This document shows positions 1 through 64,000 of a DNA stretch of 64,000 bases, one piece after another (within the stretch, counting starts at the first letter, position 1; every line of letters starts with the position of its first letter). The stretch is from assembly GCA_963820825.1 (NCBI GenBank), contig CAWGBN010000006.1, positions 480,001 to 544,000 on the forward strand. Reading direction: 5' to 3'. Position numbers and translations under genes: made by a program. The stretch comes from Vulcanimicrobiota bacterium. Lineage in GTDB: Bacteria; Vulcanimicrobiota; Vulcanimicrobiia; Vulcanimicrobiales; Vulcanimicrobiaceae. The notes beneath the pieces were generated by a model, which saw nothing but the letters and a program-made list of their open reading frames with translations, searched no databases and was not told where the DNA came from.

Positions 1-479
1 CCAAGTCTATTACGCAGAGAGAGCTGCCGCCGCCGGCAAGGCCTTGATCGCAGCAATCAAGGCCGAAAATCTGCCGGTTAGCGGGGCTGGCGATACCACC
101 GACGGACTGCCTATGCGAATCGCCGTTCGGCACCCGTGATCGACTCGTCTAAGGACCGTAGTTAATTGCGTAGGTGCCTCAGCACGGATCAGAAACTCTA
201 GAGTCGAGTCCCCAGTGCGCGCCCCTATAGCGACTTCTGTGATACGAAAGCGCCCAGACCGGACCGACACTCGGGACCTCGCAGCTCGGCACCGGCGGAG
301 GGGTTCAGCTTTGCGCAGGTGCCCGTGCTTAAACCTTCGAGGGCAAGCGCGGCGGTTGCAAAATGGTTGCAATCGGAGGCGCCTTCCCGTGCCTCTCCAT
401 ACCCGAAGGTCGAGCAATTGTCTCGTAGTTCCCGCCTTCCGTGACTTACGCTGCCTCTCTAAAACCGTCGCTAGGCTTC

Positions 480-503
480 TTCGATTCCTACACGCTCCCG
501 CCA
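480..503 (+). other. tRNA-Sec (selC)-type 3' fragment, probable att site
   Basis: TTCGATT CCTAC ACGCTCCC G CCA = 7-nt T-loop, 5-nt T-stem strand, 8-nt acceptor strand, G discriminator, CCA (8/5 fold typical of bacterial tRNA-Sec). No matching 5' half (GGGAGCGT) seen upstream, so not a full tRNA. Confidence 0.75.
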
Positions 504-727
504 CCTCCAAATTCTCGCGTATTTGCAAGGATTGTTGCGATGATGGGTGCGCTTCGCTACACCGTTTGCTTCGGTTTTCTTCGAAAAATCCGATTGGCAT
601 TTGCACACTCCCTCCAACTCCGGGTCGCGGTTGGGCTGCTTTCTCATCGGACACCTTCCTTTTGCGTATTAGGGTGTCCAGCTCCCGACGGGGTCACTTC
701 GCGGTCCGCGGCGCGGCAGGACCGAGG

Positions 728-760
728 AAAAAGGGGGCCGTGCACAACGCACGGCCCCTT
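728..760 (-). terminator. Rho-independent terminator after lipoprotein gene
   Basis: Stem GGGGCCGTGC/GCACGGCCCC with an A-run on + (U-run on -), just downstream of the 802..1902 gene. Confidence 0.75.
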
Positions 761-801
761 AATTGAATGGTCTGCAGATGCGTGAGTTTAGCGTTTGCGC
801 C

Positions 802-1902
802 CTACGGAACGAGCACTGGGGTAACGGCCACGCTGCTGTATGAGTTGCTGGGTACCCCTATGATGCTCTTTTTCGGTGCACCACCTGCCGGATAGGCATA
901 CTCACTTGCTGTCTCGCTGCCCGACGTGGCCTGGTAGAGCAACCAAAGGCCGCGGCCTGAGGCCTGGAAGGTAAAGGCTCCGCCATAATGCGAGACGAGC
1001 GAAGTAGTCGAGATTGGACTGCCGAGTGAGCCTCCCTTCGGCGGATTGTAGGTATCGATCACCGCGGTAGGATTTGACCCATCTAGAATAGCGATCCGAC
1101 CAGCCCCGTCAACTTCAATGCCACCGGCGTATTGGATCGTATTGTTGATTGTGAGCGTCCTGACTCTCTTCGCATTGCAGCCGCCGTCAATTTTGCCGAA
1201 TGTCGTTTTGCCCGAGAGGGAACTGTAGACGTAAAGATTTCCCTTGCCGTCGAATCCGCCAACAGCCACGCCATTTGGAAAAGCCTTCGTGCCTTGGGCA
1301 ACTACTGTAGCGCATGGCGTTGTCGAACCGGCGGCGTAGAACATGACACCCTCGCCGCACTGGCTGCCGGACAGAATAGTACAGGTATCTACGGCAACGG
1401 TGCCTTGCCGCGAAACGGCGATGTTGCCGGGGTATCGGCCTGGCTGAAACGTCAACTTTGGCCCGTTTGTGTAAGGGGGCGCGTAGACCGTCACGTTATC
1501 GGCGAAATAATCTACAACATAGAGGTCGCCCGCCGTATCAGTCGCGAGCTCACCTGCAGATTGAAAACCACTCACTTGACCGACCATCTTGTTCTTGCCG
1601 CCTTGCAGAAAGATGTCGACGTTTGCTCCATCGTCTGCCAGGAAGACGAGCGGCTTGCCGACGGCTCCGGGCTCCATGAAGCTCGGCGTTGTCACGCCGT
1701 GACGGGGAACGATGCCTCCGTGCATCGCCAGGAAACTGTTGAGCCGGCCATTTTGAAAGGCTGGTCTTTGGGTGGACGGGCTCCAGGCGGCTGATTGCGC
1801 AAGAGGCGTTGGGGCCATTTGGGAACTGCCTCCGCAACCGGCCAGCGCTGTCAGTGCAATGGACGTGAGGAACGCGTAATCCGCTACTTTATAAATTCGC
1901 AT
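802..1902 (-). CDS. Secreted lipoprotein, beta-propeller/NHL-like repeats
   Basis: Start reassigned to MRIYKVADY (AGGAG RBS upstream); hydrophobic signal with lipobox LAGC; repeated GxLYV-type beta strands; paralog of 8334..9443. Confidence 0.75.
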   Translation of the reverse strand: MRIYKVADYAFLTSIALTALAGCGGSSQMAPTPLAQSAAWSPSTQRPAFQNGRLNSFLAMHGGIVPRHGVTTPSFMEPGAVGKPLVFLADDGANVDIFLQGGKNKMVGQVSGFQSAGELATDTAGDLYVVDYFADNVTVYAPPYTNGPKLTFQPGRYPGNIAVSRQGTVAVDTCTILSGSQCGEGVMFYAAGSTTPCATVVAQGTKAFPNGVAVGGFDGKGNLYVYSSLSGKTTFGKIDGGCNAKRVRTLTINNTIQYAGGIEVDGAGRIAILDGSNPTAVIDTYNPPKGGSLGSPISTTSLVSHYGGAFTFQASGRGLWLLYQATSGSETASEYAYPAGGAPKKSIIGVPSNSYSSVAVTPVLVP

Positions 1903-1984
1903 GATGAGGTCTCCTCTGAAGTCGAGCAAGGGCGTAGACTCTTGATCCCATCCTGCTCCCGCGGAGGGAAGAGGTCCAGGGACA

Positions 1985-2005
1985 CTCGTACAGATTATTC
2001 GGACA
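1985..2005. promoter_or_regulatory. Candidate operator: 8-bp direct repeat at 13-bp spacing in divergent promoter
   Basis: Minus strand TGTCCGAA-TAATC-TGTACGAG; matches TGTACGAA-TAACT-TGTACGAA at 7884-7904. Confidence 0.45.
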
Positions 2006-2029
2006 GTTCGACCGCCGATTGGAGGGTGG

Positions 2030-4570
2030 ATGGAGGCTGCCGGTCGACCTCGCTTCGGAGCGCTGCTGCGGCAGTTTCGTCTCGATGCGGGGATGACGCA
2101 GCAAGAACTCGCCGAGCGGGCGAATTTGAGCGCAGATGCGGTCAGCACGCTTGAGCGAGGGGCTCGAACGCGGCCCTATCGCGAGACGATCGTTCTGCTG
2201 GGGCGGGCCCTGGATTTGTCGCCGGAGCGTGAGGCGCTCCTGGCGAGCGCCGTTGGCATCGCCCATCCACCGCGCCGGCGCAGGGAGGCGCTCGAACCCA
2301 TCGCTATTGCGGATCGTTCGCCCCGAGCCGCAAGCGACGCCGGAGCCACAATCTCCCACAGCAGCTGACTTCCTTCGTTGGGCGGGACCACGAGGTCGCC
2401 GAGATTGCAGCGCTCCTGCGCGAGCACCGACTCGTCACCGTAGTCGGAGCCGGTGGAGTCGGTAAGACGCGCGTCGCCGTGCAAACTGGCAGCGACCTAG
2501 TCGACGGCAGTCCGGACGGCGTGTGGATTGTCGACCTTGCCCCGCTTGCGGATCAAACACTTTTGGCGAGCGCGGTTTTAGCGGTCCTGCAGCATTCCGC
2601 AACAACTGGATCTGCCCTAGACGTTGTCGTCGCGTACCTCAAGACGCGCCGCCTCCTACTTATTTTAGACAACTGCGAGCACCTGGTCGTTGCGGCTCGC
2701 GAGATGGCGACTACTATCATCGGGTTGTGCCCAAACGTGCGCATCCTAGCGACGAGCCGCGAGGCGTTGGACGCGCCCGGTGAGCGCGTCTATCGGTTGC
2801 CGTCCCTGGCGGTTCCACCCGATTCGCGTGCGAGTGCACAAGACGCACTGCGCTATGCAGCGGTGGCCCTCTTCGTTGACCGGGCGCATGCCGTCAACTC
2901 CAGCTTTGCGCTCGTCGACGACAACGCGCCGGATGTCAGCGAGATCTGCCGGCACCTAGACGGCATTCCGCTGGCCATCGAGTTGGCCGCCGCTCGCGTG
3001 AAGGTGCTCGCACCGCGTCAGATCGAGCGGCGGCTCGACCAACGCTTCCGATTGCTTACCGGCGGAGACTCGCGTGCCTTGCCGAGGCATCAGACGATGA
3101 CGGCTCTTATCGACTGGAGCTACGACCTCCTGACGGCGCGCGAGCAGAGGTTCTTTGAGTGGCTCTCGGTTTTCGCGGGTGACAGTACGCTGGAGGCGGT
3201 CGACGGCCGTCTGTGCGGCCGATGACGAAGACGATGTCGCGGTGATAGACCTCATCGCGTCGCTCGTGACGAAGTCGTTGCTGGTTGCCGAGTTGGCCGG
3301 CAATGAGCAGCGCTATTGGCTCTTAGAATCATCGCGGCAGTACGCGCGAGACAAGCTGATCGCGCGCGGCGAGCAGGATGATTTCGCACGACGTCATGCG
3401 ATCTTCTATGTGGAACTGGCAGAGCGACGGGAACGCGAGTGGGACACGATTCCCGATCATGCGTGGCTTCCGCAGGCGACAGTCGAATTGGAGAACTGGC
3501 GGGCAGCGCTGGAGTGGGCACTCGCAAGGAGAGGCGACGTAACTTTGGGACAGCGTATGGCTGCCGTACGCGCCGTTATGTGGCGCAGCTTTACGCTGGC
3601 CGAAGGGCGGCGCTGGGTGCGAGCCGCGATGGAACTGGTCCTAGAAGACACGCCGTTCCTTCTTACCGCGCAACTGGAACATAGTGAAGCTGAAGGCGCC
3701 CGTCGATTCGGCGACTTTCAGATGGCATTCACCAAGGCTGAGAGCGCATTGTCGCGATTTTGCAAGCTTGGTGACGCGAGGGGAATCGCTGAGACTCAAA
3801 GTCTAGCCGGCGCGATGCTCTCCGTTCTGGGAAGGCCAGGGGAGGCAGAGCCTCTGCTCCGTGAAGCTTTAGAGGCCGCGGATACAATCGGTGACTGCCG
3901 CTTGAGGGCTAGCACCCTGTTCCGATTGGGACTCGTACGAAACGAAGTTGCTGACTACGCCGGCGCAGAAGTCTATTTCACCGAAGCACTTGAACTTGCA
4001 AAAGCGCTCGGCGCCACGATCATAAGCATCTCGGTGCGCATCGCGCTGGCTCAAAACGAGCACTTTACGGGAAACGCCGAAAAGGCGCTGCAGCTCATTG
4101 AGGATGTGCTGGCAGACTATCGCTCGCTGAACGCCTCAGGAGCGGCGATCAGTGCAGCCTATGCTCTGACGGACAGGGCTACATATCTCATCGCGCTGGG
4201 TCGATACGACGAGGCACGAGTACAAGCCAATAACGCACTGACGGTTGGCCGCGAGGGTCAGCTCGTTTTCGTAATCGCCAGATCGCTGCAGCAGCTTGCA
4301 GTGCTGGCGTTGCTCGGAGCTCAGGTCGAACATGTACCCGCGGCAGCGAGACACGCGGGAGCCGCTCGGCTCTTCGGCTTCGTCCAAGGTCGCCTTACTA
4401 CATTGGGATCACTGGAGGATCTGGAGCGAGACTACTACATAAGCGCCCTCGCGCTGCTACGCGACACCGTTGGTGCCGAAAAACTTACTAAGATGATGGC
4501 CACGGGCGCGACGATGACCGAAGATGAGGCGGTCGCGCAAGCGCACGCGCTCGAAGCAACTTCAGCTTAG
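2030..4570 (+). pseudogene. XRE-HTH / NTPase (NB-ARC-like) / TPR regulator, split by about three frameshifts
   Basis: HTH FGALLRQFRLDAGMTQQELAERA, Walker A GAGGVGKT, LLLILDNCEH, GIPLAIELAA, TPR-like C-terminus. Pieces lie in ORFs 2030..2368, 2136..2465, 2479..3225 and 3155..4570 and are colinear with the intact paralog at 5324..7858. Shifts near 2297, 2345 and 3205 could be assembly errors. Confidence 0.8.
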
Positions 4571-4685
4571 TTCATTGGTCTTCGCTGCTTCTATCGTCGG
4601 TACGCGGGAGCAGCCGGAAGCAAGAACGGCGAAAAGCTCTTTACTTTGCTTGCGTTTTCACCGATTCGACCAGTCTTAGTCTAAC

Positions 4686-5009
4686 AACGGTGTAGCAGTG
4701 TATCGGAAGACCACGAGCTCGTAGCTAGTGCAAACGACTTGTTCCTAAAGGCGGAGCGTCTCACTACACCGTTTACTACACAGAATCGGCCAAAAGCGGC
4801 CTGCATTCTATTGGCTTTACCAGCCCTATGCTCGAAATTGCCGGTACAATCAAGGACTTTCGAGGCTCAGAGGGTAGTGGCGGGGACGTTAGGAGAACGT
4901 CCTACACGCTCCCGCCAGGTCAAAACACTCCCTCCACTTAGCGATTTTCGCCTTATTCTACGCGGGTTTGCGGCGGGCGATGCTTTTCACTACACCGTTT
5001 GCTACACAG
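4686..5009 (+). repeat. att-like junction repeat, copy 1
   Basis: Inverted arm AACGGTGTAG (4686), CTACACCGTTTACTACACAG (4764), hairpin TGGCGGGGACGTTAGG-AGAACGT-CCTACACGCTCCCGCCA (4878-4917), CTACACCGTTTGCTACACAG (4990). Confidence 0.85.
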
Positions 5010-5323
5010 ATATGGGATCGGTAGGCGCTCGCGCTAGAAGGCATTGCGGAAGACCCCAGCGTCCGATTGTAGCGGCTCAGTGACGGCGAACCCGATTGGC
5101 GTTAAGAAATACGACTTACGGGGGAGCGGCGCGCCGCGCGTTGACAATCGATTGATTTAACGTTCTGCGATTGATCGCATAGCTCCGCACCGGCGCAAAC
5201 AGCGATGTCGCGCCGATCCTGCGTACCGGCGGCTCCAATACGGAACTAGAGCCTTACCGCGGCATCGCCGTTTTTTAGCTGCGGCGCAGCGCGATGTGAT
5301 TGCGAAATTCGTATAGTGTGCTG

Positions 5324-7858
5324 TCATTCAAGCGCGCGCGCTTGGTCGATCGCCTCATCTTCGGACATCGTCGCGCCAGCCGCCATTAAACGCGCGAGCT
5401 CATCATCACTGATCGCTTCTCGAAGCGTGGCCAGCGCGCGATCGCGCTCCTGTGGTATGAAGAACACCTCCGGGATTTCCAATTCAGTAAAGCGAGCGGC
5501 GACGAAACCTAAGAGCCGCGCGGCGCCGGAAAAGCGCTCAGAGGAGACCTGCCCCTCGGTCGGTGGCGAAAACACCGTGACCAAGGCAAGATGCAGTAAC
5601 GAGCCGGCGACCAGCACGCCGATCCGGAGGTCACGTGCAAGTTCGAGCGCTTCGTGTGCACGCGCCCGCGCCTCATCATATCGGCCCAGCACAATAAGGT
5701 ACTGCGAAATGCTGGCGATCATATTCGGGATCTTGGGTGCCGCTGACCAGTGCAGCGACCGAAGAGCTGTGACCGCGTCAGTCATGAGCCGTAGCGCTGC
5801 TTCATAGCTGCCGGCGTCGGCCTCGTTGTCCGCAAGAGATGCCGCAATCGAAGCTGCAAGAATCTCGGCACCCACCATCTTGGCTAGGCCGAGCGCTTCG
5901 GTATAGTATGCTCGCGCCCCGGTGATATCACGACGGCGGAGTGTTGCCAAAAGCCCCATTCTCCGCAAAACGAGAGCGGCCAGCCGCCGATCGCCCAAGG
6001 TGCGGGCTGTCGCGAGAGCTTCGTGCAGCAGCGGCTCGGCTTCCGCAAACCTTTCCAGAATAACAAGCGACGAAGATGCCAAGCCCTGCACCTGAGCGAT
6101 ACCTCGGACGTCATCGACTTCGCGATACCGCACAAGAGCTCGCTCGGCCGCCGCCAACGCGGCGCGGGCATTAGAAGACTCCGAGGCAACTTCAGCATAA
6201 GCATGGTATAGGCGCGCCATGAGACGAAGCGGAGTCCCTTCATCGGCCGATGCGAGTGCCACTTCCACCCAACGTCTCGCCTCGGGTAGCGAGAGGCTGT
6301 ACAATAGTACCATCCGCAAAGTTGCGAGGCGTTGTCCAAGGACGACGTCGCCCCGTTTACTGAGCGCCCAGGCAAGCACAGCACGCCAGTTATCTGATTC
6401 TGCTTGGACCATCGGGAGCCACTCCCGGTCGGGTGTCGCGTTCCACGCGAGTTCGAGCCGTTCGGCTAGTTCGAGGTACGTGAGCGCATGACGCGATGTT
6501 ATTCGCTCCTGCTCGCCGCACGCAATCAGCTTGTCCCGGGCGTACTGCCGCGATGATTCTAGGAGTCTGTAGCGCTGTTCGTCACTAGCCAACTCGGCAA
6601 CTAGCAATGACTTCGTCACGAGCGATGTAATGAGGTCTATCACCGCAATATCGTCTTCGTCATCGGCCGCGCAGACTGCCGTTATCGCCTCCAGCGAACA
6701 GTCGCCCGCGAAGACCGAGAGCGTTTCAAAGAACTTCTGCTCGCGCGCCGTCAAGAGGTCGTAGCTCCAGTCAATAAGGGCGGTCATCGTCTGGTGGCGC
6801 GGCAAGGCACGCGAATCTCCGCCGGTGAGTAAGTGGAAGCGCTGGTCGAGCCGCCGCGCGATCTGACGCGGTGCGAGCACCTTTACGCGAGCGGCGGCCA
6901 ACTCAATGGCGAGCGGAATGCCGTCTAGGCGGCGGCAGATCTCGTTAACGTCCGGCGCGTTGTCGTCGACGAGCGCAAAGCTGCGATTGACGGCATGCGC
7001 ACGTTCAACGAACAGAGTCACCGCTCCGTAGCGCAGTGCGTCTTGTGCAGTCCCAGGCGAATCGGGTGGAACCGCCATGGACGGCAACCGATAGACGCGC
7101 TCACCTGGCTCGTCCAACGCCTCCCGGCTCGTCGTTAGGATGCGCACGTGTGGGCAAAACTCGATGATAGTAGTCGCCACCTCGCGAGCGGCACTGATCA
7201 CATGCTCGCAGTTATCTAAAATGAGTAAGAGGCGTCGCGTCTTGAGGTACGCGACGACAACGTCTAAGGCAGACCCAGTCGTTGCGGGATGCTGCAGGGC
7301 TGCTAAGACTGCGCTCGCCACAAGTGTTTGATCCGCCATTGGAGCCAGGTCGACTAGCCAGACACCGTCCAAAAAACCGTCCAGTAGGGCGCTCCCTATC
7401 TGCAGCGCAACACGACTTTTGCCGATTCCGCCGGCGCCGAAAATCGTTACGAGTCGGTGATCGCGCAAAAGCGCTGCGATCGCCGCGACCTCGCGCTCTC
7501 GCCCAACGAACGAGCTCAAGTGAGCAGAGAGATTGTGCTTTGCCGTCGCTTGCGCGTCGGCACGCACGATCCGTACCAGCGATGCCTTCAACGCCTCGCT
7601 GCTCCCCCGACGGCGCGGCGGATGTGGGATGCCGGCGGCGCTTTCCAGCAGCGCCGTGCGCTCGGGCGGCAACTTAAGCGCGCGGCTGAGCAAAATCACG
7701 GTCTCCCGATGAGGCCGCGTTCGAGCGCCACGCTCGAGCGTGCTGATTGCCTCCATGCTCAGCCTTGCTCGCTCGGCGAGTTCTTGCTGTGTGATGCCGG
7801 CCTCGAGGCGAAACTGCCTCAGCAGTGCCCCGAAGTCAGCTGGGCTGGAAGCCTCCAT
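5324..7858 (-). CDS. XRE-HTH / NTPase (NB-ARC-like) / TPR transcriptional regulator
   Basis: Start MEASSPADFGALLRQFR; HTH; SFVGRERE; Walker A GAGGIGKS; LLLILDNCEH; GIPLAIELAA; TPR-like helices. Confidence 0.9.
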   Translation of the reverse strand: MEASSPADFGALLRQFRLEAGITQQELAERARLSMEAISTLERGARTRPHRETVILLSRALKLPPERTALLESAAGIPHPPRRRGSSEALKASLVRIVRADAQATAKHNLSAHLSSFVGREREVAAIAALLRDHRLVTIFGAGGIGKSRVALQIGSALLDGFLDGVWLVDLAPMADQTLVASAVLAALQHPATTGSALDVVVAYLKTRRLLLILDNCEHVISAAREVATTIIEFCPHVRILTTSREALDEPGERVYRLPSMAVPPDSPGTAQDALRYGAVTLFVERAHAVNRSFALVDDNAPDVNEICRRLDGIPLAIELAAARVKVLAPRQIARRLDQRFHLLTGGDSRALPRHQTMTALIDWSYDLLTAREQKFFETLSVFAGDCSLEAITAVCAADDEDDIAVIDLITSLVTKSLLVAELASDEQRYRLLESSRQYARDKLIACGEQERITSRHALTYLELAERLELAWNATPDREWLPMVQAESDNWRAVLAWALSKRGDVVLGQRLATLRMVLLYSLSLPEARRWVEVALASADEGTPLRLMARLYHAYAEVASESSNARAALAAAERALVRYREVDDVRGIAQVQGLASSSLVILERFAEAEPLLHEALATARTLGDRRLAALVLRRMGLLATLRRRDITGARAYYTEALGLAKMVGAEILAASIAASLADNEADAGSYEAALRLMTDAVTALRSLHWSAAPKIPNMIASISQYLIVLGRYDEARARAHEALELARDLRIGVLVAGSLLHLALVTVFSPPTEGQVSSERFSGAARLLGFVAARFTELEIPEVFFIPQERDRALATLREAISDDELARLMAAGATMSEDEAIDQARALE

Positions 7859-7883
7859 CCCCCTCCATCGGGTAGCGCCGAAT

Positions 7884-7904
7884 TGTACGAATAACTTGTA
7901 CGAA
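7884..7904. promoter_or_regulatory. Candidate operator: perfect TGTACGAA direct repeat
   Basis: TGTACGAA-TAACT-TGTACGAA, 26 bp upstream of the regulator start codon. Confidence 0.5.
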
Positions 7905-8114
7905 CGTACCTGGACCTCTTCGCCCCAAGGGGAGAAAATGATTGCGCGGGTCTGCCGCCCCACGATGTCGCCGGTCCCGCCGCCCGAGAAGCGCGCGATT
8001 CTCAAGCCTAGCGCGAACCTTGAGCGCGTTACGACTTCACTAAGGAGAGCTCAACATGAGTATTTCTAACGCGGTGCGCCATGCGTTGAACACATAATCC
8101 CTTCGACGCTGAGC

Positions 8115-8200
8115 TTAGCCCGCTCGCCGAGCTGCTCTTGCGTCATCCCTGCGTCGGCAAAACTGTCTGAGCAGAGCGCCGAAGTGGAGTCGACTGACCG
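8115..8200 (-). pseudogene. Truncated XRE-HTH 5' remnant
   Basis: Encodes LHFGALLRQF, then shifts; DNA resembles 7770-7840, the 5' end of the adjacent regulator. Confidence 0.55.
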
Positions 8201-8333
8201 TTTCCGTCCCGCTCCCGGTTGTCGTCCAAACTGTGCAGGTAAAATGTACGGGTGTGCCTGGACCGATTCCCTCTACCGGCGCAGGATGGATCTGACAAGA
8301 ACCCTCTTCCTCTACTCTTACGGGAGAGTCAAC

Positions 8334-9443
8334 ATGTGTACTTCTAAAGCGGCGAGTCACGCGCTCATCGCATCAATTGCACTAGCAGCACCGGCCGGTT
8401 GCAGCGGAGGTTCCGCAATGGCCCCCACGCCTCTTGCGCAATCGAGCGCCGGGAGCCCGTCCCTCCAAGGGCCACCTTTTACAAATGGAAGGCTCAACAG
8501 TTTCAGGACGATGCGCGGAGGCATCGTTCCCGGTCATGGCACGACAAGGCCGAGCTTCTTTAGTCCCGACGCTAAAGGGAAGCCGCTCATCTTCATCGCG
8601 GATTTGCAGAACAACGTCGTGAACATCTATCTGCAGGCCCGCAAGAATAAGATGGTCGGCCAAATTACGGGTCTCAAGGCGCCAGTGGCCCTCACGACCG
8701 ACGCCTCAAGGAATCTATACGTTGGGGAGGAGACCGGAGATGTACTCGTGTACGCGCCTCCGTACACGGCGTCACCAAAGCTGGTACTCGACGACAGCAA
8801 CGATGATCCTTACGCCATTTCCGTTTCACGTCAGGGAATCGTGGCCGTAGCCAACGTCTGCTCATTAACGCCGAGCGGGCAGTGTAATATCAATAGCGGA
8901 AGTGTCATCTTCTACGCCAAGAATGCCACCAAGGCTTGCGCCACTGTTGCCGATCCGACGACCTTAGGATACTACAACGGTGACGCCTTTGCCGACAATG
9001 GAAGGCTTTACATCACGGGATACCTCCCGGCGGGCTCGGATAGCTATTATGCCATAGGCGAAATTAAGGGCGGTTGCCAAGCGAAGCGGATCACGCTGCT
9101 CGCGAAGAGCGGGAGGGTTGCTTACGGCACCATCAAGATAAACAAGGCGGGCCAAATCGCCGTGATTTATGAAGGCACTAGCCCGGAGGTTTTGTACACC
9201 TATGATCCTCCCAAACACGGCTCCCTCGGAAACCCCGTCTCGAGCACCCCTTTGGTCGGTACGACGGCGGCGAGCTTCACATTTCTTGCGTCAGGATCCG
9301 ACGTTTATACGGCCGACTATTCCAACAGCGGCATCGGATCGAGTAGCGAGTATGACTATCCAATCGGTGGGATGGCGGAAAAGACTATCGCCGTTGGCGG
9401 ACTCCCAGTTGATGTGGCGGTCACGCCGGCGCTCGTTCCGTAG
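8334..9443 (+). CDS. Secreted lipoprotein, beta-propeller/NHL-like repeats
   Basis: Start MCTSKAASHAL after GGAG; signal ending PAGC; shares MAPTPLAQS, GKPLIF, KNKMVGQ, VYAPPYT and VAVTPxLVP with 802..1902. Confidence 0.75.
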   Translation: MCTSKAASHALIASIALAAPAGCSGGSAMAPTPLAQSSAGSPSLQGPPFTNGRLNSFRTMRGGIVPGHGTTRPSFFSPDAKGKPLIFIADLQNNVVNIYLQARKNKMVGQITGLKAPVALTTDASRNLYVGEETGDVLVYAPPYTASPKLVLDDSNDDPYAISVSRQGIVAVANVCSLTPSGQCNINSGSVIFYAKNATKACATVADPTTLGYYNGDAFADNGRLYITGYLPAGSDSYYAIGEIKGGCQAKRITLLAKSGRVAYGTIKINKAGQIAVIYEGTSPEVLYTYDPPKHGSLGNPVSSTPLVGTTAASFTFLASGSDVYTADYSNSGIGSSSEYDYPIGGMAEKTIAVGGLPVDVAVTPALVP

Positions 9444-9486
9444 GGCGCAAACGCTAAAACGCACGCATCTTCGGACTGCTTCGATT

Positions 9487-9518
9487 GAGGGGCGTGCGTT
9501 GTGCACGGCCCTCTTTTT
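9487..9518 (+). terminator. Rho-independent terminator
   Basis: GAGGGGCGTGC-GTTGT-GCACGGCCCTC then TTTTT; inverted homolog of 728-760. Confidence 0.75.
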
Positions 9519-9654
9519 CCGATCGCCACGCTCCGCCCGGGCGTTTGAAGCGCGAATCTATCCAAGGTAGTTTCTGGCAGTCTCTGTCGGATTAGGCCAG
9601 CGGCTTGGCCTCCTTGCTCACGGCAATTGCGAAACTGTTTTTAGCAGCACTTTC

Positions 9655-9910
9655 GCAGATTCGACCGATTTTGGCCTAACGACCGTATAGTGGATCAAAA
9701 TGCCCGCGAGCTCTACGCTAGGGGAAACGATTTGCTCCTAACGGGAGGCGGCTTACTACACCGTTTACTACACAGAATTGGCCAAAACCGGGCTGCGATT
9801 TCTAAGGCTTTCGTAGCCCCATGCGCAAAATTGCCAGTACCAGCAAGGATATTCGAAGCTTATAAGGTAGTGGCGGGGACGTTAGGAGAACGTCCTACAC
9901 GCTCCCGCCA
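9655..9910 (+). repeat. att-like junction repeat, copy 2
   Basis: CTACACCGTTTACTACACAG at 9756; hairpin plus tRNA-Sec-type end at 9871-9910, identical to copy 1. Confidence 0.85.
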
Positions 9911-10112
9911 GCTTCTCTTTCGCTATTTACACGGTCGATGGCGTCGTCGTACTAAAGCAAGGTGGTCACGATCTTTCCGTAGTTCATGAGGCCTCCCGAT
10001 GCGGTCCGACGATGCCGCGGGCAATCAAGTACATGCGAGTATTGACAACGATAAAGCGCCAGATTTGGTACGGCCAAAAGCGCTCCATAAAGTGGGACTG
10101 CATGAGTCTCTC

Positions 10113-11543
10113 CTATTCCGGGATCAGCTGCCAGCCCGGCCGGGCTTGCAGCTTCCACATAAACGCATCGTGCAGCAATCGCTTAGTCCAGGCGCCCGCC
10201 AACCCGACGTCGAGTTCGCTCAAGCCAAGGTCGCGCCCGTACTCGGGATAGCGCTCGTAGTCGCGCGCAACCGGCACCATGATGATCGAGGCCGCCGAAC
10301 CAGTGAGCAGCGACTGTCCCATCGACGCAATGCAGGCGGCCGGCATCGCGGACAGCGGCTCGCGATGGCTCGGCTCGCCGCCGCGCGCCTGGTCGAGCAC
10401 GTTGAGCGCGACCGTGCGCCCGATGATGCCGGAGGCCATGCCGGTGCGCGGTGCCGTCGCGGTGATCGGCGAGCCGCTCGAGCCCTTGACCGATCTCGAA
10501 AGAGGATGCGGCGGTGCGAACGCGATGCCGGCGGCGTAGATGCGATCGTCATATGGGGATCGATAGATTGCAGGCCAATCGCGCCCGCGGTACTCGGGAT
10601 ACGTCTTCGCGGTATAGTCGGCATCCACGGTCATCAGGCCGTTGCCCTGCGTCATCTTGGGCGTCACGTCTTCACCCCCGACGCCGACGTACCTCAGCGG
10701 GATGCCGCGGAACTGCGGAATAAGCATTGCGAAATCGAACTCCAGCCACGCTGGTTCTTCGGTAGGCGTTTCGTAGAGTAGGCGGCCGGATTCGACATGC
10801 TTGACGCTCGCGGGAAGTATGGTGCGGATCTTCTCTTCGAAAAAGAGACCGCCGATGACGTCCGCGCCGCGAATGACGCGGTCGCCTTTGCGCGCTTCGA
10901 TTCCGTCGACGCCGAAATCGCCCGGCTGGGATTCGTTCGAGAGCCAGATCAAGTCGGCACGTTCGCGCAAGCCGCGCCGGCGCAAGTCGTGATTCACGTT
11001 CATGATGTATTCGAATGCGGCTCCCTCGCAGGTTGCGAGGGGGTGGCCCGTGCCAACGACGATCCGGGCACGCTCGCCCTTTTCGAGCTTTTTTACGATG
11101 TCGCGATATGCTTCGCCCGTGCGGGTCGCGTGCTCGACCGAACAGACGCTTTCCGAGTTCCCGGCCGAAGGTCCGAGTCCCGGGGTTCCCTCGAAGTTCA
11201 AGTACGGGCCGGTCGCGTTGATCAAAAAATCGTAGTCGAGGGTAGAGTGCTCTCCCGAGTCGAGTGCTACGGCGACGCGCCGCTGCGCGAGGTCGACCTC
11301 TTGTGCACGGCCCGCGACGTACTTGATCCCCAGTTTTGCGTATACCTCATCGAGCGCGAAGTAACATCGATCCGGCGACATCGTCCCGACGCCGACCCAG
11401 ATCAGGCTCGGGAACCAGGTGAACCGGTTTCGCGGCGAGACGACGGTGACGTCGACCTCGTCGAGGTGTTTGGAGAGATGCAACGCCGCGGTGTGCCCGG
11501 CAAAGCCGGCGCCTAATACGAGCACGCGTGATTTCATAATCAT
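10113..11543 (-). CDS. sqr: Sulfide:quinone oxidoreductase-like FAD-dependent oxidoreductase
   Basis: GAGFAG FAD motif, FPSLIWVGVG, YDFLINATG, TCEGAAFEY, PRTGMAS and ACIASMG (candidate redox cysteines). Confidence 0.75.
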   Translation of the reverse strand: MIMKSRVLVLGAGFAGHTAALHLSKHLDEVDVTVVSPRNRFTWFPSLIWVGVGTMSPDRCYFALDEVYAKLGIKYVAGRAQEVDLAQRRVAVALDSGEHSTLDYDFLINATGPYLNFEGTPGLGPSAGNSESVCSVEHATRTGEAYRDIVKKLEKGERARIVVGTGHPLATCEGAAFEYIMNVNHDLRRRGLRERADLIWLSNESQPGDFGVDGIEARKGDRVIRGADVIGGLFFEEKIRTILPASVKHVESGRLLYETPTEEPAWLEFDFAMLIPQFRGIPLRYVGVGGEDVTPKMTQGNGLMTVDADYTAKTYPEYRGRDWPAIYRSPYDDRIYAAGIAFAPPHPLSRSVKGSSGSPITATAPRTGMASGIIGRTVALNVLDQARGGEPSHREPLSAMPAACIASMGQSLLTGSAASIIMVPVARDYERYPEYGRDLGLSELDVGLAGAWTKRLLHDAFMWKLQARPGWQLIPE

Positions 11544-12845
11544 ACCCCCTTGTCGCCAATGCCGGCGACGAAGCGCAGGTGCGCATCAGCGATGCGCAGA
11601 TCCGCCTGCGCGCGGATGAATTGTTGGCGGGCCGACGCGTTACGAGCTTGCGCATCGCGCAGCTCGAGCTGTGTGCCGACCTGTCCCCGGTAGCGAACCT
11701 CCGCGAGACGCTCGTCCTCGGCGGCGGACGTGGCAAGATCGCGGGCGGCGGCGACGCGCTCGGCGGCGGTCTGCAACTCCACGTAGCCTTCCCGCACGTC
11801 CAGCTCGGCTCGAGCGCGTAGCTCGTCGTACTCTGCCTGTGCCTGTGCGAGCGCGTCGCGCGCCGCGGCAACGCGCGCGGCCGTCGCGCCACCGTCGTAG
11901 AGGCGCCAGACCCCTTGCAGCGCGATGACGAATTGATTCGGTATAACCCGGCTGCACCGCCGGTTGGACGTTACCGTCGCTGACGGAGATGCCGACCGAC
12001 GGCCCATTTTCCGCCTGCGCTTCGCGGATGCTGGCCGCGGCAGCGTCGAGCGCGGCGCGAGCGGCTTGCAATTCGCCACGCTGCGCGATCGCCGCTGCCA
12101 CCAGACCCTCCACGCCGGGCATCGGAAGCCTCGTTTCCAGAGTGTCCGATGTTACGATGCGCGCCGTCGCGGGAAGGCCGAGCAGCGTGGCAAGACGTTC
12201 GTGCGCGATGGTGACCGCGCCGTGCGCATCGATAGCCCGGACGCGAAGGTCGGCGAGCTCGGTACGCGCCTCGAGCGCATCGAAGCGCGGCACCGTTCCG
12301 GCCGAGAAGCGCGCCCGCGTATCGTCGTACGAGCGCTGTCCGTCGGCGACCGCGGCGTCGGCCGCCTGGGATGCGGCCATGGCCGCGAGGTCGTCGACGT
12401 ACGCCTGCGTAACGCTCGCGACCAGTCCGCCGCGGGCTTCGCGTTCGGCGGCCGCCGCTTCCGCGTACCGTGCGTCGGCCTGGCCGGCGCGCGCGGCCCC
12501 TTCGCCGTCGTCGAAAAAAGTGTAGCGCGCGGTTACGAGCGGCAAGTTGGTCGCGTTGGGACCGAAAGGCAGTGGGCCGAACGGCGTTGAGAGTTGCGCA
12601 ACCGGATCCGAGGAGACGTACGAATCGCTGACGCTCAGAGTCGGCCCGCGGTCGCCGCGAGCGGCGCGCACGTCATCGCCGCGCACGCGGACCGCCGCAA
12701 TCGCCGCACGATATCCCGGATTGTGGGCTAGCGCCGTATCGATCGCTTCATCGAGCGAGAGCGTTAACGACTGCTCGGCGCGGACCGGCGCAGACATGAG
12801 GAGCAGCGCGAAGACCGCCGCGGCAAGGGAGAAGAGTCTATGCAT
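11540..12845 (-). CDS. TolC-family outer membrane efflux protein (frameshift near 11945)
   Basis: Signal peptide, LSLDEAIDTALAHNP, C-terminal RYRGQVGTQLELRDAQ; split between ORFs 11640..12875 and 11540..12079. Confidence 0.8.
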
Positions 12846-15800
12846 GCCCAGCCTCCTCGACAAGCGGCGACGCAAAGCGGGCGTAGAGCAAGGGGATCGC
12901 CAGCACGGACAAGACCGCAGACGAACTCATCCCGAAGACGAGAGCCCACGCGAGCCCGCTCCAGACGGGGTCGGAAGCAATTACGACCGACGAGAGTACC
13001 CCCGCCGCGGCGGTCATGAAGATCGGCCGCGTGCGGGTGGTTGCAGCGGCGACCAGCGCATCTCGACGGCTCAGGCCCAGCCTGAGCTGATCCTCAATGA
13101 ACTCTATGAGGATGATCGAGTTGCGTACGACGATGCCGACCAGCGCGATCAGGCCGATCATCGCCGTCGCCGAAAAATAGATGCCGAACGGCGCCAGCAG
13201 CGCGAAGCCGGGCATGATGCCGATCATCGCGAGCGGCACCGCCGCCAAGACGATCAGTGGCGTGCGGAACGACCGAAAGCGCGCGACTAGCAGCAGGTAG
13301 ATGAGCAGAAATGCGAGCGCCATCGCGCGCCCGAGGTCGGCGAAGACGGTGAGCGTCATATCCCATTCGCCGTCCCAGGCTATGCTGTAGCCGGGCGGCA
13401 GAGTCAGCCGCGAGAGCGCGATCATCGCCTCGATAACGGCGTAAGTAGAGCTGCGTCCGGCGAGTTCCGCGCCGACGTAAGTTGCGTCACGATAGTCGTC
13501 CCGCTGCAGCGTCGGGGATTGTTGGGTGACCGCGACCCGCGCGATCTCTCCCAGGGGCGTGCTCCCTCCATTCCCCGCCGGTATGCGAATCTGCGACAGC
13601 GACGCTGGATCGCGGCGGAACTCGGATGCGAAACGAACGACGACGTCGACCGGGCGTACGTCGACCGGCGCGTGAATCTCCGATACCGTCGATCCGGCAA
13701 GCGCTATACCGAGGGTCTGTACGACTTCGGCGACGGAGACGCCTGAAAGCGCAGCTTTCACCGGATCGACCTCGACGTGGACCGAAGCCGGCAACGGCTT
13801 GTCGCTTGGATCGACGTCGACGACGCCGTGCTCGCCCTCGAGAATCGATTGGATGCGGGACGCAATTGCTCGGCGGATATCCGGATCGGGGCCGAAGACC
13901 TTGGCGAAGATCGTGTTGCGCACGGGCGGTCCGGGCGGGGTTTGCAGGACGCGCAGCGCCGCACCGAAGCGAGCTGCAACGGTCTGCAGTCGCGGACGCA
14001 GCGTTCGAACGAGGATTGCCGACTGCACGTGTCGCCGGTCCTTCGGCACGAGGTTCACGCGAATATCGGCGAGGTTCGGCGCGTTTCGGAAGAGGGTCCC
14101 CTGAAAGAGGCTGGAGAGATCGGGAACCGAGTTCGTGCCCACGAAAATCTCGTAGTTGCTCACCTCCGGCGTCGCTGCCAATTGCGCTCCGACGGCTTCC
14201 GCGATTGCGGTCGTCGCGGCGACGGTGCTCCAGGGCGGCGCATCGATGGTAACAAGGATTGTCGTTTCGTTGGCGCGCGGTAGCATGCGGAACTGCACGA
14301 GCTGCAGCGCCGGCAACGCAAGTGCGATCGCGAAGGCTAGCGCAAGAGCAACGAGAAAGAGCGAGCCGGCCTGCGGATTGTCCAAAAGACCTGCCAGCCG
14401 GTCACGGACATACGCGACCCACCAAGTCGTCGCGTGGGACGTTTTCAGCGTGCGCTTCCGCAGCAGATGGTAGGTTGCCCACGGCGTTACGGCGACGGCG
14501 ATGAAGAGCGAGGCGAGCATCGCTACCGGAACGTTAATCGGAATCGGCCGCATATACGGACCCATCATGCCGGTCACGAAGAGCATCGGCAGGAACGAAA
14601 GCACTACCGTGATCGTCGCAAGCGCAGTCGGACTAGCGATCTCGCCCACCGCAGCCACGGTCACCGCATCGCGCGGCGCGTTGGGCTTGTTCGCGTAGTG
14701 CCGGTGAATGTTCTCGACCATGACGATGGCGTCGTCGACCAGCAGGCCGAGCGCGAGAATCAGAGCAAAAAGCGTAATTCGGTTGATCGTTTGATGGGCG
14801 AGCATCCCCACGCCGAGGGTCACGAAGAGCGTGAGAGGAATCGCCGATGCAACCACGATCGCCTGGCGCCATCCAAGAACGAGTAAGAGCAATGCGACGA
14901 TGCCAATCGCCTCGACCAACCGTTCGATCAGCTCGTTCACCGCAAGGTTGGCCTTCTCGCCGTAGTCGCGCGTTACGCTCACCGTCACTCCGGGTGGAAG
15001 CTGCGCGGCGCGTACCGTCCCGATGATCCTTTCGGCGATATCAACGGCGTTCGTTCCGGGCTTCTTTGCGATCGCGATGCTGACTGCCGGCTCGTTTCCA
15101 AAAAGCGACTCCGTTTCTGGTGGCGCAATGGTCGCGCGGACGCTCGCGACGTCGCGCAGCGCGACGGGCATGCCGCCGTGAACGCCCACGATCGTCGCGG
15201 CGACATCTTCCGCGTTCAGAAAAGGAGCGCCGCTCCTGACGCTGAGCTCGCGTTCCGTCGAGCGCAGCGGCCCCGCCGGCGAGACGACGTCTGCCGTCCC
15301 AATTGCGCGGGCAACCTGCAGCGGGGAAAGCGCGTAGGCATCCAATCGCACCGGATCGAGATCGACCGCGACTTCGTGCGGCCGATCACCGTAGACCGCG
15401 ACGCTCGAAACGCCGGGCAAAGGTTGGATCGAGGTGATGAGCCGCTGCGCCGCATCCCCCAACTGACCGCGGTCGTAACGGGGGCCGTGCAGTGTCAGGA
15501 CGACGATCGGAATGTCGTCGGTGCTCATCGGCACGATCACGGGCTGCGACGCTCCCGGCGGCAAATCCGTAAGGTGCGCGAAGACCTGATCGTACAGATC
15601 GACAAAAGCCTTCGTGGGATCGTCGCCAACGTGGAAAAGCACGGTCAAGTACGAAGTGTCCTGCGTTGACGTTGCGTAGACGTGCTCGACTGCCGGGAAC
15701 CGCGCGTAGGACGCGCTCGCCTCGTTCGGTGACGGACCGCTGCACTTCGCGCGCGTCGGCACCTGGATAGTGCGTTACGATGATCGCTGCAGGGCGCACG

Positions 15801-15937
15801 ATTTGCGGATTTTCTTCACGTGGCGTCGCGAGGATCGCGAGCAGTCCCAGCGCGACGATTGCTATGACGAGCGTTGGTGTCAGTTTCGAGGTGAGAAAAT
15901 AACGGGCGATTCGCGCCGCCCAGTTTAGGTGTTCCAT
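12838..15937 (-). CDS. AcrB/RND efflux permease (frameshift near 15695)
   Basis: PREENPQI, YPGADA, GLLVDDAIVMVENI, GIVVRNSIILIEF, RTRPIFMT; N-terminus in ORF 15386..15937, remainder in 12838..15762. Confidence 0.9.
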
Positions 15938-15938
15938 T

Positions 15939-17162
15939 TCACCGGTCGATCGCGATCGTCGCGCCGTCGGTCAAACGTTCGAGATTGGTCGTCGCTACGT
16001 CGCGGTCTGCCGGACGAAGGCCCGTGACTTCGACGTCGTGCATGTCGGCTTTGCCGGTTCGGACCGGCGCGAAGACCGCTTTGCCGCCGGTAATCACGAA
16101 GACCCCGGTTTGACCGTCGCGCGTAACGAGCGCCTCGAGCGGAACCGTCGTGCCGCGCTCGGGCACTCCGCGGAGACGCACGCGCACGAACATGCCAGGT
16201 CGTAGTCCGCGTGTCGCGGGCAGCGCAATGCGCGCCAGCATGGAACGTAGCGCTGGGTCGGCAGGAGAGAGTCCTCGTACCGTACCGATCAGGATTCGAT
16301 CCAGATCGGCGGACTGGACCTCGACGCGACTGCCTTGATGGAGCGCGCCGGCATTTTCCTGCGGTACGGCGACGTCGGCTTCGAGTGTGTCGTCGCTCTG
16401 CACGGCAACGACCGGCGTCCCTGGGCCTACCGCCGTGCCCACATCGGCGAATCGCTCGGTGACGACGCCGTCGAACGGAGCTCGAATTATTCCGTTAGAG
16501 ACCGCAATCGAAGCGGCCTTGGCGGCGGCTCCTGCCTCTGCTGCGGCGTCTGCCGCCGCCGCGCGTTGCGCTTCAGTTTGCGTGGTCACCGCAGAGGCCT
16601 CTCGGAAATCCGCTTCCGACTGGTCGAGCTGTTGACGCGAAATGGCACCCTGCGCGTAAAGCCGCGCCATCCGACGTTGAGTGGCGCGCGCCAATTCCAG
16701 CCGCGCCTCCGTCTGAGCTACGCCAGCCGAGGCCGCAAGGCTCGTTTCGTGCGCGCCGGCGGCGCCGGCAGAGGCTGCGGTAAGTTGAGCGCGATAGGAT
16801 GCGTCGTCGATCGTCGCGATGGGCTGCCCTGCCGTCACGGGGTCTCCCACGCGCACGCGCATCTCGTTAACTCTGCCTGCGACGACCGCTCCCACCTGCG
16901 CGCTCTGCGCAGAGGCGACGCTGCCGGACAGTTCGAGCGTGCTGCCGATGGATCGAATGACGACCGGTGCGGTGTGCACCGGAATAGGTGGCGGCTCGAC
17001 CACTTTTCGCGCGCAACCTCCCGGTGCAAAAGCGGCGGAGAGTCCGAGAATTACCAAGAGGCGACGCAGACGACCCCTCACGACGCCTTGCGCAAGCCCG
17101 CCAGTGCGATGAGGTTCGACATCAAGCACCGGCCTGTCAGTGACTGAAGGAGGTTCGCGCAT
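15939..17162 (-). CDS. RND membrane fusion (periplasmic adaptor) protein
   Basis: GRVNEMRVRVGDPV, GAISRQQLDQ, IRAPFDGVV, LRPGMFVRV; start uncertain (frame stays open to 17312). Confidence 0.85.
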   Translation of the reverse strand: MREPPSVTDRPVLDVEPHRTGGLAQGVVRGRLRRLLVILGLSAAFAPGGCARKVVEPPPIPVHTAPVVIRSIGSTLELSGSVASAQSAQVGAVVAGRVNEMRVRVGDPVTAGQPIATIDDASYRAQLTAASAGAAGAHETSLAASAGVAQTEARLELARATQRRMARLYAQGAISRQQLDQSEADFREASAVTTQTEAQRAAAADAAAEAGAAAKAASIAVSNGIIRAPFDGVVTERFADVGTAVGPGTPVVAVQSDDTLEADVAVPQENAGALHQGSRVEVQSADLDRILIGTVRGLSPADPALRSMLARIALPATRGLRPGMFVRVRLRGVPERGTTVPLEALVTRDGQTGVFVITGGKAVFAPVRTGKADMHDVEVTGLRPADRDVATTNLERLTDGATIAIDR

Positions 17163-17291
17163 ACCATAGATTTCGCGACGGATGCATTGGCCGCGAACCG
17201 GCACACCCGTGATTCCGGCGGCTATTCGCAGCAACCGCCCTGCGGCCCCGGACATAAATCTTGCGAGTCCCATCCGAGGATAGTATATACC

Positions 17292-17307
17292 ATACCCCGT
17301 AGGGTAT
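17292..17307. promoter_or_regulatory. CsoR/CstR-type operator
   Basis: ATACC-CCGTAG-GGTAT inverted repeat with C/G tracts in the divergent promoter next to a CsoR-family gene. Confidence 0.7.
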
Positions 17308-17341
17308 TGCAATAAGCGAAGATAACCCTTACTATGGGCGC

Positions 17342-17662
17342 ATGGCTAAGACCCGCGCGTCGGCGAAACGGCCTTCCACCGAACGCCACCTCGATATCGA
17401 GGACGAGACTGCTACCGACATCATCTTGCGGCTGCGGCGAATCGAAGGGCAGGTGCGCGCAATCGAGCAGATGATTGAGCAGCGCCGTGACTGCCATACG
17501 ATTGCCCAACTGATGGGCGCCGCAAAGGCGGCCCTCGAGCGAGCGACGATCCAGCTCATGACGGCCAGCATGGCTGGTTGCCTATCGGCGGGCCGTAACG
17601 GAGCCTACGATCAGCGCGAACTCGCCAAGCTCACCGATACCTTCGTAAAAATTCTCGGTTAG
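17342..17662 (+). CDS. CsoR/RcnR-family repressor, CstR-like
   Basis: RLRRIEGQVRAIEQM..RDC..; second Cys in SMAGCL with no His at the usual metal-ligand position. Confidence 0.85.
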   Translation: MAKTRASAKRPSTERHLDIEDETATDIILRLRRIEGQVRAIEQMIEQRRDCHTIAQLMGAAKAALERATIQLMTASMAGCLSAGRNGAYDQRELAKLTDTFVKILG

Positions 17663-17814
17663 CTGAGAGGTTAGAGAACAAGAGTCCCAATGTCAGCGCG
17701 ACCGTCGGAAGAAGACCGGCGATCTAACGGATTTCGCGAGACTCACTGGGATTAGAAGTGACCGGACGGGACGCAAGAATGCGGAGACCCGTACAGGAGA
17801 CCGCGCGACCTTGA

Positions 17815-18007
17815 GGTTAGTGCAACGATTTGCTCAAAGATGGAGCGGTTCGCTACACCATTTACTACACAGAATCGGCAAAATTGGATTTCGGCGTTTA
17901 TTGGCAGCCGAAGGCTCTATGCGAAAACGGCCGGTATTATCAGGGACTTTCGAAGCCTAGAGGGTAGTGGCGGGGATGCTAGGAGAACGTCCTACACGCT
18001 CCCGCCA
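17815..18007 (+). repeat. att-like junction repeat, copy 3 (outermost)
   Basis: CTACACCATTTACTACACAG at 17853; TGGCGGGGATGCTAGG-AGAACGT-CCTACACGCTCCCGCCA at 17968-18007. Confidence 0.85.
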
Positions 18008-18084
18008 GAATCGCTGCTCAACTCGGAACAACTCGGAACAATCGGCCTCGCGGTCACGCTCCGCTCACTTTTCTCCCCGACTCG

Positions 18085-18269
18085 ACCACGCGATCGAGCA
18101 GGTTCGCGGCGTCCCGCTGGGAACCGAGACCATAAAGACCCATCTCAAGAATATTAAGGCGAAGACCGGCCTGTCGAAGGTTCAACTCGGATTCAAGGTC
18201 CAGGCGCGGCGCTTGGCGTCGGCTGCCGATTTGACGCTTCCGCCTCCGTCAATCGTGGCCGGCGGCTAG
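18085..18269 (+). pseudogene. LuxR-like HTH fragment
   Basis: ETIKTHLKNIKAKTG resembles the LuxR recognition helix; no convincing start codon. Confidence 0.4.
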
Positions 18270-18505
18270 ACCCCTACTGCGCCGCCCGGTTTCGCCGCAA
18301 CAGCACGTCGCGCCGGATCCCCCTTTTGGGTGGTCCTTTCACCCGTTTTAGGGAGCACCAGCAAACTCCCTAACATTGGGAATTATCGTTCGACCCTAGC
18401 TTCGAGACAATCGACGTGGCCGACGGAGAAGTCGGCACCGCCTCGGCCGGCGGCACCGGCCGTTATGGCGAGCCGCTCGCGCGGTTCGCCGCTCGGAGTA
18501 GAACG

Positions 18506-19183
18506 ATGAAAAACGATATCTCGGTTACGCGCATTCTCGCGCCATCGGCTTTTGGCTTTCTGTGGGCTGAGTGCAAGCGGTGCTATTACCTCCAAGTGGT
18601 GCAGGACTTGCGGCGCCCGGGTGCGCCGTTCCCATCGATCTTCTCGCGGATCGACTCTGCGATGAAGCGCCGCTTCGCAGGCGATGAATGGCATTCGTTC
18701 GGACCTGCCCAGCCCCGCTTTAAGGTCGCACACGTTGAACAGATGGTCCGTTCAGTACCCATCATCTTACCCGGCCGAAACGTCGAGATTGTCCTCCGGG
18801 GAAAGTTTGATAGTGTCCTGATGCTAAGTGACTCGCGCAAAGTAATATGCGATTTCAAAACGGCGCCGGTGAGGGCTGACCATCTTGATAAGTACTGGGT
18901 CCAACTTCACGCGTACGCCTACACTTTGGAACATCCGTCTATAGGAAGCCTATCCATTCCGAAAGTAGATGGCCTGGGTCTGGCGGTCTTCGAACGAAAC
19001 GATTTTGCATACAACACTGAAGACGGAGCTTCACTCAGTGGTGCAATGCAGTGGATTGACATGCCGCGGGATGATGATCGCTTTAAGTCTTTCCTTGACG
19101 GCGTGGCCTCGGTGCTGGAGCAGCCTCAGCCGCCCCCAGCAAGTGACAACTGCCAGTTCTGTCGGTTCCGTCGGGCGGCGTAA
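18506..19183 (+). CDS. PD-(D/E)XK nuclease, Cas4/RecB-like
   Basis: ECKRCYY near N-terminus, LRGKFD, ICDFKT, QLHAYA, C-terminal CQFC; ATG after GGAG. Confidence 0.8.
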   Translation: MKNDISVTRILAPSAFGFLWAECKRCYYLQVVQDLRRPGAPFPSIFSRIDSAMKRRFAGDEWHSFGPAQPRFKVAHVEQMVRSVPIILPGRNVEIVLRGKFDSVLMLSDSRKVICDFKTAPVRADHLDKYWVQLHAYAYTLEHPSIGSLSIPKVDGLGLAVFERNDFAYNTEDGASLSGAMQWIDMPRDDDRFKSFLDGVASVLEQPQPPPASDNCQFCRFRRAA

Positions 19184-19391
19184 CGATGATCGCAGGAAGG
19201 TCGGGGTCATTGCTGATTCGGTGGTTTCTCTGGACAAGAGCGCCGTGACGCCGAGGCGCTCTTGCGCGTTTTAGACACCTTCATTGAAGAGGCCGCCGGT
19301 CGTCACCGTGGCCGCGGCGCGGGGGCGAGGCGCCCAGCACCGAACGTTATTAGCCGCCAATCCGTTTATCAGAGCAAGGGAGCCTGGGTAC

Positions 19392-19615
19392 GTGAAGAGC
19401 TTTAATTTGAGTCGCTGCGCGCTAAGCAGTTGCGCCGCTGCGGTATTGCTCGCAGCCTGCGGCGGATCGCAGCCGCCGATCGGCGCGCCGGGCGGGATGT
19501 CAAACGGCTCGTACCCAGCGCCGCACCACAAACACTCGCGAACGTTTAGTTTTACCGGAGCTAAACAAACATTCATGGTGCCGACCGGCGTGACGCACGT
19601 TACCGTTGTTGCGAG
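19392..19615 (+). pseudogene. Lipoprotein N-terminal fragment truncated by IS3
   Basis: GTG start, LLAACGGSQPPIG lipobox, FSFTGAKQTFMVPTGVT; frame runs into the IS left end. Confidence 0.7.
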
Positions 19616-19707
19616 TGGCAGAGGTGGCCTCGGTTAGCTGAACACCCCGTTGTGTGATGACTTCGCTCTCTGCGGGTCGAAGGGACCAGCGAAAAGGAGC
19701 AGTCATC

Positions 19708-20007
19708 GTGAGTCGTTCTCGTCGTAACCACACGCCGGCCTTCAAAGCCAAGGTGGCGTTAGCGGCAATCAAGGGAGATCAAACCGTCGCGGAGCTCGCC
19801 AAGCGCTTCGACGTCCACCCGAACTCGATCGTTCAATGGAAAACGCAACTGCTCGAGAGAGCAGCTGAAGCCTTTGGCGGCGAGAGTCCCAAGCAAAGCG
19901 GTCCTGATGTTCGGGATTTACATGCCAAGATCGGCCAGCTGGCGCTGGAGAATGATTTTTTAGAACGCGCGCTCGGGCGTATCGACGGGTCGAGCGCAAG
20001 GCGATGA
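19708..20007 (+). CDS. IS3 transposase OrfA
   Basis: RRNHTPAFKAKVALAAIKGDQTVAELAKRFDVHPN HTH; T-run GATTTTTTAGAA near 19954 is a possible -1 frameshift site. Confidence 0.9.
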   Translation: MSRSRRNHTPAFKAKVALAAIKGDQTVAELAKRFDVHPNSIVQWKTQLLERAAEAFGGESPKQSGPDVRDLHAKIGQLALENDFLERALGRIDGSSARR

Positions 20008-20828
20008 TCGATCGCGGCCATGCTTTGCCACTATCACGTCAAGCCGACGTGCTCAACCTTTCGCGCGGCAGCTTATATTACAAAGCCGTCCCGGTCTCCG
20101 ATGCGGATCTTGACCTGATGCGTGAAATCGACGTGTTGCACACCGATCGGCCGTTTTGCGGGGCTCGGATGTTGCGCGACATTCTCCGGCGTAAAGGCTA
20201 TGAGATTGGCCGCCGGCACGTTGGCCGGCTGATGCGCCTAATGGGCATCGAAGCGCTGTACCGCAAGAAGAAAGGCACAAAGACGAATCCCGCGCACCCG
20301 ATCTATCCCTATCTTCTGAGAAATCTCGTCATCGACCGCCCGGATCAAGTCTGGTGCGCCGATATTTCGTACATCCCAATGCGGCGCGGCTTTCTCTACC
20401 TCTTCGCAATCTTGGACTGGCGAACACGGCGAGTGCTGACGTGGCGGCTTTCGAACAGCCTCACGGCTGACTTCTGCATGGATGCGGTCGAAGCGGCGGT
20501 CGCGACGTATGGTTGCCCGGAGATCTTCAATACCGATCAAGGCTGCCAGTTTACGGCGCTGGCGTTCGTCGAGATGCTCAAAAACTATGGAATCGCCATC
20601 AGCATGGACGGCCGCGGCGCCTGGCGGGACAACGTTTTTGTCGAGCGGTTTTGGCGTTCGCTGAAGTACGAGGAAGTCTATTTGCGCGCCTATGAGACCG
20701 CCAGCGAAGCCAAGCACTTCATCGGGCGCTACGTTTCATTCTACAACGCGGACCGGCCGCACTCGGCCCTCGACGGGCAAACCCCGGACGAGGTATACTT
20801 CAATAGGTCGACCGAAAGGGCGGCGTAA
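20004..20828 (+). CDS. IS3 transposase OrfB (DDE)
   Basis: WCADISYI, FNTDQGCQF, DNVFVERFWRSLKYE, YNADRPHSAL. Confidence 0.95.
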   Translation: MIDRGHALPLSRQADVLNLSRGSLYYKAVPVSDADLDLMREIDVLHTDRPFCGARMLRDILRRKGYEIGRRHVGRLMRLMGIEALYRKKKGTKTNPAHPIYPYLLRNLVIDRPDQVWCADISYIPMRRGFLYLFAILDWRTRRVLTWRLSNSLTADFCMDAVEAAVATYGCPEIFNTDQGCQFTALAFVEMLKNYGIAISMDGRGAWRDNVFVERFWRSLKYEEVYLRAYETASEAKHFIGRYVSFYNADRPHSALDGQTPDEVYFNRSTERAA

Positions 20829-20891
20829 CTAGCGTGGTCATCACACAGCGAAGGCCGGTACACTGTTCAAAAAACCGGCGCCACCTCTCTC

Positions 20892-21443
20892 ATGAAAAAA
20901 CTAGGCTACATAGCCGGAGTATGCCTCACGGCGACCTTCTTGGCCGCGTGCAGCGGCGCAAACCAGTCGGTTTCGCCATCGACACCGATGCAATACAATG
21001 TTGAGCGATCGGAAGTTCAGGCTGGCGCCAGCTCGGTGCGTCCGTTATCGTCGCTGAAAGGGGAGACTCTTGCCGCAAGTGACGTCGCGGTCAAAGGGGC
21101 CTGCCCCCAGGCCGTGGCGCAATTCAGCGCGAGCGGCGAAGCGGCTGGACCTTATCCGGGCACCTTTAAAACGACCGGAAGTTGGTACGACACATTCTCT
21201 AATAGGTTCGGGTTTCGATGGCACTTCAAGGAGTCGTTTACGATCACATCTGGGCATAACGCAATCTCCGGCACGATTAGCAAACATCATGGCGGAGAGG
21301 GTGTCGGTCCCATGGATTGCCATCACTTCGGACCGGCCTTTAAAGAGCGTGGGTTAAGGTTCGTGTCCAGGTCACTCGGCATCCGTGGGCTCGCAACGGT
21401 GGGCGACATCAAGAAAGGTTATCTCAAAGAGACCCTTCACTAG
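20892..21443 (+). CDS. Hypothetical lipoprotein
   Basis: MKKLGYIAGVCLTATFLAACSG lipobox. Confidence 0.65.
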   Translation: MKKLGYIAGVCLTATFLAACSGANQSVSPSTPMQYNVERSEVQAGASSVRPLSSLKGETLAASDVAVKGACPQAVAQFSASGEAAGPYPGTFKTTGSWYDTFSNRFGFRWHFKESFTITSGHNAISGTISKHHGGEGVGPMDCHHFGPAFKERGLRFVSRSLGIRGLATVGDIKKGYLKETLH

Positions 21444-21551
21444 ATCTGAGGCGCCGCTGGTCTGGCCCGAGACCGCGCCCTCGGCGCTCTCCTCGTCGGC
21501 AAGGCTTCCATTTGTCCAAGTCGGTTGTCCAAGTGTCCGTTCCGCTGATAA

Positions 21552-22352
21552 GTGCCGCAGCGCCGGGATGCGTGCGGCAAATCGAAAGTCTACGTGGCAG
21601 ATTACCTGGAAAGCGACGTCGAGATCTACTCGCAAGCCGGCAGCAGTCCCACGGCATGCGGAAAGATCACCATGGGCGTCAGCAGCCCGGAGGGCATCTA
21701 CGTTGATGCCAAGAGTACCTTGTACGTCGCGAATTATATCGGTAGTACCGTAACGGAATATCCGCGCGCCGGCAAAGTGCCTGCGATCACGATCTCGACC
21801 ACCGCCCCGCCGTATGACGTTTTCGTTGGTGTCGATCGCACGTTGTACGTTGCGGAGCCCACCCTCGATCAGGTCGCGGAATACGCAGTCGGCACGACGT
21901 CGCCGAGCCTCACGCTGGCGATAAACGGAGGAGCTTATGGAATGGCCACGGATAGGCGTAACAACCTCTACGTGAGCTACCTAAGTAATTCTGACGGCGT
22001 AAGCCACGTTGAAAAGTTCGCACCGGGGGCGACCACCGGAACCGATCTCGGGTTCACGGTATCCTTCGCCGGCGAGCTCAAGCTCGACAAACAAAACGAC
22101 ATCATCATCGGCGATCGCAATAACAACGTCATCGACATCTTTCCGCCGGGCGCAACGACGCCGAGCAGAACCCTCGCAATCGCGGGGAAGCCCGTCTATT
22201 TCTGCTTGAACCAAGCCGAGACGCTGCTCTACGTGAGCGCTCTGAACCAAGTGCAGATTTTCAACTACCAAAGCGGCGCCCCAGTCGGGAGCATCACGAG
22301 CCGCTTACGAGTGCCGTCGGGCATAGCGGCGCGCCGCCCCGCGCCATACTAA
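21552..22352 (+). CDS. NHL/beta-propeller repeat protein, 5' end uncertain
   Basis: Repeats of PEGIYVDAKSTLYVAN / PYDVFVGVDRTLYVAE / AYGMATDRRNNLYVS; no clear start or signal peptide. Confidence 0.65.
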   Translation: MPQRRDACGKSKVYVADYLESDVEIYSQAGSSPTACGKITMGVSSPEGIYVDAKSTLYVANYIGSTVTEYPRAGKVPAITISTTAPPYDVFVGVDRTLYVAEPTLDQVAEYAVGTTSPSLTLAINGGAYGMATDRRNNLYVSYLSNSDGVSHVEKFAPGATTGTDLGFTVSFAGELKLDKQNDIIIGDRNNNVIDIFPPGATTPSRTLAIAGKPVYFCLNQAETLLYVSALNQVQIFNYQSGAPVGSITSRLRVPSGIAARRPAPY

Positions 22353-22436
22353 GAATACCGCCGACGAAGAGCAGCTTCAAACGGCTGCGGATTCCGGTAG
22401 AAGGCTCATCTGCCGAACGTCGGTAAAGAGAGGGGC

Positions 22437-23558
22437 ATGAACTCGCGTATAGTCGTAGCGGTTGCTGCATTCTCCGCCATTCTTGCTGGGTGCTCCGGCC
22501 CGTCGCAATCAAATCTCACTCCGGGGGGCGCACAGAGCGATGCTGGCTTCCGAGCGAAGACCTACACGTACGTCGATCTCGGCCCCGGACCAAATGGGAA
22601 GGATGCGTACGGTTACGGTGAGAGTCCCAGCGCGCAGGCCGGCGCGTACTTCGATCACACGATCTCGTGCGGCAAGGCTTGCTCTGCCAAGGTCTACTAC
22701 CCGCTCGCGTGGTCGGGATCCGGCTCGAGTCCGGTCGTGCTCTTGCCCCAACTCTATGTCGAAGGTTGGGCCTACGGCGCCGGCGGCTCGTCGATCGTCG
22801 GGACCCTCATCACCAATGACGGCGGCTACTTCGGATTTAACCACGCCGCGTTGTGGCAGGGTGCCTCGCATACTTTCACCGACCTCAACCCCGCCGGCAG
22901 TTGCGGAAGCTGTTCGCCGGGATCGAACGCGTACGGCACCAATGGAACGTATATCGTCGGGTCCGGCGGATCGCCGGAACACGCGCTCCTATGGAAGCTC
23001 ACGCAGTTGAAAACGCCGATCGATCTGAATCCGGCCGGCTTTGCATACTCCGAAGCGTACGTGGTGCGCGGCACCGCGCAGGCGGGCTACGCCTACTCGA
23101 GCACGACCTATTCCAACCACGCCGTTCTTTGGCACGGCACCGCCGCGAGTGCGGTCGATCTTACGCCGTCGACTTTGTCGAGCGCCTACGCAACCGGCTT
23201 GGGGCACTTGAGCGAGGTCGGTTGCGGCACGCCCGCCGGAATGTCGGTGAACCACGCGCTTTTGTGGCACGGCACTGCCGCGAGCATGGTCGACCTCCAT
23301 CCCGCAGGCTTTGTCGATTCCTGCGCTCGCGCCGCCCAGGGGAACGTGGAGGTGGGGTACGGACACATCAGCGGCACGGTGCTGCATGCGTTACTCTGGA
23401 GAGGCAGCGCGAAGAGCGCGGTCGACCTCCAGCAGTATTTGCCCGCGAGCACGTTCACGAGTTCGCAGGCATATGCGATCGACACGGGCGGCGACATCCT
23501 CGGCTCCGCATACTCGACGAGCACGCACTCGTGGCACGCGGTGATATGGGTCCCCTGA
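22437..23558 (+). CDS. Lipoprotein with HAF-like extracellular repeats
   Basis: ILAGCSG lipobox; about six repeats of HA(L/V)LWxGxxxSxVDL. Confidence 0.8.
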   Translation: MNSRIVVAVAAFSAILAGCSGPSQSNLTPGGAQSDAGFRAKTYTYVDLGPGPNGKDAYGYGESPSAQAGAYFDHTISCGKACSAKVYYPLAWSGSGSSPVVLLPQLYVEGWAYGAGGSSIVGTLITNDGGYFGFNHAALWQGASHTFTDLNPAGSCGSCSPGSNAYGTNGTYIVGSGGSPEHALLWKLTQLKTPIDLNPAGFAYSEAYVVRGTAQAGYAYSSTTYSNHAVLWHGTAASAVDLTPSTLSSAYATGLGHLSEVGCGTPAGMSVNHALLWHGTAASMVDLHPAGFVDSCARAAQGNVEVGYGHISGTVLHALLWRGSAKSAVDLQQYLPASTFTSSQAYAIDTGGDILGSAYSTSTHSWHAVIWVP

Positions 23559-23605
23559 GCTAGGATCGAGCGCACCGGACGAAACTCGTTAGTTGCTTGG
23601 AGCGC

Positions 23606-24640
23606 TTAGGTCGTCACCGCGACCGCCGGATCGGCCCAGAGGTTCGTGGTTTCCCGAACCACGCGAGCCTCGTCGTGATTCAGATAGCGTGCGGCGCCAC
23701 CTTCCACATATCGCTCGATGCGTGCGACGACCTCGGCCGGGGCAATCATGTCCATGCAGTGCGGCAAGTGGTTCACGACGTCGACGCAGCGCGATCCCGG
23801 TTCGTCCTTGGCGTCACCGTCGCCTAAGCGCTCGGTACGTGCCTTCCAGCACCCGCCGTTATCGCAGCACAGCAGCGAGCCCACCGTGTGGATGAATTGG
23901 TGGTGCGGATAGGCTTCCCAATGCGGCGGTTCGCGCCCACCCGCTACGACGACGCAGGCGCGATTCTTCGGTACTCCGCCCTTGACCTCAACGGCAGCGG
24001 CGAGATGCATGTGCAGCGTTACCGGAGAGAGTACGCCCTGGGCATGATAGGTAAGGCGAAGGAGCTGGCGCAGATCGGTGCGTCCGACGAGATCGATAAC
24101 GCCGCGCAGGTTGGGATGGTAGTGCCGTTCTAGGCCGACCTGGACGAAGAGCACGCGCCCGCGAAGTGCGTCGACGACCGCTTGAAAGCGTTCGTGCGAC
24201 CACCACTTTATGGTGAAGTCGCGCTTGCCGCCGGCGACGACGATCCAAAAGGGCAAGTCGATCCCGACGATCTCCCTGACCTGTGATATCCACGCCTTCT
24301 CGCGCGCTGCGAGGTGAATGTCGCCTTTGAACGCCGTCGTCGCGATGGATACTTCCAGCCGATCGGCGAGAAACGCCGTAAAGCCTTGCACGAAATGGTG
24401 GGGCCGCTGATTGCTGGCGTGGATCAGCGGATAGTGGCACTCGATCTGCTCGGCATCGGGATCGTCGTCGGCAATCGGCGTGACGTACGGGTTGTTCTCC
24501 CAGAGTGGGGCGCACGGGGTGCGTACGTCGGTCAGGAACGCTCCCGGATGGGCCAGATGCAGGTCGCGCACCGCCGCCGTGAGCATGACGATGTCGCCCG
24601 GCGACTGATGGTTTCGAAGGATAAGTTTGCGTGGCGTCAC
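23606..24640 (-). CDS. GT9-family (heptosyltransferase-like) glycosyltransferase
   Basis: GTG start overlapping upstream stop; SPGDIVMLTAAVRDL, LWENNPYV, IDLVGRTDLRQL, HLAAAV, Cys-rich C-terminus CCDNGGCW..C..CMDMIAPAEV. Confidence 0.8.
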   Translation of the reverse strand: MTPRKLILRNHQSPGDIVMLTAAVRDLHLAHPGAFLTDVRTPCAPLWENNPYVTPIADDDPDAEQIECHYPLIHASNQRPHHFVQGFTAFLADRLEVSIATTAFKGDIHLAAREKAWISQVREIVGIDLPFWIVVAGGKRDFTIKWWSHERFQAVVDALRGRVLFVQVGLERHYHPNLRGVIDLVGRTDLRQLLRLTYHAQGVLSPVTLHMHLAAAVEVKGGVPKNRACVVVAGGREPPHWEAYPHHQFIHTVGSLLCCDNGGCWKARTERLGDGDAKDEPGSRCVDVVNHLPHCMDMIAPAEVVARIERYVEGGAARYLNHDEARVVRETTNLWADPAVAVTT

Positions 24641-25749
24641 TGAAGCATTGCGAGTGCCTGTGCGAGATTCCCCTGACCGAGAATGCCGTCGTGTGCCACG
24701 TATGGTGATGGCGTAACGACCTGGTAGTTTGCCGCGAGCGCGTTGTACGGGTCGGCGCCCGAACCGCCGAGCGCGGCCGCGTTTCGGGAGAAAAACGATC
24801 GAATCGTTTGATTGATCGCCGCGTAGTTCGAAGCGTAAAAATCGTCCTGCGTGTTGTAAATGCCGCGGAAGCGGAAACTCGTTTTCAAATAGTTCGACTG
24901 ATCGTCCGCGCTCAGGCCCTGCAGGCTCTGCAGATCGGCGTTCAGCTTCGCGGTAACGTAGGCGGTATTGGCGGCGAGCTCGTTGGAACCGTTGATGGCC
25001 TCGAAGAGAAAGAGTGCCGCCATCGGACTGGGCAGTCGCTGCTGACCGGATTCCGACTCCATCACCGCAATCGATCCTCCGCCGCCGCTGTGCGCGGAGA
25101 GGATTACGCGTGAGATGCTCGGTGCGCTCGACCACACCCCTGCCGAAACGGCCGCGTCGAGGACCTCCGCGATAAAGGCATTGCTGTTAAACGGCGCGCT
25201 TCCGCTAAAGCCCGATAGCAGCGTTCCCTGCGGCAGGATGGCGATCATCGGCCGCCCGGAGCTCACCACTTGGTCTTCGATCTGATCCACCAGAACGTCG
25301 CGCACGGTACCCGCATCCGGAAGTGTCGAGGCGACGCGCTGGCGGTACCCGATATTGTGCCCGTGCAGGTGCAGGAGCACTTCCACACCGTTACTCGCGT
25401 CCAGCGTACTAGGAACGCACAAGATGGCGCGGCCGGTCGCCGATTCGGTCGTCGCCGGATCGGGCGCCGCCGATTGATTGACGTTAGTAAGCCCTTGCAG
25501 GGGAATTCGGCGGACATTGCTCACGGCACGTTCGCCGCTATTCCATCCATCGGCGACCGCGTCACTCCATCCGCCGATTACGGTCTGACTCGATGCTCCA
25601 TCGCTCGAATCGCCGTCGCTCGATCCGCCGTCGCTCGAAGCGCTGTCAGTCGATGCCGCATCGCTCGACGAATCGTCGGCCGCAGAGCTGTCGCTGCTCG
25701 TGGTATCTGATGAGTCACCGTTCGTTGAGCTGTCGTCGTCGAATGTCAT
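24637..25749 (-). CDS. Alpha/beta-hydrolase-fold protein with Asp/Ser-rich N-terminus
   Basis: Start MTFDDDSS (ATGA overlap); LHLHGH, nucleophile motif AHSGGG, FLFEA, late His (VAHD). Confidence 0.7.
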   Translation of the reverse strand: MTFDDDSSTNGDSSDTTSSDSSAADDSSSDAASTDSASSDGGSSDGDSSDGASSQTVIGGWSDAVADGWNSGERAVSNVRRIPLQGLTNVNQSAAPDPATTESATGRAILCVPSTLDASNGVEVLLHLHGHNIGYRQRVASTLPDAGTVRDVLVDQIEDQVVSSGRPMIAILPQGTLLSGFSGSAPFNSNAFIAEVLDAAVSAGVWSSAPSISRVILSAHSGGGGSIAVMESESGQQRLPSPMAALFLFEAINGSNELAANTAYVTAKLNADLQSLQGLSADDQSNYLKTSFRFRGIYNTQDDFYASNYAAINQTIRSFFSRNAAALGGSGADPYNALAANYQVVTPSPYVAHDGILGQGNLAQALAMLQ

Positions 25750-26600
25750 GGTATCGTCCCATTTGCCTTCCATTGCGAGATGAGCTCGTTTGAGGCTTCG
25801 AAGTGCATGCCGTCGGGCGTCGGGTTGAAGCCCGCTCCCCAGAAGAAACTCTCGGCGGCCATGAACGGCGCGAGATCGACGAGTCCCTGCGTGACGGTCG
25901 TCGAGCCGCGCTGCGTGAGCACTCCGCCGATCGTCATATCGATAGCCGTTCCCCAAGAGTGATTCGAGAAGTTGGTCGTGGAGCCGCGCACGTACCGAAC
26001 GCAGAGCATGCCGGCGGTTCCGAGCGCGGCGTAAAGATCGGGCCGCGCGCTTTGCACCGCTGCAAACACGCGCGTCAGCGCATCCACCGCCGGCGATAAG
26101 CCCGTCACGCGGAACGGACCGACGCTGGCCGTCTTCATTAAACTTTGCAATGCCGGCGCCACCGGGCCGCACCCGGGGTCGGGGGTGCCGGGGTTTCCAA
26201 GCGCCGTCAGCATCGTCGCTTGCGAAGCCGAACTCAGGTTGGCGTTGATTCCGCTGGGAATCGGCACGGTTGCGGTGAGGTCGACGCTTGACGAGGTGCT
26301 GGAGGTGCCGGCGTCTGACGAGCCACCGTCCGAGGTGCCGGCGTCCGACGTGCCGGCGTCTGACGAGCCACCGTCCGACGTGCCGGCGTCCGACGTGCCG
26401 GCGTCCGACGTGCCGGCGTCCGAGGTGCCACCATCCGACGCGCTCACCGTTGACGCGTCGTCGCTGGTCGCGCCGTCGCTGGATGCGCCGGCGTCACTGG
26501 AGTCACTGGAATCACTGGAGTCATTACCGTTGCTACCGTTGCCGCCGTCGAACGTGCTGTCCGTTGAGGCGTCGTCGCTGGAGTCGTCTTGGTATGTCAT
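25746..26600 (-). CDS. M15-family Zn peptidoglycan peptidase with Asp/Ser-rich N-terminus
   Basis: R..RG....SNHSWGTAID and DGMHFE motifs of VanY/M15-type peptidases. Confidence 0.85.
   Translation of the reverse strand: MTYQDDSSDDASTDSTFDGGNGSNGNDSSDSSDSSDAGASSDGATSDDASTVSASDGGTSDAGTSDAGTSDAGTSDGGSSDAGTSDAGTSDGGSSDAGTSSTSSSVDLTATVPIPSGINANLSSASQATMLTALGNPGTPDPGCGPVAPALQSLMKTASVGPFRVTGLSPAVDALTRVFAAVQSARPDLYAALGTAGMLCVRYVRGSTTNFSNHSWGTAIDMTIGGVLTQRGSTTVTQGLVDLAPFMAAESFFWGAGFNPTPDGMHFEASNELISQWKANGTIP
26307..26441 (-). repeat. Nine 15-bp tandem repeats encoding (T/S/A)SD(A/G)G
   Basis: Units such as GCCGGCGTCCGACGT on +; protein ASDGG TSDAG TSDAG TSDAG TSDGG SSDAG TSDAG TSDGG SSDAG. Confidence 0.9.
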
Positions 26601-26725
26601 TGCTTGATACTCCGTCGGTTACGTGCGATGTCGCGCTAGGCTCGGGGGCACTCCCTTTTCGGCAGCGACCTCGGCCTGCACTGCTCTTTGGGGATTCTCG
26701 GAAGGCTCGGGCTATGCGCGAATGC

Positions 26726-27235
26726 CTATGGAGCGTGCGAGCGCTGTACGTCGGTATGATAGAGAGCGAGCGTGCCGGCGCCGTAGTGATTCGTGCTATG
26801 CGGGTCGGGGTCGTTCCCCGCCGCTACGCTCTTGTGCACCGTGCCGAATCCGGCATTGTAGGCGATGAACGCAAAGTATAAAATCTCGCTGTTGATGCCG
26901 TTCATGGTCGAGCCGTAACGTTCGCGCAGGAGTAAGCACTCCTTGATTGCCGGAGCGAGAAAGTATTTTGCCCCGACCTCGAGGTTGCTCGCAGGGTCGA
27001 GCATGTTCTGTCCGGTTGCCGTGTAGATGCCGTTGGCGTCGACGCCGTAGGTAATTTGCGCGAGACCCCATCCGCCATCACCACTGCGAGCATCTTTATT
27101 CCCGCCGCTCTCGCGCTCGACGATTGCGGCCAGGGCGCACGGCGGTACGCTCGAGGCGTTGGCGTACTGGTTGACGAGCGCCGCCCACTGGTTGATCGCG
27201 GCGTTTGAGGGATCGCGGTAAGCAACGAAATCCAT
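26726..27235 (-). CDS. SLT-domain lytic transglycosylase
   Basis: Start MDFVAYR after GAGG; AAIVERESGG, GLAQI, NLEVGAKY, AYNAGFG; no signal peptide. Confidence 0.85.
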   Translation of the reverse strand: MDFVAYRDPSNAAINQWAALVNQYANASSVPPCALAAIVERESGGNKDARSGDGGWGLAQITYGVDANGIYTATGQNMLDPASNLEVGAKYFLAPAIKECLLLRERYGSTMNGINSEILYFAFIAYNAGFGTVHKSVAAGNDPDPHSTNHYGAGTLALYHTDVQRSHAP

Positions 27236-27245
27236 AACCTCTTCC

Positions 27246-28160
27246 CTATGGCGATGAGTGCATGTCGTGAGTGGCCGCAAGCGCGGCGGTGACCGTTGCG
27301 GTCGTGAAGATTCGGCGGTCGTCGGCAACGACCGGACTGGTCCGGCAACGGCGATCGTTCCAGCGTTTCGAAGACGGATCGACGACGCGCAGGATCGGCG
27401 ACGACGGCCAGCTGCCGTCGCGAAGCTGAAGCTTGCCCAAGGCGCGAGGCGCCCTCTCGTCGCGGCGGCGCTGCGTCCCATCACGCAAGCGCGCGATGTC
27501 GAGTGCGAGCGCCCGCTCCACGCAGCTTGCGTCCGCTGCCGGGTTCAGCCGCGGAATAGTAAATGCCGGCGCGCCGGGAACGTCGCGCGAGAGCACGAGC
27601 AACTCTCGAGCGAGATAGAGCGCAGACGGCCACCAATACGACGCGGTCTGTTCGCGACGTGCGAGGAAACCCGCGAGCCGAGCGTAACCGCGGCGCATGA
27701 TGACGTGGCCCGACGACAGGAGGCCCGCCATCGCACGCAGCGCGACCGCGGTGACGTCGGGATGGCCGCGGCACCAGCCGCCGCGCGCGTCGCCGGGTGC
27801 ATAGGTCGCAAAGGCGCCGTCGCGCAACTGAAAGCGCGCCAACACCGCATAGTCCCGCAATGCCGGTCTGGCTCCAGCCTGTCGTAAGAACAGAATTGCG
27901 TGCGCCGTCGAGTCGGCATCGGGCGGGCAGTTGCCGTTGTAACCCCAGCCCCCGCGCTCGTGGCGCGACGATTGAATGAAGCGTACGGCCGCCGCCCGGG
28001 CTCGCACGACCCTCGGACCTGGCCAAGCCCCTGCGGCTTGCAGCAAGCGCAGACCGACGTACGCCGTTACCCACGAATCGGAGCGGCCCGGCTTTAAGAG
28101 GAAGTCGCGCCAGGCACCGTCCTCGCTCTGCTGCGCGAGCAGGAACTCGATCGCGGTCAC
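27246..28160 (-). CDS. Prenyltransferase/squalene-cyclase (QW repeat) fold protein
   Basis: QQSEDGAW, GGWGYN..PPDADSTA, QLRDGAF, QLRDGSWP. Confidence 0.75.
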   Translation of the reverse strand: MTAIEFLLAQQSEDGAWRDFLLKPGRSDSWVTAYVGLRLLQAAGAWPGPRVVRARAAAVRFIQSSRHERGGWGYNGNCPPDADSTAHAILFLRQAGARPALRDYAVLARFQLRDGAFATYAPGDARGGWCRGHPDVTAVALRAMAGLLSSGHVIMRRGYARLAGFLARREQTASYWWPSALYLARELLVLSRDVPGAPAFTIPRLNPAADASCVERALALDIARLRDGTQRRRDERAPRALGKLQLRDGSWPSSPILRVVDPSSKRWNDRRCRTSPVVADDRRIFTTATVTAALAATHDMHSSP

Positions 28161-29113
28161 GGTTGCAGCAACGCAAGCGCGCTGATTCCGACGCGCAATT
28201 CGGGTTCGTCTTCGGAACGCTCGACGATGCTCACGATCTCGTGATCGGGTAGACGCTCGTCGGGCACGCCGTCGAGCAGATCGCGGTATGCACCGTGCGA
28301 ACGCCCCGCTCGCGACTGCGCGGCGAGAAAACTCTTTCGAATATGTGCGACGCTACGCAGCGAGCGCGAGCGTACGAACATGGCGAACGCCGCATCGGCT
28401 CCGGGCGTAAGGCTATATCCGAAGTTGACCCAGTTCGTGGCGCTGCGTGCGGGTAAGCCGGAGAGCGCTGCGAAGGCGTCGAGCACCGCCCGCCGGCCGG
28501 GAGCCGCGGCGAGGTAGGCGTAAAACGTTGCGTTTGCGCGTTCGTCCATCGCCGGTTGCCGGAAGTAATACTCCTCCGAGCCACGCAGGCAATCGTATCC
28601 GATCATCATCGCGCGGCTGCTCGGCACGATTTGCCATACGTTCGGCTCGCCGCGCTCGCGTAATACACGCGGAACCTCGATGTACAGCTTCACGCGGACC
28701 GAACTGCCGGCGTGACGGACGCCGATCCATGCGCCCCACCGCAGCGCTCCCGCGGATTGCATGCGCTCCCACGCGCTTCGCCTTTCAGCGGGTACGGCTG
28801 CTCCCAACCGCTCGGCCAACTCGCACGCGGCGCGCAGCCGAAGCCGCTCTTCGACCTCAGGACCGGCGACTTCGGCGGCATAGCGCAGCGCGTCGTCGCG
28901 CGTCGAGAAATCGAATTGCAGAGGACTTCCATCGGTGCTCAACCTGCTGAAGCGCCAGGCGACGCCCGACCACGGCGAACCGGCGAACGCGTCGATGCAA
29001 ATGCGAAGCGTCTCGAGGGCGCCTTCGCGCTCGCCGCTGCGCAGCCGATTGCCGATGCGGGCTGCGACGGCGAGCACGTGTGCCGTTCGTTCGTCGCTCT
29101 CGCAGGCGAGCAT
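28157..29113 (-). CDS. Putative ABBA/DMATS-like aromatic prenyltransferase
   Basis: WRFSRLSTDGSPLQFDFS, LRYAAE, WIG..VKLY resemble DMATS-type motifs. It appears as the tail of ORF 28157..31399 only because of an upstream frameshift. Confidence 0.45.
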   Translation of the reverse strand: MLACESDERTAHVLAVAARIGNRLRSGEREGALETLRICIDAFAGSPWSGVAWRFSRLSTDGSPLQFDFSTRDDALRYAAEVAGPEVEERLRLRAACELAERLGAAVPAERRSAWERMQSAGALRWGAWIGVRHAGSSVRVKLYIEVPRVLRERGEPNVWQIVPSSRAMMIGYDCLRGSEEYYFRQPAMDERANATFYAYLAAAPGRRAVLDAFAALSGLPARSATNWVNFGYSLTPGADAAFAMFVRSRSLRSVAHIRKSFLAAQSRAGRSHGAYRDLLDGVPDERLPDHEIVSIVERSEDEPELRVGISALALLQP

Positions 29114-29121
29114 CGGCGAGG

Positions 29122-31399
29122 CTAAGAGCCCGCGCCGACCAACACGAGCGGATCGCTGGCCGTCACGTAACTTCCGGCCGTCTGCTGGTTGTTCGTTCCC
29201 AGGAGCGTAACGCGATACTGGTATTGATTCTGGGTGCGATCCATTACCGGAACGTGCAACGGTACCGGTGTGCCCGGCGCGGCGATCTCGAGGGTCTTCT
29301 GAAAGCTGTAGTTGTTGGCGGAGTCCTGATATACGGAATTCGACGACGGCGAGCTTGACCTGCGAGGCATCGAAGACCGGTTGGAACGTCAGGTCGAGGG
29401 CACCGGCGAACGGATCGCTCACCACGATCGCGCTGGCCGTCGACGAGACGCTCGGACCGGCGATCGTGGTTCCATCTTTCAGGTAACAATTGGTCGAGTA
29501 CGAGTACGCGTTGTCGGTCTTATCGGCCAGACGAAGCTTCCAACTCTGCGGTGGTGATCCGGGGCGGACGACGATGGTCTGCGCGGCTTTCCATCCGCTC
29601 TTCGCGGTGTATTGCAGCGGAACTTCGATGCGATCGACGACGTTGGGATCGATTCGGCCCGGCGCGATCGTGAGCGAGAGAAATCCGAGGAAATCGTACG
29701 GATCGAGAGTCAGCAGCCGGTTCTCGGTGGTGACCGCGGGGAGTGCGTACTCCAACTGCTCGCCCAGCCAACCCGATTCCGGATCGAACGCGTAATCGGC
29801 GGTATACGTGAACGACGTCGAATTAATCAACCCTTGATAGACGTCCCAGACCTGCTGCAGCTGGTGCGTTGCGTCGAAAACGAATTCGCCGTGCTTGGCC
29901 GGAACCGTCGTCGACGATGGGTCGCCGTAATCGAGCGCGACGTGTGCGGAGGCGAGGCCGATGCCGGCAAAGTCGCGCGGCGGATTGATCGTGACCGAGA
30001 ACTGATTGAAGAACGGATCGTTGCCGCTGACCTTGAGGAAGTGCTTGCTCTGATCGATGCCTTGCAGCAGAAGTCCGAAATACCCCTGGGGTGAGAACGT
30101 GCGCTGCACGGCGCTCATCTGTTTGTATTCGATTTCGACCGTTTTCAGCTCGTCTTGCGAGACGTATTTGAGCCGCAGCGAGAGACCGAACGGCGATGCC
30201 GCCGACGAGGCGCCGGCCGCCGTGCCTGCCGCTTTGGCGATTTGGTTGGCAACCGCACCCGCACCGCCGCTTGGGGCAGCCGATGGCTTGGCGCCGCCGG
30301 CCGCCGCGCTCGAAGCGCTCGGAGGTCTGGCCGCCGATGACGCGGTCGACGATGAGGCGCTCGACGATCCGGCATGCGGCGCCGATGCGCCACTCGAGGA
30401 CATCGAGCTCGACGACGAAGGACCGCCCATCGTCGGGTGCGAGGCGCTGGGGCTCTGCATCGAACTCGACGAATGCGCCGCACTCGAGCTTGCGGATCCG
30501 CCGGGCTGCGTCATGCCACCCGCGGGCGCCGTGCCGCCTGGACGCGCGGGAATGTTGACCGTCGACGCGTCGGCTGCCGCCGCAGTCGTCGGGCTGAGGC
30601 TCGGCGAGAACCACTGCGACATGATTTGGTCTTTGAAGAGATTGAGCGCCCACTGCTCTTGTTGCTCGGTCGAGGCGTCGGCGCTTAGGCTAATGACCTC
30701 GATGTTGATCACGCCGTCTTGACGCAACTTTTCGAAGGTAGCGTCGATACCGGCCGACGCCCAGTACGCCGACGCCGTCAAATCGACGCTGAATGAACTG
30801 TACGCCCGCTTCAGATCGGCGGTGATTTTGACGTCCAGCGCCGGTAAGACGCCGGTAAACTTCAGGTTGTAGATACCGCCGACGGGCGTCATTCCGTCTT
30901 GAAAGGCCTGTTCGAGAATCGTGGCGCCTTCCTCGCTGAGCGTGAGCGCGAAGACCGCGTCGTTGTTTCCGAACAACTCGGGATTGCTCGCGCCGAGAAT
31001 GTTCTCGACCGCGCTGCCCGTACCGGGAGCCGCGGAGGTCCCGCCGCTTCCCTGCAAGTTGAGCGCGACGACCTGCACCGTCCCATCGTCGAACGGTACC
31101 GGGGCGAGCCTCGGCTCCGAAACGTTCGGAAACTGCGTTCGGATTTGACCGACGATCTTCGATTGCGTGTCGTCGCTGACTTTGAGCGCCAACGTCACGT
31201 TCAAAAACCCCGTTCCTTTGATGCCGGCCGATGCGACGTCGGGCTCGTACATGATCAGCAGGAACTGCGGCTCGCTGCTGTCCGCCTCCGACTCTAGCCC
31301 GACGGGGCTCGGAAGATACCAAAACTGGTTCGGATCGGCATGGTCGGGGAAGACCGTGACGCCGTCGACCGTGAAGGTGCCGCTTGAAAACAGGAGCAT
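29122..31399 (-). CDS. Large unknown protein, paralog A (frameshift near 29335)
   Basis: GVTVFPDHADPNQFWYLP N-domain, EGATILEQAF, Ser/Ala-rich insert, beta-rich repeats. Its natural C-terminus (YQDSANNYSFQKT..LVGAGS) is in ORF 29122..29370. Confidence 0.75.
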
Positions 31400-31415
31400 G
31401 CGCAGAAACCTCGCC

Positions 31416-33767
31416 TTAGGTGAGTTGACTCAGCGGAATCGTAACGTTGTTGCCGGCGATTGGGGTCCAATCGATCGACTTGGTCTGACCGTTGTTGAGA
31501 TGAATGTCGGCCCGGTACTGCGGGGCGATCTGATCGTTGAGATAATCGTACGCAAAGCTGCGAACGTCGGTCGCGCTCGTCAGCGTAACCGACTCGGTCG
31601 CATCGATCGCGTTGGCCGGATCGACGTAGCGAAGCTGGACGCCGATCTCCGCGATTTGACTCGCGCCAAAGTCGACCTGTTGCGGGGCGATCGAAAGGAT
31701 TTGATGGCCTTTCATCCCGTCTTGCAAGATCAAGTATTGACTGGAGATGACGGATCCCGGAATCGTCCAGATCTGTCCGTTGGTTCGCACCAGCCGTGCC
31801 TCGTAGTAGATCAAGTTCTGGGTCGGATCTTGGCGGTCGACTTCGAACGGCGGAGCCGTGGCGTTGGCTTGATTGAGCGTGAAGCTCTGCTGCACTACCG
31901 GCGCAGTCTTGTTCGGATAGGCGACGAAGACGAGCGCTTCGACGAACTGCGTCCAGTCGAGCGCGGCCAAGATCGTGAGCGTGATCTTGGTTGGATACGG
32001 ATCGAGAATGTCGATCTTGCCGGAATTGGTGTTCGTCCACGGCGTGACGGTCGTTCCGCCGCCGGCCAGGCTGTAGGTGAGCCGGTAGTCGAAACTGCGA
32101 TGGGCCGGATCGGCCATAAACAGCGGCCAGTCGACTTCCGGATTCTGCGACGTGAGGACGGCGCTCGGCTGCAGGTTGATGCCGTTGGCCGCGTCCACGT
32201 AGCGGCACTCAACCTCGACGCTCGTATAGCGGTCCCACGGAAAGCCGAAGGCCCGGATTGGGATCACGGTCACGCCGTAGAGGTCGTTGCGCGGCTCGAC
32301 GTCGAGCACGTCGCCGACGACCGTAAGATCTTTGCTGACCAGCTTCCCGGGCCGCTGGGTGGTATCAACGTTCTTGAAGTTGACCGTGTAGTTGTAGGTG
32401 ACGGGACGAACCATTTGACCGTTGGCGAGAACGCTGCTCCAGTCGACCGATGCCGGTGTCCCGCTGCTGGTCAGTGAAACGGACTGCACGCTGCCGTTAT
32501 ACGTCAGGTTGACGTCGATCGAAGCGATCGAGTCGTCCTGAAAGTCGGCATACGATAGTACGGCCACCTTGCGCCGCGCGAAGAACGGATTGTCGAGGTC
32601 GACTCTGGTGATGAACTGCGAAAGCGGGATGCCCTCCCGCTGCAGCTCTGCCAACAGACCGGAAAGGTGCGCCTGCGGATAGATCGTGCGAAGTACCGCG
32701 GTGCGCTCGGTGACGTCAAAGTTCAACGCCTTCTGGTCGGTCCGCGACAAGTCGACCGACTTGTATGAAAAGCAGGCCGTCGCGGCCGCGCCGCCGGTGA
32801 GCGCGATGTCGCTGATGTTGTCGACGGCTTGATTTACCTTGCTCCAGTCGTCCGGCTGATTCGGGTTCGGTGGCGGAAGGCTCGACTCGAAGAAATTCGT
32901 CTTGACCAGCTCGTAGCATTCCGCAACCGCACGATCGCGATCGGAGGTTCCGGTGCTGCCCAAGTCGGATTCGGTGACGAACGTGTCGACCTGTATGTTG
33001 ATGACCTTCTCTTCGATAAGCTTGTCGACCGTGTGCTCGATCTGGCTCGAGAAGAACAGAAACCCTCCGCTGTACTGCTGATCGAGATAGGTTTGAACGC
33101 GGTTCCAGTCGGCCGTCATATGCACGTGAAACGCGGGACGCAGCCCGAGAAACTGCAGCGAGTAGATGACGGCGATCGGCGCGAGTTGTCCTTGCAACGC
33201 CTGCTCGAGGATGGTCGCGCCGTATTGGTCGAGCTGCACGGAAAACGTCGCTTGATTGTCGCCGTACAGCGCGGGTTTGGCCGCGTTCTCGATCTTCACC
33301 ACGAACTGCGGTCCGGCGGCGGCCGGCGGCGTCGTGGTCGTCACCGCCGCTGCAGTGGGCGTCGCGGATGCGCTCGCGCCGGTCGAGCCGGTGCTCCCCG
33401 CCGGTGCGGCGGCATCGCCGCTCTCCGCGCCGAGCATCAGGAGCTTTACCGCACCGTCGACGAACGTTACCGGCGAAAGGCGCGGCGTGCTGTTGAGGTT
33501 GAGCTGGCGTTCGATCTGGTTGGCGACCTCCGATAGCGCCGCCGGATCGATGCTGAGGTTGACGTCGAAATCGATGAATCCGCCCGTCCCCGCGCTGCCT
33601 TCATACTCGATCAGCTGGATTTGCGGCGACGAAGCTTTGGTAACCGGGTCCTGTACCATCGTCAGATGCGGCATCATCGGAAGGTAATAGAACTGCAACG
33701 GATCGGATTCGTCCGGAAATACCGAGACGCCGTTGATCACGAAGTACGGTGGATTGAGGTACAGCAT
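31416..33767 (-). CDS. Large unknown protein, paralog B
   Basis: 783 aa; GVSVFPDESDPLQFYYLP, KPALYGDNQATF, YGATILEQAL, DNPFF then ~95-aa beta repeats. Confidence 0.85.
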   Translation of the reverse strand: MLYLNPPYFVINGVSVFPDESDPLQFYYLPMMPHLTMVQDPVTKASSPQIQLIEYEGSAGTGGFIDFDVNLSIDPAALSEVANQIERQLNLNSTPRLSPVTFVDGAVKLLMLGAESGDAAAPAGSTGSTGASASATPTAAAVTTTTPPAAAGPQFVVKIENAAKPALYGDNQATFSVQLDQYGATILEQALQGQLAPIAVIYSLQFLGLRPAFHVHMTADWNRVQTYLDQQYSGGFLFFSSQIEHTVDKLIEEKVINIQVDTFVTESDLGSTGTSDRDRAVAECYELVKTNFFESSLPPPNPNQPDDWSKVNQAVDNISDIALTGGAAATACFSYKSVDLSRTDQKALNFDVTERTAVLRTIYPQAHLSGLLAELQREGIPLSQFITRVDLDNPFFARRKVAVLSYADFQDDSIASIDVNLTYNGSVQSVSLTSSGTPASVDWSSVLANGQMVRPVTYNYTVNFKNVDTTQRPGKLVSKDLTVVGDVLDVEPRNDLYGVTVIPIRAFGFPWDRYTSVEVECRYVDAANGINLQPSAVLTSQNPEVDWPLFMADPAHRSFDYRLTYSLAGGGTTVTPWTNTNSGKIDILDPYPTKITLTILAALDWTQFVEALVFVAYPNKTAPVVQQSFTLNQANATAPPFEVDRQDPTQNLIYYEARLVRTNGQIWTIPGSVISSQYLILQDGMKGHQILSIAPQQVDFGASQIAEIGVQLRYVDPANAIDATESVTLTSATDVRSFAYDYLNDQIAPQYRADIHLNNGQTKSIDWTPIAGNNVTIPLSQLT

Positions 33768-33788
33768 TGCGTTCGCAGTCGCTTTCGT

Positions 33789-36071
33789 TTACGACGGCGT
33801 GCTTACGGGCGGCGTGCTCGCCGGCGGATTGAGCACGAGGTCCGTGTCGGTGCTGCTCGCGGGAGCCTGTTTGATGACCGCCGGTGGATTCGTGGCCATG
33901 TAGTAGGTGGCGGTATAGGTGTAGGCCACCTTGGTGGGATCCTTGGTGTAGAACGTCCACGACGGGGGCGTCGCGCCGGTCGATTTTAGTACGATCTCCT
34001 GCTGCAGCGCGATGTTGTTGGCCGGATCCGAATACTGGAACTCGATCTGTACCAGTTTGATCTGCGTAAAATCGAGCAGTGCGGTGTCGGGAGTGACCGT
34101 AACGATCGTCTGGTCCGGCGGACCGAAGGTGACGAGCGTGCCGGTCGCGGGCGTGTCGGGAATATTCTCCTGCGTCTGATTCTTGTACGAGACCACGCCG
34201 CTGTAACTCACTTGTCCGTTTGCGGCGGGGATCATCAAGAACGTCCAGTCGTGCGTGCGGTTGGCTGCGCTGAACTGGTACTCGCTGCTTTGCGTGTACT
34301 TGTTCGTCGCGTCCGTATACGTCATCCGCAGGAAGATGTTGTCGATCGAGTTTGCAAAGTCGCCTTCGCTGATGAACGTGACCGTCTTCGGAATGAAGAT
34401 GTTGTTGATAAACAACTGCTGTGTGTTGTCTTGTTTCGGCGCGGTCACTACTTGCGTGCCGTCGGTCAAGACGTAGGTCACCGTGTACGTATACTGCTTG
34501 TCCACCGGCTTGAGTATAACGACCACGAGCGTTGCGGTGCGCGTGTTCTGATCGAATGCGAATTCTCTGCTGATCGCGGCTCCCGACGGATCGGTGTCGG
34601 GGTATTGCAGCGCGACTTGTACCTGCTTCACCGTCGTCCAATCCACGTTGCTGACGGTCAGGTTGACGTACAGCACGCCCATCGTGCCGACGTCGAGCGT
34701 GGTGACCTGATTCTGAGTGGTGTAGACCGGTGAAGCGTAGGCCTTGCTTTGATCCGCGTAGTTGACGTTGAACTGATACTGGTAATGCATATCGCCGCTG
34801 ACGGTATCGGAATCGAATTTAAGCACGTCGTCGGGCTTCTTGAAGGTGAACCCGGCAACGGTCGGCGGATTGCTCTTGGTGTACTGGCAGTTCACGTCCA
34901 CGCTGACGATGTTGAACGTTTGGAAATCCGCATTGCACTGCATCGTCGCGTGAATTTGCGCAAAGAATGGATCGTTGGCGTTGATCGTCTCGGCGTACTG
35001 CTCGAAGTTGGCGACGTTGGGCAGCGTGCCTTGCTGCACCGTCTCGTAGGCGATGCTGTCGCGTTCGTTGTAATGCTCGTAGAAGCTAAACGAGGCGAAG
35101 CTCGTTTCGTCGCGCGACACGTGCTCCATTCCGTCGTCGCCGCGGTTTTGGCCGAGGTCGCTGCCGACGCTGCTGCCCGTCACGCCGGCGCCGCTGCTCG
35201 ACGAGCTCGAGCCGTCGCCGCTGGTCCCGCCTGAGCTGCTGGTCGCGTTCGAGGCGGCCATCACGCTTTGTACCGCGGTGTTGAGCTGCTGCCAACCCCA
35301 GTTCACGAGATCGTCGTGCAGTTTTTGAACGGTCGAGTCTCCGGTCGGCAAGCCGGTGAAATCGAAGCTCACGCCGCCGCAGTCGGCGCTGACGAAGGCT
35401 TCGCGCATCTTCTCCTGCTCGGTGTTGTCGCCGCTGTCCCAACTGCCGCCGCTCTTGTCGATCGTTTGATGGAACGAGGCGAACTTCACCGCGTCGAACC
35501 AAACCGTTCCCGTAACCGGCGGCAGTGCGGCGGTATAGGTCAGATCGTAGGCGATCTGAACGACCCCGCCCTTGCCTTGCATGGCTCCCTCGACCACGGC
35601 GGCACCCTCGGGCGAGAGCTCGGCGGTGAACGAGCAGATCATCGAACCGAGCAGCGACGGCTTTCCGGCGCTCTCGATCTTCGTCACGAGCGCGCCGCCG
35701 CTGTCCAGCAGCGTTAGCGCTGCCGTCCCCTTGGTGAAGCTCGGCATCGAGATTTCCGCGCTGACGGGGTTGCCTTGAGCGTCTTTGATTCCGCGCGACT
35801 GGACGAGCTTGTCGAGCTCTTGCTGCGCGGCTTTCATTTGATCCGGCGGTATGACGAAGACCGAGTCGAAGATCAAGAAACCCCCGCCTTTGCTCCCGTC
35901 GGGCCGGTCGACCGGCATCAAATACTTGATGAAGTTCAAGACCGGTTTATTCGTCTTGGGATCGATGCGGAAACCCGGCTCACTCGGCATTGCATAGAAG
36001 ACCGCCGGGCGCGAGTCGTCTTCGTAGATGGTGAGGCCGGCGATCAGATGGGCGGGATATAGGCTCAGCAT
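33789..36071 (-). CDS. Large unknown protein, paralog C
   Basis: 760 aa; GLTIYEDDSRPAVFYAMP, GGGFLIFD, KPSLLG, EGAAVVEGAM, NDPFF then beta repeats. Confidence 0.85.
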   Translation of the reverse strand: MLSLYPAHLIAGLTIYEDDSRPAVFYAMPSEPGFRIDPKTNKPVLNFIKYLMPVDRPDGSKGGGFLIFDSVFVIPPDQMKAAQQELDKLVQSRGIKDAQGNPVSAEISMPSFTKGTAALTLLDSGGALVTKIESAGKPSLLGSMICSFTAELSPEGAAVVEGAMQGKGGVVQIAYDLTYTAALPPVTGTVWFDAVKFASFHQTIDKSGGSWDSGDNTEQEKMREAFVSADCGGVSFDFTGLPTGDSTVQKLHDDLVNWGWQQLNTAVQSVMAASNATSSSGGTSGDGSSSSSSGAGVTGSSVGSDLGQNRGDDGMEHVSRDETSFASFSFYEHYNERDSIAYETVQQGTLPNVANFEQYAETINANDPFFAQIHATMQCNADFQTFNIVSVDVNCQYTKSNPPTVAGFTFKKPDDVLKFDSDTVSGDMHYQYQFNVNYADQSKAYASPVYTTQNQVTTLDVGTMGVLYVNLTVSNVDWTTVKQVQVALQYPDTDPSGAAISREFAFDQNTRTATLVVVILKPVDKQYTYTVTYVLTDGTQVVTAPKQDNTQQLFINNIFIPKTVTFISEGDFANSIDNIFLRMTYTDATNKYTQSSEYQFSAANRTHDWTFLMIPAANGQVSYSGVVSYKNQTQENIPDTPATGTLVTFGPPDQTIVTVTPDTALLDFTQIKLVQIEFQYSDPANNIALQQEIVLKSTGATPPSWTFYTKDPTKVAYTYTATYYMATNPPAVIKQAPASSTDTDLVLNPPASTPPVSTPS

Positions 36072-36092
36072 GGCTCTCTCCTTATGTCCGTA

Positions 36093-37955
36093 TCATGGTG
36101 TTGTCGCGGGAACGGGCGTAAGCGCCGGCTGGGCGCTCGCGGCACTGGCCGATACCGGCGTACCGTCGGCAGCTAGCATCAGCGGTGTGAAAGGTGACTG
36201 CAGCGCCGACCACGCTCCGGCCGGCGCACTCCCCGTCGCCGACTTTCTATAACGGTAGCCGGCTTTGAATGGTGACGAGGCGACGTAGCCCCAGTCGGCG
36301 GATGGTTGGTCCGCGGTTAGCAGCAGTTGCGCGGGAGGCGCGCCGGCGTCTTCATCGTCCTGCGCGATCGCATCGAGCATCAACGCACGATCGCCGCTGC
36401 GCAGTGCCGCGCGAATCGTTACCCGGTGCGGTCCGAACTCGGCAAATGCAGGAAGATCGAGGTCGATGCGCCCTGGTGCGAGCGGCCCGAGCCCCAGCGG
36501 TGCACTTCCGTCGAGCGGCGCGGCGCTCACCGTCAGCGACGGGTCGCTTGCACTGCGCGGCACGGCCATCGAAGCGCCGGTGATCTTTGCGTTGAGAACG
36601 GCCGCAACCCGATGCTGCGCGCCATCGAGTGCATACGTCAGCGTCAGCGTCAGAACGGCAAGCGAGAGCAAGCGGTTCGCGGCGGTCACGTGCGCGAACG
36701 CGACCGGGAAGTCGTCGGCCCCGAGCTGCACCCACGACGAGCTGCGTAGTTGGGGCGGCATCGCGAACTCGCGCACCATTCCCGCGGCGGCAAGCACCGC
36801 AAATCCCGATAGCGTATACGACAGCGTCTCCGCGGGACTGATTTGAAACGTAAGGGAACCGTCGTCATCGGGTTCCGTAAACGCGATCGTCTGCGCGATG
36901 CTGCTCGGTCGAAGCGGTGGATTCGCCGCGACGTTTGCGGTGACGCCGATCGCCGGTACGCCGATGCGGTTCGGCGGCAGATTCGCGTCGACGTCGACCT
37001 TACAGAGTCCCACCTGTAATGCGGGAACGCTGACGTTGCGCACGAGCGCCGCCGTGCCGTTGCGTGCGGCGAATGCGCGCAGCACCGTCAAAATGTCGAG
37101 CATCAGCACCCATTGCCGCCGGCCGATCGCCGGTTGGCTCAAATCCCACTGCACGGCTCCCAACGGCAGCGCTGAGGGGTCGGCGAATGCGACGAAGGAT
37201 GGGTCGGAGCTCGCCGGAGCCGGCGCGCGCGACGCGTACGATGCCAAGATCCGATCGGCGACCGCCGCCGCGAAATCGCCCGTCGTCGCGTCGCCTGCAA
37301 GAATTTTCAGCGGAAACTTTTCCGGCGTGCCCGTAAATGCGGCCAGTACGTCCGGGGCCGAGAGCAGACGTCCCGTCGTGCCCGCGAGCAACGAAGCGAC
37401 GAGCTTCTCCGGCTCGAACGCAACCGTCGTCTCTACCCGGGCGGCAACGCCGAGGGCGTCGAATTCCACCCGTGCACCGAGAAGCAGCGAGCCGCCGGCG
37501 ATCGCGCCTTTGATGAGCTCGCCGGCGTCGGCCGAGAGGCGCGTCGTCCAGCGCGCAAAATCGGCCCCGCTAAAGCCGAGAGGAATCGGCGCGAGCGCGT
37601 CGCTCGATGGTGCGACCTCGCCGGCGGTCGGATAGAGACGTGCAAAACCTCCCGCGGCTGCGATCGGCGTCACCGTCGCGGCGGCGTCGAGCGGCCGAAC
37701 CACGGCGAGCGCGGTATCGAGCTCGAAGTCGCCCGCGAGCGAAAAATCGAGCACCGCATACTGACCGGCCGCGCTGAAATCGCCGGCGCGTTCGACCAGA
37801 TCGAGGGTAAACTTTGGGCTCGCGTCGGCATCGAGCGCGAGCGAGAGCTGTTGCGGCACGACCGCGTAACTTCCGTTTTGGAATGGCGCAAACGCAGTGA
37901 CGCCGGCGGTCGAAATCGGCGCCGAGAAGTCCGGCAAGCCCGAAAACGCGCTCAT
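36093..37955 (-). CDS. Large unknown protein, divergent paralog D
   Basis: Start MSAFSGLPDF (TGATG overlap); GVTAF..YAVVP..PKFTL..LDFSL and LSADAGELIKGAI echo the A-C N-domain; beta-rich C-terminus ending W....GYRYR. Confidence 0.7.
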   Translation of the reverse strand: MSAFSGLPDFSAPISTAGVTAFAPFQNGSYAVVPQQLSLALDADASPKFTLDLVERAGDFSAAGQYAVLDFSLAGDFELDTALAVVRPLDAAATVTPIAAAGGFARLYPTAGEVAPSSDALAPIPLGFSGADFARWTTRLSADAGELIKGAIAGGSLLLGARVEFDALGVAARVETTVAFEPEKLVASLLAGTTGRLLSAPDVLAAFTGTPEKFPLKILAGDATTGDFAAAVADRILASYASRAPAPASSDPSFVAFADPSALPLGAVQWDLSQPAIGRRQWVLMLDILTVLRAFAARNGTAALVRNVSVPALQVGLCKVDVDANLPPNRIGVPAIGVTANVAANPPLRPSSIAQTIAFTEPDDDGSLTFQISPAETLSYTLSGFAVLAAAGMVREFAMPPQLRSSSWVQLGADDFPVAFAHVTAANRLLSLAVLTLTLTYALDGAQHRVAAVLNAKITGASMAVPRSASDPSLTVSAAPLDGSAPLGLGPLAPGRIDLDLPAFAEFGPHRVTIRAALRSGDRALMLDAIAQDDEDAGAPPAQLLLTADQPSADWGYVASSPFKAGYRYRKSATGSAPAGAWSALQSPFTPLMLAADGTPVSASAASAQPALTPVPATTP

Positions 37956-40075
37956 CAGCCGCTCGTCTGCACGTAAAAGGAGTCCGCGTTCGACGAGGTC
38001 CACTGACCCTGCGTTGTGCCGGTCGCGCTTACGAGATCGACGTGATAGCGATAGTAGGACGTATCCCCGGTCCCGACGACGTACGCCTTGATTGGGACGG
38101 CGAGCGCGACCGTCTGCGTCATCAGCCCGGAAGCGTCGGCTTGCGTGGAGGAATCAAAATCGACGGTCTGGCCGCTGTCGAAGACGACTTGAACGGCTTT
38201 CGGCGGTGGCGTTGCGCCGGCCGGATCGGCCGCAAACATCGAGGCGAACGCCATGACTTTCACGGTGCGTTGTACCGGCCCAACGACCTGATTCGACATG
38301 ATGGCGTCCCAGAGTGCGCTAGGATCGGCCTTGACGCTGGTATGCCCGAAGTCGATCACGACGGTACAATCGCCGGCCGCGCTTTGACCCGCGTCGCCGC
38401 CGTGCGTCGCGAGTCCGACCGCTTCACCGAGCAGGTTCCCCAGATCGCCGGGATTCTGGGGAAGCATACGTATCTTGAGGGTTACGCCGTTGGTGCCGGT
38501 CGTGGCGCTCGCCGGTACGAGATCGACCGGCGGCGTCGGGGTCAGCGTCTGCCCGAGGTCCTGTACTTTGACCGTCGGTTTTCCGGAGACCGGATCGACC
38601 GGCCCTTTCATGATTGCTGCAGGCAGGCTGTCGACGTGCACGGGACTCTCGACCACGTTGGAAATCACGACGTCGAACTCGCTCTGCTCCGCGTCGAAGG
38701 TCGAATTGGCGGCGAGCACGCTGCCGGCGAAATCTCCCGCACGCAAGCTGAAATGAATCGACTCGGTGTCGGACCCGATCGTTACCGTCACGACGCCCGA
38801 AAAGAGTTGGCTGACCTCGTCGAAGAGCGCCGCGTATACTTGTTGCAACTGCGCGAGGGAGAGCGCGATCGAGCAGCTGATGCCGCCGGCGATGTCCACA
38901 ATGGCCGAGCTTTGCGCGACGAGCGCCGGTCCCGATCCATCGCTGGCGGGCAGAGTCAACTGCAACGCGGTGTTGCTCGCTTCGAAGAGATGCATTCCGG
39001 GCAGGACGCTCGCGCGTAGCTCGTTTTGCCACCACGCCGCCGCATTGGCGATTCGATCGGGATTCCAAATGGGGATGGCCAGAAACGAGAGCGTGAAGCG
39101 CATCGTGCCCGCGTCGCCGCCGGTTGCAGCGATCGTGATGTTGGGAGCGTGCGGAGCATCCTGCTGCCGGCTGATCTGGAACGTGTCCGGGAGATAATAG
39201 ACTTGGCTCGGCTGGCGCGCGTCTTGATAGTACGGATACGAGCGGTTGTCGTGCGCGTAGGGCACTTGCGTAACGTTCCACGTCGACTCCCCGCTGCCGA
39301 CGCTGCCGAGCAGCGAGAAGATGTTCTTGTCGAGCACGGGATCGAACGTGAATGGAATCGGGGCATCGATGGCCGTAACGCTCTCGCGGTAGAGCGTCTG
39401 CGCCGTACCCTCCGCCGCGGCAGTCGGAGCTGCGACCGGAAACGAACGCCGGACGATCAGCTGCGCCTGTGCCGATGGATCGGTCATCGCCCGGTAAATC
39501 GAGTCGCGGGCAGCCGGATCGGTGACGGTCAGCGAGAGCGTAAGGTTCGAGCCATCCGACGGTGTCGCGGTGAAATCCCAGTTGGCGGCGAGCCCCTGCA
39601 GATTCGCCGTCAGCAGATAGCGCGTCGTCGTCGGGTCGATCCGCAGAGCGCTGCTCACCAGCGATGGATCCGTAACGTCGGCCAATCCGACGGTGAGGAC
39701 GAACCCGTCGGTATTGGCCACGAACGAGACGTTGTAGCTCTGCGCGCCGCCGCTGCCGATCGTCGCGATCGCGTACTTGGCGAGAAAGTGCTTCTTCGTA
39801 GCATCGGCCGGATCTTCGAAGAGCGTGTCGGCTTTGGGCGTCGCATCCGGCGCGATCAGCGTCGGCAACGAAAAGTTCGAACGCGGAAGCGGGCGACCGA
39901 GCTGCCATCCGACGAAGGCAGGATTGCGCATGTAGAGCAGCGCCGGATTCGCCATGCTGCGCGTTGGAGAGTGAGCGACGGCAGTCGATACCACGACCGG
40001 TCGCGCGACGGTCGCTTGGGGGGCGGTCGAGGGCAACGTTCGGGATGCGCTGCCGTGGAGAGTCATGAATGCCAT
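37955..40075 (-). CDS. Large unknown protein, divergent paralog E
   Basis: 706 aa; internal YYQDARQPSQVYYLP motif shared with A-C; C-terminal YYRYHV..GQW repeat-like end. Confidence 0.75.
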   Translation of the reverse strand: MAFMTLHGSASRTLPSTAPQATVARPVVVSTAVAHSPTRSMANPALLYMRNPAFVGWQLGRPLPRSNFSLPTLIAPDATPKADTLFEDPADATKKHFLAKYAIATIGSGGAQSYNVSFVANTDGFVLTVGLADVTDPSLVSSALRIDPTTTRYLLTANLQGLAANWDFTATPSDGSNLTLSLTVTDPAARDSIYRAMTDPSAQAQLIVRRSFPVAAPTAAAEGTAQTLYRESVTAIDAPIPFTFDPVLDKNIFSLLGSVGSGESTWNVTQVPYAHDNRSYPYYQDARQPSQVYYLPDTFQISRQQDAPHAPNITIAATGGDAGTMRFTLSFLAIPIWNPDRIANAAAWWQNELRASVLPGMHLFEASNTALQLTLPASDGSGPALVAQSSAIVDIAGGISCSIALSLAQLQQVYAALFDEVSQLFSGVVTVTIGSDTESIHFSLRAGDFAGSVLAANSTFDAEQSEFDVVISNVVESPVHVDSLPAAIMKGPVDPVSGKPTVKVQDLGQTLTPTPPVDLVPASATTGTNGVTLKIRMLPQNPGDLGNLLGEAVGLATHGGDAGQSAAGDCTVVIDFGHTSVKADPSALWDAIMSNQVVGPVQRTVKVMAFASMFAADPAGATPPPKAVQVVFDSGQTVDFDSSTQADASGLMTQTVALAVPIKAYVVGTGDTSYYRYHVDLVSATGTTQGQWTSSNADSFYVQTSG

Positions 40076-40216
40076 GGACGGCCGCTAAACCTCGAAAACA
40101 GACCGGGGGCTACCAGATTACACTAACGGGCCATGCTTGCCAAGGCTGCGGTCGTTCGCCTTACCGAACGCGCTCGCTCGCTCGCTAAGGGTCCCGGCGG
40201 ACTTTAGTTCCGGCCG

Positions 40217-40570
40217 CTACCCGTGAATGCTGTAGAGTTGCTGCAGTTGGTACGGATTCGCCGTTTGGGTCGTATAGTTGACGTTGATCGTATCGTCGTA
40301 AACCACGGTGATTTTGTTTCCACGCGCTCCGTACTTCACGGTCTCAACCCAGGTTGCCGGATCGCCGCTGATCTGAACGGCGCTCTGCGAGATACTCTGC
40401 ACGGTTTGGGATACCTGAGTCTGGGTACCGCTCTGGCTCTGCCACGCCGGCACGAGATGCGGGAAGCCGCAGTAAAGGGTCCCCGAAGCGCCCTGGAACG
40501 AGAAGACGATCATCACGCCGTCGTCCCACTCAATGGTTACGCCGATCTGCGAGGCGGTCTGCTGGCTCAT
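40217..40570 (-). CDS. Small hypothetical protein upstream of the paralog cluster
   Basis: MSQQTASQ start after strong GGAGG; 117 aa, beta-rich, no signal peptide. Confidence 0.65.
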   Translation of the reverse strand: MSQQTASQIGVTIEWDDGVMIVFSFQGASGTLYCGFPHLVPAWQSQSGTQTQVSQTVQSISQSAVQISGDPATWVETVKYGARGNKITVVYDDTINVNYTTQTANPYQLQQLYSIHG

Positions 40571-40659
40571 ATCTCGACCTCCACAACATGCTGGTTTTCG
40601 AGCAGCATAGCCCACTCGATATCCCGCGAGCAAGCAGTTTTCGACAAAGGCGTACTTCC

Positions 40660-41373
40660 TTATTCTAGGGGTGCCGCTTGCTCAGAACTCGGAGTTTTCC
40701 GAAACCGCTCCCAAAGACCGACCAAACCGGTCGTGATGCTGACCACGATCCCAATAAGTCCAATGTTTGAGGAGATCGGTTCGGGCGGCGTGGGCACGAA
40801 AACGGGGATATCGACCTCGCGTGAGTCCACGACGTGTTGCTGACGGTCTAGGGCTTGCAGGACCATGGTGATCACATGGTTGCCGGGTTCGGTCGCCATC
40901 AAATTCCAGCGCCAAGGCGGAGCCGGAGGAGGTGCTTTTGCGCCGAGGCTGCACTCGGGCGCGAGCAGCGTTTGCCGCGTGCGCGCCGCGTCGCCAATTC
41001 TGTCAACGGTGAAGCCGGGTGCGTCGACGAGTACTTGATAGGCCACGATCGTGCTGCCGGAGCATCCGGTTCCCGTCGTCAGCGGTCGCAACGCCAGCGT
41101 AATCGTTTCGTACAGGGCAATCGACTCAGGGTCTTTGACGATATCCTGGGGCCCGTTGGGGAGCCACTTACTGCCGTCGATTTGGGTCGTAATATCGTTG
41201 AATGGCGGCTGCGTCAACGCGATCTCCACCGAGTTGAAGCGGTACGCCTTAGCCGCGAGCTGTATGTCCCGGTCGTAGAGCCACCAGCGCACCCCCACAA
41301 TGCCTGCCACGATCGCGGCGATCGCGGCGATCGCGAACCAGATGCGCGACGACGACCGCCGTGGAGAGACCAT
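40660..41373 (-). CDS. Hypothetical membrane protein
   Basis: N-terminal and C-terminal hydrophobic helices around a soluble beta domain. Confidence 0.6.
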   Translation of the reverse strand: MVSPRRSSSRIWFAIAAIAAIVAGIVGVRWWLYDRDIQLAAKAYRFNSVEIALTQPPFNDITTQIDGSKWLPNGPQDIVKDPESIALYETITLALRPLTTGTGCSGSTIVAYQVLVDAPGFTVDRIGDAARTRQTLLAPECSLGAKAPPPAPPWRWNLMATEPGNHVITMVLQALDRQQHVVDSREVDIPVFVPTPPEPISSNIGLIGIVVSITTGLVGLWERFRKTPSSEQAAPLE

Positions 41374-41384
41374 CGAACGATCCC

Positions 41385-41810
41385 TTACGCCGCGTCGACG
41401 TAGCAGCTAACGGATTGGACTGCGCTTCCCGTCGAAGCGAACGGCGAGACGAACTTCAGCGTGCTTCCCGAGGAGCGCAAGACCCCGTATTGGGAAACGG
41501 CCGAACTGCCGTTGCGCAGGGCACAGCGAAAGCGTACCGCGGTTGCGCCGGCGGGAGCGGTATACTTCAGCGTAACGTTGACGAAGTAGTTCACATTGCC
41601 GGCCGGAGACGGCTCGAGCACGAAGGAACAGCTCGTGATTGCGACGCCGTGGCCGCTTCCGGAGTCGGAACATGGCATCGGCGGTGCCGGCGATCCGGCG
41701 GCACGAGCGGGGAGGGAGGCAATCGCACCCGTTCCGAGCGCCACCGCCGCCACGACCGCCGGCAGCCGGCGTGCTAGGTAAAGTAATATCGCGATCATCA
41801 TCTTTACCAT
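41385..41810 (-). CDS. Hypothetical secreted protein
   Basis: Signal-like segment ending PARAA; small Cys-containing beta domain; start uncertain. Confidence 0.55.
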   Translation of the reverse strand: MVKMMIAILLYLARRLPAVVAAVALGTGAIASLPARAAGSPAPPMPCSDSGSGHGVAITSCSFVLEPSPAGNVNYFVNVTLKYTAPAGATAVRFRCALRNGSSAVSQYGVLRSSGSTLKFVSPFASTGSAVQSVSCYVDAA

Positions 41811-41916
41811 GTATTCTAGCGTCAGGAGATTATGAACTTCAAGCAAACGGAGAGTCCCACACCTCTCCAAAAAGTCGTCGACCCGAAGTCGGGCTTGGCG
41901 CTCATTCGGCGCTAGC

Positions 41917-42624
41917 GTGTTTGCAAACAGCGATCCGGCAAAGCGCGCGGTGGGCTACGCCGCGGTCGACCGCTTCGTTCGCGACGGCGCGTGCATCGGG
42001 CTTGGAACCGGCACGACCGCATACTGGGCGATCGAACGCGTCGGGCAACGTGTCGCTGCGGGGGAGAAGATCTCCGCGGTTCCTACCTCGAGCGAGACCG
42101 AACGACTCTGCCGTCAACTGGGAATCCCGATTGCGGCGCTGCTGGATCGACCGATGGCAATCGCGATCGACGGGGCGGACGAAGTCGCGCCCGATTGGTC
42201 GCTGACGAAGGGCGGCGGCGGCGCGCTCTTTCGCGAGAAGGTCGTGGCATTCTCGGCCGAGCGATACGTCGTGATCGTTACCGAAGCGAAGCTCGTTCCC
42301 GCCTTGGGCCGCTTTCCGCTGCCGGTCGAGATCGTCCAGTATGCCGCGCCGTACGTTCGGCGCGAGATCGAGCGGTGTTTGGCCGGCGTCGAGGTGAAGC
42401 GGCGCGAAACCGGCGGAGAGCCCTTCGTAACCGACAATGGGAACTGGATCTTCGATTGCCACTTCGGGCGAATCGAGGATCCGCCAACCCTCGACGCGGC
42501 CTTGCGCGCCGTTTCCGGCGTCGTTGCGACGGGGATCTTCGCCGGTATAGCAGACGAAGTGCTGGTCGGCGACGACAACGGCCAAGTCCGCTCGCTCCCT
42601 CGCGTGAAGACTTTGAGAAACTAG
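41917..42624 (+). CDS. rpiA: Ribose-5-phosphate isomerase A
   Basis: GLGTGTT, IDGADEV, KGGGGALFREK, VTDNGN. Confidence 0.95.
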   Translation: MFANSDPAKRAVGYAAVDRFVRDGACIGLGTGTTAYWAIERVGQRVAAGEKISAVPTSSETERLCRQLGIPIAALLDRPMAIAIDGADEVAPDWSLTKGGGGALFREKVVAFSAERYVVIVTEAKLVPALGRFPLPVEIVQYAAPYVRREIERCLAGVEVKRRETGGEPFVTDNGNWIFDCHFGRIEDPPTLDAALRAVSGVVATGIFAGIADEVLVGDDNGQVRSLPRVKTLRN

Positions 42625-42693
42625 CTTCACGAGCTATTCTCAGGCTCGGCATAGCATGGCGCCCAGAGTCTACCTAAAACGGGAGCGAGTACC

Positions 42694-44070
42694 ATGCTGA
42701 TTCCGAACGACAGATATACCGGCCGCATTTGCGCGGCGTTGCTCGCGGCGAGCGCCGCATCACTCTCCGGGTGCTACAGCGCAGCCGTATCGGGCATGCC
42801 GCCTTCGGCACCGATCAACGCGCTGCGCAAAACGGCGAGCCCGATCAAGCACGTGGTCTTCATCATTCAGGAGAACCGGTCGTTCAACAATCTCTTCATG
42901 GGCTATCCCGGCACGGCCACGCAGAGCTACGGCTACGATACCTCCGGCAATAAGATCGACTTGCAACCCGAAGATCTCTCGACCATCTGGGATATCGACC
43001 ACTCCGCGAACGCCTTCTTCGCCGCGTGCGACGGAACGGGGAGCCTGCCGGGAACCGATTGCAAGATGGACGGCTGGAACAACGAGATTTCGACGCTGCA
43101 TCACCCCCCGAACCCCGCCTACTCCTACGTGCCGCGAAACCAGATCACGCCGTATTGGACGATGGCGCAGCGATACGTCCTCTCCGACGAAAACTTTACT
43201 TCGAGCCTCGATGCGAGCTTTTCGTCGCATCAGTACGCCGTCGCGGCATACGCGCACCGTGCGGTGAATGGCCCGAGCGGCGACTGGGGTTGCGAGGGCG
43301 ACAAGAGCGACACGATTGCAACGCTCACCGATGCGCGTACGTACGGTCCACGCGTCGCGCCGTGTTTCGACTCTCCGACGCTCGGGCGCGAGGCAGACAA
43401 GGCGGGACTGACGTGGCGCTTTTACGCCGAGGCGGTCGGCGACCTCGGCGGTATGTGGTCTGCATATCAAGCCGACCGCGAAGTCTATAAAGGCGCCGAT
43501 TGGACGAGGAACGTCATCAGCCCGTCGTCACGCTTCCTGACCGACGTCGCAAACGGCCAACTGGCGAACATCACCTGGATCACGCCGACCTTTGCCGCGT
43601 CGGATCATGCCGGTTTTCTCGCCGGCGAGGGACCGGCATGGGTCGCCTCGCTCGTCGACGCGATTGGGAAGAGCAAGTATTGGAAGAGCACGGCAATCTT
43701 CATTACCTGGGACGACTGGGGCGGATTCTTCGATCCGGTTCAACCGGTCTTCATGGATTACGACGGACTCGGTTTTCGCGTACCGCTCATCGTCGTGTCA
43801 CCCTATGCGAAAAAAGGATCGGTCACGCACGTCCAATACGAAACGGCCAGCGTGCTGCGCTTCATCGAAGGTAACTTCGGCTTGCGGCAGCTCGGCGCCA
43901 GCGATACGCGCGCGAACGATCCGGGAAAGGATCCCGCGATCTTCGATTTCCAGCAGCCGCCGCGGAAGTTCAAGAAGATTCCGGGGGCGCAGCCGTCGCA
44001 GTTTTGGGAGCGGTTGGAGCGCTCGTCACGAACGCGTTACAAATCGGTAGAGATCCTCGGCAGCGATTAG
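42694..44070 (+). CDS. Phosphoesterase / phospholipase C-like lipoprotein
   Basis: IKHVVFIIQENRSFNN, ITWDDWGGFFD, GFRVPLIVVSPYAK; LSGC lipobox. Confidence 0.9.
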   Translation: MLIPNDRYTGRICAALLAASAASLSGCYSAAVSGMPPSAPINALRKTASPIKHVVFIIQENRSFNNLFMGYPGTATQSYGYDTSGNKIDLQPEDLSTIWDIDHSANAFFAACDGTGSLPGTDCKMDGWNNEISTLHHPPNPAYSYVPRNQITPYWTMAQRYVLSDENFTSSLDASFSSHQYAVAAYAHRAVNGPSGDWGCEGDKSDTIATLTDARTYGPRVAPCFDSPTLGREADKAGLTWRFYAEAVGDLGGMWSAYQADREVYKGADWTRNVISPSSRFLTDVANGQLANITWITPTFAASDHAGFLAGEGPAWVASLVDAIGKSKYWKSTAIFITWDDWGGFFDPVQPVFMDYDGLGFRVPLIVVSPYAKKGSVTHVQYETASVLRFIEGNFGLRQLGASDTRANDPGKDPAIFDFQQPPRKFKKIPGAQPSQFWERLERSSRTRYKSVEILGSD

Positions 44071-44261
44071 ACGATGTCGTCCGGCTCGCCGTGGTGCTCG
44101 TCCCGTTGGTCGCCGCGATTCTCGTCGGCGGTACTCTCGCCGTACTTATCTTCCTCGGCGCGCACCGCTCGCGCGGGATCGACGGGTTGCTCCTCGCGCG
44201 GCACGACGTCGGGCGCAATAACGTCGTCGTCCGTATCCCGATAGGGTAATCCGCTGCTCAT
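44067..44261 (-). CDS. Small acidic hypothetical protein
   Basis: 64-aa acidic ORF filling the intergenic space; weak support. Confidence 0.35.
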   Translation of the reverse strand: MSSGLPYRDTDDDVIAPDVVPREEQPVDPARAVRAEEDKYGESTADENRGDQRDEHHGEPDDIV

Positions 44262-44378
44262 GCTCTTCACTCTACCCGATTCGACCGTCCGGCTCCGGCG
44301 TCTCCTGCAGGGATGATTATCGGGAGGAAGGAAAGCCGCCACCTGCTTACTTCGCATTCGCTAGGGAGAGAGAACCGC

Positions 44379-44783
44379 ATGAAATCTTTCGGTCGCCTGT
44401 TCGCGGTGGCGCTCGTGGGCATCGCTGCCGCAACGGCATCGATGGCGCCGGCGCAAGCCGCCGCGCCGATCCTCATTAAGAGCTGCACCGTCAACAAACC
44501 GAAGCCGCTCAGCCATCAGGCGAGCGGCACGCACATTGTCTACGTCAACCTCGGCAAAAAGACGGCGGCGAGCGTGACGTTCTTGGTCGGCTATCGTAAC
44601 GCGCAGAGCCACTATCTGCGCCGCGTGGAGGACGTCGGTTCCTTCGCGCCCGGTGCGACGATCGATCACACTCTCAGCCTCTACAACGACGTCACCTATT
44701 CCGGCGCACAGACGAGTCAGTGCGCGGCGATCGAGGTGAAGTGGGCCGGCGGCACCATTTGGATGGCGCCATCCTCGCACTAA
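44379..44783 (+). CDS. Hypothetical secreted protein
   Basis: MKSFGRLF..APAQAA signal peptide; GSFAPGATIDH; followed by a terminator. Confidence 0.7.
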   Translation: MKSFGRLFAVALVGIAAATASMAPAQAAAPILIKSCTVNKPKPLSHQASGTHIVYVNLGKKTAASVTFLVGYRNAQSHYLRRVEDVGSFAPGATIDHTLSLYNDVTYSGAQTSQCAAIEVKWAGGTIWMAPSSH

Positions 44784-44802
44784 CGTTCTAGCAGGGAACA
44801 GC

Positions 44803-44838
44803 AAGAGGCCGGTCGCTCGGATCGGCCCCTTCTTTTTT
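44803..44838 (+). terminator. Rho-independent terminator
   Basis: GGCCGGTC-GCTCG-GATCGGCC stem then CTTCTTTTTT. Confidence 0.7.
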
Positions 44839-44844
44839 GGCGGG

Positions 44845-45519
44845 ATGGCTTTCTCGGCTGTCGAAGCGCGAAGCGTGCGCGTCGGATTGCGGACGATCGT
44901 CTCCCTCGCATTGTGCGCCGCAGCCGCCGGGGCGGCGATCGCCCATCTTGCGATCGACGTCGTCGGCGACTACGTTCTCGCCAGCGACAGCTACGACCAT
45001 CTTCGCCACGGCTCGCGCGAGCTGCTTACCGGCATCGCGCTCATCGTCGCCGCCGTTCTGGCGGCGCAAGGGCTGCGGATCTGCTGCGAGATTGCGTCCA
45101 AAAACCGGACCCGTTTGCTTCGCCCGTCGCTCCCACTGCCGGAGACCATCGGTATGCTTGCCGGCGCGGCAACGGCGAGCCTCGCGATCGTGCCCGGCAT
45201 GGAGTATCTCGACGGGCGGCTCGACGGTATGCCGGTGCGCGGCATCGCCGACGCATTCGGCGGTTCGATTCCGCTCGGTTTGGCCACAACACTGGCCTGC
45301 GCCACGCTCGTCGCCATCTCGGTTTACGCCTTCGCTCGCTGGTTGATCTCGCATCGCGATTCCGTCGCGACGATCATCGAGACGCTCTTGCGCCGCAGCG
45401 TCGAGAACGATCGGCCGCAAGAGTACGACCTCACTGCGCAGCGGGTAATGGTCCGCCGGCGCACTCCCAACGCGCTTCGCCTCGCTAAGCGCGGACCTCC
45501 TCAGACTCGCTTCGCGTAG
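44845..45519 (+). CDS. Membrane protein with C-terminal RGPP motif (putative arrest-peptide leader)
   Basis: About four TM segments, His cluster AHLAID..DHLRHG, ends RLAKRGPPQTRFA, 42 bp before the TBDR. Confidence 0.65.
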   Translation: MAFSAVEARSVRVGLRTIVSLALCAAAAGAAIAHLAIDVVGDYVLASDSYDHLRHGSRELLTGIALIVAAVLAAQGLRICCEIASKNRTRLLRPSLPLPETIGMLAGAATASLAIVPGMEYLDGRLDGMPVRGIADAFGGSIPLGLATTLACATLVAISVYAFARWLISHRDSVATIIETLLRRSVENDRPQEYDLTAQRVMVRRRTPNALRLAKRGPPQTRFA

Positions 45520-45561
45520 CCAACCCCAAACAACCGAAGCACTCGTCTACAGGAGCACTCC

Positions 45562-48147
45562 ATGGGAATTCCAGTCGCATGCGTTCGCGCGTGCGTTTCC
45601 TTAGCACTCGCGGCCGCCATTTCAACGGCCGGCATCGGCATCGCGCAAGCGCAGAGCGCTGCGCTCGACGTTACCGGCTCGGTAACGGCAAACGACGGAA
45701 CGCCGATCGCCGGAGCATCGGTCGTCCTCTCATCGTCGGGAGCGTCGCAGGGCGCTCGAAGCGACGCGAGCGGTCACTTCGTCATTCACAACCTGCGCCC
45801 GGGCACGTACGCGCTCCACGCCGCCGCGCCCGGATACGAAACGATTTCGCAACGCACCGTTACGGTCGATTTCGTCAGCGCGACGCTCACCGTCACGCTC
45901 TCGCCGGCGACGACGAACTCACTCACCGTCATCGGCGAGGTGCGAGCCTCCGCCGGTGAAACGGTTTCCACCGCGTCGGCTCCAAGCGTCACGCTCAGCG
46001 CGCAAGACGCCGCCGCCGCCGGGGTGACGAGTGCGGGAGCGATGATCTGGCCGCAACTCTCGGTAACGCCGGTCATTCCGTTGGGCGGCGGCAGCAACGC
46101 AACGCAGACGTTTGCCGTGCGGGGTCCGGACCCGACCGAAACGTTAGTGGACATCGACGGGCATCAAATGAACAACGGCAACACCGGCGACTTTGATCTT
46201 TCACTGCTCGATCCGGCGGCGTTGCAAGAAGTGCAGGTCATATACGGCATCGCTCCGTCGTCGCTGATCGGTCCGAATACGATCGGCGGCGGAGTCAACA
46301 TCCTCACGCTGCAGCCGAGCATCGCTCCGCATTCGCTGCTCCGCTTCTTCGGTGGATCGTACGGCACGTTCGGTGGAACGGTGCAGACTACGGGAACGGA
46401 CGATCGCTTCGGCTACGCCGTCTCGCTTCACGCCACCAGTTCGCTCGGCTCGGTGAATCAAACCGTGGTGGCGCCGCCGCCGGGTGGAACGCCGCCGGGC
46501 CCAGGCGGCGACGCGCGTCCGCTCGACGATCAGGAGGAGACGCCGCAACAAGTCGGCAGCAGTTCGTATGGCAACTCCATTCTGACCAAGCTGCGCTATC
46601 AACTCGGCGGCCCGACCGGCTACGGCTACATCCAATTCAATTTCCGCAACGAGAACGTCAGCAAAGACGAGTCGGCTCTGCTCACCAACTACACGCCTCC
46701 GGGCTTTAGCGGCGGCGGTGGCGACGCGCTCCATTTCGGGGCGGCCCGGCCGCTCGACGACGACGAAACGACCAGCGGCTATCAGAGCTTCGCCGGGACG
46801 TGGCTCCAGGCGCATCAGTCCAACTATGGATTCGACGCGCAAGTGCCGTTGGGAGGCGCGCAGGTGAACGGCGCGCCGGCAACGCTCCTGCAGTTCAGCC
46901 ACCTGACGTCGGTCGCCTCACAGTCGGTCGCCGGTCCGGGTGCCGAGACGATGCAGTATCTCTACAATCAGCGCGATCTGCTCGGCGACGATTGGCTCGA
47001 GGTCGATCAGCACTTCAACACCGGGATGCTTTCGTTCAAGTACGATCTCGGTACGGAGAGCCTGACGACCAACTACGTGCAAGGGCAGGTCGTCGCCGAG
47101 GCTCGTCCGATCGGCGGCGGTTTTGGGCCGACCGGCCCGGCGGTGGCGCCTGCACTGATACTGCCGGCAGTTCAGCCGCCGATTCAAACACTCGGACTCT
47201 CGCAGACCGAGCGCTCCGCCGTGTTACGATACAACGGCGACCCGACCAGCCACATTCACTATTCCATTGCGGCATATCAAAGCAACTTCAGCACGTTCGG
47301 AACGAGCTTCGATCCGCGCGCCGGTTTCGTCTGGACGCCGACGGGGAACACCGCGGTGCGCGCTTCGGTCGGTACGACCTTCCAGACGCCGCAGCTCTCC
47401 GAACTCGTGGTGCCGCCGCCGCAGGATCGGGTTCCCGTTGGGGGCGTGATCTACACCGGCAACCCGAATCTGCAGCCCGATCATGCAACCGATTACGACC
47501 TGGGCATGGAGCAGATCTTTGGAAAAGCGCATCATCCGCTGCACCTCTCGATGGATCTCTACCAGACGAATCTGCGCTCGCCGTCGAGCCAGCTCAACGT
47601 CATTCCGGTCCCGCATTGCGAACATAAGCACGTGCCGTGTCCGATCAGCATGCCGGTCAACGCCGGCAACGGCGTCTATCGCGGGATCGACGTTCACGCC
47701 GATCAACAACTCGGCGGCGACTTCCACATTCGCGCGGGATGGGACGTCGACAGCTCGTTTTTGACCGTGATTCCGGTCTCCGTCCAAGACGGAACGCTCG
47801 CCGCCGGAGAGCAGTCGCTTGGGCAACCCCTGCACAAGGCCTATCTGGCGGTCGAAGAGCAGCCGCCGCAGGGCTTGAACTACGGCGCCGAGCTCAACTA
47901 CGAGGGCTGGTACAACGAGCTGAACCGCTCGCCGTATGCAACCCTCAACGCGCACGTCGCCTACACGCACGACGGTTTCGAGTACGGTCTGTACGGAACG
48001 AACCTCACGAACGTTTACGCCGACCCGTTCACGGTCGTCGGCGGCGGATTCGTCTATGGCGGAATCCCGGGCGCTCCGGTCATTCCGACCAATTCGTTCG
48101 TCTTGCAGGGCGCTCAAGTCATCTTCGTCGTGACGAAGTCAATCTAG
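45562..48147 (+). CDS. TonB-dependent receptor with N-terminal carboxypeptidase-regulatory-like domain
   Basis: Signal peptide; GTPIAGASV..GTYAL; plug VRG..TLVDIDG, IGGGVNI; FDPRAG, NPNLQPD, NLTN. Confidence 0.9.
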   Translation: MGIPVACVRACVSLALAAAISTAGIGIAQAQSAALDVTGSVTANDGTPIAGASVVLSSSGASQGARSDASGHFVIHNLRPGTYALHAAAPGYETISQRTVTVDFVSATLTVTLSPATTNSLTVIGEVRASAGETVSTASAPSVTLSAQDAAAAGVTSAGAMIWPQLSVTPVIPLGGGSNATQTFAVRGPDPTETLVDIDGHQMNNGNTGDFDLSLLDPAALQEVQVIYGIAPSSLIGPNTIGGGVNILTLQPSIAPHSLLRFFGGSYGTFGGTVQTTGTDDRFGYAVSLHATSSLGSVNQTVVAPPPGGTPPGPGGDARPLDDQEETPQQVGSSSYGNSILTKLRYQLGGPTGYGYIQFNFRNENVSKDESALLTNYTPPGFSGGGGDALHFGAARPLDDDETTSGYQSFAGTWLQAHQSNYGFDAQVPLGGAQVNGAPATLLQFSHLTSVASQSVAGPGAETMQYLYNQRDLLGDDWLEVDQHFNTGMLSFKYDLGTESLTTNYVQGQVVAEARPIGGGFGPTGPAVAPALILPAVQPPIQTLGLSQTERSAVLRYNGDPTSHIHYSIAAYQSNFSTFGTSFDPRAGFVWTPTGNTAVRASVGTTFQTPQLSELVVPPPQDRVPVGGVIYTGNPNLQPDHATDYDLGMEQIFGKAHHPLHLSMDLYQTNLRSPSSQLNVIPVPHCEHKHVPCPISMPVNAGNGVYRGIDVHADQQLGGDFHIRAGWDVDSSFLTVIPVSVQDGTLAAGEQSLGQPLHKAYLAVEEQPPQGLNYGAELNYEGWYNELNRSPYATLNAHVAYTHDGFEYGLYGTNLTNVYADPFTVVGGGFVYGGIPGAPVIPTNSFVLQGAQVIFVVTKSI

Positions 48148-48292
48148 CACGGAGCGCACGGCAGATGTCCGACGAGACGATTAAAGTGACGTTCCAGATC
48201 AGGCCGACCGCGAAGGGCCGGCTTCTCGCGCCGAACTTCATCGACGCACTCGAAACCGACGTGAAGGAGGCGCCTAGGGCGATCGCGCGCTC

Positions 48293-49108
48293 TTAGAAGA
48301 GCATCGTCTGAAAATCGCCGACGCGCTCGAAGCCGACGCGCCGGTAGAGTGCGATCGCGCGTTCGTTGAAGTCGTTGACGTAGAGCGAAAGCGTCGGCGA
48401 AACGTCGAGCATCCGATCGCAGAGCGCGGCGAGCGAACGGGTCGCAAGGCCGCGCCCTCGCAACTCCTCCGGCGTCCAGATTCCCTGTAGCTGAATCGTC
48501 TTGGTGCACCAGGGGCCGATGTTGCAGAAGAAGCAGATGCGGCCGTCGGCTACGCCCACCCACCATAAGTTTCGTTCGATCATTTCGCGAATGCCCGCGC
48601 CGAACTCCGGAGCGCCGCGCCGGGGATCGTAGGCGAGTTCCTGCCGGACCATCTCGGCCGAGCTTTCGGCGACGGCACGCCATTCGTCGAGGCCCGCGTG
48701 CCGCACGGTTATTCCGCGGCGCTCGTGGCGGCGCAGGTTGGCGCGATCGACCATCATTACGTATTGGCGATCGCGTACCAGGCGCGGCGGAGCGTGCCAC
48801 GCGCGAACGGCCTGCCAGTATTGCGCAACGGTCTCGCGCGGTCCGACGATCATGCGTTCGCCGCGATGGCGTCTGGCGTATTCACCGAAATCGCCGACGA
48901 CCGCCGGTTCGGCGGCGAGCACGAGTTGACGTCCCCAGTAGGCGACGCCCAGCACCTTCCCGCGCTCGAGCGCAACCGCAACGTGCTTTCGTTCGGAGAG
49001 CGACGGATTGTGCAAGAGCACGTGAGAGAGGAAGACGTTGAGATATGGCGAGCGCGCGAGATACTTCAATGCCGGCGCTCGCGTCGCCTCAGAAATTGAT
49101 TCGATCAC
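48293..49108 (-). CDS. GNAT acetyltransferase
   Basis: IWTPEELRGRGLAT, LYVNDFNERAIALYRRVGF; GTG start overlapping upstream stop. Confidence 0.85.
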   Translation of the reverse strand: MIESISEATRAPALKYLARSPYLNVFLSHVLLHNPSLSERKHVAVALERGKVLGVAYWGRQLVLAAEPAVVGDFGEYARRHRGERMIVGPRETVAQYWQAVRAWHAPPRLVRDRQYVMMVDRANLRRHERRGITVRHAGLDEWRAVAESSAEMVRQELAYDPRRGAPEFGAGIREMIERNLWWVGVADGRICFFCNIGPWCTKTIQLQGIWTPEELRGRGLATRSLAALCDRMLDVSPTLSLYVNDFNERAIALYRRVGFERVGDFQTMLF

Positions 49109-49614
49109 GGAGCGGAGAGATTTGCGTCCATCAGCGGTTTGCTCGTCGGTTCTTTGCTGCCCCCATCGGGCTCGAGGGTGACGGAAACCTCGGCGGTCGA
49201 ACGCGCGTCGGCAGGGAGAACGATCAGCGCGACGCCGCGCGCATCGGGCAAGAAGGTGGGCGATGCCAGCGGTTTGGTCGATCCTTTTGGCGTCGTCCAC
49301 GCTTGATAGACCTTGCCGTGCGGCGGTTCCGGCACCGCCCGCAGCGCGAGGTAGATCCGGCTCCCGTGCGTGACGACTTCGCCTGCACCGAACTGATAGT
49401 GGCGAGCGTGCGTATCGAGCACGTCGAAGAGCGCGGTGCGTTCGCCGGCCAGGTTGCGAGCGAGCGCAATCGATCGCTCGGAGAGATGGGCGAGCTCCCG
49501 CTGCTGCTGTTTGATCTGTCCGAGCAGCGAGATGTTCGCAATCGACGAAATCAATGCGATCGCGAAGCAGGCTGCGGCGACGAGATATACCGGCCATGCC
49601 GTTGCGGACTTCAC
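49105..49614 (-). CDS. RskA-like anti-sigma factor domain protein
   Basis: TM helix then PPHGKVYQAW and VSVTLEPDGGSKEPT. Confidence 0.75.
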   Translation of the reverse strand: MKSATAWPVYLVAAACFAIALISSIANISLLGQIKQQQRELAHLSERSIALARNLAGERTALFDVLDTHARHYQFGAGEVVTHGSRIYLALRAVPEPPHGKVYQAWTTPKGSTKPLASPTFLPDARGVALIVLPADARSTAEVSVTLEPDGGSKEPTSKPLMDANLSAP

Positions 49615-49677
49615 CTAAAGTATCTTCCCATGGCATCTTCGAGGCCCTCCGCCGGGCCACGTCGTAAGTCTGCCGCC

Positions 49678-50085
49678 ATGGAAGCGCTCGACGAGCTGCG
49701 GGCAAAGATCGCCGATTTTCCGGGCTATGGCGACGACCTCAAGTTGCGCCGCTCCGACGAATACGTTCGCGCGTATCTCGGGGAGGCACTGGCCGGGATC
49801 GGTACGCGCTGCGAGCTGGCGCCCGACGTGCGCCAGCGCCTCGACGACCTGCTGCTGCGCGTCGAGTTCGCCGATGCGCGTGCGTTTGCGACGCACCGCG
49901 TCGCGGGAGCGAGCGAACCGCGCGACGGCGTCCACGCCGTAGCGGAGGCGGACGTCGCGACCGTCGCACTCGCCGATCGCGCGGCATCGATCGATGGAGT
50001 ATCGGCGCCGCTTTTCTTCGACGACGTCGTCGCCGTTCTCGGCGAGCGCGACGCGGCGATCCGCGCCGCCATGAAGATGGCGTAG
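49678..50085 (+). CDS. Hypothetical protein
   Basis: Helical ORF abutting the GH20 start; start may be 49630. Confidence 0.55.
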   Translation: MEALDELRAKIADFPGYGDDLKLRRSDEYVRAYLGEALAGIGTRCELAPDVRQRLDDLLLRVEFADARAFATHRVAGASEPRDGVHAVAEADVATVALADRAASIDGVSAPLFFDDVVAVLGERDAAIRAAMKMA

Positions 50086-52025
50086 TGCTCGTCGCGGCTG
50101 CGGCGACGTTGCTGCATCTGATCCCTCGTCCGGTTCGGGTCGAAGACGTCGGCTGCGCCCGCGCGGCGAGCGTTCCGCGAAGCATCGCGGCCGGGTTCGA
50201 TCCCGGAGCGCGCGACGAGCTCGACGAGCGCTGGCGCGCGCTCGGCATCGGCGCGCTGCGCGTCGTCGCTTCCGCCGACGCGACGATCTCGGTGCGTCGC
50301 GACGCGTCGCTTGCGCCGCAAGCCTATCGCCTGATCGTCGAAGGAGGACGCGCGACGATCGAGAGCGCCGACGCCGCCGGGGCCTTCTACGGAGCGATGA
50401 CGCTCGCACAGCTTCCCGCGCGCGCGAACGGCCGTTGGTCGATACCGTGCGCGCGCATCGTAGACCGTCCGGCGTTGCCGTGGCGAGTTCTCTCCGACGA
50501 CGTCTCGCGCGGTCCGCTGCCGACGATGCGGTACTTCGAGGAGCGAATCCGCACGATCGCCGCGTTCAAGATGAACGGATACTCGCCGTACATGGAGCAC
50601 GTCTTCCTCAGCCCGACCGATCCGCTTCCGGCGCCGCTCGACGGCATCACGCCGGAGCAGCTCAAAACGCTGACGGCATACGCCGCGCGCTTCCACGTCG
50701 CGCTGATTCCCGAGCAGCAGAGCTTCGCGCACATGCACAACACCTTGCGCGTCGAGCAGTATGCCGGTGCCGCAGAGCTGCCGCACGGTTTCCTCTTGGC
50801 GCCGAACGTCGCGCTCTCGATGGAATACCTCGAGCGGATCGTTCGCCAAGAGCTCGCCGCGGTCGGCCGCCCGCCGTTCTTCCACATCGGCTCCGACGAG
50901 ACCGCGACGCTCGGCCTCGGCACGACGCAGGCATACGTCGCGCAACGAGGGCGCTCGCAAGCCTACGCCGAGCATATCGTCGCGATGAACGACCTGATCG
51001 CGCCGTCGGGGGCGCGAATTATGTTGTGGGATGACGGAATCGAAAACGATCCCGGAATCATGAAGCTGATTCCGCGTAGGGCCGTCATCGTCAACTGGCA
51101 CTACGGGAACGAGCCGAGTTTCGAGCGGTACATTCAAACGATCGCGCGCGGCGGCTTCGAGCAGATGGTCGCGCCCGGCGCGAGCAATTGGAACGAGATC
51201 TTTCCGGCAGTCGACACGGCGCTCGCGAACGAGCGCCGCTTCATCGACGAGGGAAAGGCGGCGCGCGTCCTAGGCCTCTTTCAAACCGTTTGGCACGACG
51301 ACGGCGAGACGCTTTACGAAGCGACCTGGTATCCGGTCATCTATGCAGCAGCGGCGGCCTGGCAGAACGGCGACGTCGCGCCCGAAACCTTCGCGCAGGA
51401 CTTTCCAAGTGCGTTCTTCGGCGTCGACGACGCGAGCTACAGTTCCGACGCCGCCGACCTCGCGACCGTGCTGCGCGACTTAGAGCCGGCCGATGGTGCC
51501 TACGGTCAGACCGACGCGCTCTTTTGGGCCGATCCCTTTGATCCGCTCGCGCAAAGCCAAATCGCCAACGTCGATCTGCGCCAAGTGCGCCTTGCGGCAG
51601 AGCGCGTCGAGCAGGATCGCTATTTCAGCGTTCCGCCGCTCCACGCGAACGCCGCATTCGTGATGTTTCTCGCGGCGCGGCGCTACGACGCGCTTGGGCG
51701 GAAGTTTCAAATGGCGACGGAGATGCGGTCGATGTACGCCGATGCCGTCGCTCACGCGGCATCGGATCCCGATCGCGCCGAGCGCGACCTATTCTGGTGC
51801 AAGTACTGGATGTGGGAGCTGCGCGACGCCTACGAAGGGCTCGCGCCGCTCTACGACCGCGCGTGGCAGTACGAGAGCCGCGGAGGCCATCTGGCGAGCA
51901 ATCTCGAGCGCTATCATCTCGCCGCGCAGCGGGCGATCGCGTACGCCGACGCCTTCTATCGGGTAACGCGGAAGTACGTGCAGAGCAAGACGCTACCACC
52001 GTTCGAGAGCGTGGTCACGCCCTGA
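50085..52025 (+). CDS. GH20 beta-N-acetylhexosaminidase
   Basis: DRPALPWR..DDVSRG, FKMN, IPEQQSFAH, FHIGSDE. Confidence 0.88.
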   Translation: MLVAAAATLLHLIPRPVRVEDVGCARAASVPRSIAAGFDPGARDELDERWRALGIGALRVVASADATISVRRDASLAPQAYRLIVEGGRATIESADAAGAFYGAMTLAQLPARANGRWSIPCARIVDRPALPWRVLSDDVSRGPLPTMRYFEERIRTIAAFKMNGYSPYMEHVFLSPTDPLPAPLDGITPEQLKTLTAYAARFHVALIPEQQSFAHMHNTLRVEQYAGAAELPHGFLLAPNVALSMEYLERIVRQELAAVGRPPFFHIGSDETATLGLGTTQAYVAQRGRSQAYAEHIVAMNDLIAPSGARIMLWDDGIENDPGIMKLIPRRAVIVNWHYGNEPSFERYIQTIARGGFEQMVAPGASNWNEIFPAVDTALANERRFIDEGKAARVLGLFQTVWHDDGETLYEATWYPVIYAAAAAWQNGDVAPETFAQDFPSAFFGVDDASYSSDAADLATVLRDLEPADGAYGQTDALFWADPFDPLAQSQIANVDLRQVRLAAERVEQDRYFSVPPLHANAAFVMFLAARRYDALGRKFQMATEMRSMYADAVAHAASDPDRAERDLFWCKYWMWELRDAYEGLAPLYDRAWQYESRGGHLASNLERYHLAAQRAIAYADAFYRVTRKYVQSKTLPPFESVVTP

Positions 52026-54019
52026 GCGCGGCACTCATACTCGTCGTCTTTGCGATCTTCGCGGTGCTGATGTATCGGCGTTGGATGCCCGCGCTCGTCG
52101 CCGTTCCGGCCATGGCGATTATCATGTCCCTCGTCGCCGGGGTTCCGGCCGTACGGCTCGGCAGCATCGTTACCGCCGGCGCGGTGCAGCTCGCGCCGGT
52201 CTACGTTGCGGTGATCTTTGGCGCGCTGCTCGGCCGCGTGACGATCGAGACCGGGATCGCGCGCACGATCGTCGATCTCGCCGCCGAGTACGGCGGGGAG
52301 CGCCCACTCGTGCTTTCGCTCGGCTTCTGCGCGATCGTCGCGGTGCTCTTCACCTCGCTCTCGGGCCTCGGCGGCATCATCATGGTCGGATCGATCGTGC
52401 TCCCGATCATGATGACCGCGGGCGTGCCGCGCACCATCGCCGCAACGCTCTTCTTAATGGGATTTGCGCTCGGCTTCATCTTCAACATTGCGAACTGGAC
52501 CTTCTATACGAAGTACTTTGGCGTGAGCGCGCCGGAGCTTATCCGGTATGCGATCGTGCTTGCCGTCATCGACGCCGTCGCGCTGGTCCTCTACGCGGCG
52601 ATCTCGTTTCGCCGCGAGCGCGGTTACGCGACGTGGGCCGTTCGCGCCGAGCCGGAAGAGCGTCCGCGCGTCTCCGCAATTGCGCTGCTGACGCCGGTCC
52701 TCCCGCTCGTCCTGTACTACGCGTTGCGGATCGAGGCGGCGCCGGCCTTTCTCGTCGCCGCGCTCTTCGGCGTCGTCGTCACCCGCCCGAGCGAGGCGGT
52801 GCCGCGCCTCGTCGCCGCGGCGATCCGCGGCATCGAGGACGTCGCTCCGGCAGTGCTGCTCTTCATGGGCATCGGAATGCTGCTCGTCGCAACGCACGAG
52901 CCGCAGTTCGCCGCAGCGTTGCAGCCGCTGGTCTCCGGAGGCTGGCTTCGCAACCCGTATGCGTACGTGTTGCTCTTCGGCGTAGCGAGCCCGCTGGTGC
53001 TCTATCGCGGACCGCTCAATCCCTTCGGCGTCGGGATCGCGATCTTCACCGCGCTCTTGGCGGCGCACGTCTTGCCGCCGGTCGCGATCGTCGCCGCGAT
53101 CATGGCCGTCGTCCAAGTCCAGAACGTCTGCGATCCGACGAATACCGCGAACGTCTGGATTGCCAACTTCACCGGCGTGCCGATCGACGTCATCACCAAA
53201 CGCACGCTCGGCTATCAAACCGCGGTCGCCGTCGCGGCGACCATCGTCGTGGTCGTCGCCTCGCCCGCGCTTTTCGGGCAACGTCCATTTACGGCCCTGA
53301 TCTCCGCTGCGTCGGCGCAGGAGATGCTGCCTGGATTCTACGCGCCGGCTGCGGCGAAAGATCGCATCGCGGTCGACGATGACGGAACGCCGCTCGCGCG
53401 CGCCGCGGCCGATGCCGTCGGAGCGGCGCTCGCGAGCGGTCCGTGGCAGACGATCCGCGTGCACGAAGATCCAAATGCGAGCGACTGCGTCACGAGACGC
53501 TACGCCGCCTACGTCTACGTAACGGCGACGACGTTCTCGCTCGTCGAAGGCGACGACGTCGACGTCGGCGTGCGCCTGCAGGATTGCGGCGGATGGATCG
53601 TCTCGGAATGGCACGATCACGAAGTCGTTGCGCCGCCGCCCGGAGCCTCAACGGCGCGGCGGCTCGCGCTCCAAGGCGTCGACCGCCTTCATGCGTGGGC
53701 AACCGGCGACCCCGTTCGCAGCGCGAATCTCTTCGGTACCGGCGTCGCCGCGCGGGCGGGCGATAAGCCGACCTATTTCTACGCCTTTTTCAGAAGCGGT
53801 GACGGCAATCTGCGCGCGTACGTCCGTGCCGGCGGTCCCGCGTACGTTGCGGGCTTGCGCTCGGGCGACGTCATCGAAGATATCGACGGTCTGCCGTGGT
53901 GGCAGTACGGTACGTTTCAATCCGAGCGTCTCGCCTACGACGGCAAGCCGCACCGCTTTGAAATCGCACGGGGGAAGCGGCAGATCGAGATCACGCTCGG
54001 TGCGCCGTTTACCGCATGA
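52022..54019 (+). CDS. Multi-pass transporter (GntP/citrate-like) with soluble PDZ-like C-terminus
   Basis: About 11 hydrophobic segments, CDPTNTANVW; tail GPAYVAGLRSGDVIEDIDG; start uncertain (52022 or 52070). Confidence 0.7.
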   Translation: MSAALILVVFAIFAVLMYRRWMPALVAVPAMAIIMSLVAGVPAVRLGSIVTAGAVQLAPVYVAVIFGALLGRVTIETGIARTIVDLAAEYGGERPLVLSLGFCAIVAVLFTSLSGLGGIIMVGSIVLPIMMTAGVPRTIAATLFLMGFALGFIFNIANWTFYTKYFGVSAPELIRYAIVLAVIDAVALVLYAAISFRRERGYATWAVRAEPEERPRVSAIALLTPVLPLVLYYALRIEAAPAFLVAALFGVVVTRPSEAVPRLVAAAIRGIEDVAPAVLLFMGIGMLLVATHEPQFAAALQPLVSGGWLRNPYAYVLLFGVASPLVLYRGPLNPFGVGIAIFTALLAAHVLPPVAIVAAIMAVVQVQNVCDPTNTANVWIANFTGVPIDVITKRTLGYQTAVAVAATIVVVVASPALFGQRPFTALISAASAQEMLPGFYAPAAAKDRIAVDDDGTPLARAAADAVGAALASGPWQTIRVHEDPNASDCVTRRYAAYVYVTATTFSLVEGDDVDVGVRLQDCGGWIVSEWHDHEVVAPPPGASTARRLALQGVDRLHAWATGDPVRSANLFGTGVAARAGDKPTYFYAFFRSGDGNLRAYVRAGGPAYVAGLRSGDVIEDIDGLPWWQYGTFQSERLAYDGKPHRFEIARGKRQIEITLGAPFTA

Positions 54020-54741
54020 AGCCGACCGAGCGTTTCGGCACGCGCGCGAAAGCCTATGCCGCGTTTCGTCCGTCGTATCCATCGGCTGCGATCGACGCGG
54101 CGCTCGACGGTCTGGGCGACCCGAAGACGCTGACGATCGCCGATCTTGGCGCCGGCACGGGAATCTCGGCACGGCTCTTTGCCGATCGCGGCGTCTCGGT
54201 GATCGCGATCGAGCCGAACGCAAAGATGCGCGGCGCGGCCGAGCCGCACGGGTCGGTCACGTGGCGCGAGGGGACGGGCGAGCAGACCGGTCTTGCCGAT
54301 GCAAGCGTCGACGCGATCGTCGCCTGTCAGGCCTTTCACTGGTTCGCAACGCCGCAAGCGCTGCGCGAGTTCCGGCGGGTTGCGCGCCGGCGCGCCGTCG
54401 TGCTGCAATACGAGCGCGACGAGCGGGACGAATTCACGCGAGCCTACGGCGACATCATGCGAGCGTACGCAACCGACGATACCGAAGATCTCCGCCGCCG
54501 CGCGCTGGAGTTTTTCGCCGCGTTCCCCGGCGCAGGGATCACGCGCAGCGAGCATCGCTCGCGCCAGCGGCTCGATCGCGCGGCGCTGCTCGGGCGCGCG
54601 GCCTCGTCGTCGTACCTTCCGCAGACCGGTCCCGATGCGGAACGCTTGCGACGCGACCTGCACGAGCTCTTCGACCGGTACGCGCGCGACGGATACGCCG
54701 AACTCGCGATGGTGACGTACGCGCTCGTCGCCGGCTGGTAA
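54016..54741 (+). CDS. Class I SAM-dependent methyltransferase
   Basis: RPSYP, ADLGAGTGIS, QAFHWF. Confidence 0.9.
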   Translation: MKPTERFGTRAKAYAAFRPSYPSAAIDAALDGLGDPKTLTIADLGAGTGISARLFADRGVSVIAIEPNAKMRGAAEPHGSVTWREGTGEQTGLADASVDAIVACQAFHWFATPQALREFRRVARRRAVVLQYERDERDEFTRAYGDIMRAYATDDTEDLRRRALEFFAAFPGAGITRSEHRSRQRLDRAALLGRAASSSYLPQTGPDAERLRRDLHELFDRYARDGYAELAMVTYALVAGW

Positions 54742-54742
54742 C

Positions 54743-56893
54743 GTGGAGCGCTCGGGGCAGCGGCGGATCCGCGTCGGCATCGACGTCGGCGGGACGTTCA
54801 CCGACGTCGTGGCCGTCGATGCCGCGACGCGCGCGCTGCTCGCGGTGGTCAAGGTGCCGACGACGCACGACGCGCCCGAGGGCGTCGCCGCCGGGATCGT
54901 CGCGGGCATCGCGCGACTGCTCGCCGGCGCGTCGATCGACGCGCGCGACGTCGCCTTCATCGCGCACTCGACGACCCAGGCGACCAATGCATTGCTGGAG
55001 GGCGATCTCGCCCGCGTCGGCGTGATCGGTCTGCTCGATGGTTTGTCGTGGCTTGCGAAGCGGCAGATGCACTTTGGGAGCGTTCCGCTCGCGGGGACCG
55101 CGCCGTTCGCGCCCGACTTTGCCTTCGCTCGGGCGAACGACGAACGATCGGTGCGCGCCGGAATCGACGGGCTCCTCGCGCGCGGCGCGCAGGCGATCGC
55201 GGCGAGCGAAAGCTTCGGCGTCGACCGGCCCGCGAACGAATCGCTCGCCGTCGAATACGCACGCGCCCATGGCCTCGATGCGACGAGCGGACATGACGTG
55301 AGCACCGCCTACGGTTTGCGCGCGCGCACGCGAACCGCCGCGCTCAACGCCGCGATTCTCCCCAAGATGGTGCGTACCGCGCGCGTGACCGCGGGCGCGG
55401 TCGAGCGCGCGGCGATTCCCGCGCCGCTAATGGTGATGCGGAGCGACGGCGGCGTGATGGACGTGCGCGAGATCGAGCGGCGGCCGATCTTGACGCTGCT
55501 CTCGGGTCCGGCCGCGGGCGTCGCGGGCGCGCTGCTCTACGAGCGGTTGAGCGAAGGAATCTTCATCGAGGTCGGCGGCACGAGCTCGGACTGCTCGGCG
55601 ATTCGCGCCGGCCGCCCGCAGATGCAGCCGGCCCGCATCGGCGGCCATCGCACGATGCTGCGCACGCTCGACGTGCGGACGCTCGGGATCGGCGGCGGCA
55701 GCATGGTACGGCTCGAGGGTAAGGCAATACGCGATGTCGGACCGCGCAGCGCGCACATCGCCGGCTGTCTGTACGCCTCATTCGTCTCGCCGGATGCACT
55801 CGACGGTGCGCGGGTAGAACGCATCGCGCCCACCCCACGCGACGCGGCCGAATACGCGGCGCTCGTCGCGAGCGACGGAAGGCGCATCGCGCCGACCGTA
55901 ACCTGTGCGGCAAATCTGCTCGGAGCGATTCCGTCCGGCGCCTTTGCCGCCGGCAACGCGGAGGCGGCACGCCGCGCCTTCGAGTTGCTCGCGCACCATC
56001 TCGGGGGCGATCCGCTCGCGCTCGCTCGCGACGTCCTCGCAATTGCCGCCGAAAAGGTGCAAGCGACGGTCGAACGGCTCGTCGCCGAATACGAGCTCGA
56101 GGTTGGGTCGGTCTCGATCGTCGGCGGCGGCGGCGGCGCGGGTGCGCTCGTTCCGGCGATCGCGCAGCGGATGCGGACTCCCTATCGGATCGCGCGCGAC
56201 GCGGAGGTGATCGCGCCGATCGGCGTCGCGCTCGCCCTGGTGCGCGACAGCGTCGAGCGAACGATCGCCGCGCCGTCGCCTCGCGAGATCGCACGGATTC
56301 GCCGCGAGGCGGCCGATCGCGTGATCGCCGCCGGCGCCTCGCCCGACCGCGTCGAGGTCGAGATCGAAATCGATACGCAGCGCAATCGCGTTCGGGCGAC
56401 GGCGTCGGGTGCGACGGCGCTCGTCGAATCGGCCGCAACTCTCGCGACGACCGAGGACGAACGCCGCGTCGCCGCCGCCGACTCGATGCGCTGCACGTCC
56501 GGCGAGCTCGAGCGGGTCGAGCTGACGCCCTCGCTATCGGGATATTGCCGGCGACGCGTCGAGAGCGCGGCGCTGCGGCGTCGGCGCGAGATCGGCGATC
56601 TGCGCGTCGTCGACGAGCGCGGCGTCGTCCGCCTCGCACTTCGCGATCCGGTTTTGACGTTGACGAACGCCGGCGAGCTCGCTGCGCGCGTGCGCGATGC
56701 GATCGAACGCGAGACGCGTTTCGGCGACGTCGGGCGTGCGCTTCCCGCGCTCTACCTCTTACGCGGCGCGCGAATTGCGGCGTTCGAGGGCTTGACGAGC
56801 GCCGAGCAAGGCGCGCAGCTCGCCGCGGAAGAGACGCACGGCTGCGCGCCGGAGGAACGTGTCGCGCTGCTCCTCGTCGCGCGCGAGGCTTAG
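54743..56893 (+). CDS. Hydantoinase/oxoprolinase family protein
   Basis: GIDVGGTFTD, HSTTQATNALLEG, SGPAAG, EVGGTSSD, GIGGGS. Confidence 0.88.
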   Translation: MERSGQRRIRVGIDVGGTFTDVVAVDAATRALLAVVKVPTTHDAPEGVAAGIVAGIARLLAGASIDARDVAFIAHSTTQATNALLEGDLARVGVIGLLDGLSWLAKRQMHFGSVPLAGTAPFAPDFAFARANDERSVRAGIDGLLARGAQAIAASESFGVDRPANESLAVEYARAHGLDATSGHDVSTAYGLRARTRTAALNAAILPKMVRTARVTAGAVERAAIPAPLMVMRSDGGVMDVREIERRPILTLLSGPAAGVAGALLYERLSEGIFIEVGGTSSDCSAIRAGRPQMQPARIGGHRTMLRTLDVRTLGIGGGSMVRLEGKAIRDVGPRSAHIAGCLYASFVSPDALDGARVERIAPTPRDAAEYAALVASDGRRIAPTVTCAANLLGAIPSGAFAAGNAEAARRAFELLAHHLGGDPLALARDVLAIAAEKVQATVERLVAEYELEVGSVSIVGGGGGAGALVPAIAQRMRTPYRIARDAEVIAPIGVALALVRDSVERTIAAPSPREIARIRREAADRVIAAGASPDRVEVEIEIDTQRNRVRATASGATALVESAATLATTEDERRVAAADSMRCTSGELERVELTPSLSGYCRRRVESAALRRRREIGDLRVVDERGVVRLALRDPVLTLTNAGELAARVRDAIERETRFGDVGRALPALYLLRGARIAAFEGLTSAEQGAQLAAEETHGCAPEERVALLLVAREA

Positions 56894-58407
56894 TTCACGC
56901 GCGGCTGTTTGACCGCTAGGCGTTCTGCCTCTTCAAGCGCTACGGTACTCTTGCGTATGCCATAGGTGAAGTAGAAGACGAGTCCGACAACGAGCCAGAT
57001 CAGGAACCAGAGCCAAACAATTGGGAAGCCGTAGAACTCCGGGTTGCCGACCCGCAGGTAGTAGATCAAGCCGAACGCGGTAATCGCCGAGAGCACCGGA
57101 ATGATGTATGGTCCCAAAGGCAGCTGGAAAGATCCCTTCATTTCGGGATGACGCAGACGTAGTATCGGAACGGCGATAGAGACCAGGATAAACGCTGCGA
57201 GCGTACCCATATTGGTCAGCGAGCCCACGATATTGATCGGTGTTATCGCTGCTATAACCGCGATGCAGATGCCGAAGAAGAGCGTTGAAAAAATCGGAGT
57301 TCGCCACGTCGGGTGGATTCGCGTGAACGACGGAGGGATCAGGCGGTCGCGAGACATTGCGAAGAAGATGCGGCTCTGCCCGAACATCATCACGAGTAGC
57401 ACGGTCGTTAAGCCGGCGATCGCACCGACCGATATGATGACGCCAGCCCAGCCCAAACCGATGTAGTTCATTGCAAAAGCCACCGGATAGGCGACGTTGA
57501 GCTTGTAGAATGGCACCATCCCGTTGAGAATCGCGACCACGATGATGTAGAGAACGGTACAGACTATCAAGCTCATGATAATGCCGAAGGGTAGGTCTCG
57601 CCCGGGATTGCGAGCCTCTTCTGCGGTGGTGGATACGGCATCGAAGCCGATGTACGCAAAAAAGATGAACGCTGCGCCGCCGAGCATTCCCGCAACCCCA
57701 AACGGGAAGTACCCGCCCAAGCCCGCCGGACCGCCCGGCGGTATGTGGTAGTTGGCGCCGTTGATATGACCGACTCCGATTGCGATGAAGAAGAGAACGA
57801 TCAACAGCTTGATGGCGACTATTACGGCGTTCACCGAGCCGGACTCACGCGTTCCTCGTGCAAGCAACGCGGTAATCACCAGAATAATGCCGGCTGCGGG
57901 TAGGTTGGCATAGCCGGAAACCCCAGCCTGACCTGGGAGACCCCAGTGCGGCCCGTTCGTCCATTCGGGCGGGATGTTCAAGAAACTCAGCCCCGTTTGA
58001 TGCAATATGTTAACGAAATAACCAGACCAACCGATGCTAACGGTTGCGGCGCCAAGCGCGTACTCCAGGACGAGATCCCAACCAATGATCCACGCCAATA
58101 GCTCTCCGAGTGTCGCATATGTATACGTGTATGCGCTTCCCGAAATCGGAATCTTGCTCGAGACTTCGGCGTAGCAGAGCGCGGCGAGCCCGCTGACGAT
58201 GCCGGCGACCACGAACGAGATCGTGATCGACGGGCCCGCGCGCGTGGCCGATGCGACGCCGGTCAAAACGAAGATGCCGGTACCGATGATCGCACCGATG
58301 CCCATCGCGGTGAGCGCCCACGGCCCGAGCGAGCGTTTGAGGCCGTGCGTTTCATCGCTCCCCTCGGCAAGAATGCGCGCGAGCGGTTTTACCCGTTGCA
58401 TCAACAT
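56890..58407 (-). CDS. APC-family amino acid permease
   Basis: GAIIGTGIFVL, GSAYTY, FFAYIGFD, EEARNP, SRIFFAMSRD. Confidence 0.92.
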   Translation of the reverse strand: MLMQRVKPLARILAEGSDETHGLKRSLGPWALTAMGIGAIIGTGIFVLTGVASATRAGPSITISFVVAGIVSGLAALCYAEVSSKIPISGSAYTYTYATLGELLAWIIGWDLVLEYALGAATVSIGWSGYFVNILHQTGLSFLNIPPEWTNGPHWGLPGQAGVSGYANLPAAGIILVITALLARGTRESGSVNAVIVAIKLLIVLFFIAIGVGHINGANYHIPPGGPAGLGGYFPFGVAGMLGGAAFIFFAYIGFDAVSTTAEEARNPGRDLPFGIIMSLIVCTVLYIIVVAILNGMVPFYKLNVAYPVAFAMNYIGLGWAGVIISVGAIAGLTTVLLVMMFGQSRIFFAMSRDRLIPPSFTRIHPTWRTPIFSTLFFGICIAVIAAITPINIVGSLTNMGTLAAFILVSIAVPILRLRHPEMKGSFQLPLGPYIIPVLSAITAFGLIYYLRVGNPEFYGFPIVWLWFLIWLVVGLVFYFTYGIRKSTVALEEAERLAVKQPRVN

Positions 58408-58419
58408 GTCGAACCCTCT

Positions 58420-58848
58420 CTAGCGGAGGAAGCGGATGGCGAAGGGGTAGGTGTAACTGCGGCCTTCGCTTGCGGCCAGCGTTCCCAGAATGACGAAGAG
58501 AATCGAGGCCAGCACGATGACCAACGAGCCGACGGCGAAGGCGACCCAGAGCGCCGCGAGATTGAACCCGGCGGTCGTCGATCCGGCGGTGGAGAGCGGC
58601 ACGATGAAACCAAAGGTCGCCGCGAGCGCGACGATCACCGCGAGGATCGCCAGTATCGAAATCGTGATTTGGTAGTTCAGCGACGCCCGCGCGTGCTCGC
58701 CGACGAACTCCGACTCGGGCCCTTTGATCAAGTAGACGACGAGCGGTCCAAGGACGTGGCCGAACGGCAGGCCCGCAACCGCGACGAGCGCGCTCAAGTG
58801 CGCGGCCATCGCCCAGTTCCGTTCCTGCGCAACGACTTGAACTTGCAT
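58420..58848 (-). CDS. DUF4870-like membrane protein
   Basis: WAMAAHLS, HARASLNYQIT, YTYPFAIRF. Confidence 0.8.
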   Translation of the reverse strand: MQVQVVAQERNWAMAAHLSALVAVAGLPFGHVLGPLVVYLIKGPESEFVGEHARASLNYQITISILAILAVIVALAATFGFIVPLSTAGSTTAGFNLAALWVAFAVGSLVIVLASILFVILGTLAASEGRSYTYPFAIRFLR

Positions 58849-58874
58849 GGCGGGTTATTTTGGAAGGCGCGGAA

Positions 58875-60221
58875 ATGGCCTGCATGCCCGATTGCGACGT
58901 CTTGGTCGTCGGCGGGGGCAACGCCGGTTGCGCGGCGGCAATCGCCGCCGCACGCCACGGCGCGCGCACGCTGCTGATCGAGCGCTACGGTTTCCTCGGT
59001 GGAACGGCGACCGCGGCGATGGTCGGCCCGTGGATGACCTTTCACTCCGCGACGGAGCGCATCGTCGGCGGCATTGCCGAGGAGATCGTCGAGCGCTTGA
59101 TGCGCAAGGGTGCCTCGCCCGGACATCTCAACGACTCCTCCGACTACGTTGCGTCGATTACGCCCTTCGACCCCGAGGTCCACAAGGCGCTGCTCTTGGA
59201 GATGATGCGCGAAGCCGGCGTCGCGATGCTGCTGCACGCGTACTTTCTCGCCGCCGAGGTCGACGACACGACGGTGACCGGCGCGACCGTTGCGACGATC
59301 GGCGGCACGCGCACCTACGGCGGAGGCATCGTGATCGATGCGACTGCCGACGCGCTGGTCGCGGCATCGGCCGGGGTGCCGACGCAGCAGGGCGACGAAC
59401 GGGGACGCGTCCAGCCGGCGACGTTGATCTTTCGCTTGAGCCACGTCGATCTCGACGAGCTCGCGCAGTACGTGCGCGAACATCCCGAGGAGATGCGCAG
59501 CTCGATTCCGCCCGCGGAGCGCACCGCGCAACGCCTTACCGCCGTCGCGGGGCTCTACTCGCTCTGGGAGCGGGCGCGCGAGGACGGCATCGTCGACGTC
59601 CAGCGCGAACTGGTCTCGTTCTTCATCTCGCCCTACCCCGACGAAGTCACGGTCAACATGACGCGCGTCGTCGACGTCGATCCGCTCGATCCTGACGACT
59701 TGACGCGGGCCGAGGTCGAGTCGCGGTTGCAGGCGATGCAGTTGTTCGAGTTCTTTCGCACCCGCGTTCCCGGGTTTGCCAACGCGCGCATCGCCGGTAG
59801 CGGCACGCAGGTGGGTATTCGCGAGTCGCGGCGGATCGTCGGACGTTACACGCTCACGCGCGACGACGTCCTGGGCGCGCGCAAGTTCGAGGACGCCGTA
59901 GCGCGCAGCGCCTATCCCATCGACGTGCACAATCCGCGTGGAAGCGGGACGACGACGCAGCGGCTCGCACCGGGTGAAAGCTACGAGATTCCGTATCGCA
60001 CGCTCGTGCCGGTCAACCGCGAGCAGCTGCTGGTCGCCGGGCGATGCATCTCAACCACGCACGAAGCGCTTGCGTCGACGCGGCTCACGCCGACGGTGAT
60101 GACGCTGGGCCAGGCCGCCGGCACCGCGGCGGCAATTGCCTGCGCCCGTGGAATACGTGTGGGCGACGTCGATACGCGCGAGCTGCGCGAACGGCTCGTC
60201 GCCGACGGAGTGATGATTTGA
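58875..60221 (+). CDS. FAD-dependent oxidoreductase
   Basis: VVGGGNAGCAAAIAAAR, IDATAD, GIRESRRI, LLVAGRCIS, GQAAG. Confidence 0.9.
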   Translation: MACMPDCDVLVVGGGNAGCAAAIAAARHGARTLLIERYGFLGGTATAAMVGPWMTFHSATERIVGGIAEEIVERLMRKGASPGHLNDSSDYVASITPFDPEVHKALLLEMMREAGVAMLLHAYFLAAEVDDTTVTGATVATIGGTRTYGGGIVIDATADALVAASAGVPTQQGDERGRVQPATLIFRLSHVDLDELAQYVREHPEEMRSSIPPAERTAQRLTAVAGLYSLWERAREDGIVDVQRELVSFFISPYPDEVTVNMTRVVDVDPLDPDDLTRAEVESRLQAMQLFEFFRTRVPGFANARIAGSGTQVGIRESRRIVGRYTLTRDDVLGARKFEDAVARSAYPIDVHNPRGSGTTTQRLAPGESYEIPYRTLVPVNREQLLVAGRCISTTHEALASTRLTPTVMTLGQAAGTAAAIACARGIRVGDVDTRELRERLVADGVMI

Positions 60222-60523
60222 GCCGCGCCCTTGCGCGGGCGCGCGCCTACGGCGTTGCGATTCGCTTCGCCGACCTCGGCGATTGGGGACGGGACGAGCT
60301 GCGCTCGGAGTACGACCCTGTGCTTGCGGAGATTCGGCTGAACATTCGCGTCGCCGCATCGCTTCCGGTCGAGCGGCTCGGCGAGTTCGTCGCGCTCGCG
60401 GTCGGTCACGAGCTCTACCACCATCGCGAGCGAATCGGCGAGGTGACGGTGATCGTCGATCGGCACGCGCGCGAATCCGCGGCGGCCGATTTCGCACGCG
60501 CGCTCGTGGGCGACGATGCATGA
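60218..60523 (+). CDS. Small HExxH-motif protein
   Basis: GHELYH and ESAAADFA; overlaps neighbouring start/stop codons. Confidence 0.55.
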   Translation: MSRALARARAYGVAIRFADLGDWGRDELRSEYDPVLAEIRLNIRVAASLPVERLGEFVALAVGHELYHHRERIGEVTVIVDRHARESAAADFARALVGDDA

Positions 60524-61428
60524 CGCTGGTTGCCGGCATCGACGGCGGGCAGAGCTCGACGGTCGCCGTGATCGGCGACGAGTCGGGACGAATTCTCGGA
60601 CGCGGCGTCGCCGGACCGGCCGATGAAGTCGGCACCGGCAGAGACTCGACGCGCCTGCGCGATGCGTTGCAGGGGGCGCTGGCGGGCGCGTTGCGCGCCG
60701 CAAAGCTTCCCAGCGAGAGCCGGTTCGATGCAATCGTCGCCGGCATCAGCGGCTACGACGGTCGCGTCTACGGACGTCCCGCCGATCTCCCGTCGGCACA
60801 CGGCTCACTCGTGCACGATACGCTCATCGCGCATGCTGCAGCGCTCGGCGGCGCCGCGGGCGTGATCGTCATCGCGGGAACCGGCTCGGTCGTCTACGGT
60901 ACGGCCGAGAGCGGCTGGTCGTGCACGCTGGGCGGTTGGGGGTATCTCTTCGGCGACGAGGGGAGCGCCTTTGCCATCGTGCGCGATGCGCTCGCGCGAA
61001 TGATGCGCGCGCAAGACGAGGGCGATGCGTCGCTCGACGAAGAGAGTCGCGCCGTCTGCGAGTACTTCGGCCTTCCGTCTCTACGGCGCCTCGTGCACGC
61101 GCTCTATAAAGGAGAGCTCAGCCGCGACCGGGTCGCGTCCTTCGCTGCGCCGGCGATGCGCTATCCGAGTCTGCGGCCGATCGCCGATCGCGGTGCCGAC
61201 CGGCTCGCGCTGCTCGTTCGCACGGCGATCGCCATGGGAGCCGCGCCGCGCGTTGCCTTCACCGGCGGCGTCTTCGCCGACAACCGTTTTGCGCAACGGG
61301 TACGCGCCGCGATACTCGACGCGCTTCCGGCAGCAACGATCGTCGAATCGCATTACGAGCCGGCCGAAGGGGCCTTATTGCTTGCCTATCACGCGATCGG
61401 ATTGGACATCTCGGAGCTTAACGGATGA
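60520..61428 (+). CDS. BadF/BadG-type N-acetylhexosamine kinase-like ATPase
   Basis: GIDGGQSST, IAGTGS, GGWGYLFGDEGS. Confidence 0.85.
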   Translation: MTLVAGIDGGQSSTVAVIGDESGRILGRGVAGPADEVGTGRDSTRLRDALQGALAGALRAAKLPSESRFDAIVAGISGYDGRVYGRPADLPSAHGSLVHDTLIAHAAALGGAAGVIVIAGTGSVVYGTAESGWSCTLGGWGYLFGDEGSAFAIVRDALARMMRAQDEGDASLDEESRAVCEYFGLPSLRRLVHALYKGELSRDRVASFAAPAMRYPSLRPIADRGADRLALLVRTAIAMGAAPRVAFTGGVFADNRFAQRVRAAILDALPAATIVESHYEPAEGALLLAYHAIGLDISELNG

Positions 61429-62111
61429 CGCTGCTCGAGCAGATGCGCGGCGGGTTGATCGTCTCGGTTCAAGCATGGCGCGGCTCGGCGCTCGACGATC
61501 CGTACGTGATTGCCGCGATGGCGCGCGCCTGCGAAGCGAACGGTGCCGCCGGCGTCCGCGTGGCCGGCGGCGATCACCTGCGAGCGGTGCGCGCTTGCGT
61601 CGCGCTGCCGATCGTGGGCCTGATCAAACGCGAGTATCGCGGCTTCGAGCCGTACATCACGCCGACGCTCGAGGAAGTCCGCGAGGTCGTCGCCGCCGGC
61701 GCCGAGGTTGTAGCCTTCGATGCGACGCCCCGCCGCCGCCCGGGAGAGATCGTGCTCGAGGATCTGATCGCGGCGATACACGCGCAGGGGCGGCTCGCGC
61801 TCGCCGACTGCGCCACCATCGCGGACGCGCGAGCGGCGGCCGGCTTGGGCGCTGACGCGGTCGCAACCACGCTCTGCGGCTATACGGCGGAGACGGCCGG
61901 TCGACGGCTGCCCGCGCTCGACCTCGTCGCAGCGCTCGGAGAGGTGCCGGCTTTTCGCATCTGTGAAGGCGGCGTCGGGTCCCCGGCGGAGGTGCGCGCC
62001 GCACTCGATGCGGGTGCCGACGCCGTCGTCGTCGGCACCGCGATCACCAACGTCGACGCACTCGTGCGCGATTTTGCAGGGGCGACGGATAGAGTTTTTA
62101 AAGAGCAGTAA
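61425..62111 (+). CDS. nanE: N-acetylmannosamine-6-phosphate 2-epimerase
   Basis: GLIVSVQA, PIVGLIKR, YITPT, TTLCGYT, VVVGTAIT. Confidence 0.92.
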   Translation: MTLLEQMRGGLIVSVQAWRGSALDDPYVIAAMARACEANGAAGVRVAGGDHLRAVRACVALPIVGLIKREYRGFEPYITPTLEEVREVVAAGAEVVAFDATPRRRPGEIVLEDLIAAIHAQGRLALADCATIADARAAAGLGADAVATTLCGYTAETAGRRLPALDLVAALGEVPAFRICEGGVGSPAEVRAALDAGADAVVVGTAITNVDALVRDFAGATDRVFKEQ

Positions 62112-62132
62112 GCGTGAGGAGCGAGTTGTATT

Positions 62133-63227
62133 TTGGTTGAGAACAGAGCGCAGCCCGCGGCGCTCGGCCGCGGATTCTGGACCGCGACGGCGATTATGGC
62201 GCTACTCTCGGTCGCCGCGATCGTTTTCTGGACGACCTTTCCGCTGGAAAAGTATCTTCCGGAGGCAATCGTCACCGCAAGACAGGTCGACATCCTCTTT
62301 CGGTTCATGGCCGCAACGGGCAGCGCCCTTTGGATTTTTGTCGCAGGCTACCTCCTCTATTTCGCCATCGCCTTCCGGGCGCGGCCGAGCGACCCGCCCG
62401 ACGCGATCGGGCTGCAGGTCCACGACAACCCTAAGCTCGAGTTCTGGTGGACGGTCATTCCCTCGCTCTTCGTCATCCTGCTCTCGGTTGTAAGCGTCCG
62501 AATTTGGTACGAGGTGATGCTCGAGCCGCAGAACGGGCTCGTCGTCGAAGCGATCGGCCATCAATTCTATTTCTCGTTCCGCTACCCGCAGATCAACGGC
62601 GAGGTCACCGACGAGATGCACCTTCCGGTCAACGTGCCGGTGACGATGAACCTCACCTCGGCCGACGTGATCCACGGTTTCTGGGTTCCGGCGATGCGCC
62701 TCAAGAACGATACCGTTCCCGGTCTCGTCACGACGATCAAGTTCACACCGAAACTCCCCGGCCGCTATCACATCATCTGCACGCAGTTCTGCGGCGTGCT
62801 GCATAGCGAGATGGACAAGCAGTACCTCGTCATCGAGGATAAGCCGGCATTCGACAAGTGGTACAAGTATTGGCAGCAGAAGAACGCGCACGTCAGCAAC
62901 GCGCTGCCAGCGGTCGGCGGCGGCGCGATTTCGCTCCAAGGCGGCAACGCACCGGCCGGTAAGACGCTCTTCGCCCAAAAGTGCATCGCCTGCCACAAGC
63001 TGGCGCCGTTCAGCCAAACCCTCGTCGGCCCCGGACTCCAGGGCGTGCTGCACGATCCCGCGCATCCGAATCTGGTCAACGGGCAGCCCGCGACGCCGCC
63101 CAACGTAGCCGCGATCCTTCAGAACGGCTACACCGGGAGCATGGGTACGATGCCGAACGCGACGGCAAACGGGCTTTCGGCGCAGGATATTGCGAACTTG
63201 GTAGCATTTCTGGACTCGCTGAAGTGA
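62133..63227 (+). CDS. coxB: Cytochrome c oxidase subunit II with fused cytochrome c
   Basis: DVIHGFWVP, CuA CTQFCGVLHSEM, heme motif CIACH. Confidence 0.93.
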   Translation: MVENRAQPAALGRGFWTATAIMALLSVAAIVFWTTFPLEKYLPEAIVTARQVDILFRFMAATGSALWIFVAGYLLYFAIAFRARPSDPPDAIGLQVHDNPKLEFWWTVIPSLFVILLSVVSVRIWYEVMLEPQNGLVVEAIGHQFYFSFRYPQINGEVTDEMHLPVNVPVTMNLTSADVIHGFWVPAMRLKNDTVPGLVTTIKFTPKLPGRYHIICTQFCGVLHSEMDKQYLVIEDKPAFDKWYKYWQQKNAHVSNALPAVGGGAISLQGGNAPAGKTLFAQKCIACHKLAPFSQTLVGPGLQGVLHDPAHPNLVNGQPATPPNVAAILQNGYTGSMGTMPNATANGLSAQDIANLVAFLDSLK

Positions 63228-63243
63228 GAGAATCAAGAGAAGT

Positions 63244-64000
63244 ATGGCAGTAGCAGCGGTACCTTCCGGCGGGATCGCCGACCACATCCACCCCGAACCT
63301 CAGGGGTTCGTCCGGCGATACGTCTTTTCGCTCGACCATAAGATCATCGGCATCCAGTACATCATCACCGCCTTCGTCTTCTTCATGCTCTCGGGCTTGC
63401 TGGCGGAGGCGATCCGAACGCAGCTCTACAACGCCAACGGCGGCTTCATCGCCGCCGATACCTACAACGAAGTCTATAGCGTCCACGGCAGCGCGATGGT
63501 CTGGCTGGTGATCATCCCGTTGCTGACCGGAGGATTCGGCAATCTCGTCTTCCCGATTCAGATCGGCGCGCGCGACGTCGCCTTCCCCTGGCTCAACATG
63601 CTGAGCTTCTGGATCTTCCCGGTCTCGGGCCTCATGCTCTTCTCGTCGTTCCTGATGGGGGCGCCGACCGCCGGCTGGATGGAGTATCCGCCCGTTTCGC
63701 TACAGGGAGCGGCCGGTACGTCGATGTGGGCCGCGGCGATCTTCTTAGTCGGCGTCGAGCTCGACCATGACGGGTATCAACTTCGTGGTGACGATCTTGA
63801 AGATGCGCGCGCCTGGGATGACCTTTACGCGCATGCCGCTCTTCGTCTGGGGTCAGTTTGCGACCGCGCCGCTCTTGATGATTGCGACGACGGCGCTCGC
63901 CGCCGCGCTCGCCGCGCTCTTTATCGAGCGCCAGTTCGGCGTGCCATTCTACGATCCGACCAAAGGCGGCAGCCCGGTGATGTGGCAGCACATGTTCTGG
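63244..64000 (+). CDS. coxA: Cytochrome c oxidase subunit I, partial (frameshift near 63757)
   Basis: DHKIIGIQY, HGSAM, QIGARDVAFP, GWMEYPP, then a shifted frame with INFVVTILKMRAPGM and WQHMFW at the window edge. Confidence 0.9.
   Translation, partial: MAVAAVPSGGIADHIHPEPQGFVRRYVFSLDHKIIGIQYIITAFVFFMLSGLLAEAIRTQLYNANGGFIAADTYNEVYSVHGSAMVWLVIIPLLTGGFGNLVFPIQIGARDVAFPWLNMLSFWIFPVSGLMLFSSFLMGAPTAGWMEYPPVSLQGAAGTSMWAAAIFLVGVELDHDGYQLRGDDLEDARAWDDLYAHAALRLGSVCDRAALDDCDDGARRRARRALYRAPVRRAILRSDQRRQPGDVAAHVL

Follow-up and report, generated by a model that had tools for sequence, protein, structure and literature searches.

A tandem array of integrase-less elements bounded by repeats of the tRNA-Sec 3′ end in an uncultured soil bacterium

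The window analysed here is a 64,000-nt stretch of contig C6 (positions 480,001 to 544,000) in the assembly of an uncultured soil bacterium, which is 85% complete (2.98 Mb, 9 contigs). The 18-mer TCCTACACGCTCCCGCCA occurs exactly four times in the window, always on the plus strand and with zero mismatches: at 486-503, as part of repeat 1, and as the 18-nt cores of repeat 2 (4900-4917), repeat 3 (9893-9910) and repeat 4 (17990-18007). Core-to-core spacings are 4414, 4993 and 8097 bp. This exact search confirms the four direct copies and the spacings reported in a first-pass annotation of the window; allowing up to two mismatches adds no further copy in the window, and 100 dinucleotide-preserving shuffles of the window contain none. 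Assembly-wide there are six exact copies (reversed control, 0), five co-oriented on C6 within 31 kb and one on contig C4. The fifth copy on C6 coincides exactly with the 3′ end of selC, the genome's sole tRNA-Sec gene, which ARAGORN and Rfam RF01852 (67.8 bits; gathering score 47) place at C6:467130-467223, or window positions −12870 to −12777, 12.8 kb left of the window. The annotation's reading of the 18-mer as the tRNA-Sec 3′ end therefore stands, and the locus consists of an intact tRNA gene followed downstream by co-oriented repeats of its 3′ end. A dispersed repeat of the MITE or REP kind, which the annotation had named as an outcome that would speak against it, is rejected by the placement of the six core copies, five of them in one co-oriented array; the arm sequence that flanks the cores has five matches in the genome, four of them inside the array.

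The tyrosine integrase IntA (PF00589, 7.4e-23) directly adjoins selC, so that both the intact selC and the integrase predicted to lie left of the window are indeed there. IntA is carried, together with a serine recombinase and a primase-helicase, by a 13.3-kb island (C6:467224-480503) whose integrase sits at the tRNA-proximal att site and whose right end enters the window at 1..479 (plus strand). This end contains an A-type arm repeat, GGTTGCAAAATGGTTGCA, at 354-371, which recurs 47 nt past selC, at C6:467270, and also beside another integrase adjoining a tRNA-Arg gene on contig C5; the motif GGTTGCAnAAnGGTTGCA is common to both ends of the island. Repeat 1 (480..503, plus strand) reproduces 24 nt of selC, from the T-loop to the terminal CCA, and forms the attR of the IntA island. 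It has only these 24 nt in common with selC, and its left flank is unlike those of copies 2-4.

The three segments between successive cores bear arms of a different family, B, characterised by the motif CTACACCGTTTRCTACAC instead of the GGTTGCAnAAnGGTTGCA of the IntA island. This motif lies at window positions 557, 4764, 4990, 9756 and 17853, and elsewhere in the genome has only two matches, each with three mismatches. Specifically, the left arm of segment 1 (504..725, plus strand) represents a variant of the B family, bearing CTACACCGTTTGCTTCGG at 557-574 and CACTCCCTCCA at 606-616, and the same flank follows junctions in two relatives (L041 and L121). The right arm of segment 1 (4656..4899, plus strand) has CTACACCGTTTACTACAC at 4764-4781. 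The left arm of segment 2 (4918..5010, plus strand), of type L1, begins with 7 nt, continues with a degenerate 12-nt second core (ACACTCCCTCCA, 4925-4936) and then contains CTACACCGTTTGCTACAC at 4990-5007. The right arms of segment 2 (9651..9892, plus strand) and segment 3 (17818..17989, plus strand) carry the arm motif at 9756-9773 and 17853-17870, respectively. A B-family right arm thus closes all three segments, and a matching left arm opens segments 1 and 2. The CTACAC-type direct repeats in these arms are probably arm-type integrase sites, to which an integrase would bind. IntA, with its own island and arm repeats unlike those of the segments, is not of the segments' integrase family.

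The repeat of 200 bp described in the first-pass annotation is real for copies 2-4, whose right arms extend it to about 190-260 bp at 79% identity, but not for copy 1, which is limited to its 24 nt. Across many genomes, 36 copies of the right arm share at least 160 nt of conserved sequence, of which the final 45 nt are nearly invariant. The right arm of segment 1 runs into an imperfect 40-nt palindrome (4878..4917), the right half of which corresponds to the 3′ end of selC, and matching structures end at 9910 and 18007. As single-stranded DNA, the palindrome has a folding energy of −10.9 to −14.6 kcal/mol (z −2.7 to −5.1). Such a hairpin, stable on either strand, and the strong sequence conservation would also be expected of a structured RNA gene, such as a tRNA-like minihelix, or of a regulatory site that resembles selC by functional mimicry. 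We consider this explanation very improbable, because the pairs of the terminal hairpin are invariant, with no compensatory change across the 36 copies, because Rfam has no match at the gathering score in the window nor, at E up to 1, on 4550-5100, because ARAGORN finds no tRNA in the window, and because nearly all occurrences of the element lie downstream of selC, in the same orientation as the gene.

Every segment carries a regulator and cargo, in units of two to six genes on both strands with regulators of their own. The earlier description of self-contained regulator-plus-cargo units therefore applies to all three segments, but several of the genes are broken. In segment 1, the regulator, with an HTH - STAND NTPase - TPR architecture (2030..4570, plus strand), is spread over three frames (2030-2395, 2344-3201 and 3203-4555). 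The accompanying 448-aa ORF (802..2148, minus strand) is a paralogue, at 47% amino-acid identity, of a 419-aa protein in segment 2 and, as a lead only, may be an NHL beta-propeller. In segment 2, the regulator (5324..8005, minus strand; 893 aa; HTH_31 - NB-ARC/nSTAND-like NTPase - TPR) is intact, and the 419-aa protein (8184..9443, plus strand) matches no Pfam, NCBIfam or PADLOC family and has Atlas features that resemble NHL-repeat propellers. Segment 3 encodes, on the minus strand, an FAD/NAD(P) oxidoreductase (10113..11543), an outer-membrane efflux protein (OEP; 11540..12875, in two frames, 11640-12875 and 11540-12079), an RND pump of the AcrB family (12838..15937, in two frames, 12838-15762 and 15386-15937) and a membrane-fusion protein (15939..17312; HlyD_3/HlyD_D23 in Pfam), with a CsoR/RcnR-type metal-sensing repressor (17342..17662, plus strand) divergent from the efflux genes. 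The frameshifts could partly be assembly errors; each of the genome's three other full-length AcrB paralogues is encoded in one uninterrupted frame, a control that covers one gene family. Against the loci fetched from other genomes, the window's cargo reaches nucleotide identities of 67-74% at best, and therefore no recent transfer is visible.

Segments 1 and 2 are paralogous modules with 47-82% protein identity, placed in opposite orientation relative to the arms. Paralogous cargo and clustered, co-oriented repeats are features that a block next to selC could generate by duplicating locally or by unequal crossing-over, yet the arms and the cargo make such an origin hardly credible. In the tree alignment, arms 2, 3 and 4 are 86%, 88% and 78% identical to arms of other genomes, so that arms 2 and 3 are closer to those than the window's right arms are to one another (79%); the four arms of this genome do not form a clade, and their monophyly is rejected (AU p = 0.0017). 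Moreover, the paralogous cargo is inverted and diverged, the border of the repeats falls precisely at the 3′ end of the tRNA, and relatives have integrases at the expected place.

We searched the segments for recombination genes with Pfam (15 large ORFs and 38 further ORFs), with a custom tyrosine-recombinase HMM on all ORFs of at least 80 aa, and with tblastn. No recombinase, relaxase or transposase was found within 504-17989 by Pfam or the HMM, and no IntA or IntB match was found inside segments 1-3 by tblastn at E up to 1, as the annotation had stated for recombinases. The att sites of segments 1-3 thus have no integrase beside them, and the segments are without integration, excision or transfer genes of their own. 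Past repeat 4 begins a further island family, with a left arm (18008..18047, plus strand) that contains two tandem copies of CAACTCGGAA followed by CAATCGG and has similar flanks in L110, L079 and L181. A 17-codon remnant of an integrase C-terminus (18060..18110, minus strand; E = 0.003 genome-wide) lies 53 nt past repeat 4, with the position and strand that would be expected of it; it is 88% identical to the end of an integrase fragment after selC in L181. An IS3-type transposase follows at 19654..20828 (plus strand; HTH_Tnp_1 ORF 19654-20007, rve ORF 20004-20828).

In other Eremiobacterota genomes, a second tyrosine integrase, IntB, is intact beside selC. The IntB proteins of two such loci (L117 and L056) are 92% identical to each other and 28-31% identical to IntA, and the order in both is selC, a B-type left arm (L2), IntB; on the L117/L120 contig, a right arm with core lies 32 kb downstream. 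Hence B arms bound IntB elements elsewhere as they bound segments 1 and 2 (and, by the right arm, segment 3). IntB is frameshifted in L080, L096 and L047, and was not found in the present assembly. Arm matches occur in 13 family genomes, of which 11 lack any IntB-like gene at E <= 1e-70; one of the others has a 37%-identical relative and the other a broken copy. This search began with a stricter first look and so gives a floor. An integrase also lies directly upstream of selC in L175, and a fragment of one in L125.

Among 201 sampled family genomes, 13 have junctions of the selC type, with differing cargo between them, and gene content between cores varies in G113, G136, G182, G197 and other loci, in line with the annotation's expectation that relatives would not show fixed content between the sites. 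Of 24 fully covered core-to-core intervals, 22 have no tyrosine-recombinase match, in a sample biased to short intervals since each locus was retrieved as an arm motif plus flanks of 8-10 kb. The B left-arm motif is borne by 28 of the 67 junctions with at least 1.5 kb of downstream sequence, after which there are 2 full integrase matches, 5 fragments and 21 cases with none. L2-type arms directly after selC are accompanied by IntB or pieces of it in all five cases. An L1-type left arm (AGTCAAA.. flank) follows about 20 of the junctions that have at least 1.5 kb of downstream sequence, and none of these has a strong integrase match (two weak ones score 26 and 29 bits). Random deletion should leave more stubs after L1-type arms than are seen, an observation that runs against a reading by decay. 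The regulator-plus-propeller module recurs at different positions of the selC arrays in L122, L076/L073, L054 and L081, and also lies near a junction in L097.

The stub-poor L1-type junctions fit elements that travel without an integrase, and it is possible, though unlikely, that the segments are cassettes born without one, inserted and removed in trans by an IntB encoded on a co-resident element or a visiting one, or conceivably by IntA. The proposal, doubtful as a whole, would further have each cassette form a circle whose attP is the right arm, core and L1 left arm, and would tentatively make selC in Eremiobacterota a gene-capture array, integron-like in function and not in ancestry. It would account for the intervals without recombinase matches and for the different company of L1-type and selC-adjacent L2-type arms, for a right arm conserved to its folding palindromic end, for the recurrence of one module at different positions in several genomes, and for arms of one genome that are not each other's closest relatives. 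However, IntB was not found in this assembly nor, at the threshold used, an IntB-like gene in most arm-bearing genomes, the junction has no match (0) in circular forms or viral contigs, the hairpin lacks covariation, and the cargo is decaying and, at its best identities, too diverged for a recent transfer to be visible. In addition, the inversion of the shared module relative to the arms between segments 1 and 2 is not predicted by pure att-site mobility. We think it rather improbable that selC is a lineage-wide capture site of Eremiobacterota whose cassettes never had an integrase and rely on an IntB-type helper in trans; the accompanying attP, composed of the ~250-bp right arm, the 40-nt palindrome and the L1 left arm, shares that low standing. 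If true, the array would be a functional analogue of the integron, with multi-gene regulated units and a lambda-type tyrosine recombinase.

Tandem accretion and decay at selC, leaving integrase-less elements that resemble cis-mobilisable elements (CIMEs), is probably the best explanation of the array. Its order is selC, the IntA island, repeat 1, segments of 4.4, 5.0 and 8.1 kb, and the truncated left end of a further island; the window would hold the distal part of the array. Elements would have been inserted serially into the selC 3′ end, the attP of a newcomer recombining either with the 3′ end of selC itself or with one of the copies already present, and each insertion would rebuild the tRNA and push older elements outward. 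The repeats would then be recombination scars, and the three segments members of a second family, distinct from the IntA island, now CIME-like with att sites on both sides, no recombination genes and partly decaying cargo. The frameshifted cargo, the IntB pseudogenes in relatives and the integrase stub past repeat 4 are signs of decay, which fits the accretion-and-decay route to CIMEs at least as well as capture in trans. We infer that the segments once had integrase genes and lost them, a loss not seen directly because tblastn at E up to 1 found no IntB remnant in segments 1-3. Of the annotation's proposal that non-autonomous islands were captured serially by an integrase acting in trans, the integrase-less state holds and the accretion is probable; action in trans is possible only, while decay is clear. 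The four perfect cores and the near-invariant end of the right arm could mean that the sites are kept functional, and a neighbouring functional element might possibly mobilise the segments.

The integron-style array that the annotation envisaged is not borne out, as IntA (28.6 and 22.9 bits) and IntB (44.2 and 29.2 bits) are far below the integron-integrase cut-offs of 265 and 435. In integrons, as here, ordered and co-oriented units without their own recombinase each end in an imperfect palindrome. Integron cassettes, however, are mostly single promoterless ORFs, and attC is conserved in structure rather than sequence, whereas the units here hold several genes on both strands with their own regulators, and all 36 copies of the junction palindrome are nearly invariant in sequence. 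A strict integron is not supported, there being no IntI and, in most genomes, no fixed head integrase.

The array is a further example of a kind already in print, an ordinary type of genome hot spot in an unusually tidy form. CIMEs are attL/attR-flanked elements that have lost their integration and transfer genes, and arise by integration, decay and a new integration at an att site (PMC5704250). Those of the ICESt1/ICESt3 family in Streptococcus thermophilus share with the present elements a tandem position next to an element that carries an integrase, at a target gene's 3′ end (PMC5704250). Compared with them, the present elements target selC, the host belongs to an uncultured phylum, up to three elements stand in a row (more in relatives), the resident integrase family is unlike the family of the remnants' arms, no conjugation genes were seen, and mobilisation is putative.

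The ssrA islands of Dehalococcoides lie in tandem downstream of a single-copy small-RNA gene, have strain-specific content, are each bounded by ~20-bp direct repeats of the gene's 3′ end and show extra conservation just upstream of the repeat; some have no integration module, and the authors suggest that these are CIMEs (PMC3146451). The recombinase described there is the serine recombinase DsiB and the target tmRNA, in contrast to at least two tyrosine recombinase families and tRNA-Sec here, and the conserved arm here is much longer (at least 160 nt) (PMC3146451). Prochlorococcus tycheposons integrate serially at one tRNA, newcomers pushing older elements into the island, with partial tRNAs between elements and remnants with fragmented integrases (bioRxiv 10.1101/2020.12.28.424599). 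Their integrase and element families differ from the present ones, and excision was shown there (bioRxiv 10.1101/2020.12.28.424599), whereas here it is putative. No capsid-like or PICI-like modules of the tycheposon kind were seen in our array.

The selC islands of Enterobacteriaceae use the gene as a tyrosine-integrase att site and have their far border marked by a direct repeat of the gene's 3′ end; they are usually single and large, with the integrase beside selC. The array described here differs from them in being a multi-unit series of small integrase-less units that follows an integrase-bearing island.

The 18-mer TCCTACACGCTCCCGCCA, reported by the first-pass annotation as a fourfold direct repeat, occurs in the window as four exact copies, all on the plus strand (486–503, 4900–4917, 9893–9910 and 17990–18007; repeats 1–4), and has no match in 100 shuffles of the window. 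That annotation had also predicted an intact tRNA-Sec gene (selC) and an integrase to the left of the window, and both are there. Among the 47 tRNA genes of the whole assembly (2.98 Mb, 9 contigs, 85% completeness), ARAGORN finds a single tRNA-Sec gene, at C6:467130–467223, 12,777 bases from its end to window position 1; its final 18 bases are the repeat, and the call is backed by Rfam RF01852 (67.8 bits against a gathering score of 47). Within the tRNA, the 18-mer (the core) starts at the final base of the T-loop and takes in the 3′ half of the T stem, the 8 nt of the acceptor strand on the 3′ side, the discriminator and CCA. Across the whole assembly it occurs exactly six times, in five co-oriented copies on contig C6, of which the window covers positions 480001–544000, and one on the 24.5-kb contig C4; the reversed control sequence is absent. 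The window yields no tRNA gene and no Rfam family at gathering score, and positions 4550–5100 yield no Rfam family at E up to 1. Identity with selC extends over 24 nt for repeat 1 (from the T-loop start on) and over 18 nt for repeats 2–4, and these lengths bound the crossover point of the two element families, A and B, respectively.

The integrase directly after selC, IntA, is encoded on the minus strand, opposite to selC, by a 484-aa ORF (C6:466984–468438; L012:6984–8438) with a Phage_integrase domain (E 7.4e-23). Beyond it lie genes for a serine recombinase, an HTH protein, a primase/AAA_25 protein, proC and a LuxR-type regulator. The direct repeat GGTTGCAnAAnGGTTGCA is present at both ends of this 13.3-kb island, at C6:467270 and window position 354, which, together with the 24-nt selC match, identifies repeat 1 as the attR of the IntA island; the window thus begins inside that island. 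A variant of GGTTGCAnAAnGGTTGCA is found near another integrase, of 454 aa, on contig C5 (C5:230474–232034), where GGTTGCAGTTTGGTTGCA, an arm repeat of the same kind, lies between the integrase and a tRNA-Arg(cct) gene. The IntA island is probably functional. The 484-aa frame runs antisense through the left arm and the whole of selC before its first stop, and the part conserved with an 88%-identical relative in locus L065 stops near residue 364; at 64% G+C the remaining tail may be open by chance, or the C-terminus of the integrase may change upon integration. In addition, a 23-aa scrap 78% identical to IntA residues 110–132 lies about 0.7 kb left of the window (L012:19293–19361; C6:479293–479361), so the island may itself be composite.

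No recombinase gene was found in the three segments between the repeats, in agreement with the first-pass annotation. Pfam models on 15 large ORFs and 38 further ORFs of at least 70 aa, a custom HMM (trained on eight tyrosine recombinases from this genome and its relatives) on all ORFs of at least 80 aa, and tblastn searches (E up to 1) using IntA and IntB as queries all detect no recombinase within 504–17989. Segment 1 (504–4917) encodes a 448-aa ORF and an HTH-STAND-TPR regulator. Segment 2 (4918–9910) has the same pair in inverted order, as an intact 893-aa regulator and a 419-aa protein. Segment 3 (9911–18007) encodes an FAD oxidoreductase, an outer-membrane factor, an RND pump, a membrane-fusion protein and a divergent CsoR/RcnR-type repressor. 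On this gene content the description of each segment as a regulator plus cargo is right; however, several of the genes are broken. The segment-1 regulator is split across three frames, and the pump and outer-membrane factor of segment 3 occupy two frames each. All three other full-length AcrB paralogues in the genome are single open frames (1084–1203 aa), so assembly error is not the obvious cause, as judged from this one family.

Protein identity between segments 1 and 2 is 47% for the unknown protein and 51–82% for the regulator, values that point to old paralogues rather than a recent duplication. The 419-aa protein matches no Pfam, NCBIfam or PADLOC family; language-model features offer a resemblance to NHL-repeat propellers as a lead. 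The segment-3 oxidoreductase (10113–11543, minus) has as its top NCBIfam match the type III sulfide:quinone reductase, selenoprotein subtype, at 57.7 bits against a cut-off of 525, probably reflecting merely a shared FAD fold. A defence role for the cargo was rejected, PADLOC matching the regulator at the HTH level only.

A conserved block precedes each of repeats 2–4 (4656–4899, 9651–9892 and 17818–17989; 79% identity), and a shorter one follows repeats 1 and 2. Both kinds share CTACACCGTTTRCTACAC, at window positions 557, 4764, 4990, 9756 and 17853, with two 3-mismatch matches elsewhere in the genome. Where integrated elements stand in a row, each core separates two neighbours, with the right end of one on its left side and the left end of the following one on its right. 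The blocks are therefore the two attP arms of a second element family, B, and their direct repeats lie where arm-type integrase sites would be expected.

The last 45 nt up to and including the core are almost invariant in 36 aligned copies and contain an imperfect palindrome of 40 nt, TGGCGGGGACGYTAGGAG-AAC-CTCCTACACGCTCCCGCCA, with the 3′ end of the tRNA as its right half. Folded as single-stranded DNA, the palindrome gives −10.9 to −14.6 kcal/mol (z −2.7 to −5.1), with similar values on each strand for the one copy folded both ways, and RNAalifold on the 36 right arms predicts the terminal hairpin as the sole structure. The pairs do not vary, and no compensatory change is found among the 36 copies, so covariation neither supports nor refutes the hairpin; symmetric protein-binding sites in duplex DNA account for the palindrome equally well. 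A XerCD/dif-like site was also considered and set aside, the sequence not seeming to resemble the dif consensus.

To the right of the core, the B-type left arm comes in variants, among them L2 and L1. L2 stands directly after selC, always with the family-B integrase, IntB, or its pieces, while L1 consists of 7 nt and a degenerate 12-nt second core copy, followed by L2-like sequence. In the window this second core, ACACTCCCTCCA, lies 7 bases past the core (4925–4936) and corresponds to the last 12 nt of the tRNA; many relatives have such a copy at the equivalent position, and in some of them it is perfect (ACGCTCCCGCCA). It could be left over from an earlier insertion or serve as an additional binding site.

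IntB is a 410–485-aa tyrosine recombinase found in loci L117 and L056 (92% identical to each other, 28–31% to IntA), immediately beyond selC and its B-type left arm and oriented towards selC. Its gene is in pieces in L080, L096 and L047. Tblastn does not find it in the genome under study, where the best matches are other integrases at 28–31% identity. Of 67 junctions for which 1.5 kb or more of downstream sequence was available, 28 have the B left-arm motif, and these are followed by a full integrase match in 2 cases, by fragments in 5 and by nothing in 21. A strong match never follows an L1 arm. At E ≤ 1e-70, in a stricter first pass whose result is a floor, at least 2 of 13 arm-bearing genomes have an IntB-like gene, 37% identical in one and 53% with four stops in the other.

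These 13 genomes, the one under study included, are those among 201 sampled family genomes (one per species) that match a 391-nt probe reaching from the right arm across the core into the left arm; five of the seven other genomes of the genus are among them. An exact-pattern scan for the arm motif, also limited to one genome per species, finds it in many contigs titled Candidatus Eremiobacteraeota, Vulcanimicrobiota or Ca. Cybelea, with chance matches elsewhere. In relatives, an intact selC leads into a B-type left arm; farther downstream the combination of right arm and core reappears one to several times, with at least six junctions over 50 kb in one 1.76-Mb contig. The content between sites, which the first-pass annotation had proposed to compare, is not fixed. 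It differs from genome to genome and includes BKACE/FMN reductase/CMD genes, a cyclase-STAND-TPR protein, Fic, DUF2071 and a beta-lactamase fold. No recombinase family is detected at E ≤ 1e-5 in the 68 ORFs scanned of the 125 listed for these loci. Once four duplicate loci are dropped, and with 8–10 kb flanks that favour short intervals, 22 of 24 fully covered core-to-core intervals lack a tyrosine-recombinase match; the other two hold IntA (in the island described here) and weak fragments (26–36 bits), and a 32-kb IntB-bearing island, not fully covered, falls outside this count. Contigs titled Bryobacterales (Acidobacteriota; L052/L088) and Acidimicrobiaceae (L062) also carry B-type junctions, or else selC followed by an L2 arm and pieces of IntB, which reflects either cross-phylum transfer or a mislabelled or misbinned record.

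The arms are unlikely to have arisen by local duplication. The nearest relatives of window arms 2, 3 and 4 are in other genomes (86%, 88% and 78% identity), and a weakly supported maximum-likelihood tree of 36 right arms (173 columns) requires four changes for the four arms of this genome. Forcing them together, as a group named beforehand that includes the long-branched C4 arm, costs 46.7 log-likelihood units (AU p = 0.0017). These results argue against duplication in place. A viral origin was likewise rejected, a 39-nt junction pattern having no match in viral contigs. PHROGs gives generic matches only, to the DNA invertase and primase of the IntA island and to an SLT domain right of the array.

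The array continues past repeat 4. The flank right of this repeat carries CAACTCGGAA twice in tandem, with similar flanks after junctions in L110, L079 and L181, and 53 bases past the repeat a minus-strand stretch of 17 codons matches the C-terminus of the integrase fragment found after selC in L181 (88% identity; E 0.003 genome-wide), at the place and on the strand expected. A fifth element thus begins after 18007, its integrase almost wholly deleted. Beyond the stub lie a PD-(D/E)XK protein, with weak Cas4-like PADLOC matches, and an IS3-type transposase. Further right, a minus-strand run of large ORFs (23606–40075; 509, 511, 284, 252, 304, 1080, 783, 760, 636 and 706 aa) shows as recognised domains only an M15 peptidase and an SLT transglycosylase, PHROGs adding nothing more; it may be part of the truncated island or an unrelated envelope/secretion cluster.

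Taken together, the array was probably built by tandem accretion at the tRNA gene and has since decayed. In order from selC, it would comprise the IntA island, then three elements of the IntB family that are bounded by att sites and have no integrase, and last a truncated further island. That L1 arms are not followed by integrase stubs, and that the junction is so strongly conserved, fits instead with units of the L1 type that lacked an integrase from the outset and are moved by one supplied in trans. We regard such an origin as rather unlikely: the broken cargo genes and IntB pseudogenes speak for accretion and decay, most array-bearing genomes (compared at one per species) lack IntB, and there is no signal of recent transfer, the closest cargo match to any fetched locus being 67–74% identical in nucleotides.

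The copy on C4 (L013:10771–10788, minus; L013 is C4:12001–24488) has about 45 nt of right arm only and an L1-like left arm. Genes for a cupin, an FAD monooxygenase, an epimerase, a 1297-aa nSTAND1-TPR protein and a TIR-domain protein follow. A similar cupin gene also follows the third junction (a 2-mismatch core copy) in genome G113, and 848 bp adjoining the C4 junction are 90% identical to C8:652537–653382. The contig was considered as a circular or excised form and rejected, its ends overlapping neither each other nor the array. In the same-genus genome G136, two 3.55-kb direct repeats (99% identical), each with an integrase, surround 24.5 kb by a tRNA-Cys gene (C1:43383–71437; L198/L044/L199). 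This stretch holds ThiF-like, nucleotidyltransferase and Shedu SduA_C-domain genes and a stray B-type junction. The junction lies inside the stretch and not at its integrase-proximal border, and the integrase was rejected as a helper.

Membership of the array in the integron family is not supported. IntA and IntB score 22.9–44.2 bits with integron-integrase models whose cut-offs are 265 and 435, and by sequence neither is an integron integrase. An integron-like layout, with an integrase at the array head, is seen only in L175, a metagenome contig where selC is immediately preceded, on the same strand, by a tyrosine recombinase of 378 aa (13248–14585; identity 34% with the C5 integrase and 32% with IntA), and in L125, where an integrase fragment is similarly placed (4702–5457). 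If integrase-less units were indeed mobilised in trans, they would represent clean, natural, helper-dependent multi-gene cassettes outside the integron family.

The locus records accessory-gene turnover in an uncultured soil phylum (Eremiobacterota/Vulcanimicrobiota), one tRNA gene gathering regulated modules that include putative propeller proteins paired with STAND-type regulators and a metal-type efflux system together with its repressor. For metagenome-assembled genomes of the group, the conserved arms offer a simple sequence handle by which such arrays can be found and flexible genes delimited. A limited search of the literature on Eremiobacterota with island or integrase gave no match naming Eremiobacterota, which does not prove absence. 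Elsewhere the process is familiar. The route to cis-mobilizable elements (CIMEs; att-flanked, lacking their own recombination and transfer genes), as outlined in PMC5704250, is the same course of accretion and decay as proposed here. PMC3146451 describes multi-island arrays at ssrA in Dehalococcoides and suggests that islands without an integration module are CIMEs, and bioRxiv 10.1101/2020.12.28.424599 describes tandem accretion at tRNAs in Prochlorococcus. Both involve the same accretion process as the selC array, which, as it stands, is a well-resolved example of a known process and not a new one.

Follow-up and report, generated by a model that had tools for sequence, protein, structure and literature searches.

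A conserved cassette of large paralogous proteins and a prenyltransferase-like enzyme recurs across phyla and may encode an envelope-breaching complex

Results

Gene layout of the locus

Twelve co-oriented minus-strand ORFs, named A to L, occupy 23606..40570 of the window, the 64,000-nt stretch of DNA analysed here, to whose positions all coordinates refer (Table 1). The ORF calls agreed with the first-pass annotation, which had described this arrangement from the sequence, and the gene overlaps it had listed were all seen in the junction sequences. The B/C junction at 37955 reads TGATG, with one base common to the ATG of C and the stop of B, the J/K junction (25746-25749) reads ATGA, and the G/H (28157-28160) and K/L (24637-24640) junctions both read GTGA. 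One extra base near 29331-29335, visible in the sequence at that site and not remarked on in that annotation, puts the last ~70 codons of F into another frame. Tblastn with the intact F proteins of three related loci (L002, L004 and L007), in which the gene is undisrupted, placed the last ~67 residues of F in the other frame, and a long ORF (28157-31399) runs from F on into G. None of the twelve proteins displayed transmembrane-like hydropathy (top 19-residue Kyte-Doolittle mean of 1.68); where we call window proteins signal-less, this refers to hydropathy and not to a signal-peptide predictor.

Table 1 Genes of the locus, with positions in the window.
Gene	Position	Strand	Description
A	40217-40570	-	117 aa from internal ATG; lineage-specific neighbour, not core
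B	37955-40075	-	706 aa; core, first in set
C	36093-37955	-	620 aa; core, remote D/E/F paralog
D	33789-36071	-	760 aa; core paralog with N-domain, linker and beta-rich repeats
E	31416-33767	-	783 aa; core paralog
F	29122-31399	-	~758 aa; core paralog, frame disrupted
G	28157-29113	-	318 aa; divergent DMATS-type (ABBA) aromatic prenyltransferase-like
H	27246-28160	-	304 aa; small class II terpene cyclase-like, DADSTA motif
I	26726-27238	-	signal-less SLT lytic transglycosylase; lineage-specific accessory
J	25746-26600	-	M15_4 peptidase with N-terminal extension; lineage-specific accessory
K	24637-25749	-	370 aa, without family match; lineage-specific accessory
L	23606-24640	-	GT9-like glycosyltransferase; lineage-specific accessory or flank

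Order and spread of the core cassette

Comparison with 80 related loci, which represent 12 named phyla and include two archaeal bins, showed that the conserved unit is B-C-D-E-F-G (28157-40075) and not the whole twelve-gene run. Gene order was invariant over the 80 loci. D lay upstream of E wherever at least 2.5 kb of upstream sequence was present (72/72), F followed E without exception (60/60), C was found in 58 of 62, and B was found upstream in 55 of 62, or in 59 of 62 together with four Bacteroidota loci that carry a 913-aa ortholog. G was found in 41 of the 51 loci with enough sequence, and the other ten keep B-F without it. Elsewhere the paralogs number up to seven, in the order B, C, D, E, F with, where present, X between C and D. 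The first-pass annotation had treated the 17-kb run of twelve genes as one operon and had proposed a neighbourhood survey of homologs; the survey upheld the paralog set and G across phyla, but the tail of SLT, M15, K and GT9 genes proved to be limited to close relatives (L002 and L007). Neither a confident full-length match to a characterised system nor singly scattered homologs were seen.

The cassette is horizontally mobile. Of the 201 genomes sampled from this phylum, 8 had a match, all of them belonging to one genus, and within that genus 7 of 44 other genomes had a match; phyla are intermixed in the E tree. No conserved sensor or NTPase was found in the cassette, PADLOC gave no match, and a literature search found no description of this cassette.

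Relatedness and fold of the large proteins

Proteins B to F had been annotated as five related proteins, which is fully borne out for D, E and F (hhalign probability of 100% for D-E, D-F and E-F) and also for C as a remote paralog (96.8% with D, E 2.8e-10; 94.4% with E; 94.6% with F), whereas B is matched at motif level only (37% with E, 67% with F). B has an N-terminal region of its own followed by a region with the YYLP motif of the shared N-domain, and its family profile (A7) had no PDB match below E 0.33. In each paralog an N-terminal domain of ~290 residues, specific to this family, is joined by a flexible linker to beta-rich repeats. In F the linker is ~120 aa long and Ser/Ala/Pro-rich. 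In E the N-domain comprises residues 1-300, with a low-complexity, non-amphipathic insert loop at about 113-152, and the C-terminal part (400-783) contains three to four repeats of ~95 aa, R2, R3 and R4 of which match each other (hhalign 96-98%). Because one N-domain is common to D, E, F, C and X, and because the B/C, G/H, J/K and K/L junctions overlap, co-produced subunits are suggested. As judged from hydropathy, the repeats and the N-domain model, the subunits are without exception soluble, acidic and rich in beta structure; the paralogs have no conserved Trp in common, and no lipidation site was identified.

The statement that the locus fits no recognised system held, and the large proteins matched nothing in Pfam, NCBIfam, PADLOC or PHROGs. 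More than 215 homologs of E were found, every one annotated as 'hypothetical' and none with a Pfam match. An AF2 model of E residues 1-300 (pLDDT 87.0, pTM 0.77) matched no PDB fold (Foldseek E 0.021 and VIA Z 4.4 at best). A Foldseek check had been put forward together with the idea of a pore, filament or delivery particle, and the fold search returned none of the known pore-formers above noise. In the wide VIA search a first, low-confidence model scored Z 4.9 with the PA channel, Z 5.1 with iota Ib and Z 4.8 with CDTb, and the confident model Z 3.5 with the anthrax PA channel, all below the noise line. Pfam gave no match to MACPF/CDC, aerolysin or anthrax-PA-type pore-formers.

A predicted aromatic prenyltransferase and cyclase

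From profile comparisons, G is predicted to be a divergent DMATS-type aromatic prenyltransferase, in agreement with its earlier description as DMATS-like. The profile of its family (A2) matched the Trp dimethylallyltransferase 4yzj (E 9.4e-5) and CymD 6os3 (E 2.2e-4) in the PDB, with weaker matches to the DMATS entries 6zrz (E 0.13) and 7w8u (E 0.15). Pfam Trp_DMAT was weakly matched by 12 of 30 family members (best E 0.005); G scores under the threshold of this model and forms its own unannotated subfamily. Columns E65, R76, K141-x-Y143, Y182 and Y275 of A2 are invariant or nearly so, E65 and R76 align with the DG-P-E...R stretch of 4yzj, and the conserved residues may be counterparts of the named catalytic residues of FgaPT2.

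H, earlier described as a QW-repeat cyclase-fold ORF, can be placed among the small class II terpene cyclases by its alpha/alpha-barrel homology, phmmer giving matches to the PDB entries 8pak (E 3.3e-19), 8paj (7e-17) and 6ij1 (2.2e-15) and to MstE (6.5e-9). Its motif, DADSTA, has Ser in place of the fourth Asp of the DxDD(TA) acid motif. Orthologs of H occur in 6 loci, and a divergent family, Z (DxDDTA; consensus LPDDADDTAIM), takes its position in 20 loci and aligns with H motif to motif (hhalign probability 91.7%). A class II cyclase-like gene (H/Z) follows G in 25 of 48 loci and was never seen without G (25/25); the Z protein of L023 is a fusion with a Bestrophin-like domain (PF14023), which belongs to a family of membrane proteins. 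The frequency of G and of a cyclase-like gene after it strengthens the prenylation idea of the first-pass annotation.

An alternative explanation is that G and H/Z produce a meroterpenoid, a small aromatic metabolite carrying a prenyl group that is then cyclised, for which the large proteins would serve as carriers, scaffolds, exporters or self-protection. G does match DMATS prenyltransferases and H small class II meroterpenoid cyclases (MstE, 8pak/8paj, 6ij1), and H/Z is always accompanied by G. We nevertheless consider this pathway very improbable, as conservation over the 80 loci does not extend to further biosynthetic genes (NRPS, PKS, polyprenyl synthase or tailoring enzymes), ten loci keep B-F without G, and a set of conserved paralogs spanning more than 10 kb is disproportionate to two enzymes. 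Unlike CymD and 6-DMATS-type enzymes, G is accompanied by giant paralogs and not by a natural-product cluster.

Lineage-specific neighbours and hydrolases

A matches no family (its match to MliC, at E 0.12, was not significant) and has homologs only in L001, L004 and L085; in L001 and L004 it is flipped, lying after G on the opposite strand. The SLT and M15 peptidase calls were confirmed for I (Pfam SLT, E 8.9e-14; PHROGs endolysin, E 3.7e-13) and J (Pfam Peptidase_M15_4, E 1e-9), and both enzymes are endolysin-like in appearance. J carries an acidic, Ser/Asp/Gly-rich N-terminal extension of ~110 aa that is retained in L002. K, whose N-terminus is acidic and Ser/Asp-rich, had been read as an alpha/beta hydrolase; this was not confirmed, with no match in Pfam, NCBIfam or the PDB and just an A-H-S-G-G nucleophile-elbow-like motif seen by eye. 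For L the GT9 call is marginal (Pfam Glyco_transf_9, 23.5 bits with the cut-off at 22), and its L002 ortholog gives a stronger match (36.5 bits). In L085 a truncated L remnant adjoins a different two-gene variant. Outside the window, I was found only in L007, and J and K only in L002 and L007. Since GT9, like SLT, M15_4 and K, was seen only in the window and in one or both of L002 and L007, a glycosylation step would be lineage-specific.

The link to cell-wall lysis gained independent support, though from a minority of loci. Unrelated muralytic families recur next to the cassette in other phyla: L062 and L036 each have a PF11860 muramidase in which no hydrophobic stretch was seen by eye at the N-terminus, and L018 and L029 have M15 genes. 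Muralytic genes are found at a minority of loci, namely the window and 6 of 80 (L002, L007, L062, L036, L018 and L029). Proteases are present at about 24 of 80 loci, with caspase-like genes at 18, trypsin-like genes at 4 and subtilase genes at 2. The caspase motif HG...DSCHSGG is kept in six of nine aligned sequences; the other three keep the Cys and have one neighbouring residue changed. Patatin occurs in 3 loci, in L008 directly after F, which is the position of G elsewhere, and overall the enzyme after F varies by locus, being a prenyltransferase accompanied by a cyclase, a pair of caspases or a patatin. Roughly 50 of 80 loci have neither protease nor lysin within the flanks examined.

These last loci would fit a stable intracellular or envelope structure of healthy cells (scaffold, cage, filament or lipid-binding body) to which the hydrolases are unrelated neighbours, as would the soluble, acidic, beta-rich character of all subunits and the fixed stoichiometry suggested by strictly conserved order and gene coupling. 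Such a structure appears distinctly unlikely to us, given that the cassette is patchy even in one genus, that the inter-phylum mixing in the E tree fits an accessory or conflict role better than a housekeeping one, and that hydrolases from unrelated families are repeatedly associated with the cassette.

The cassette could also encode a released toxin or delivery particle directed against other cells, with the variable hydrolases (muralytic, lipolytic, proteolytic) as cargo or effectors and exit by lysis of the producer, as for tailocins and Tc toxins. As in Tc toxin, tailocin and contractile injection loci with lysis cassettes (type 10 secretion), signal-less large proteins adjoin muralytic enzymes and the enzyme genes at the locus ends vary; a multi-paralog set with swappable end enzymes resembles the cargo logic of contractile injection systems and T6SS, and the conserved, disordered acidic N-terminal extensions of J and K could be loading tags. 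L018 has Baseplate_J and Tail_P2_I genes after its cassette, and model residues 3-102 weakly match baseplate proteins of six contractile systems (Z 3.5-4.1). However, these baseplate matches are at noise level, tied with acyl-CoA synthetase C-terminal domains, and such tail genes were seen in 1 of 80 loci. In contrast to contractile injection systems, T6SS and phage tails, A-L contain no sheath, tube, baseplate or AAA+ ATPase family (Pfam, PHROGs, NCBIfam), and in contrast to Tc toxin complexes the large proteins have no TcA/TcB/TcC or RHS/YD match (Pfam, NCBIfam). No secretion signal or holin was found in Pfam or PHROGs, and no spanin was seen, which together with the lack of any transmembrane-like stretch in A-L also sets the locus apart from holin-endolysin and type 10 secretion systems. 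Immunity genes were not identified, a search of viral contigs gave no relative, and G is conserved too strongly for swappable cargo. Overall, we regard a released particle as unlikely, though deserving serious consideration.

Discussion

Building on gene content and order, paralogy, the enzyme families of G and H, the accessory repertoire, patchiness, the lack of transmembrane segments and the N-domain model, we tentatively propose, with a probability of about 0.3, that the cassette encodes a prenyl-lipid-assisted hetero-oligomeric envelope-breaching complex. The paralogs would come together in the cytoplasm as a single hetero-oligomeric complex, and G, with H/Z, would supply or attach a prenyl-derived, possibly cyclised lipid that may bring the complex to the membrane. 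By attacking the membrane, the complex would breach the producer's own envelope and give signal-less hydrolases access to their substrates, which may result in cell lysis or death. In the window these hydrolases would be SLT and M15, and elsewhere muramidase, patatin, caspase-like, trypsin-like or subtilisin-like enzymes. Signal-less endolysins reach the cell wall only via a membrane lesion. The order of genes, fixed over 12 phyla, and the recurrence of unrelated hydrolase families beside or inside the cassette argue for an envelope-breaching complex.

Other observations weigh against it. The N-domain, modelled with confidence, gave no match to a pore-forming fold, a suicide device built from five to seven giant paralogs would come at an unusually high cost, and G could make a small molecule instead. 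The minority of loci with muralytic genes and the roughly 24 of 80 with proteases point the same way, as do the low-complexity, non-amphipathic insert loop, the lack of a conserved sensor or NTPase and of a PADLOC match, and the failure to identify a lipidation site or a Trp conserved among the paralogs.

Bacterial gasdermin cell-death systems pair a pore-former, lipidated by palmitoylation, with adjacent caspase-like or trypsin-like proteases. The cassette resembles them in its effector candidates, which are soluble and signal-less and whose N-terminal domain is ~250-290 residues long, in the active-looking caspase-like, trypsin-like and subtilase genes that adjoin it at some loci, in the predicted lipid-modifying enzyme inside the cassette and in its patchy, horizontally spread distribution. 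It differs in having five to seven paralogs where gasdermin systems have one protein, long beta-repeat C-termini in place of a short inhibitory peptide, and a DMATS-type prenyltransferase in place of palmitoylation. The window locus is itself without such a protease, no activating-protease gene of the gasdermin-system type being present at 23606-41500. For the gasdermin fold there was no Pfam or PADLOC match and the pLDDT-87 model reached at most Z 4.4 against the PDB, which leaves room for an undetected gasdermin; PF04598, which detects bacterial gasdermins poorly, had no match in four carrier genomes.

By analogy, paralogs with one core domain and varying small beta-rich modules also recall the complement membrane attack complex (C6, C7, C8 and C9), a pattern expected of a sequentially assembled hetero-oligomer. 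Unlike complement, the proteins described here are cytoplasmic bacterial proteins encoded in an operon, and no MACPF signature or fold match was found in them.

In its boldest form, which we consider quite improbable, the proposal would describe a new class of prokaryotic envelope-breaching machine, carried by gene transfer into at least 12 phyla, archaea included. Five to seven paralogs of a new fold would form a hetero-oligomer, G and the cyclase would anchor it through a polycyclic, hopanoid-like terpenoid fixed to an aromatic residue, and the complex would then open the membrane for swappable lytic effectors. To our knowledge, such an anchor on an aromatic residue would be a protein modification without precedent. 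The cassette matches no described system or solved fold and recurs over a dozen phyla.

Organization of the operon in the window

Twelve co-oriented genes with several overlaps had been proposed on the minus strand, and ORF calling confirmed both the arrangement and the overlaps, namely TGATG between B and C, GTGA between G and H, ATGA between J and K, and GTGA between K and L. The longest ORF (28157-31399, 1080 aa) is the large protein F running on into the prenyltransferase-like G: one apparent extra base (a mutation or an assembly error) near 29331-29335, in a non-homopolymer context, shifts the last ~70 codons of F to another frame and joins the reading frame to G. When aligned with the window, the intact F proteins of three related loci (L002, L004 and L007) follow a single frame to about residue 690 and another frame for their last ~67 residues. 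No transmembrane-like stretch was seen in A to L (highest 19-residue Kyte-Doolittle mean 1.68), a promoter and terminator scan of the window gave signals not above those of shuffled sequences, and no Rfam matches were found within the window. A PD-(D/E)XK nuclease gene and an rve-type transposase are located at window positions 18416-20828, 3-5 kb from the operon end, which fits a mobile or variable region.

Table. Genes of the operon (window coordinates) and their occurrence around E in related loci, counted by tblastn of the window proteins in loci with enough flanking DNA.
Gene	Coordinates	Strand	Assignment	Side of E and occurrence
A	40217-40570	minus	small protein	
B	37955-40075	minus	large protein	upstream, 59/62 loci (including a divergent 913-aa ortholog)
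C	36093-37955	minus	large protein	upstream, 58/62 loci
D	33789-36071	minus	large protein	upstream, 72/72 loci
E	31416-33767	minus	large protein	
F	29122-31399	minus	large protein, frame disrupted	downstream, 60/60 loci
G	28157-29113	minus	DMATS-type profile match	downstream, 41/51 loci
H	27246-28160	minus	class II terpene cyclase match	
I	26726-27238	minus	SLT lytic transglycosylase (Pfam E 8.9e-14; PHROGs endolysin 3.7e-13)	
J	25746-26600	minus	Peptidase_M15_4 (E 1e-9)	
K	24637-25749	minus	no family or PDB match	
L	23606-24640	minus	GT9-like (23.5 bits)	

A cassette conserved across phyla

The gene-neighbourhood survey proposed in the first-pass annotation was based on a scan of one genome per species, which returned 80 loci in 12 named phyla (76 bacterial, two Methanosarcinales bins and two further loci). 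The order of B to G was kept across these loci, and the same gene order was found in Eremiobacterota, Lysobacter, Paenibacillus, cyanobacteria, Bacteroidota and the Methanosarcinales bins. For B, tblastn alone gave 55 of 62 loci, to which four Bacteroidota loci with the divergent ortholog were added; the three loci still without B are from Microbacterium, and each carries an extra D-like paralog instead. A shorter paralog (X; hhalign with F, 99.5%) is found between C and D in 42 of the 80 loci and is absent from the window, and some loci carry a second F-like gene. The operon of twelve genes did not hold up as the conserved unit: because I to L are restricted to the window plus L002 and/or L007 (with I, J and K upstream and on the other strand in L007), and A is on the opposite strand in L001 and L004, the conserved unit comprises B to G together with H or its divergent equivalent after G, the Z family.

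Eight of the 201 genomes sampled from the window's phylum matched (G000, a genome counted among the matches, included), all from one genus; within this genus, seven of 44 other genomes matched, four of them with a distant single homolog only. A two-gene variant, made up of a protein of 710-791 aa resembling the N-terminal domain of E (N-domain) and a partner of 708 aa in which the ...WYLPD motif recurs, occurs in genomes of this genus without the full cassette (L084, 9220-13501; L085, 8781-14440). In L085 its neighbours are a homolog of A on one side and, on the other, what is left of a truncated L (GT9); PLD-like and DUF900 hydrolase genes adjoin it. Despite rearrangements, A has remained close to the cassette in L085 and in three Eremiobacterota genomes; it showed no similarity to X, and its match to the MliC lysozyme inhibitor was non-significant (E 0.12). 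In a FastTree phylogeny of 75 E sequences, for which support values are local and long branches were flagged, the window clusters among other Eremiobacterota (labelled Vulcanimicrobiota), joined next by Acidobacteriaceae and Alphaproteobacteria, archaeal bins fall beside cyanobacteria, and the Acidobacteriota need at least five label changes. A phage origin was rejected, as no relative was found in viral contigs.

More than 215 homologs of E were found in a set of 5.8 billion proteins; the named ones are all “hypothetical” and none has a Pfam match. A search of 1.84 billion proteins with the N-domain profile (A3) gave 2,376 clusters (50% identity, E ≤ 0.001), and 1,624 clusters reached E ≤ 1e-10; the named members among the matches listed are all “hypothetical protein”. 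Of the 150 matches listed, 146 start no later than residue 8 of the protein; the starts among the other four are 18, 106 and 2 (the last with the back half of the profile only). NCBI and UniProt likewise annotate the Lysobacter and Paenibacillus cassette proteins as hypothetical, and no published description of the cassette was found in the open-access literature searched, including under the Lysobacter enzymogenes locus tags GLE_0708-GLE_0713.

Relatedness and predicted structure of the large proteins

Paralogy was assessed by profile-profile comparison (hhalign) of ortholog alignments from related loci. The earlier suggestion of five related proteins was borne out for D, E and F, which match each other over their full length (probability 100% for each pair), and for C, which matches these three over most of its own length (94-97%), whereas B reached only 37% with E (residues 283-377, with a YYLP motif) and 67% with F (C-terminal repeat). 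E is composed of the ~290-residue N-domain with a low-complexity insert, a linker and C-terminal repeats of ~95 residues, of which R2, R3 and R4 are clearly homologous (hhalign 96-98%) and a fourth is weaker. Searches of Pfam, NCBIfam, PADLOC and PHROGs recognised no family in proteins A to G. No significant PDB match emerged for the profiles of E (A1), the N-domain (A3), B (A7) and Z (A6), and the ESM Atlas returned unnamed clusters only, with no usable named-cluster match for residues 1-310.

A first model of E residues 1-300, from 28 sequences, was poor (pLDDT 63.5, pTM 0.40); a second, from a 150-sequence alignment, was confident (pLDDT 87.0, pTM 0.77), with values below 70 in the low-complexity insert only. 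The confident model has about twelve strands, helices at residues 75-88 and 181-191 and a helical C-terminal part (221-232, 240-252 and 271-292). Mean-field DCA was run on 482 N-domain sequences (Meff 276) and returned ladders of antiparallel strands together with helix signals. A Foldseek search, also suggested in the first-pass annotation, of this model against 350,542 PDB chains returned nothing at E ≤ 0.001 (best 0.021, query TM ≤ 0.18), and VIA-align against 48,161 representatives returned no Z ≥ 5 (best 4.4), an unusually empty result because, according to the tool's note, unmatched models typically still score Z 7-8. Since a confident model is without PDB counterpart, the N-domain is likely, though not proven, to adopt a new fold, the comparison being of the whole 1-300 model rather than of single subdomains. 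In the poor model, weak VIA rows had included domain 2 of anthrax PA, iota Ib and CDTb (Z 4.8-5.1); this anthrax-PA-like lead was dropped when it fell to 3.5 in the confident model. The sole recurring theme was a match of modelled residues 3-102 to baseplate proteins, drawn from six contractile systems and scoring Z 3.5-4.1, in a tie with acyl-CoA synthetase C-terminal domains; we regard this apparent resemblance as a weak lead and not as a finding. In BFVD, the poor model matched the uncharacterised Medusavirus stheno protein A0A7S7YF07 (Foldseek E 9.5e-5, probability 1.00, TMq 0.37).

Enzymes of the cassette and lineage-specific genes

The enzyme assignments proposed from the sequence were mostly right (SLT, M15, a marginal GT9, the cyclase and the DMATS-like protein); K as an alpha/beta hydrolase had an AHSGG motif seen by eye as its sole basis and was not confirmed. 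G alone gave no match, and a profile of 30 orthologs matched solved DMATS-type aromatic prenyltransferases (4yzj, 9.4e-5; CymD, 2.2e-4), with weak contact to Pfam Trp_DMAT in 12 of the 30 family members. E65, R76 and K141-x-Y143 are among its invariant or near-invariant columns, and E65 and R76 line up with the DG-P-E...R stretch of 4yzj. H matched small single-domain class II terpene cyclases (8pak, E 3.3e-19; 8paj; 6ij1; MstE, 6.5e-9); cyclases of this type carry DxDDTA, and the motif in H is DADSTA. Directly 3' of G, H is found in 6 loci and Z (~270 residues, consensus LPDDADDTAIM) in 20, and the two profiles match with a probability of 91.7% and their motifs superposed. Among the 48 loci whose sequence extends far enough, 25 have H or Z, and none has either gene without G. 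G and H are distant members of known enzyme superfamilies, and the enzyme-like residue set in G and the acid motif in the cyclase point to G and H/Z as a dedicated lipid-chemistry pair. In a Verrucomicrobia locus (L023, 16023-17609), Z forms a single protein with a Bestrophin-like domain (PF14023, a family of membrane proteins); the fusion was checked in L023, and the Z part is also present in L028 and L030.

The ortholog of L in L002 is clearer as GT9 (36.5 bits, against the marginal score in the window); a TibC-type protein heptosyltransferase was considered for L and rejected, as there was no PDB match. J and K start with an acidic, Ser/Asp/Gly/Thr-rich low-complexity stretch of ~90-110 residues (MT-F/Y-xDDSS...), conserved in the L002 orthologs (16829-18708); this stretch might tether the proteins, inhibit them or serve as a tag for loading.

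Accessory genes at related loci

Flanking genes were surveyed with Pfam for 78 ORFs from 18 of the 80 loci, and the other counts were obtained by tblastn with seeds from that survey and so cover the seeded families only. Hydrolases of wall, membrane or proteins recur near the cassette and are swappable. Of the 80 loci, 18 have caspase-like Peptidase_C14 genes after F, often two in tandem; HG...DSCHSGG is intact in six of nine aligned sequences, and in the remaining three the Cys persists but one residue next to it differs. Trypsin-like proteins were found in four loci, a subtilase in L008 (just before B) and L013, a patatin-like lipase in L008 (directly after F, the site of G elsewhere), L001 and L004, an M15 dipeptidase in L018 and L029, and a PF11860 muramidase in L062 (directly after G) and L036 (before B), no hydrophobic stretch being seen by eye at the N-termini of these two muramidases. 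Loci without G carry two caspases (Bacteroidota), the patatin (L008) or nothing recognised (cyanobacteria, L053). In L036 (a Flavitalea bin; 17841-23075), the cassette is followed by two genes that give it a context like that of a defence island: one for a fusion of SIR2 with TIR, the other for an nSTAND1 NTPase that carries an LCAT-like lipase domain. A KAP NTPase, also a defence-type neighbour, lies near the cassette of L025. In L018 (Leptolyngbya; 15714-20210), Baseplate_J, Tail_P2_I and DUF4159 genes come straight after the cassette, at the usual place of G; they are absent from the other 79 loci and were rejected as part of the cassette.

Possible function and comparison with known systems

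Fixed gene order, coupling and paralogy, in proteins without signals or transmembrane segments, suggest that B to F would be built into a multi-subunit complex in the cytoplasm. In the reading that we prefer, with a probability of about 0.3, this complex would breach the envelope of the producer from within: a prenyl-derived lipid would help it to the membrane, and in this lineage the signal-less SLT and M15 enzymes would be admitted to the wall. The evidence against this reading is substantial, as no pore-former fold and no sensor were found, lysins and proteases occur in a minority of loci only, and no lipidation site was identified. A rival reading, a stable intracellular structure, seems unlikely to us.

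Compared with bacterial gasdermin systems, the cassette is similar in its protease neighbours, lipid involvement and patchy spread, but no common sequence or fold was detected; a search of four carrier genomes with PF04598, a model that does not see bacterial gasdermins, gave nothing. As in Tc, tailocin and contractile injection loci, signal-less structural proteins are paired with lysins; the cassette has none of the defining genes of these loci. A particle or toxin released against other cells is a rival reading that we consider possible, if doubtful. The initial impression that the operon fits no recognised system stands, and we judge the cassette to be new as a system.

A meroterpenoid pathway with accessory proteins would draw on the same prenyltransferase and cyclase assignments and appears very unlikely. 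G and the class II cyclase are tied to giant proteins and not to a natural-product pathway, which points either to protein lipidation of a new kind or to a new type of machine that depends on lipid. The question is open to direct experiment in cultured, genetically tractable carriers, among them Lysobacter enzymogenes (locus ~GLE_0708 to GLE_0711), L. capsici, Paenibacillus, Cohnella, Larkinella arboricola and Hydrogenophaga taeniospiralis. Such strong conservation of gene order without any annotation marks a real knowledge gap, and the cassette is notable for being widespread, strictly organised, structurally unmatched and open to testing in these carriers.
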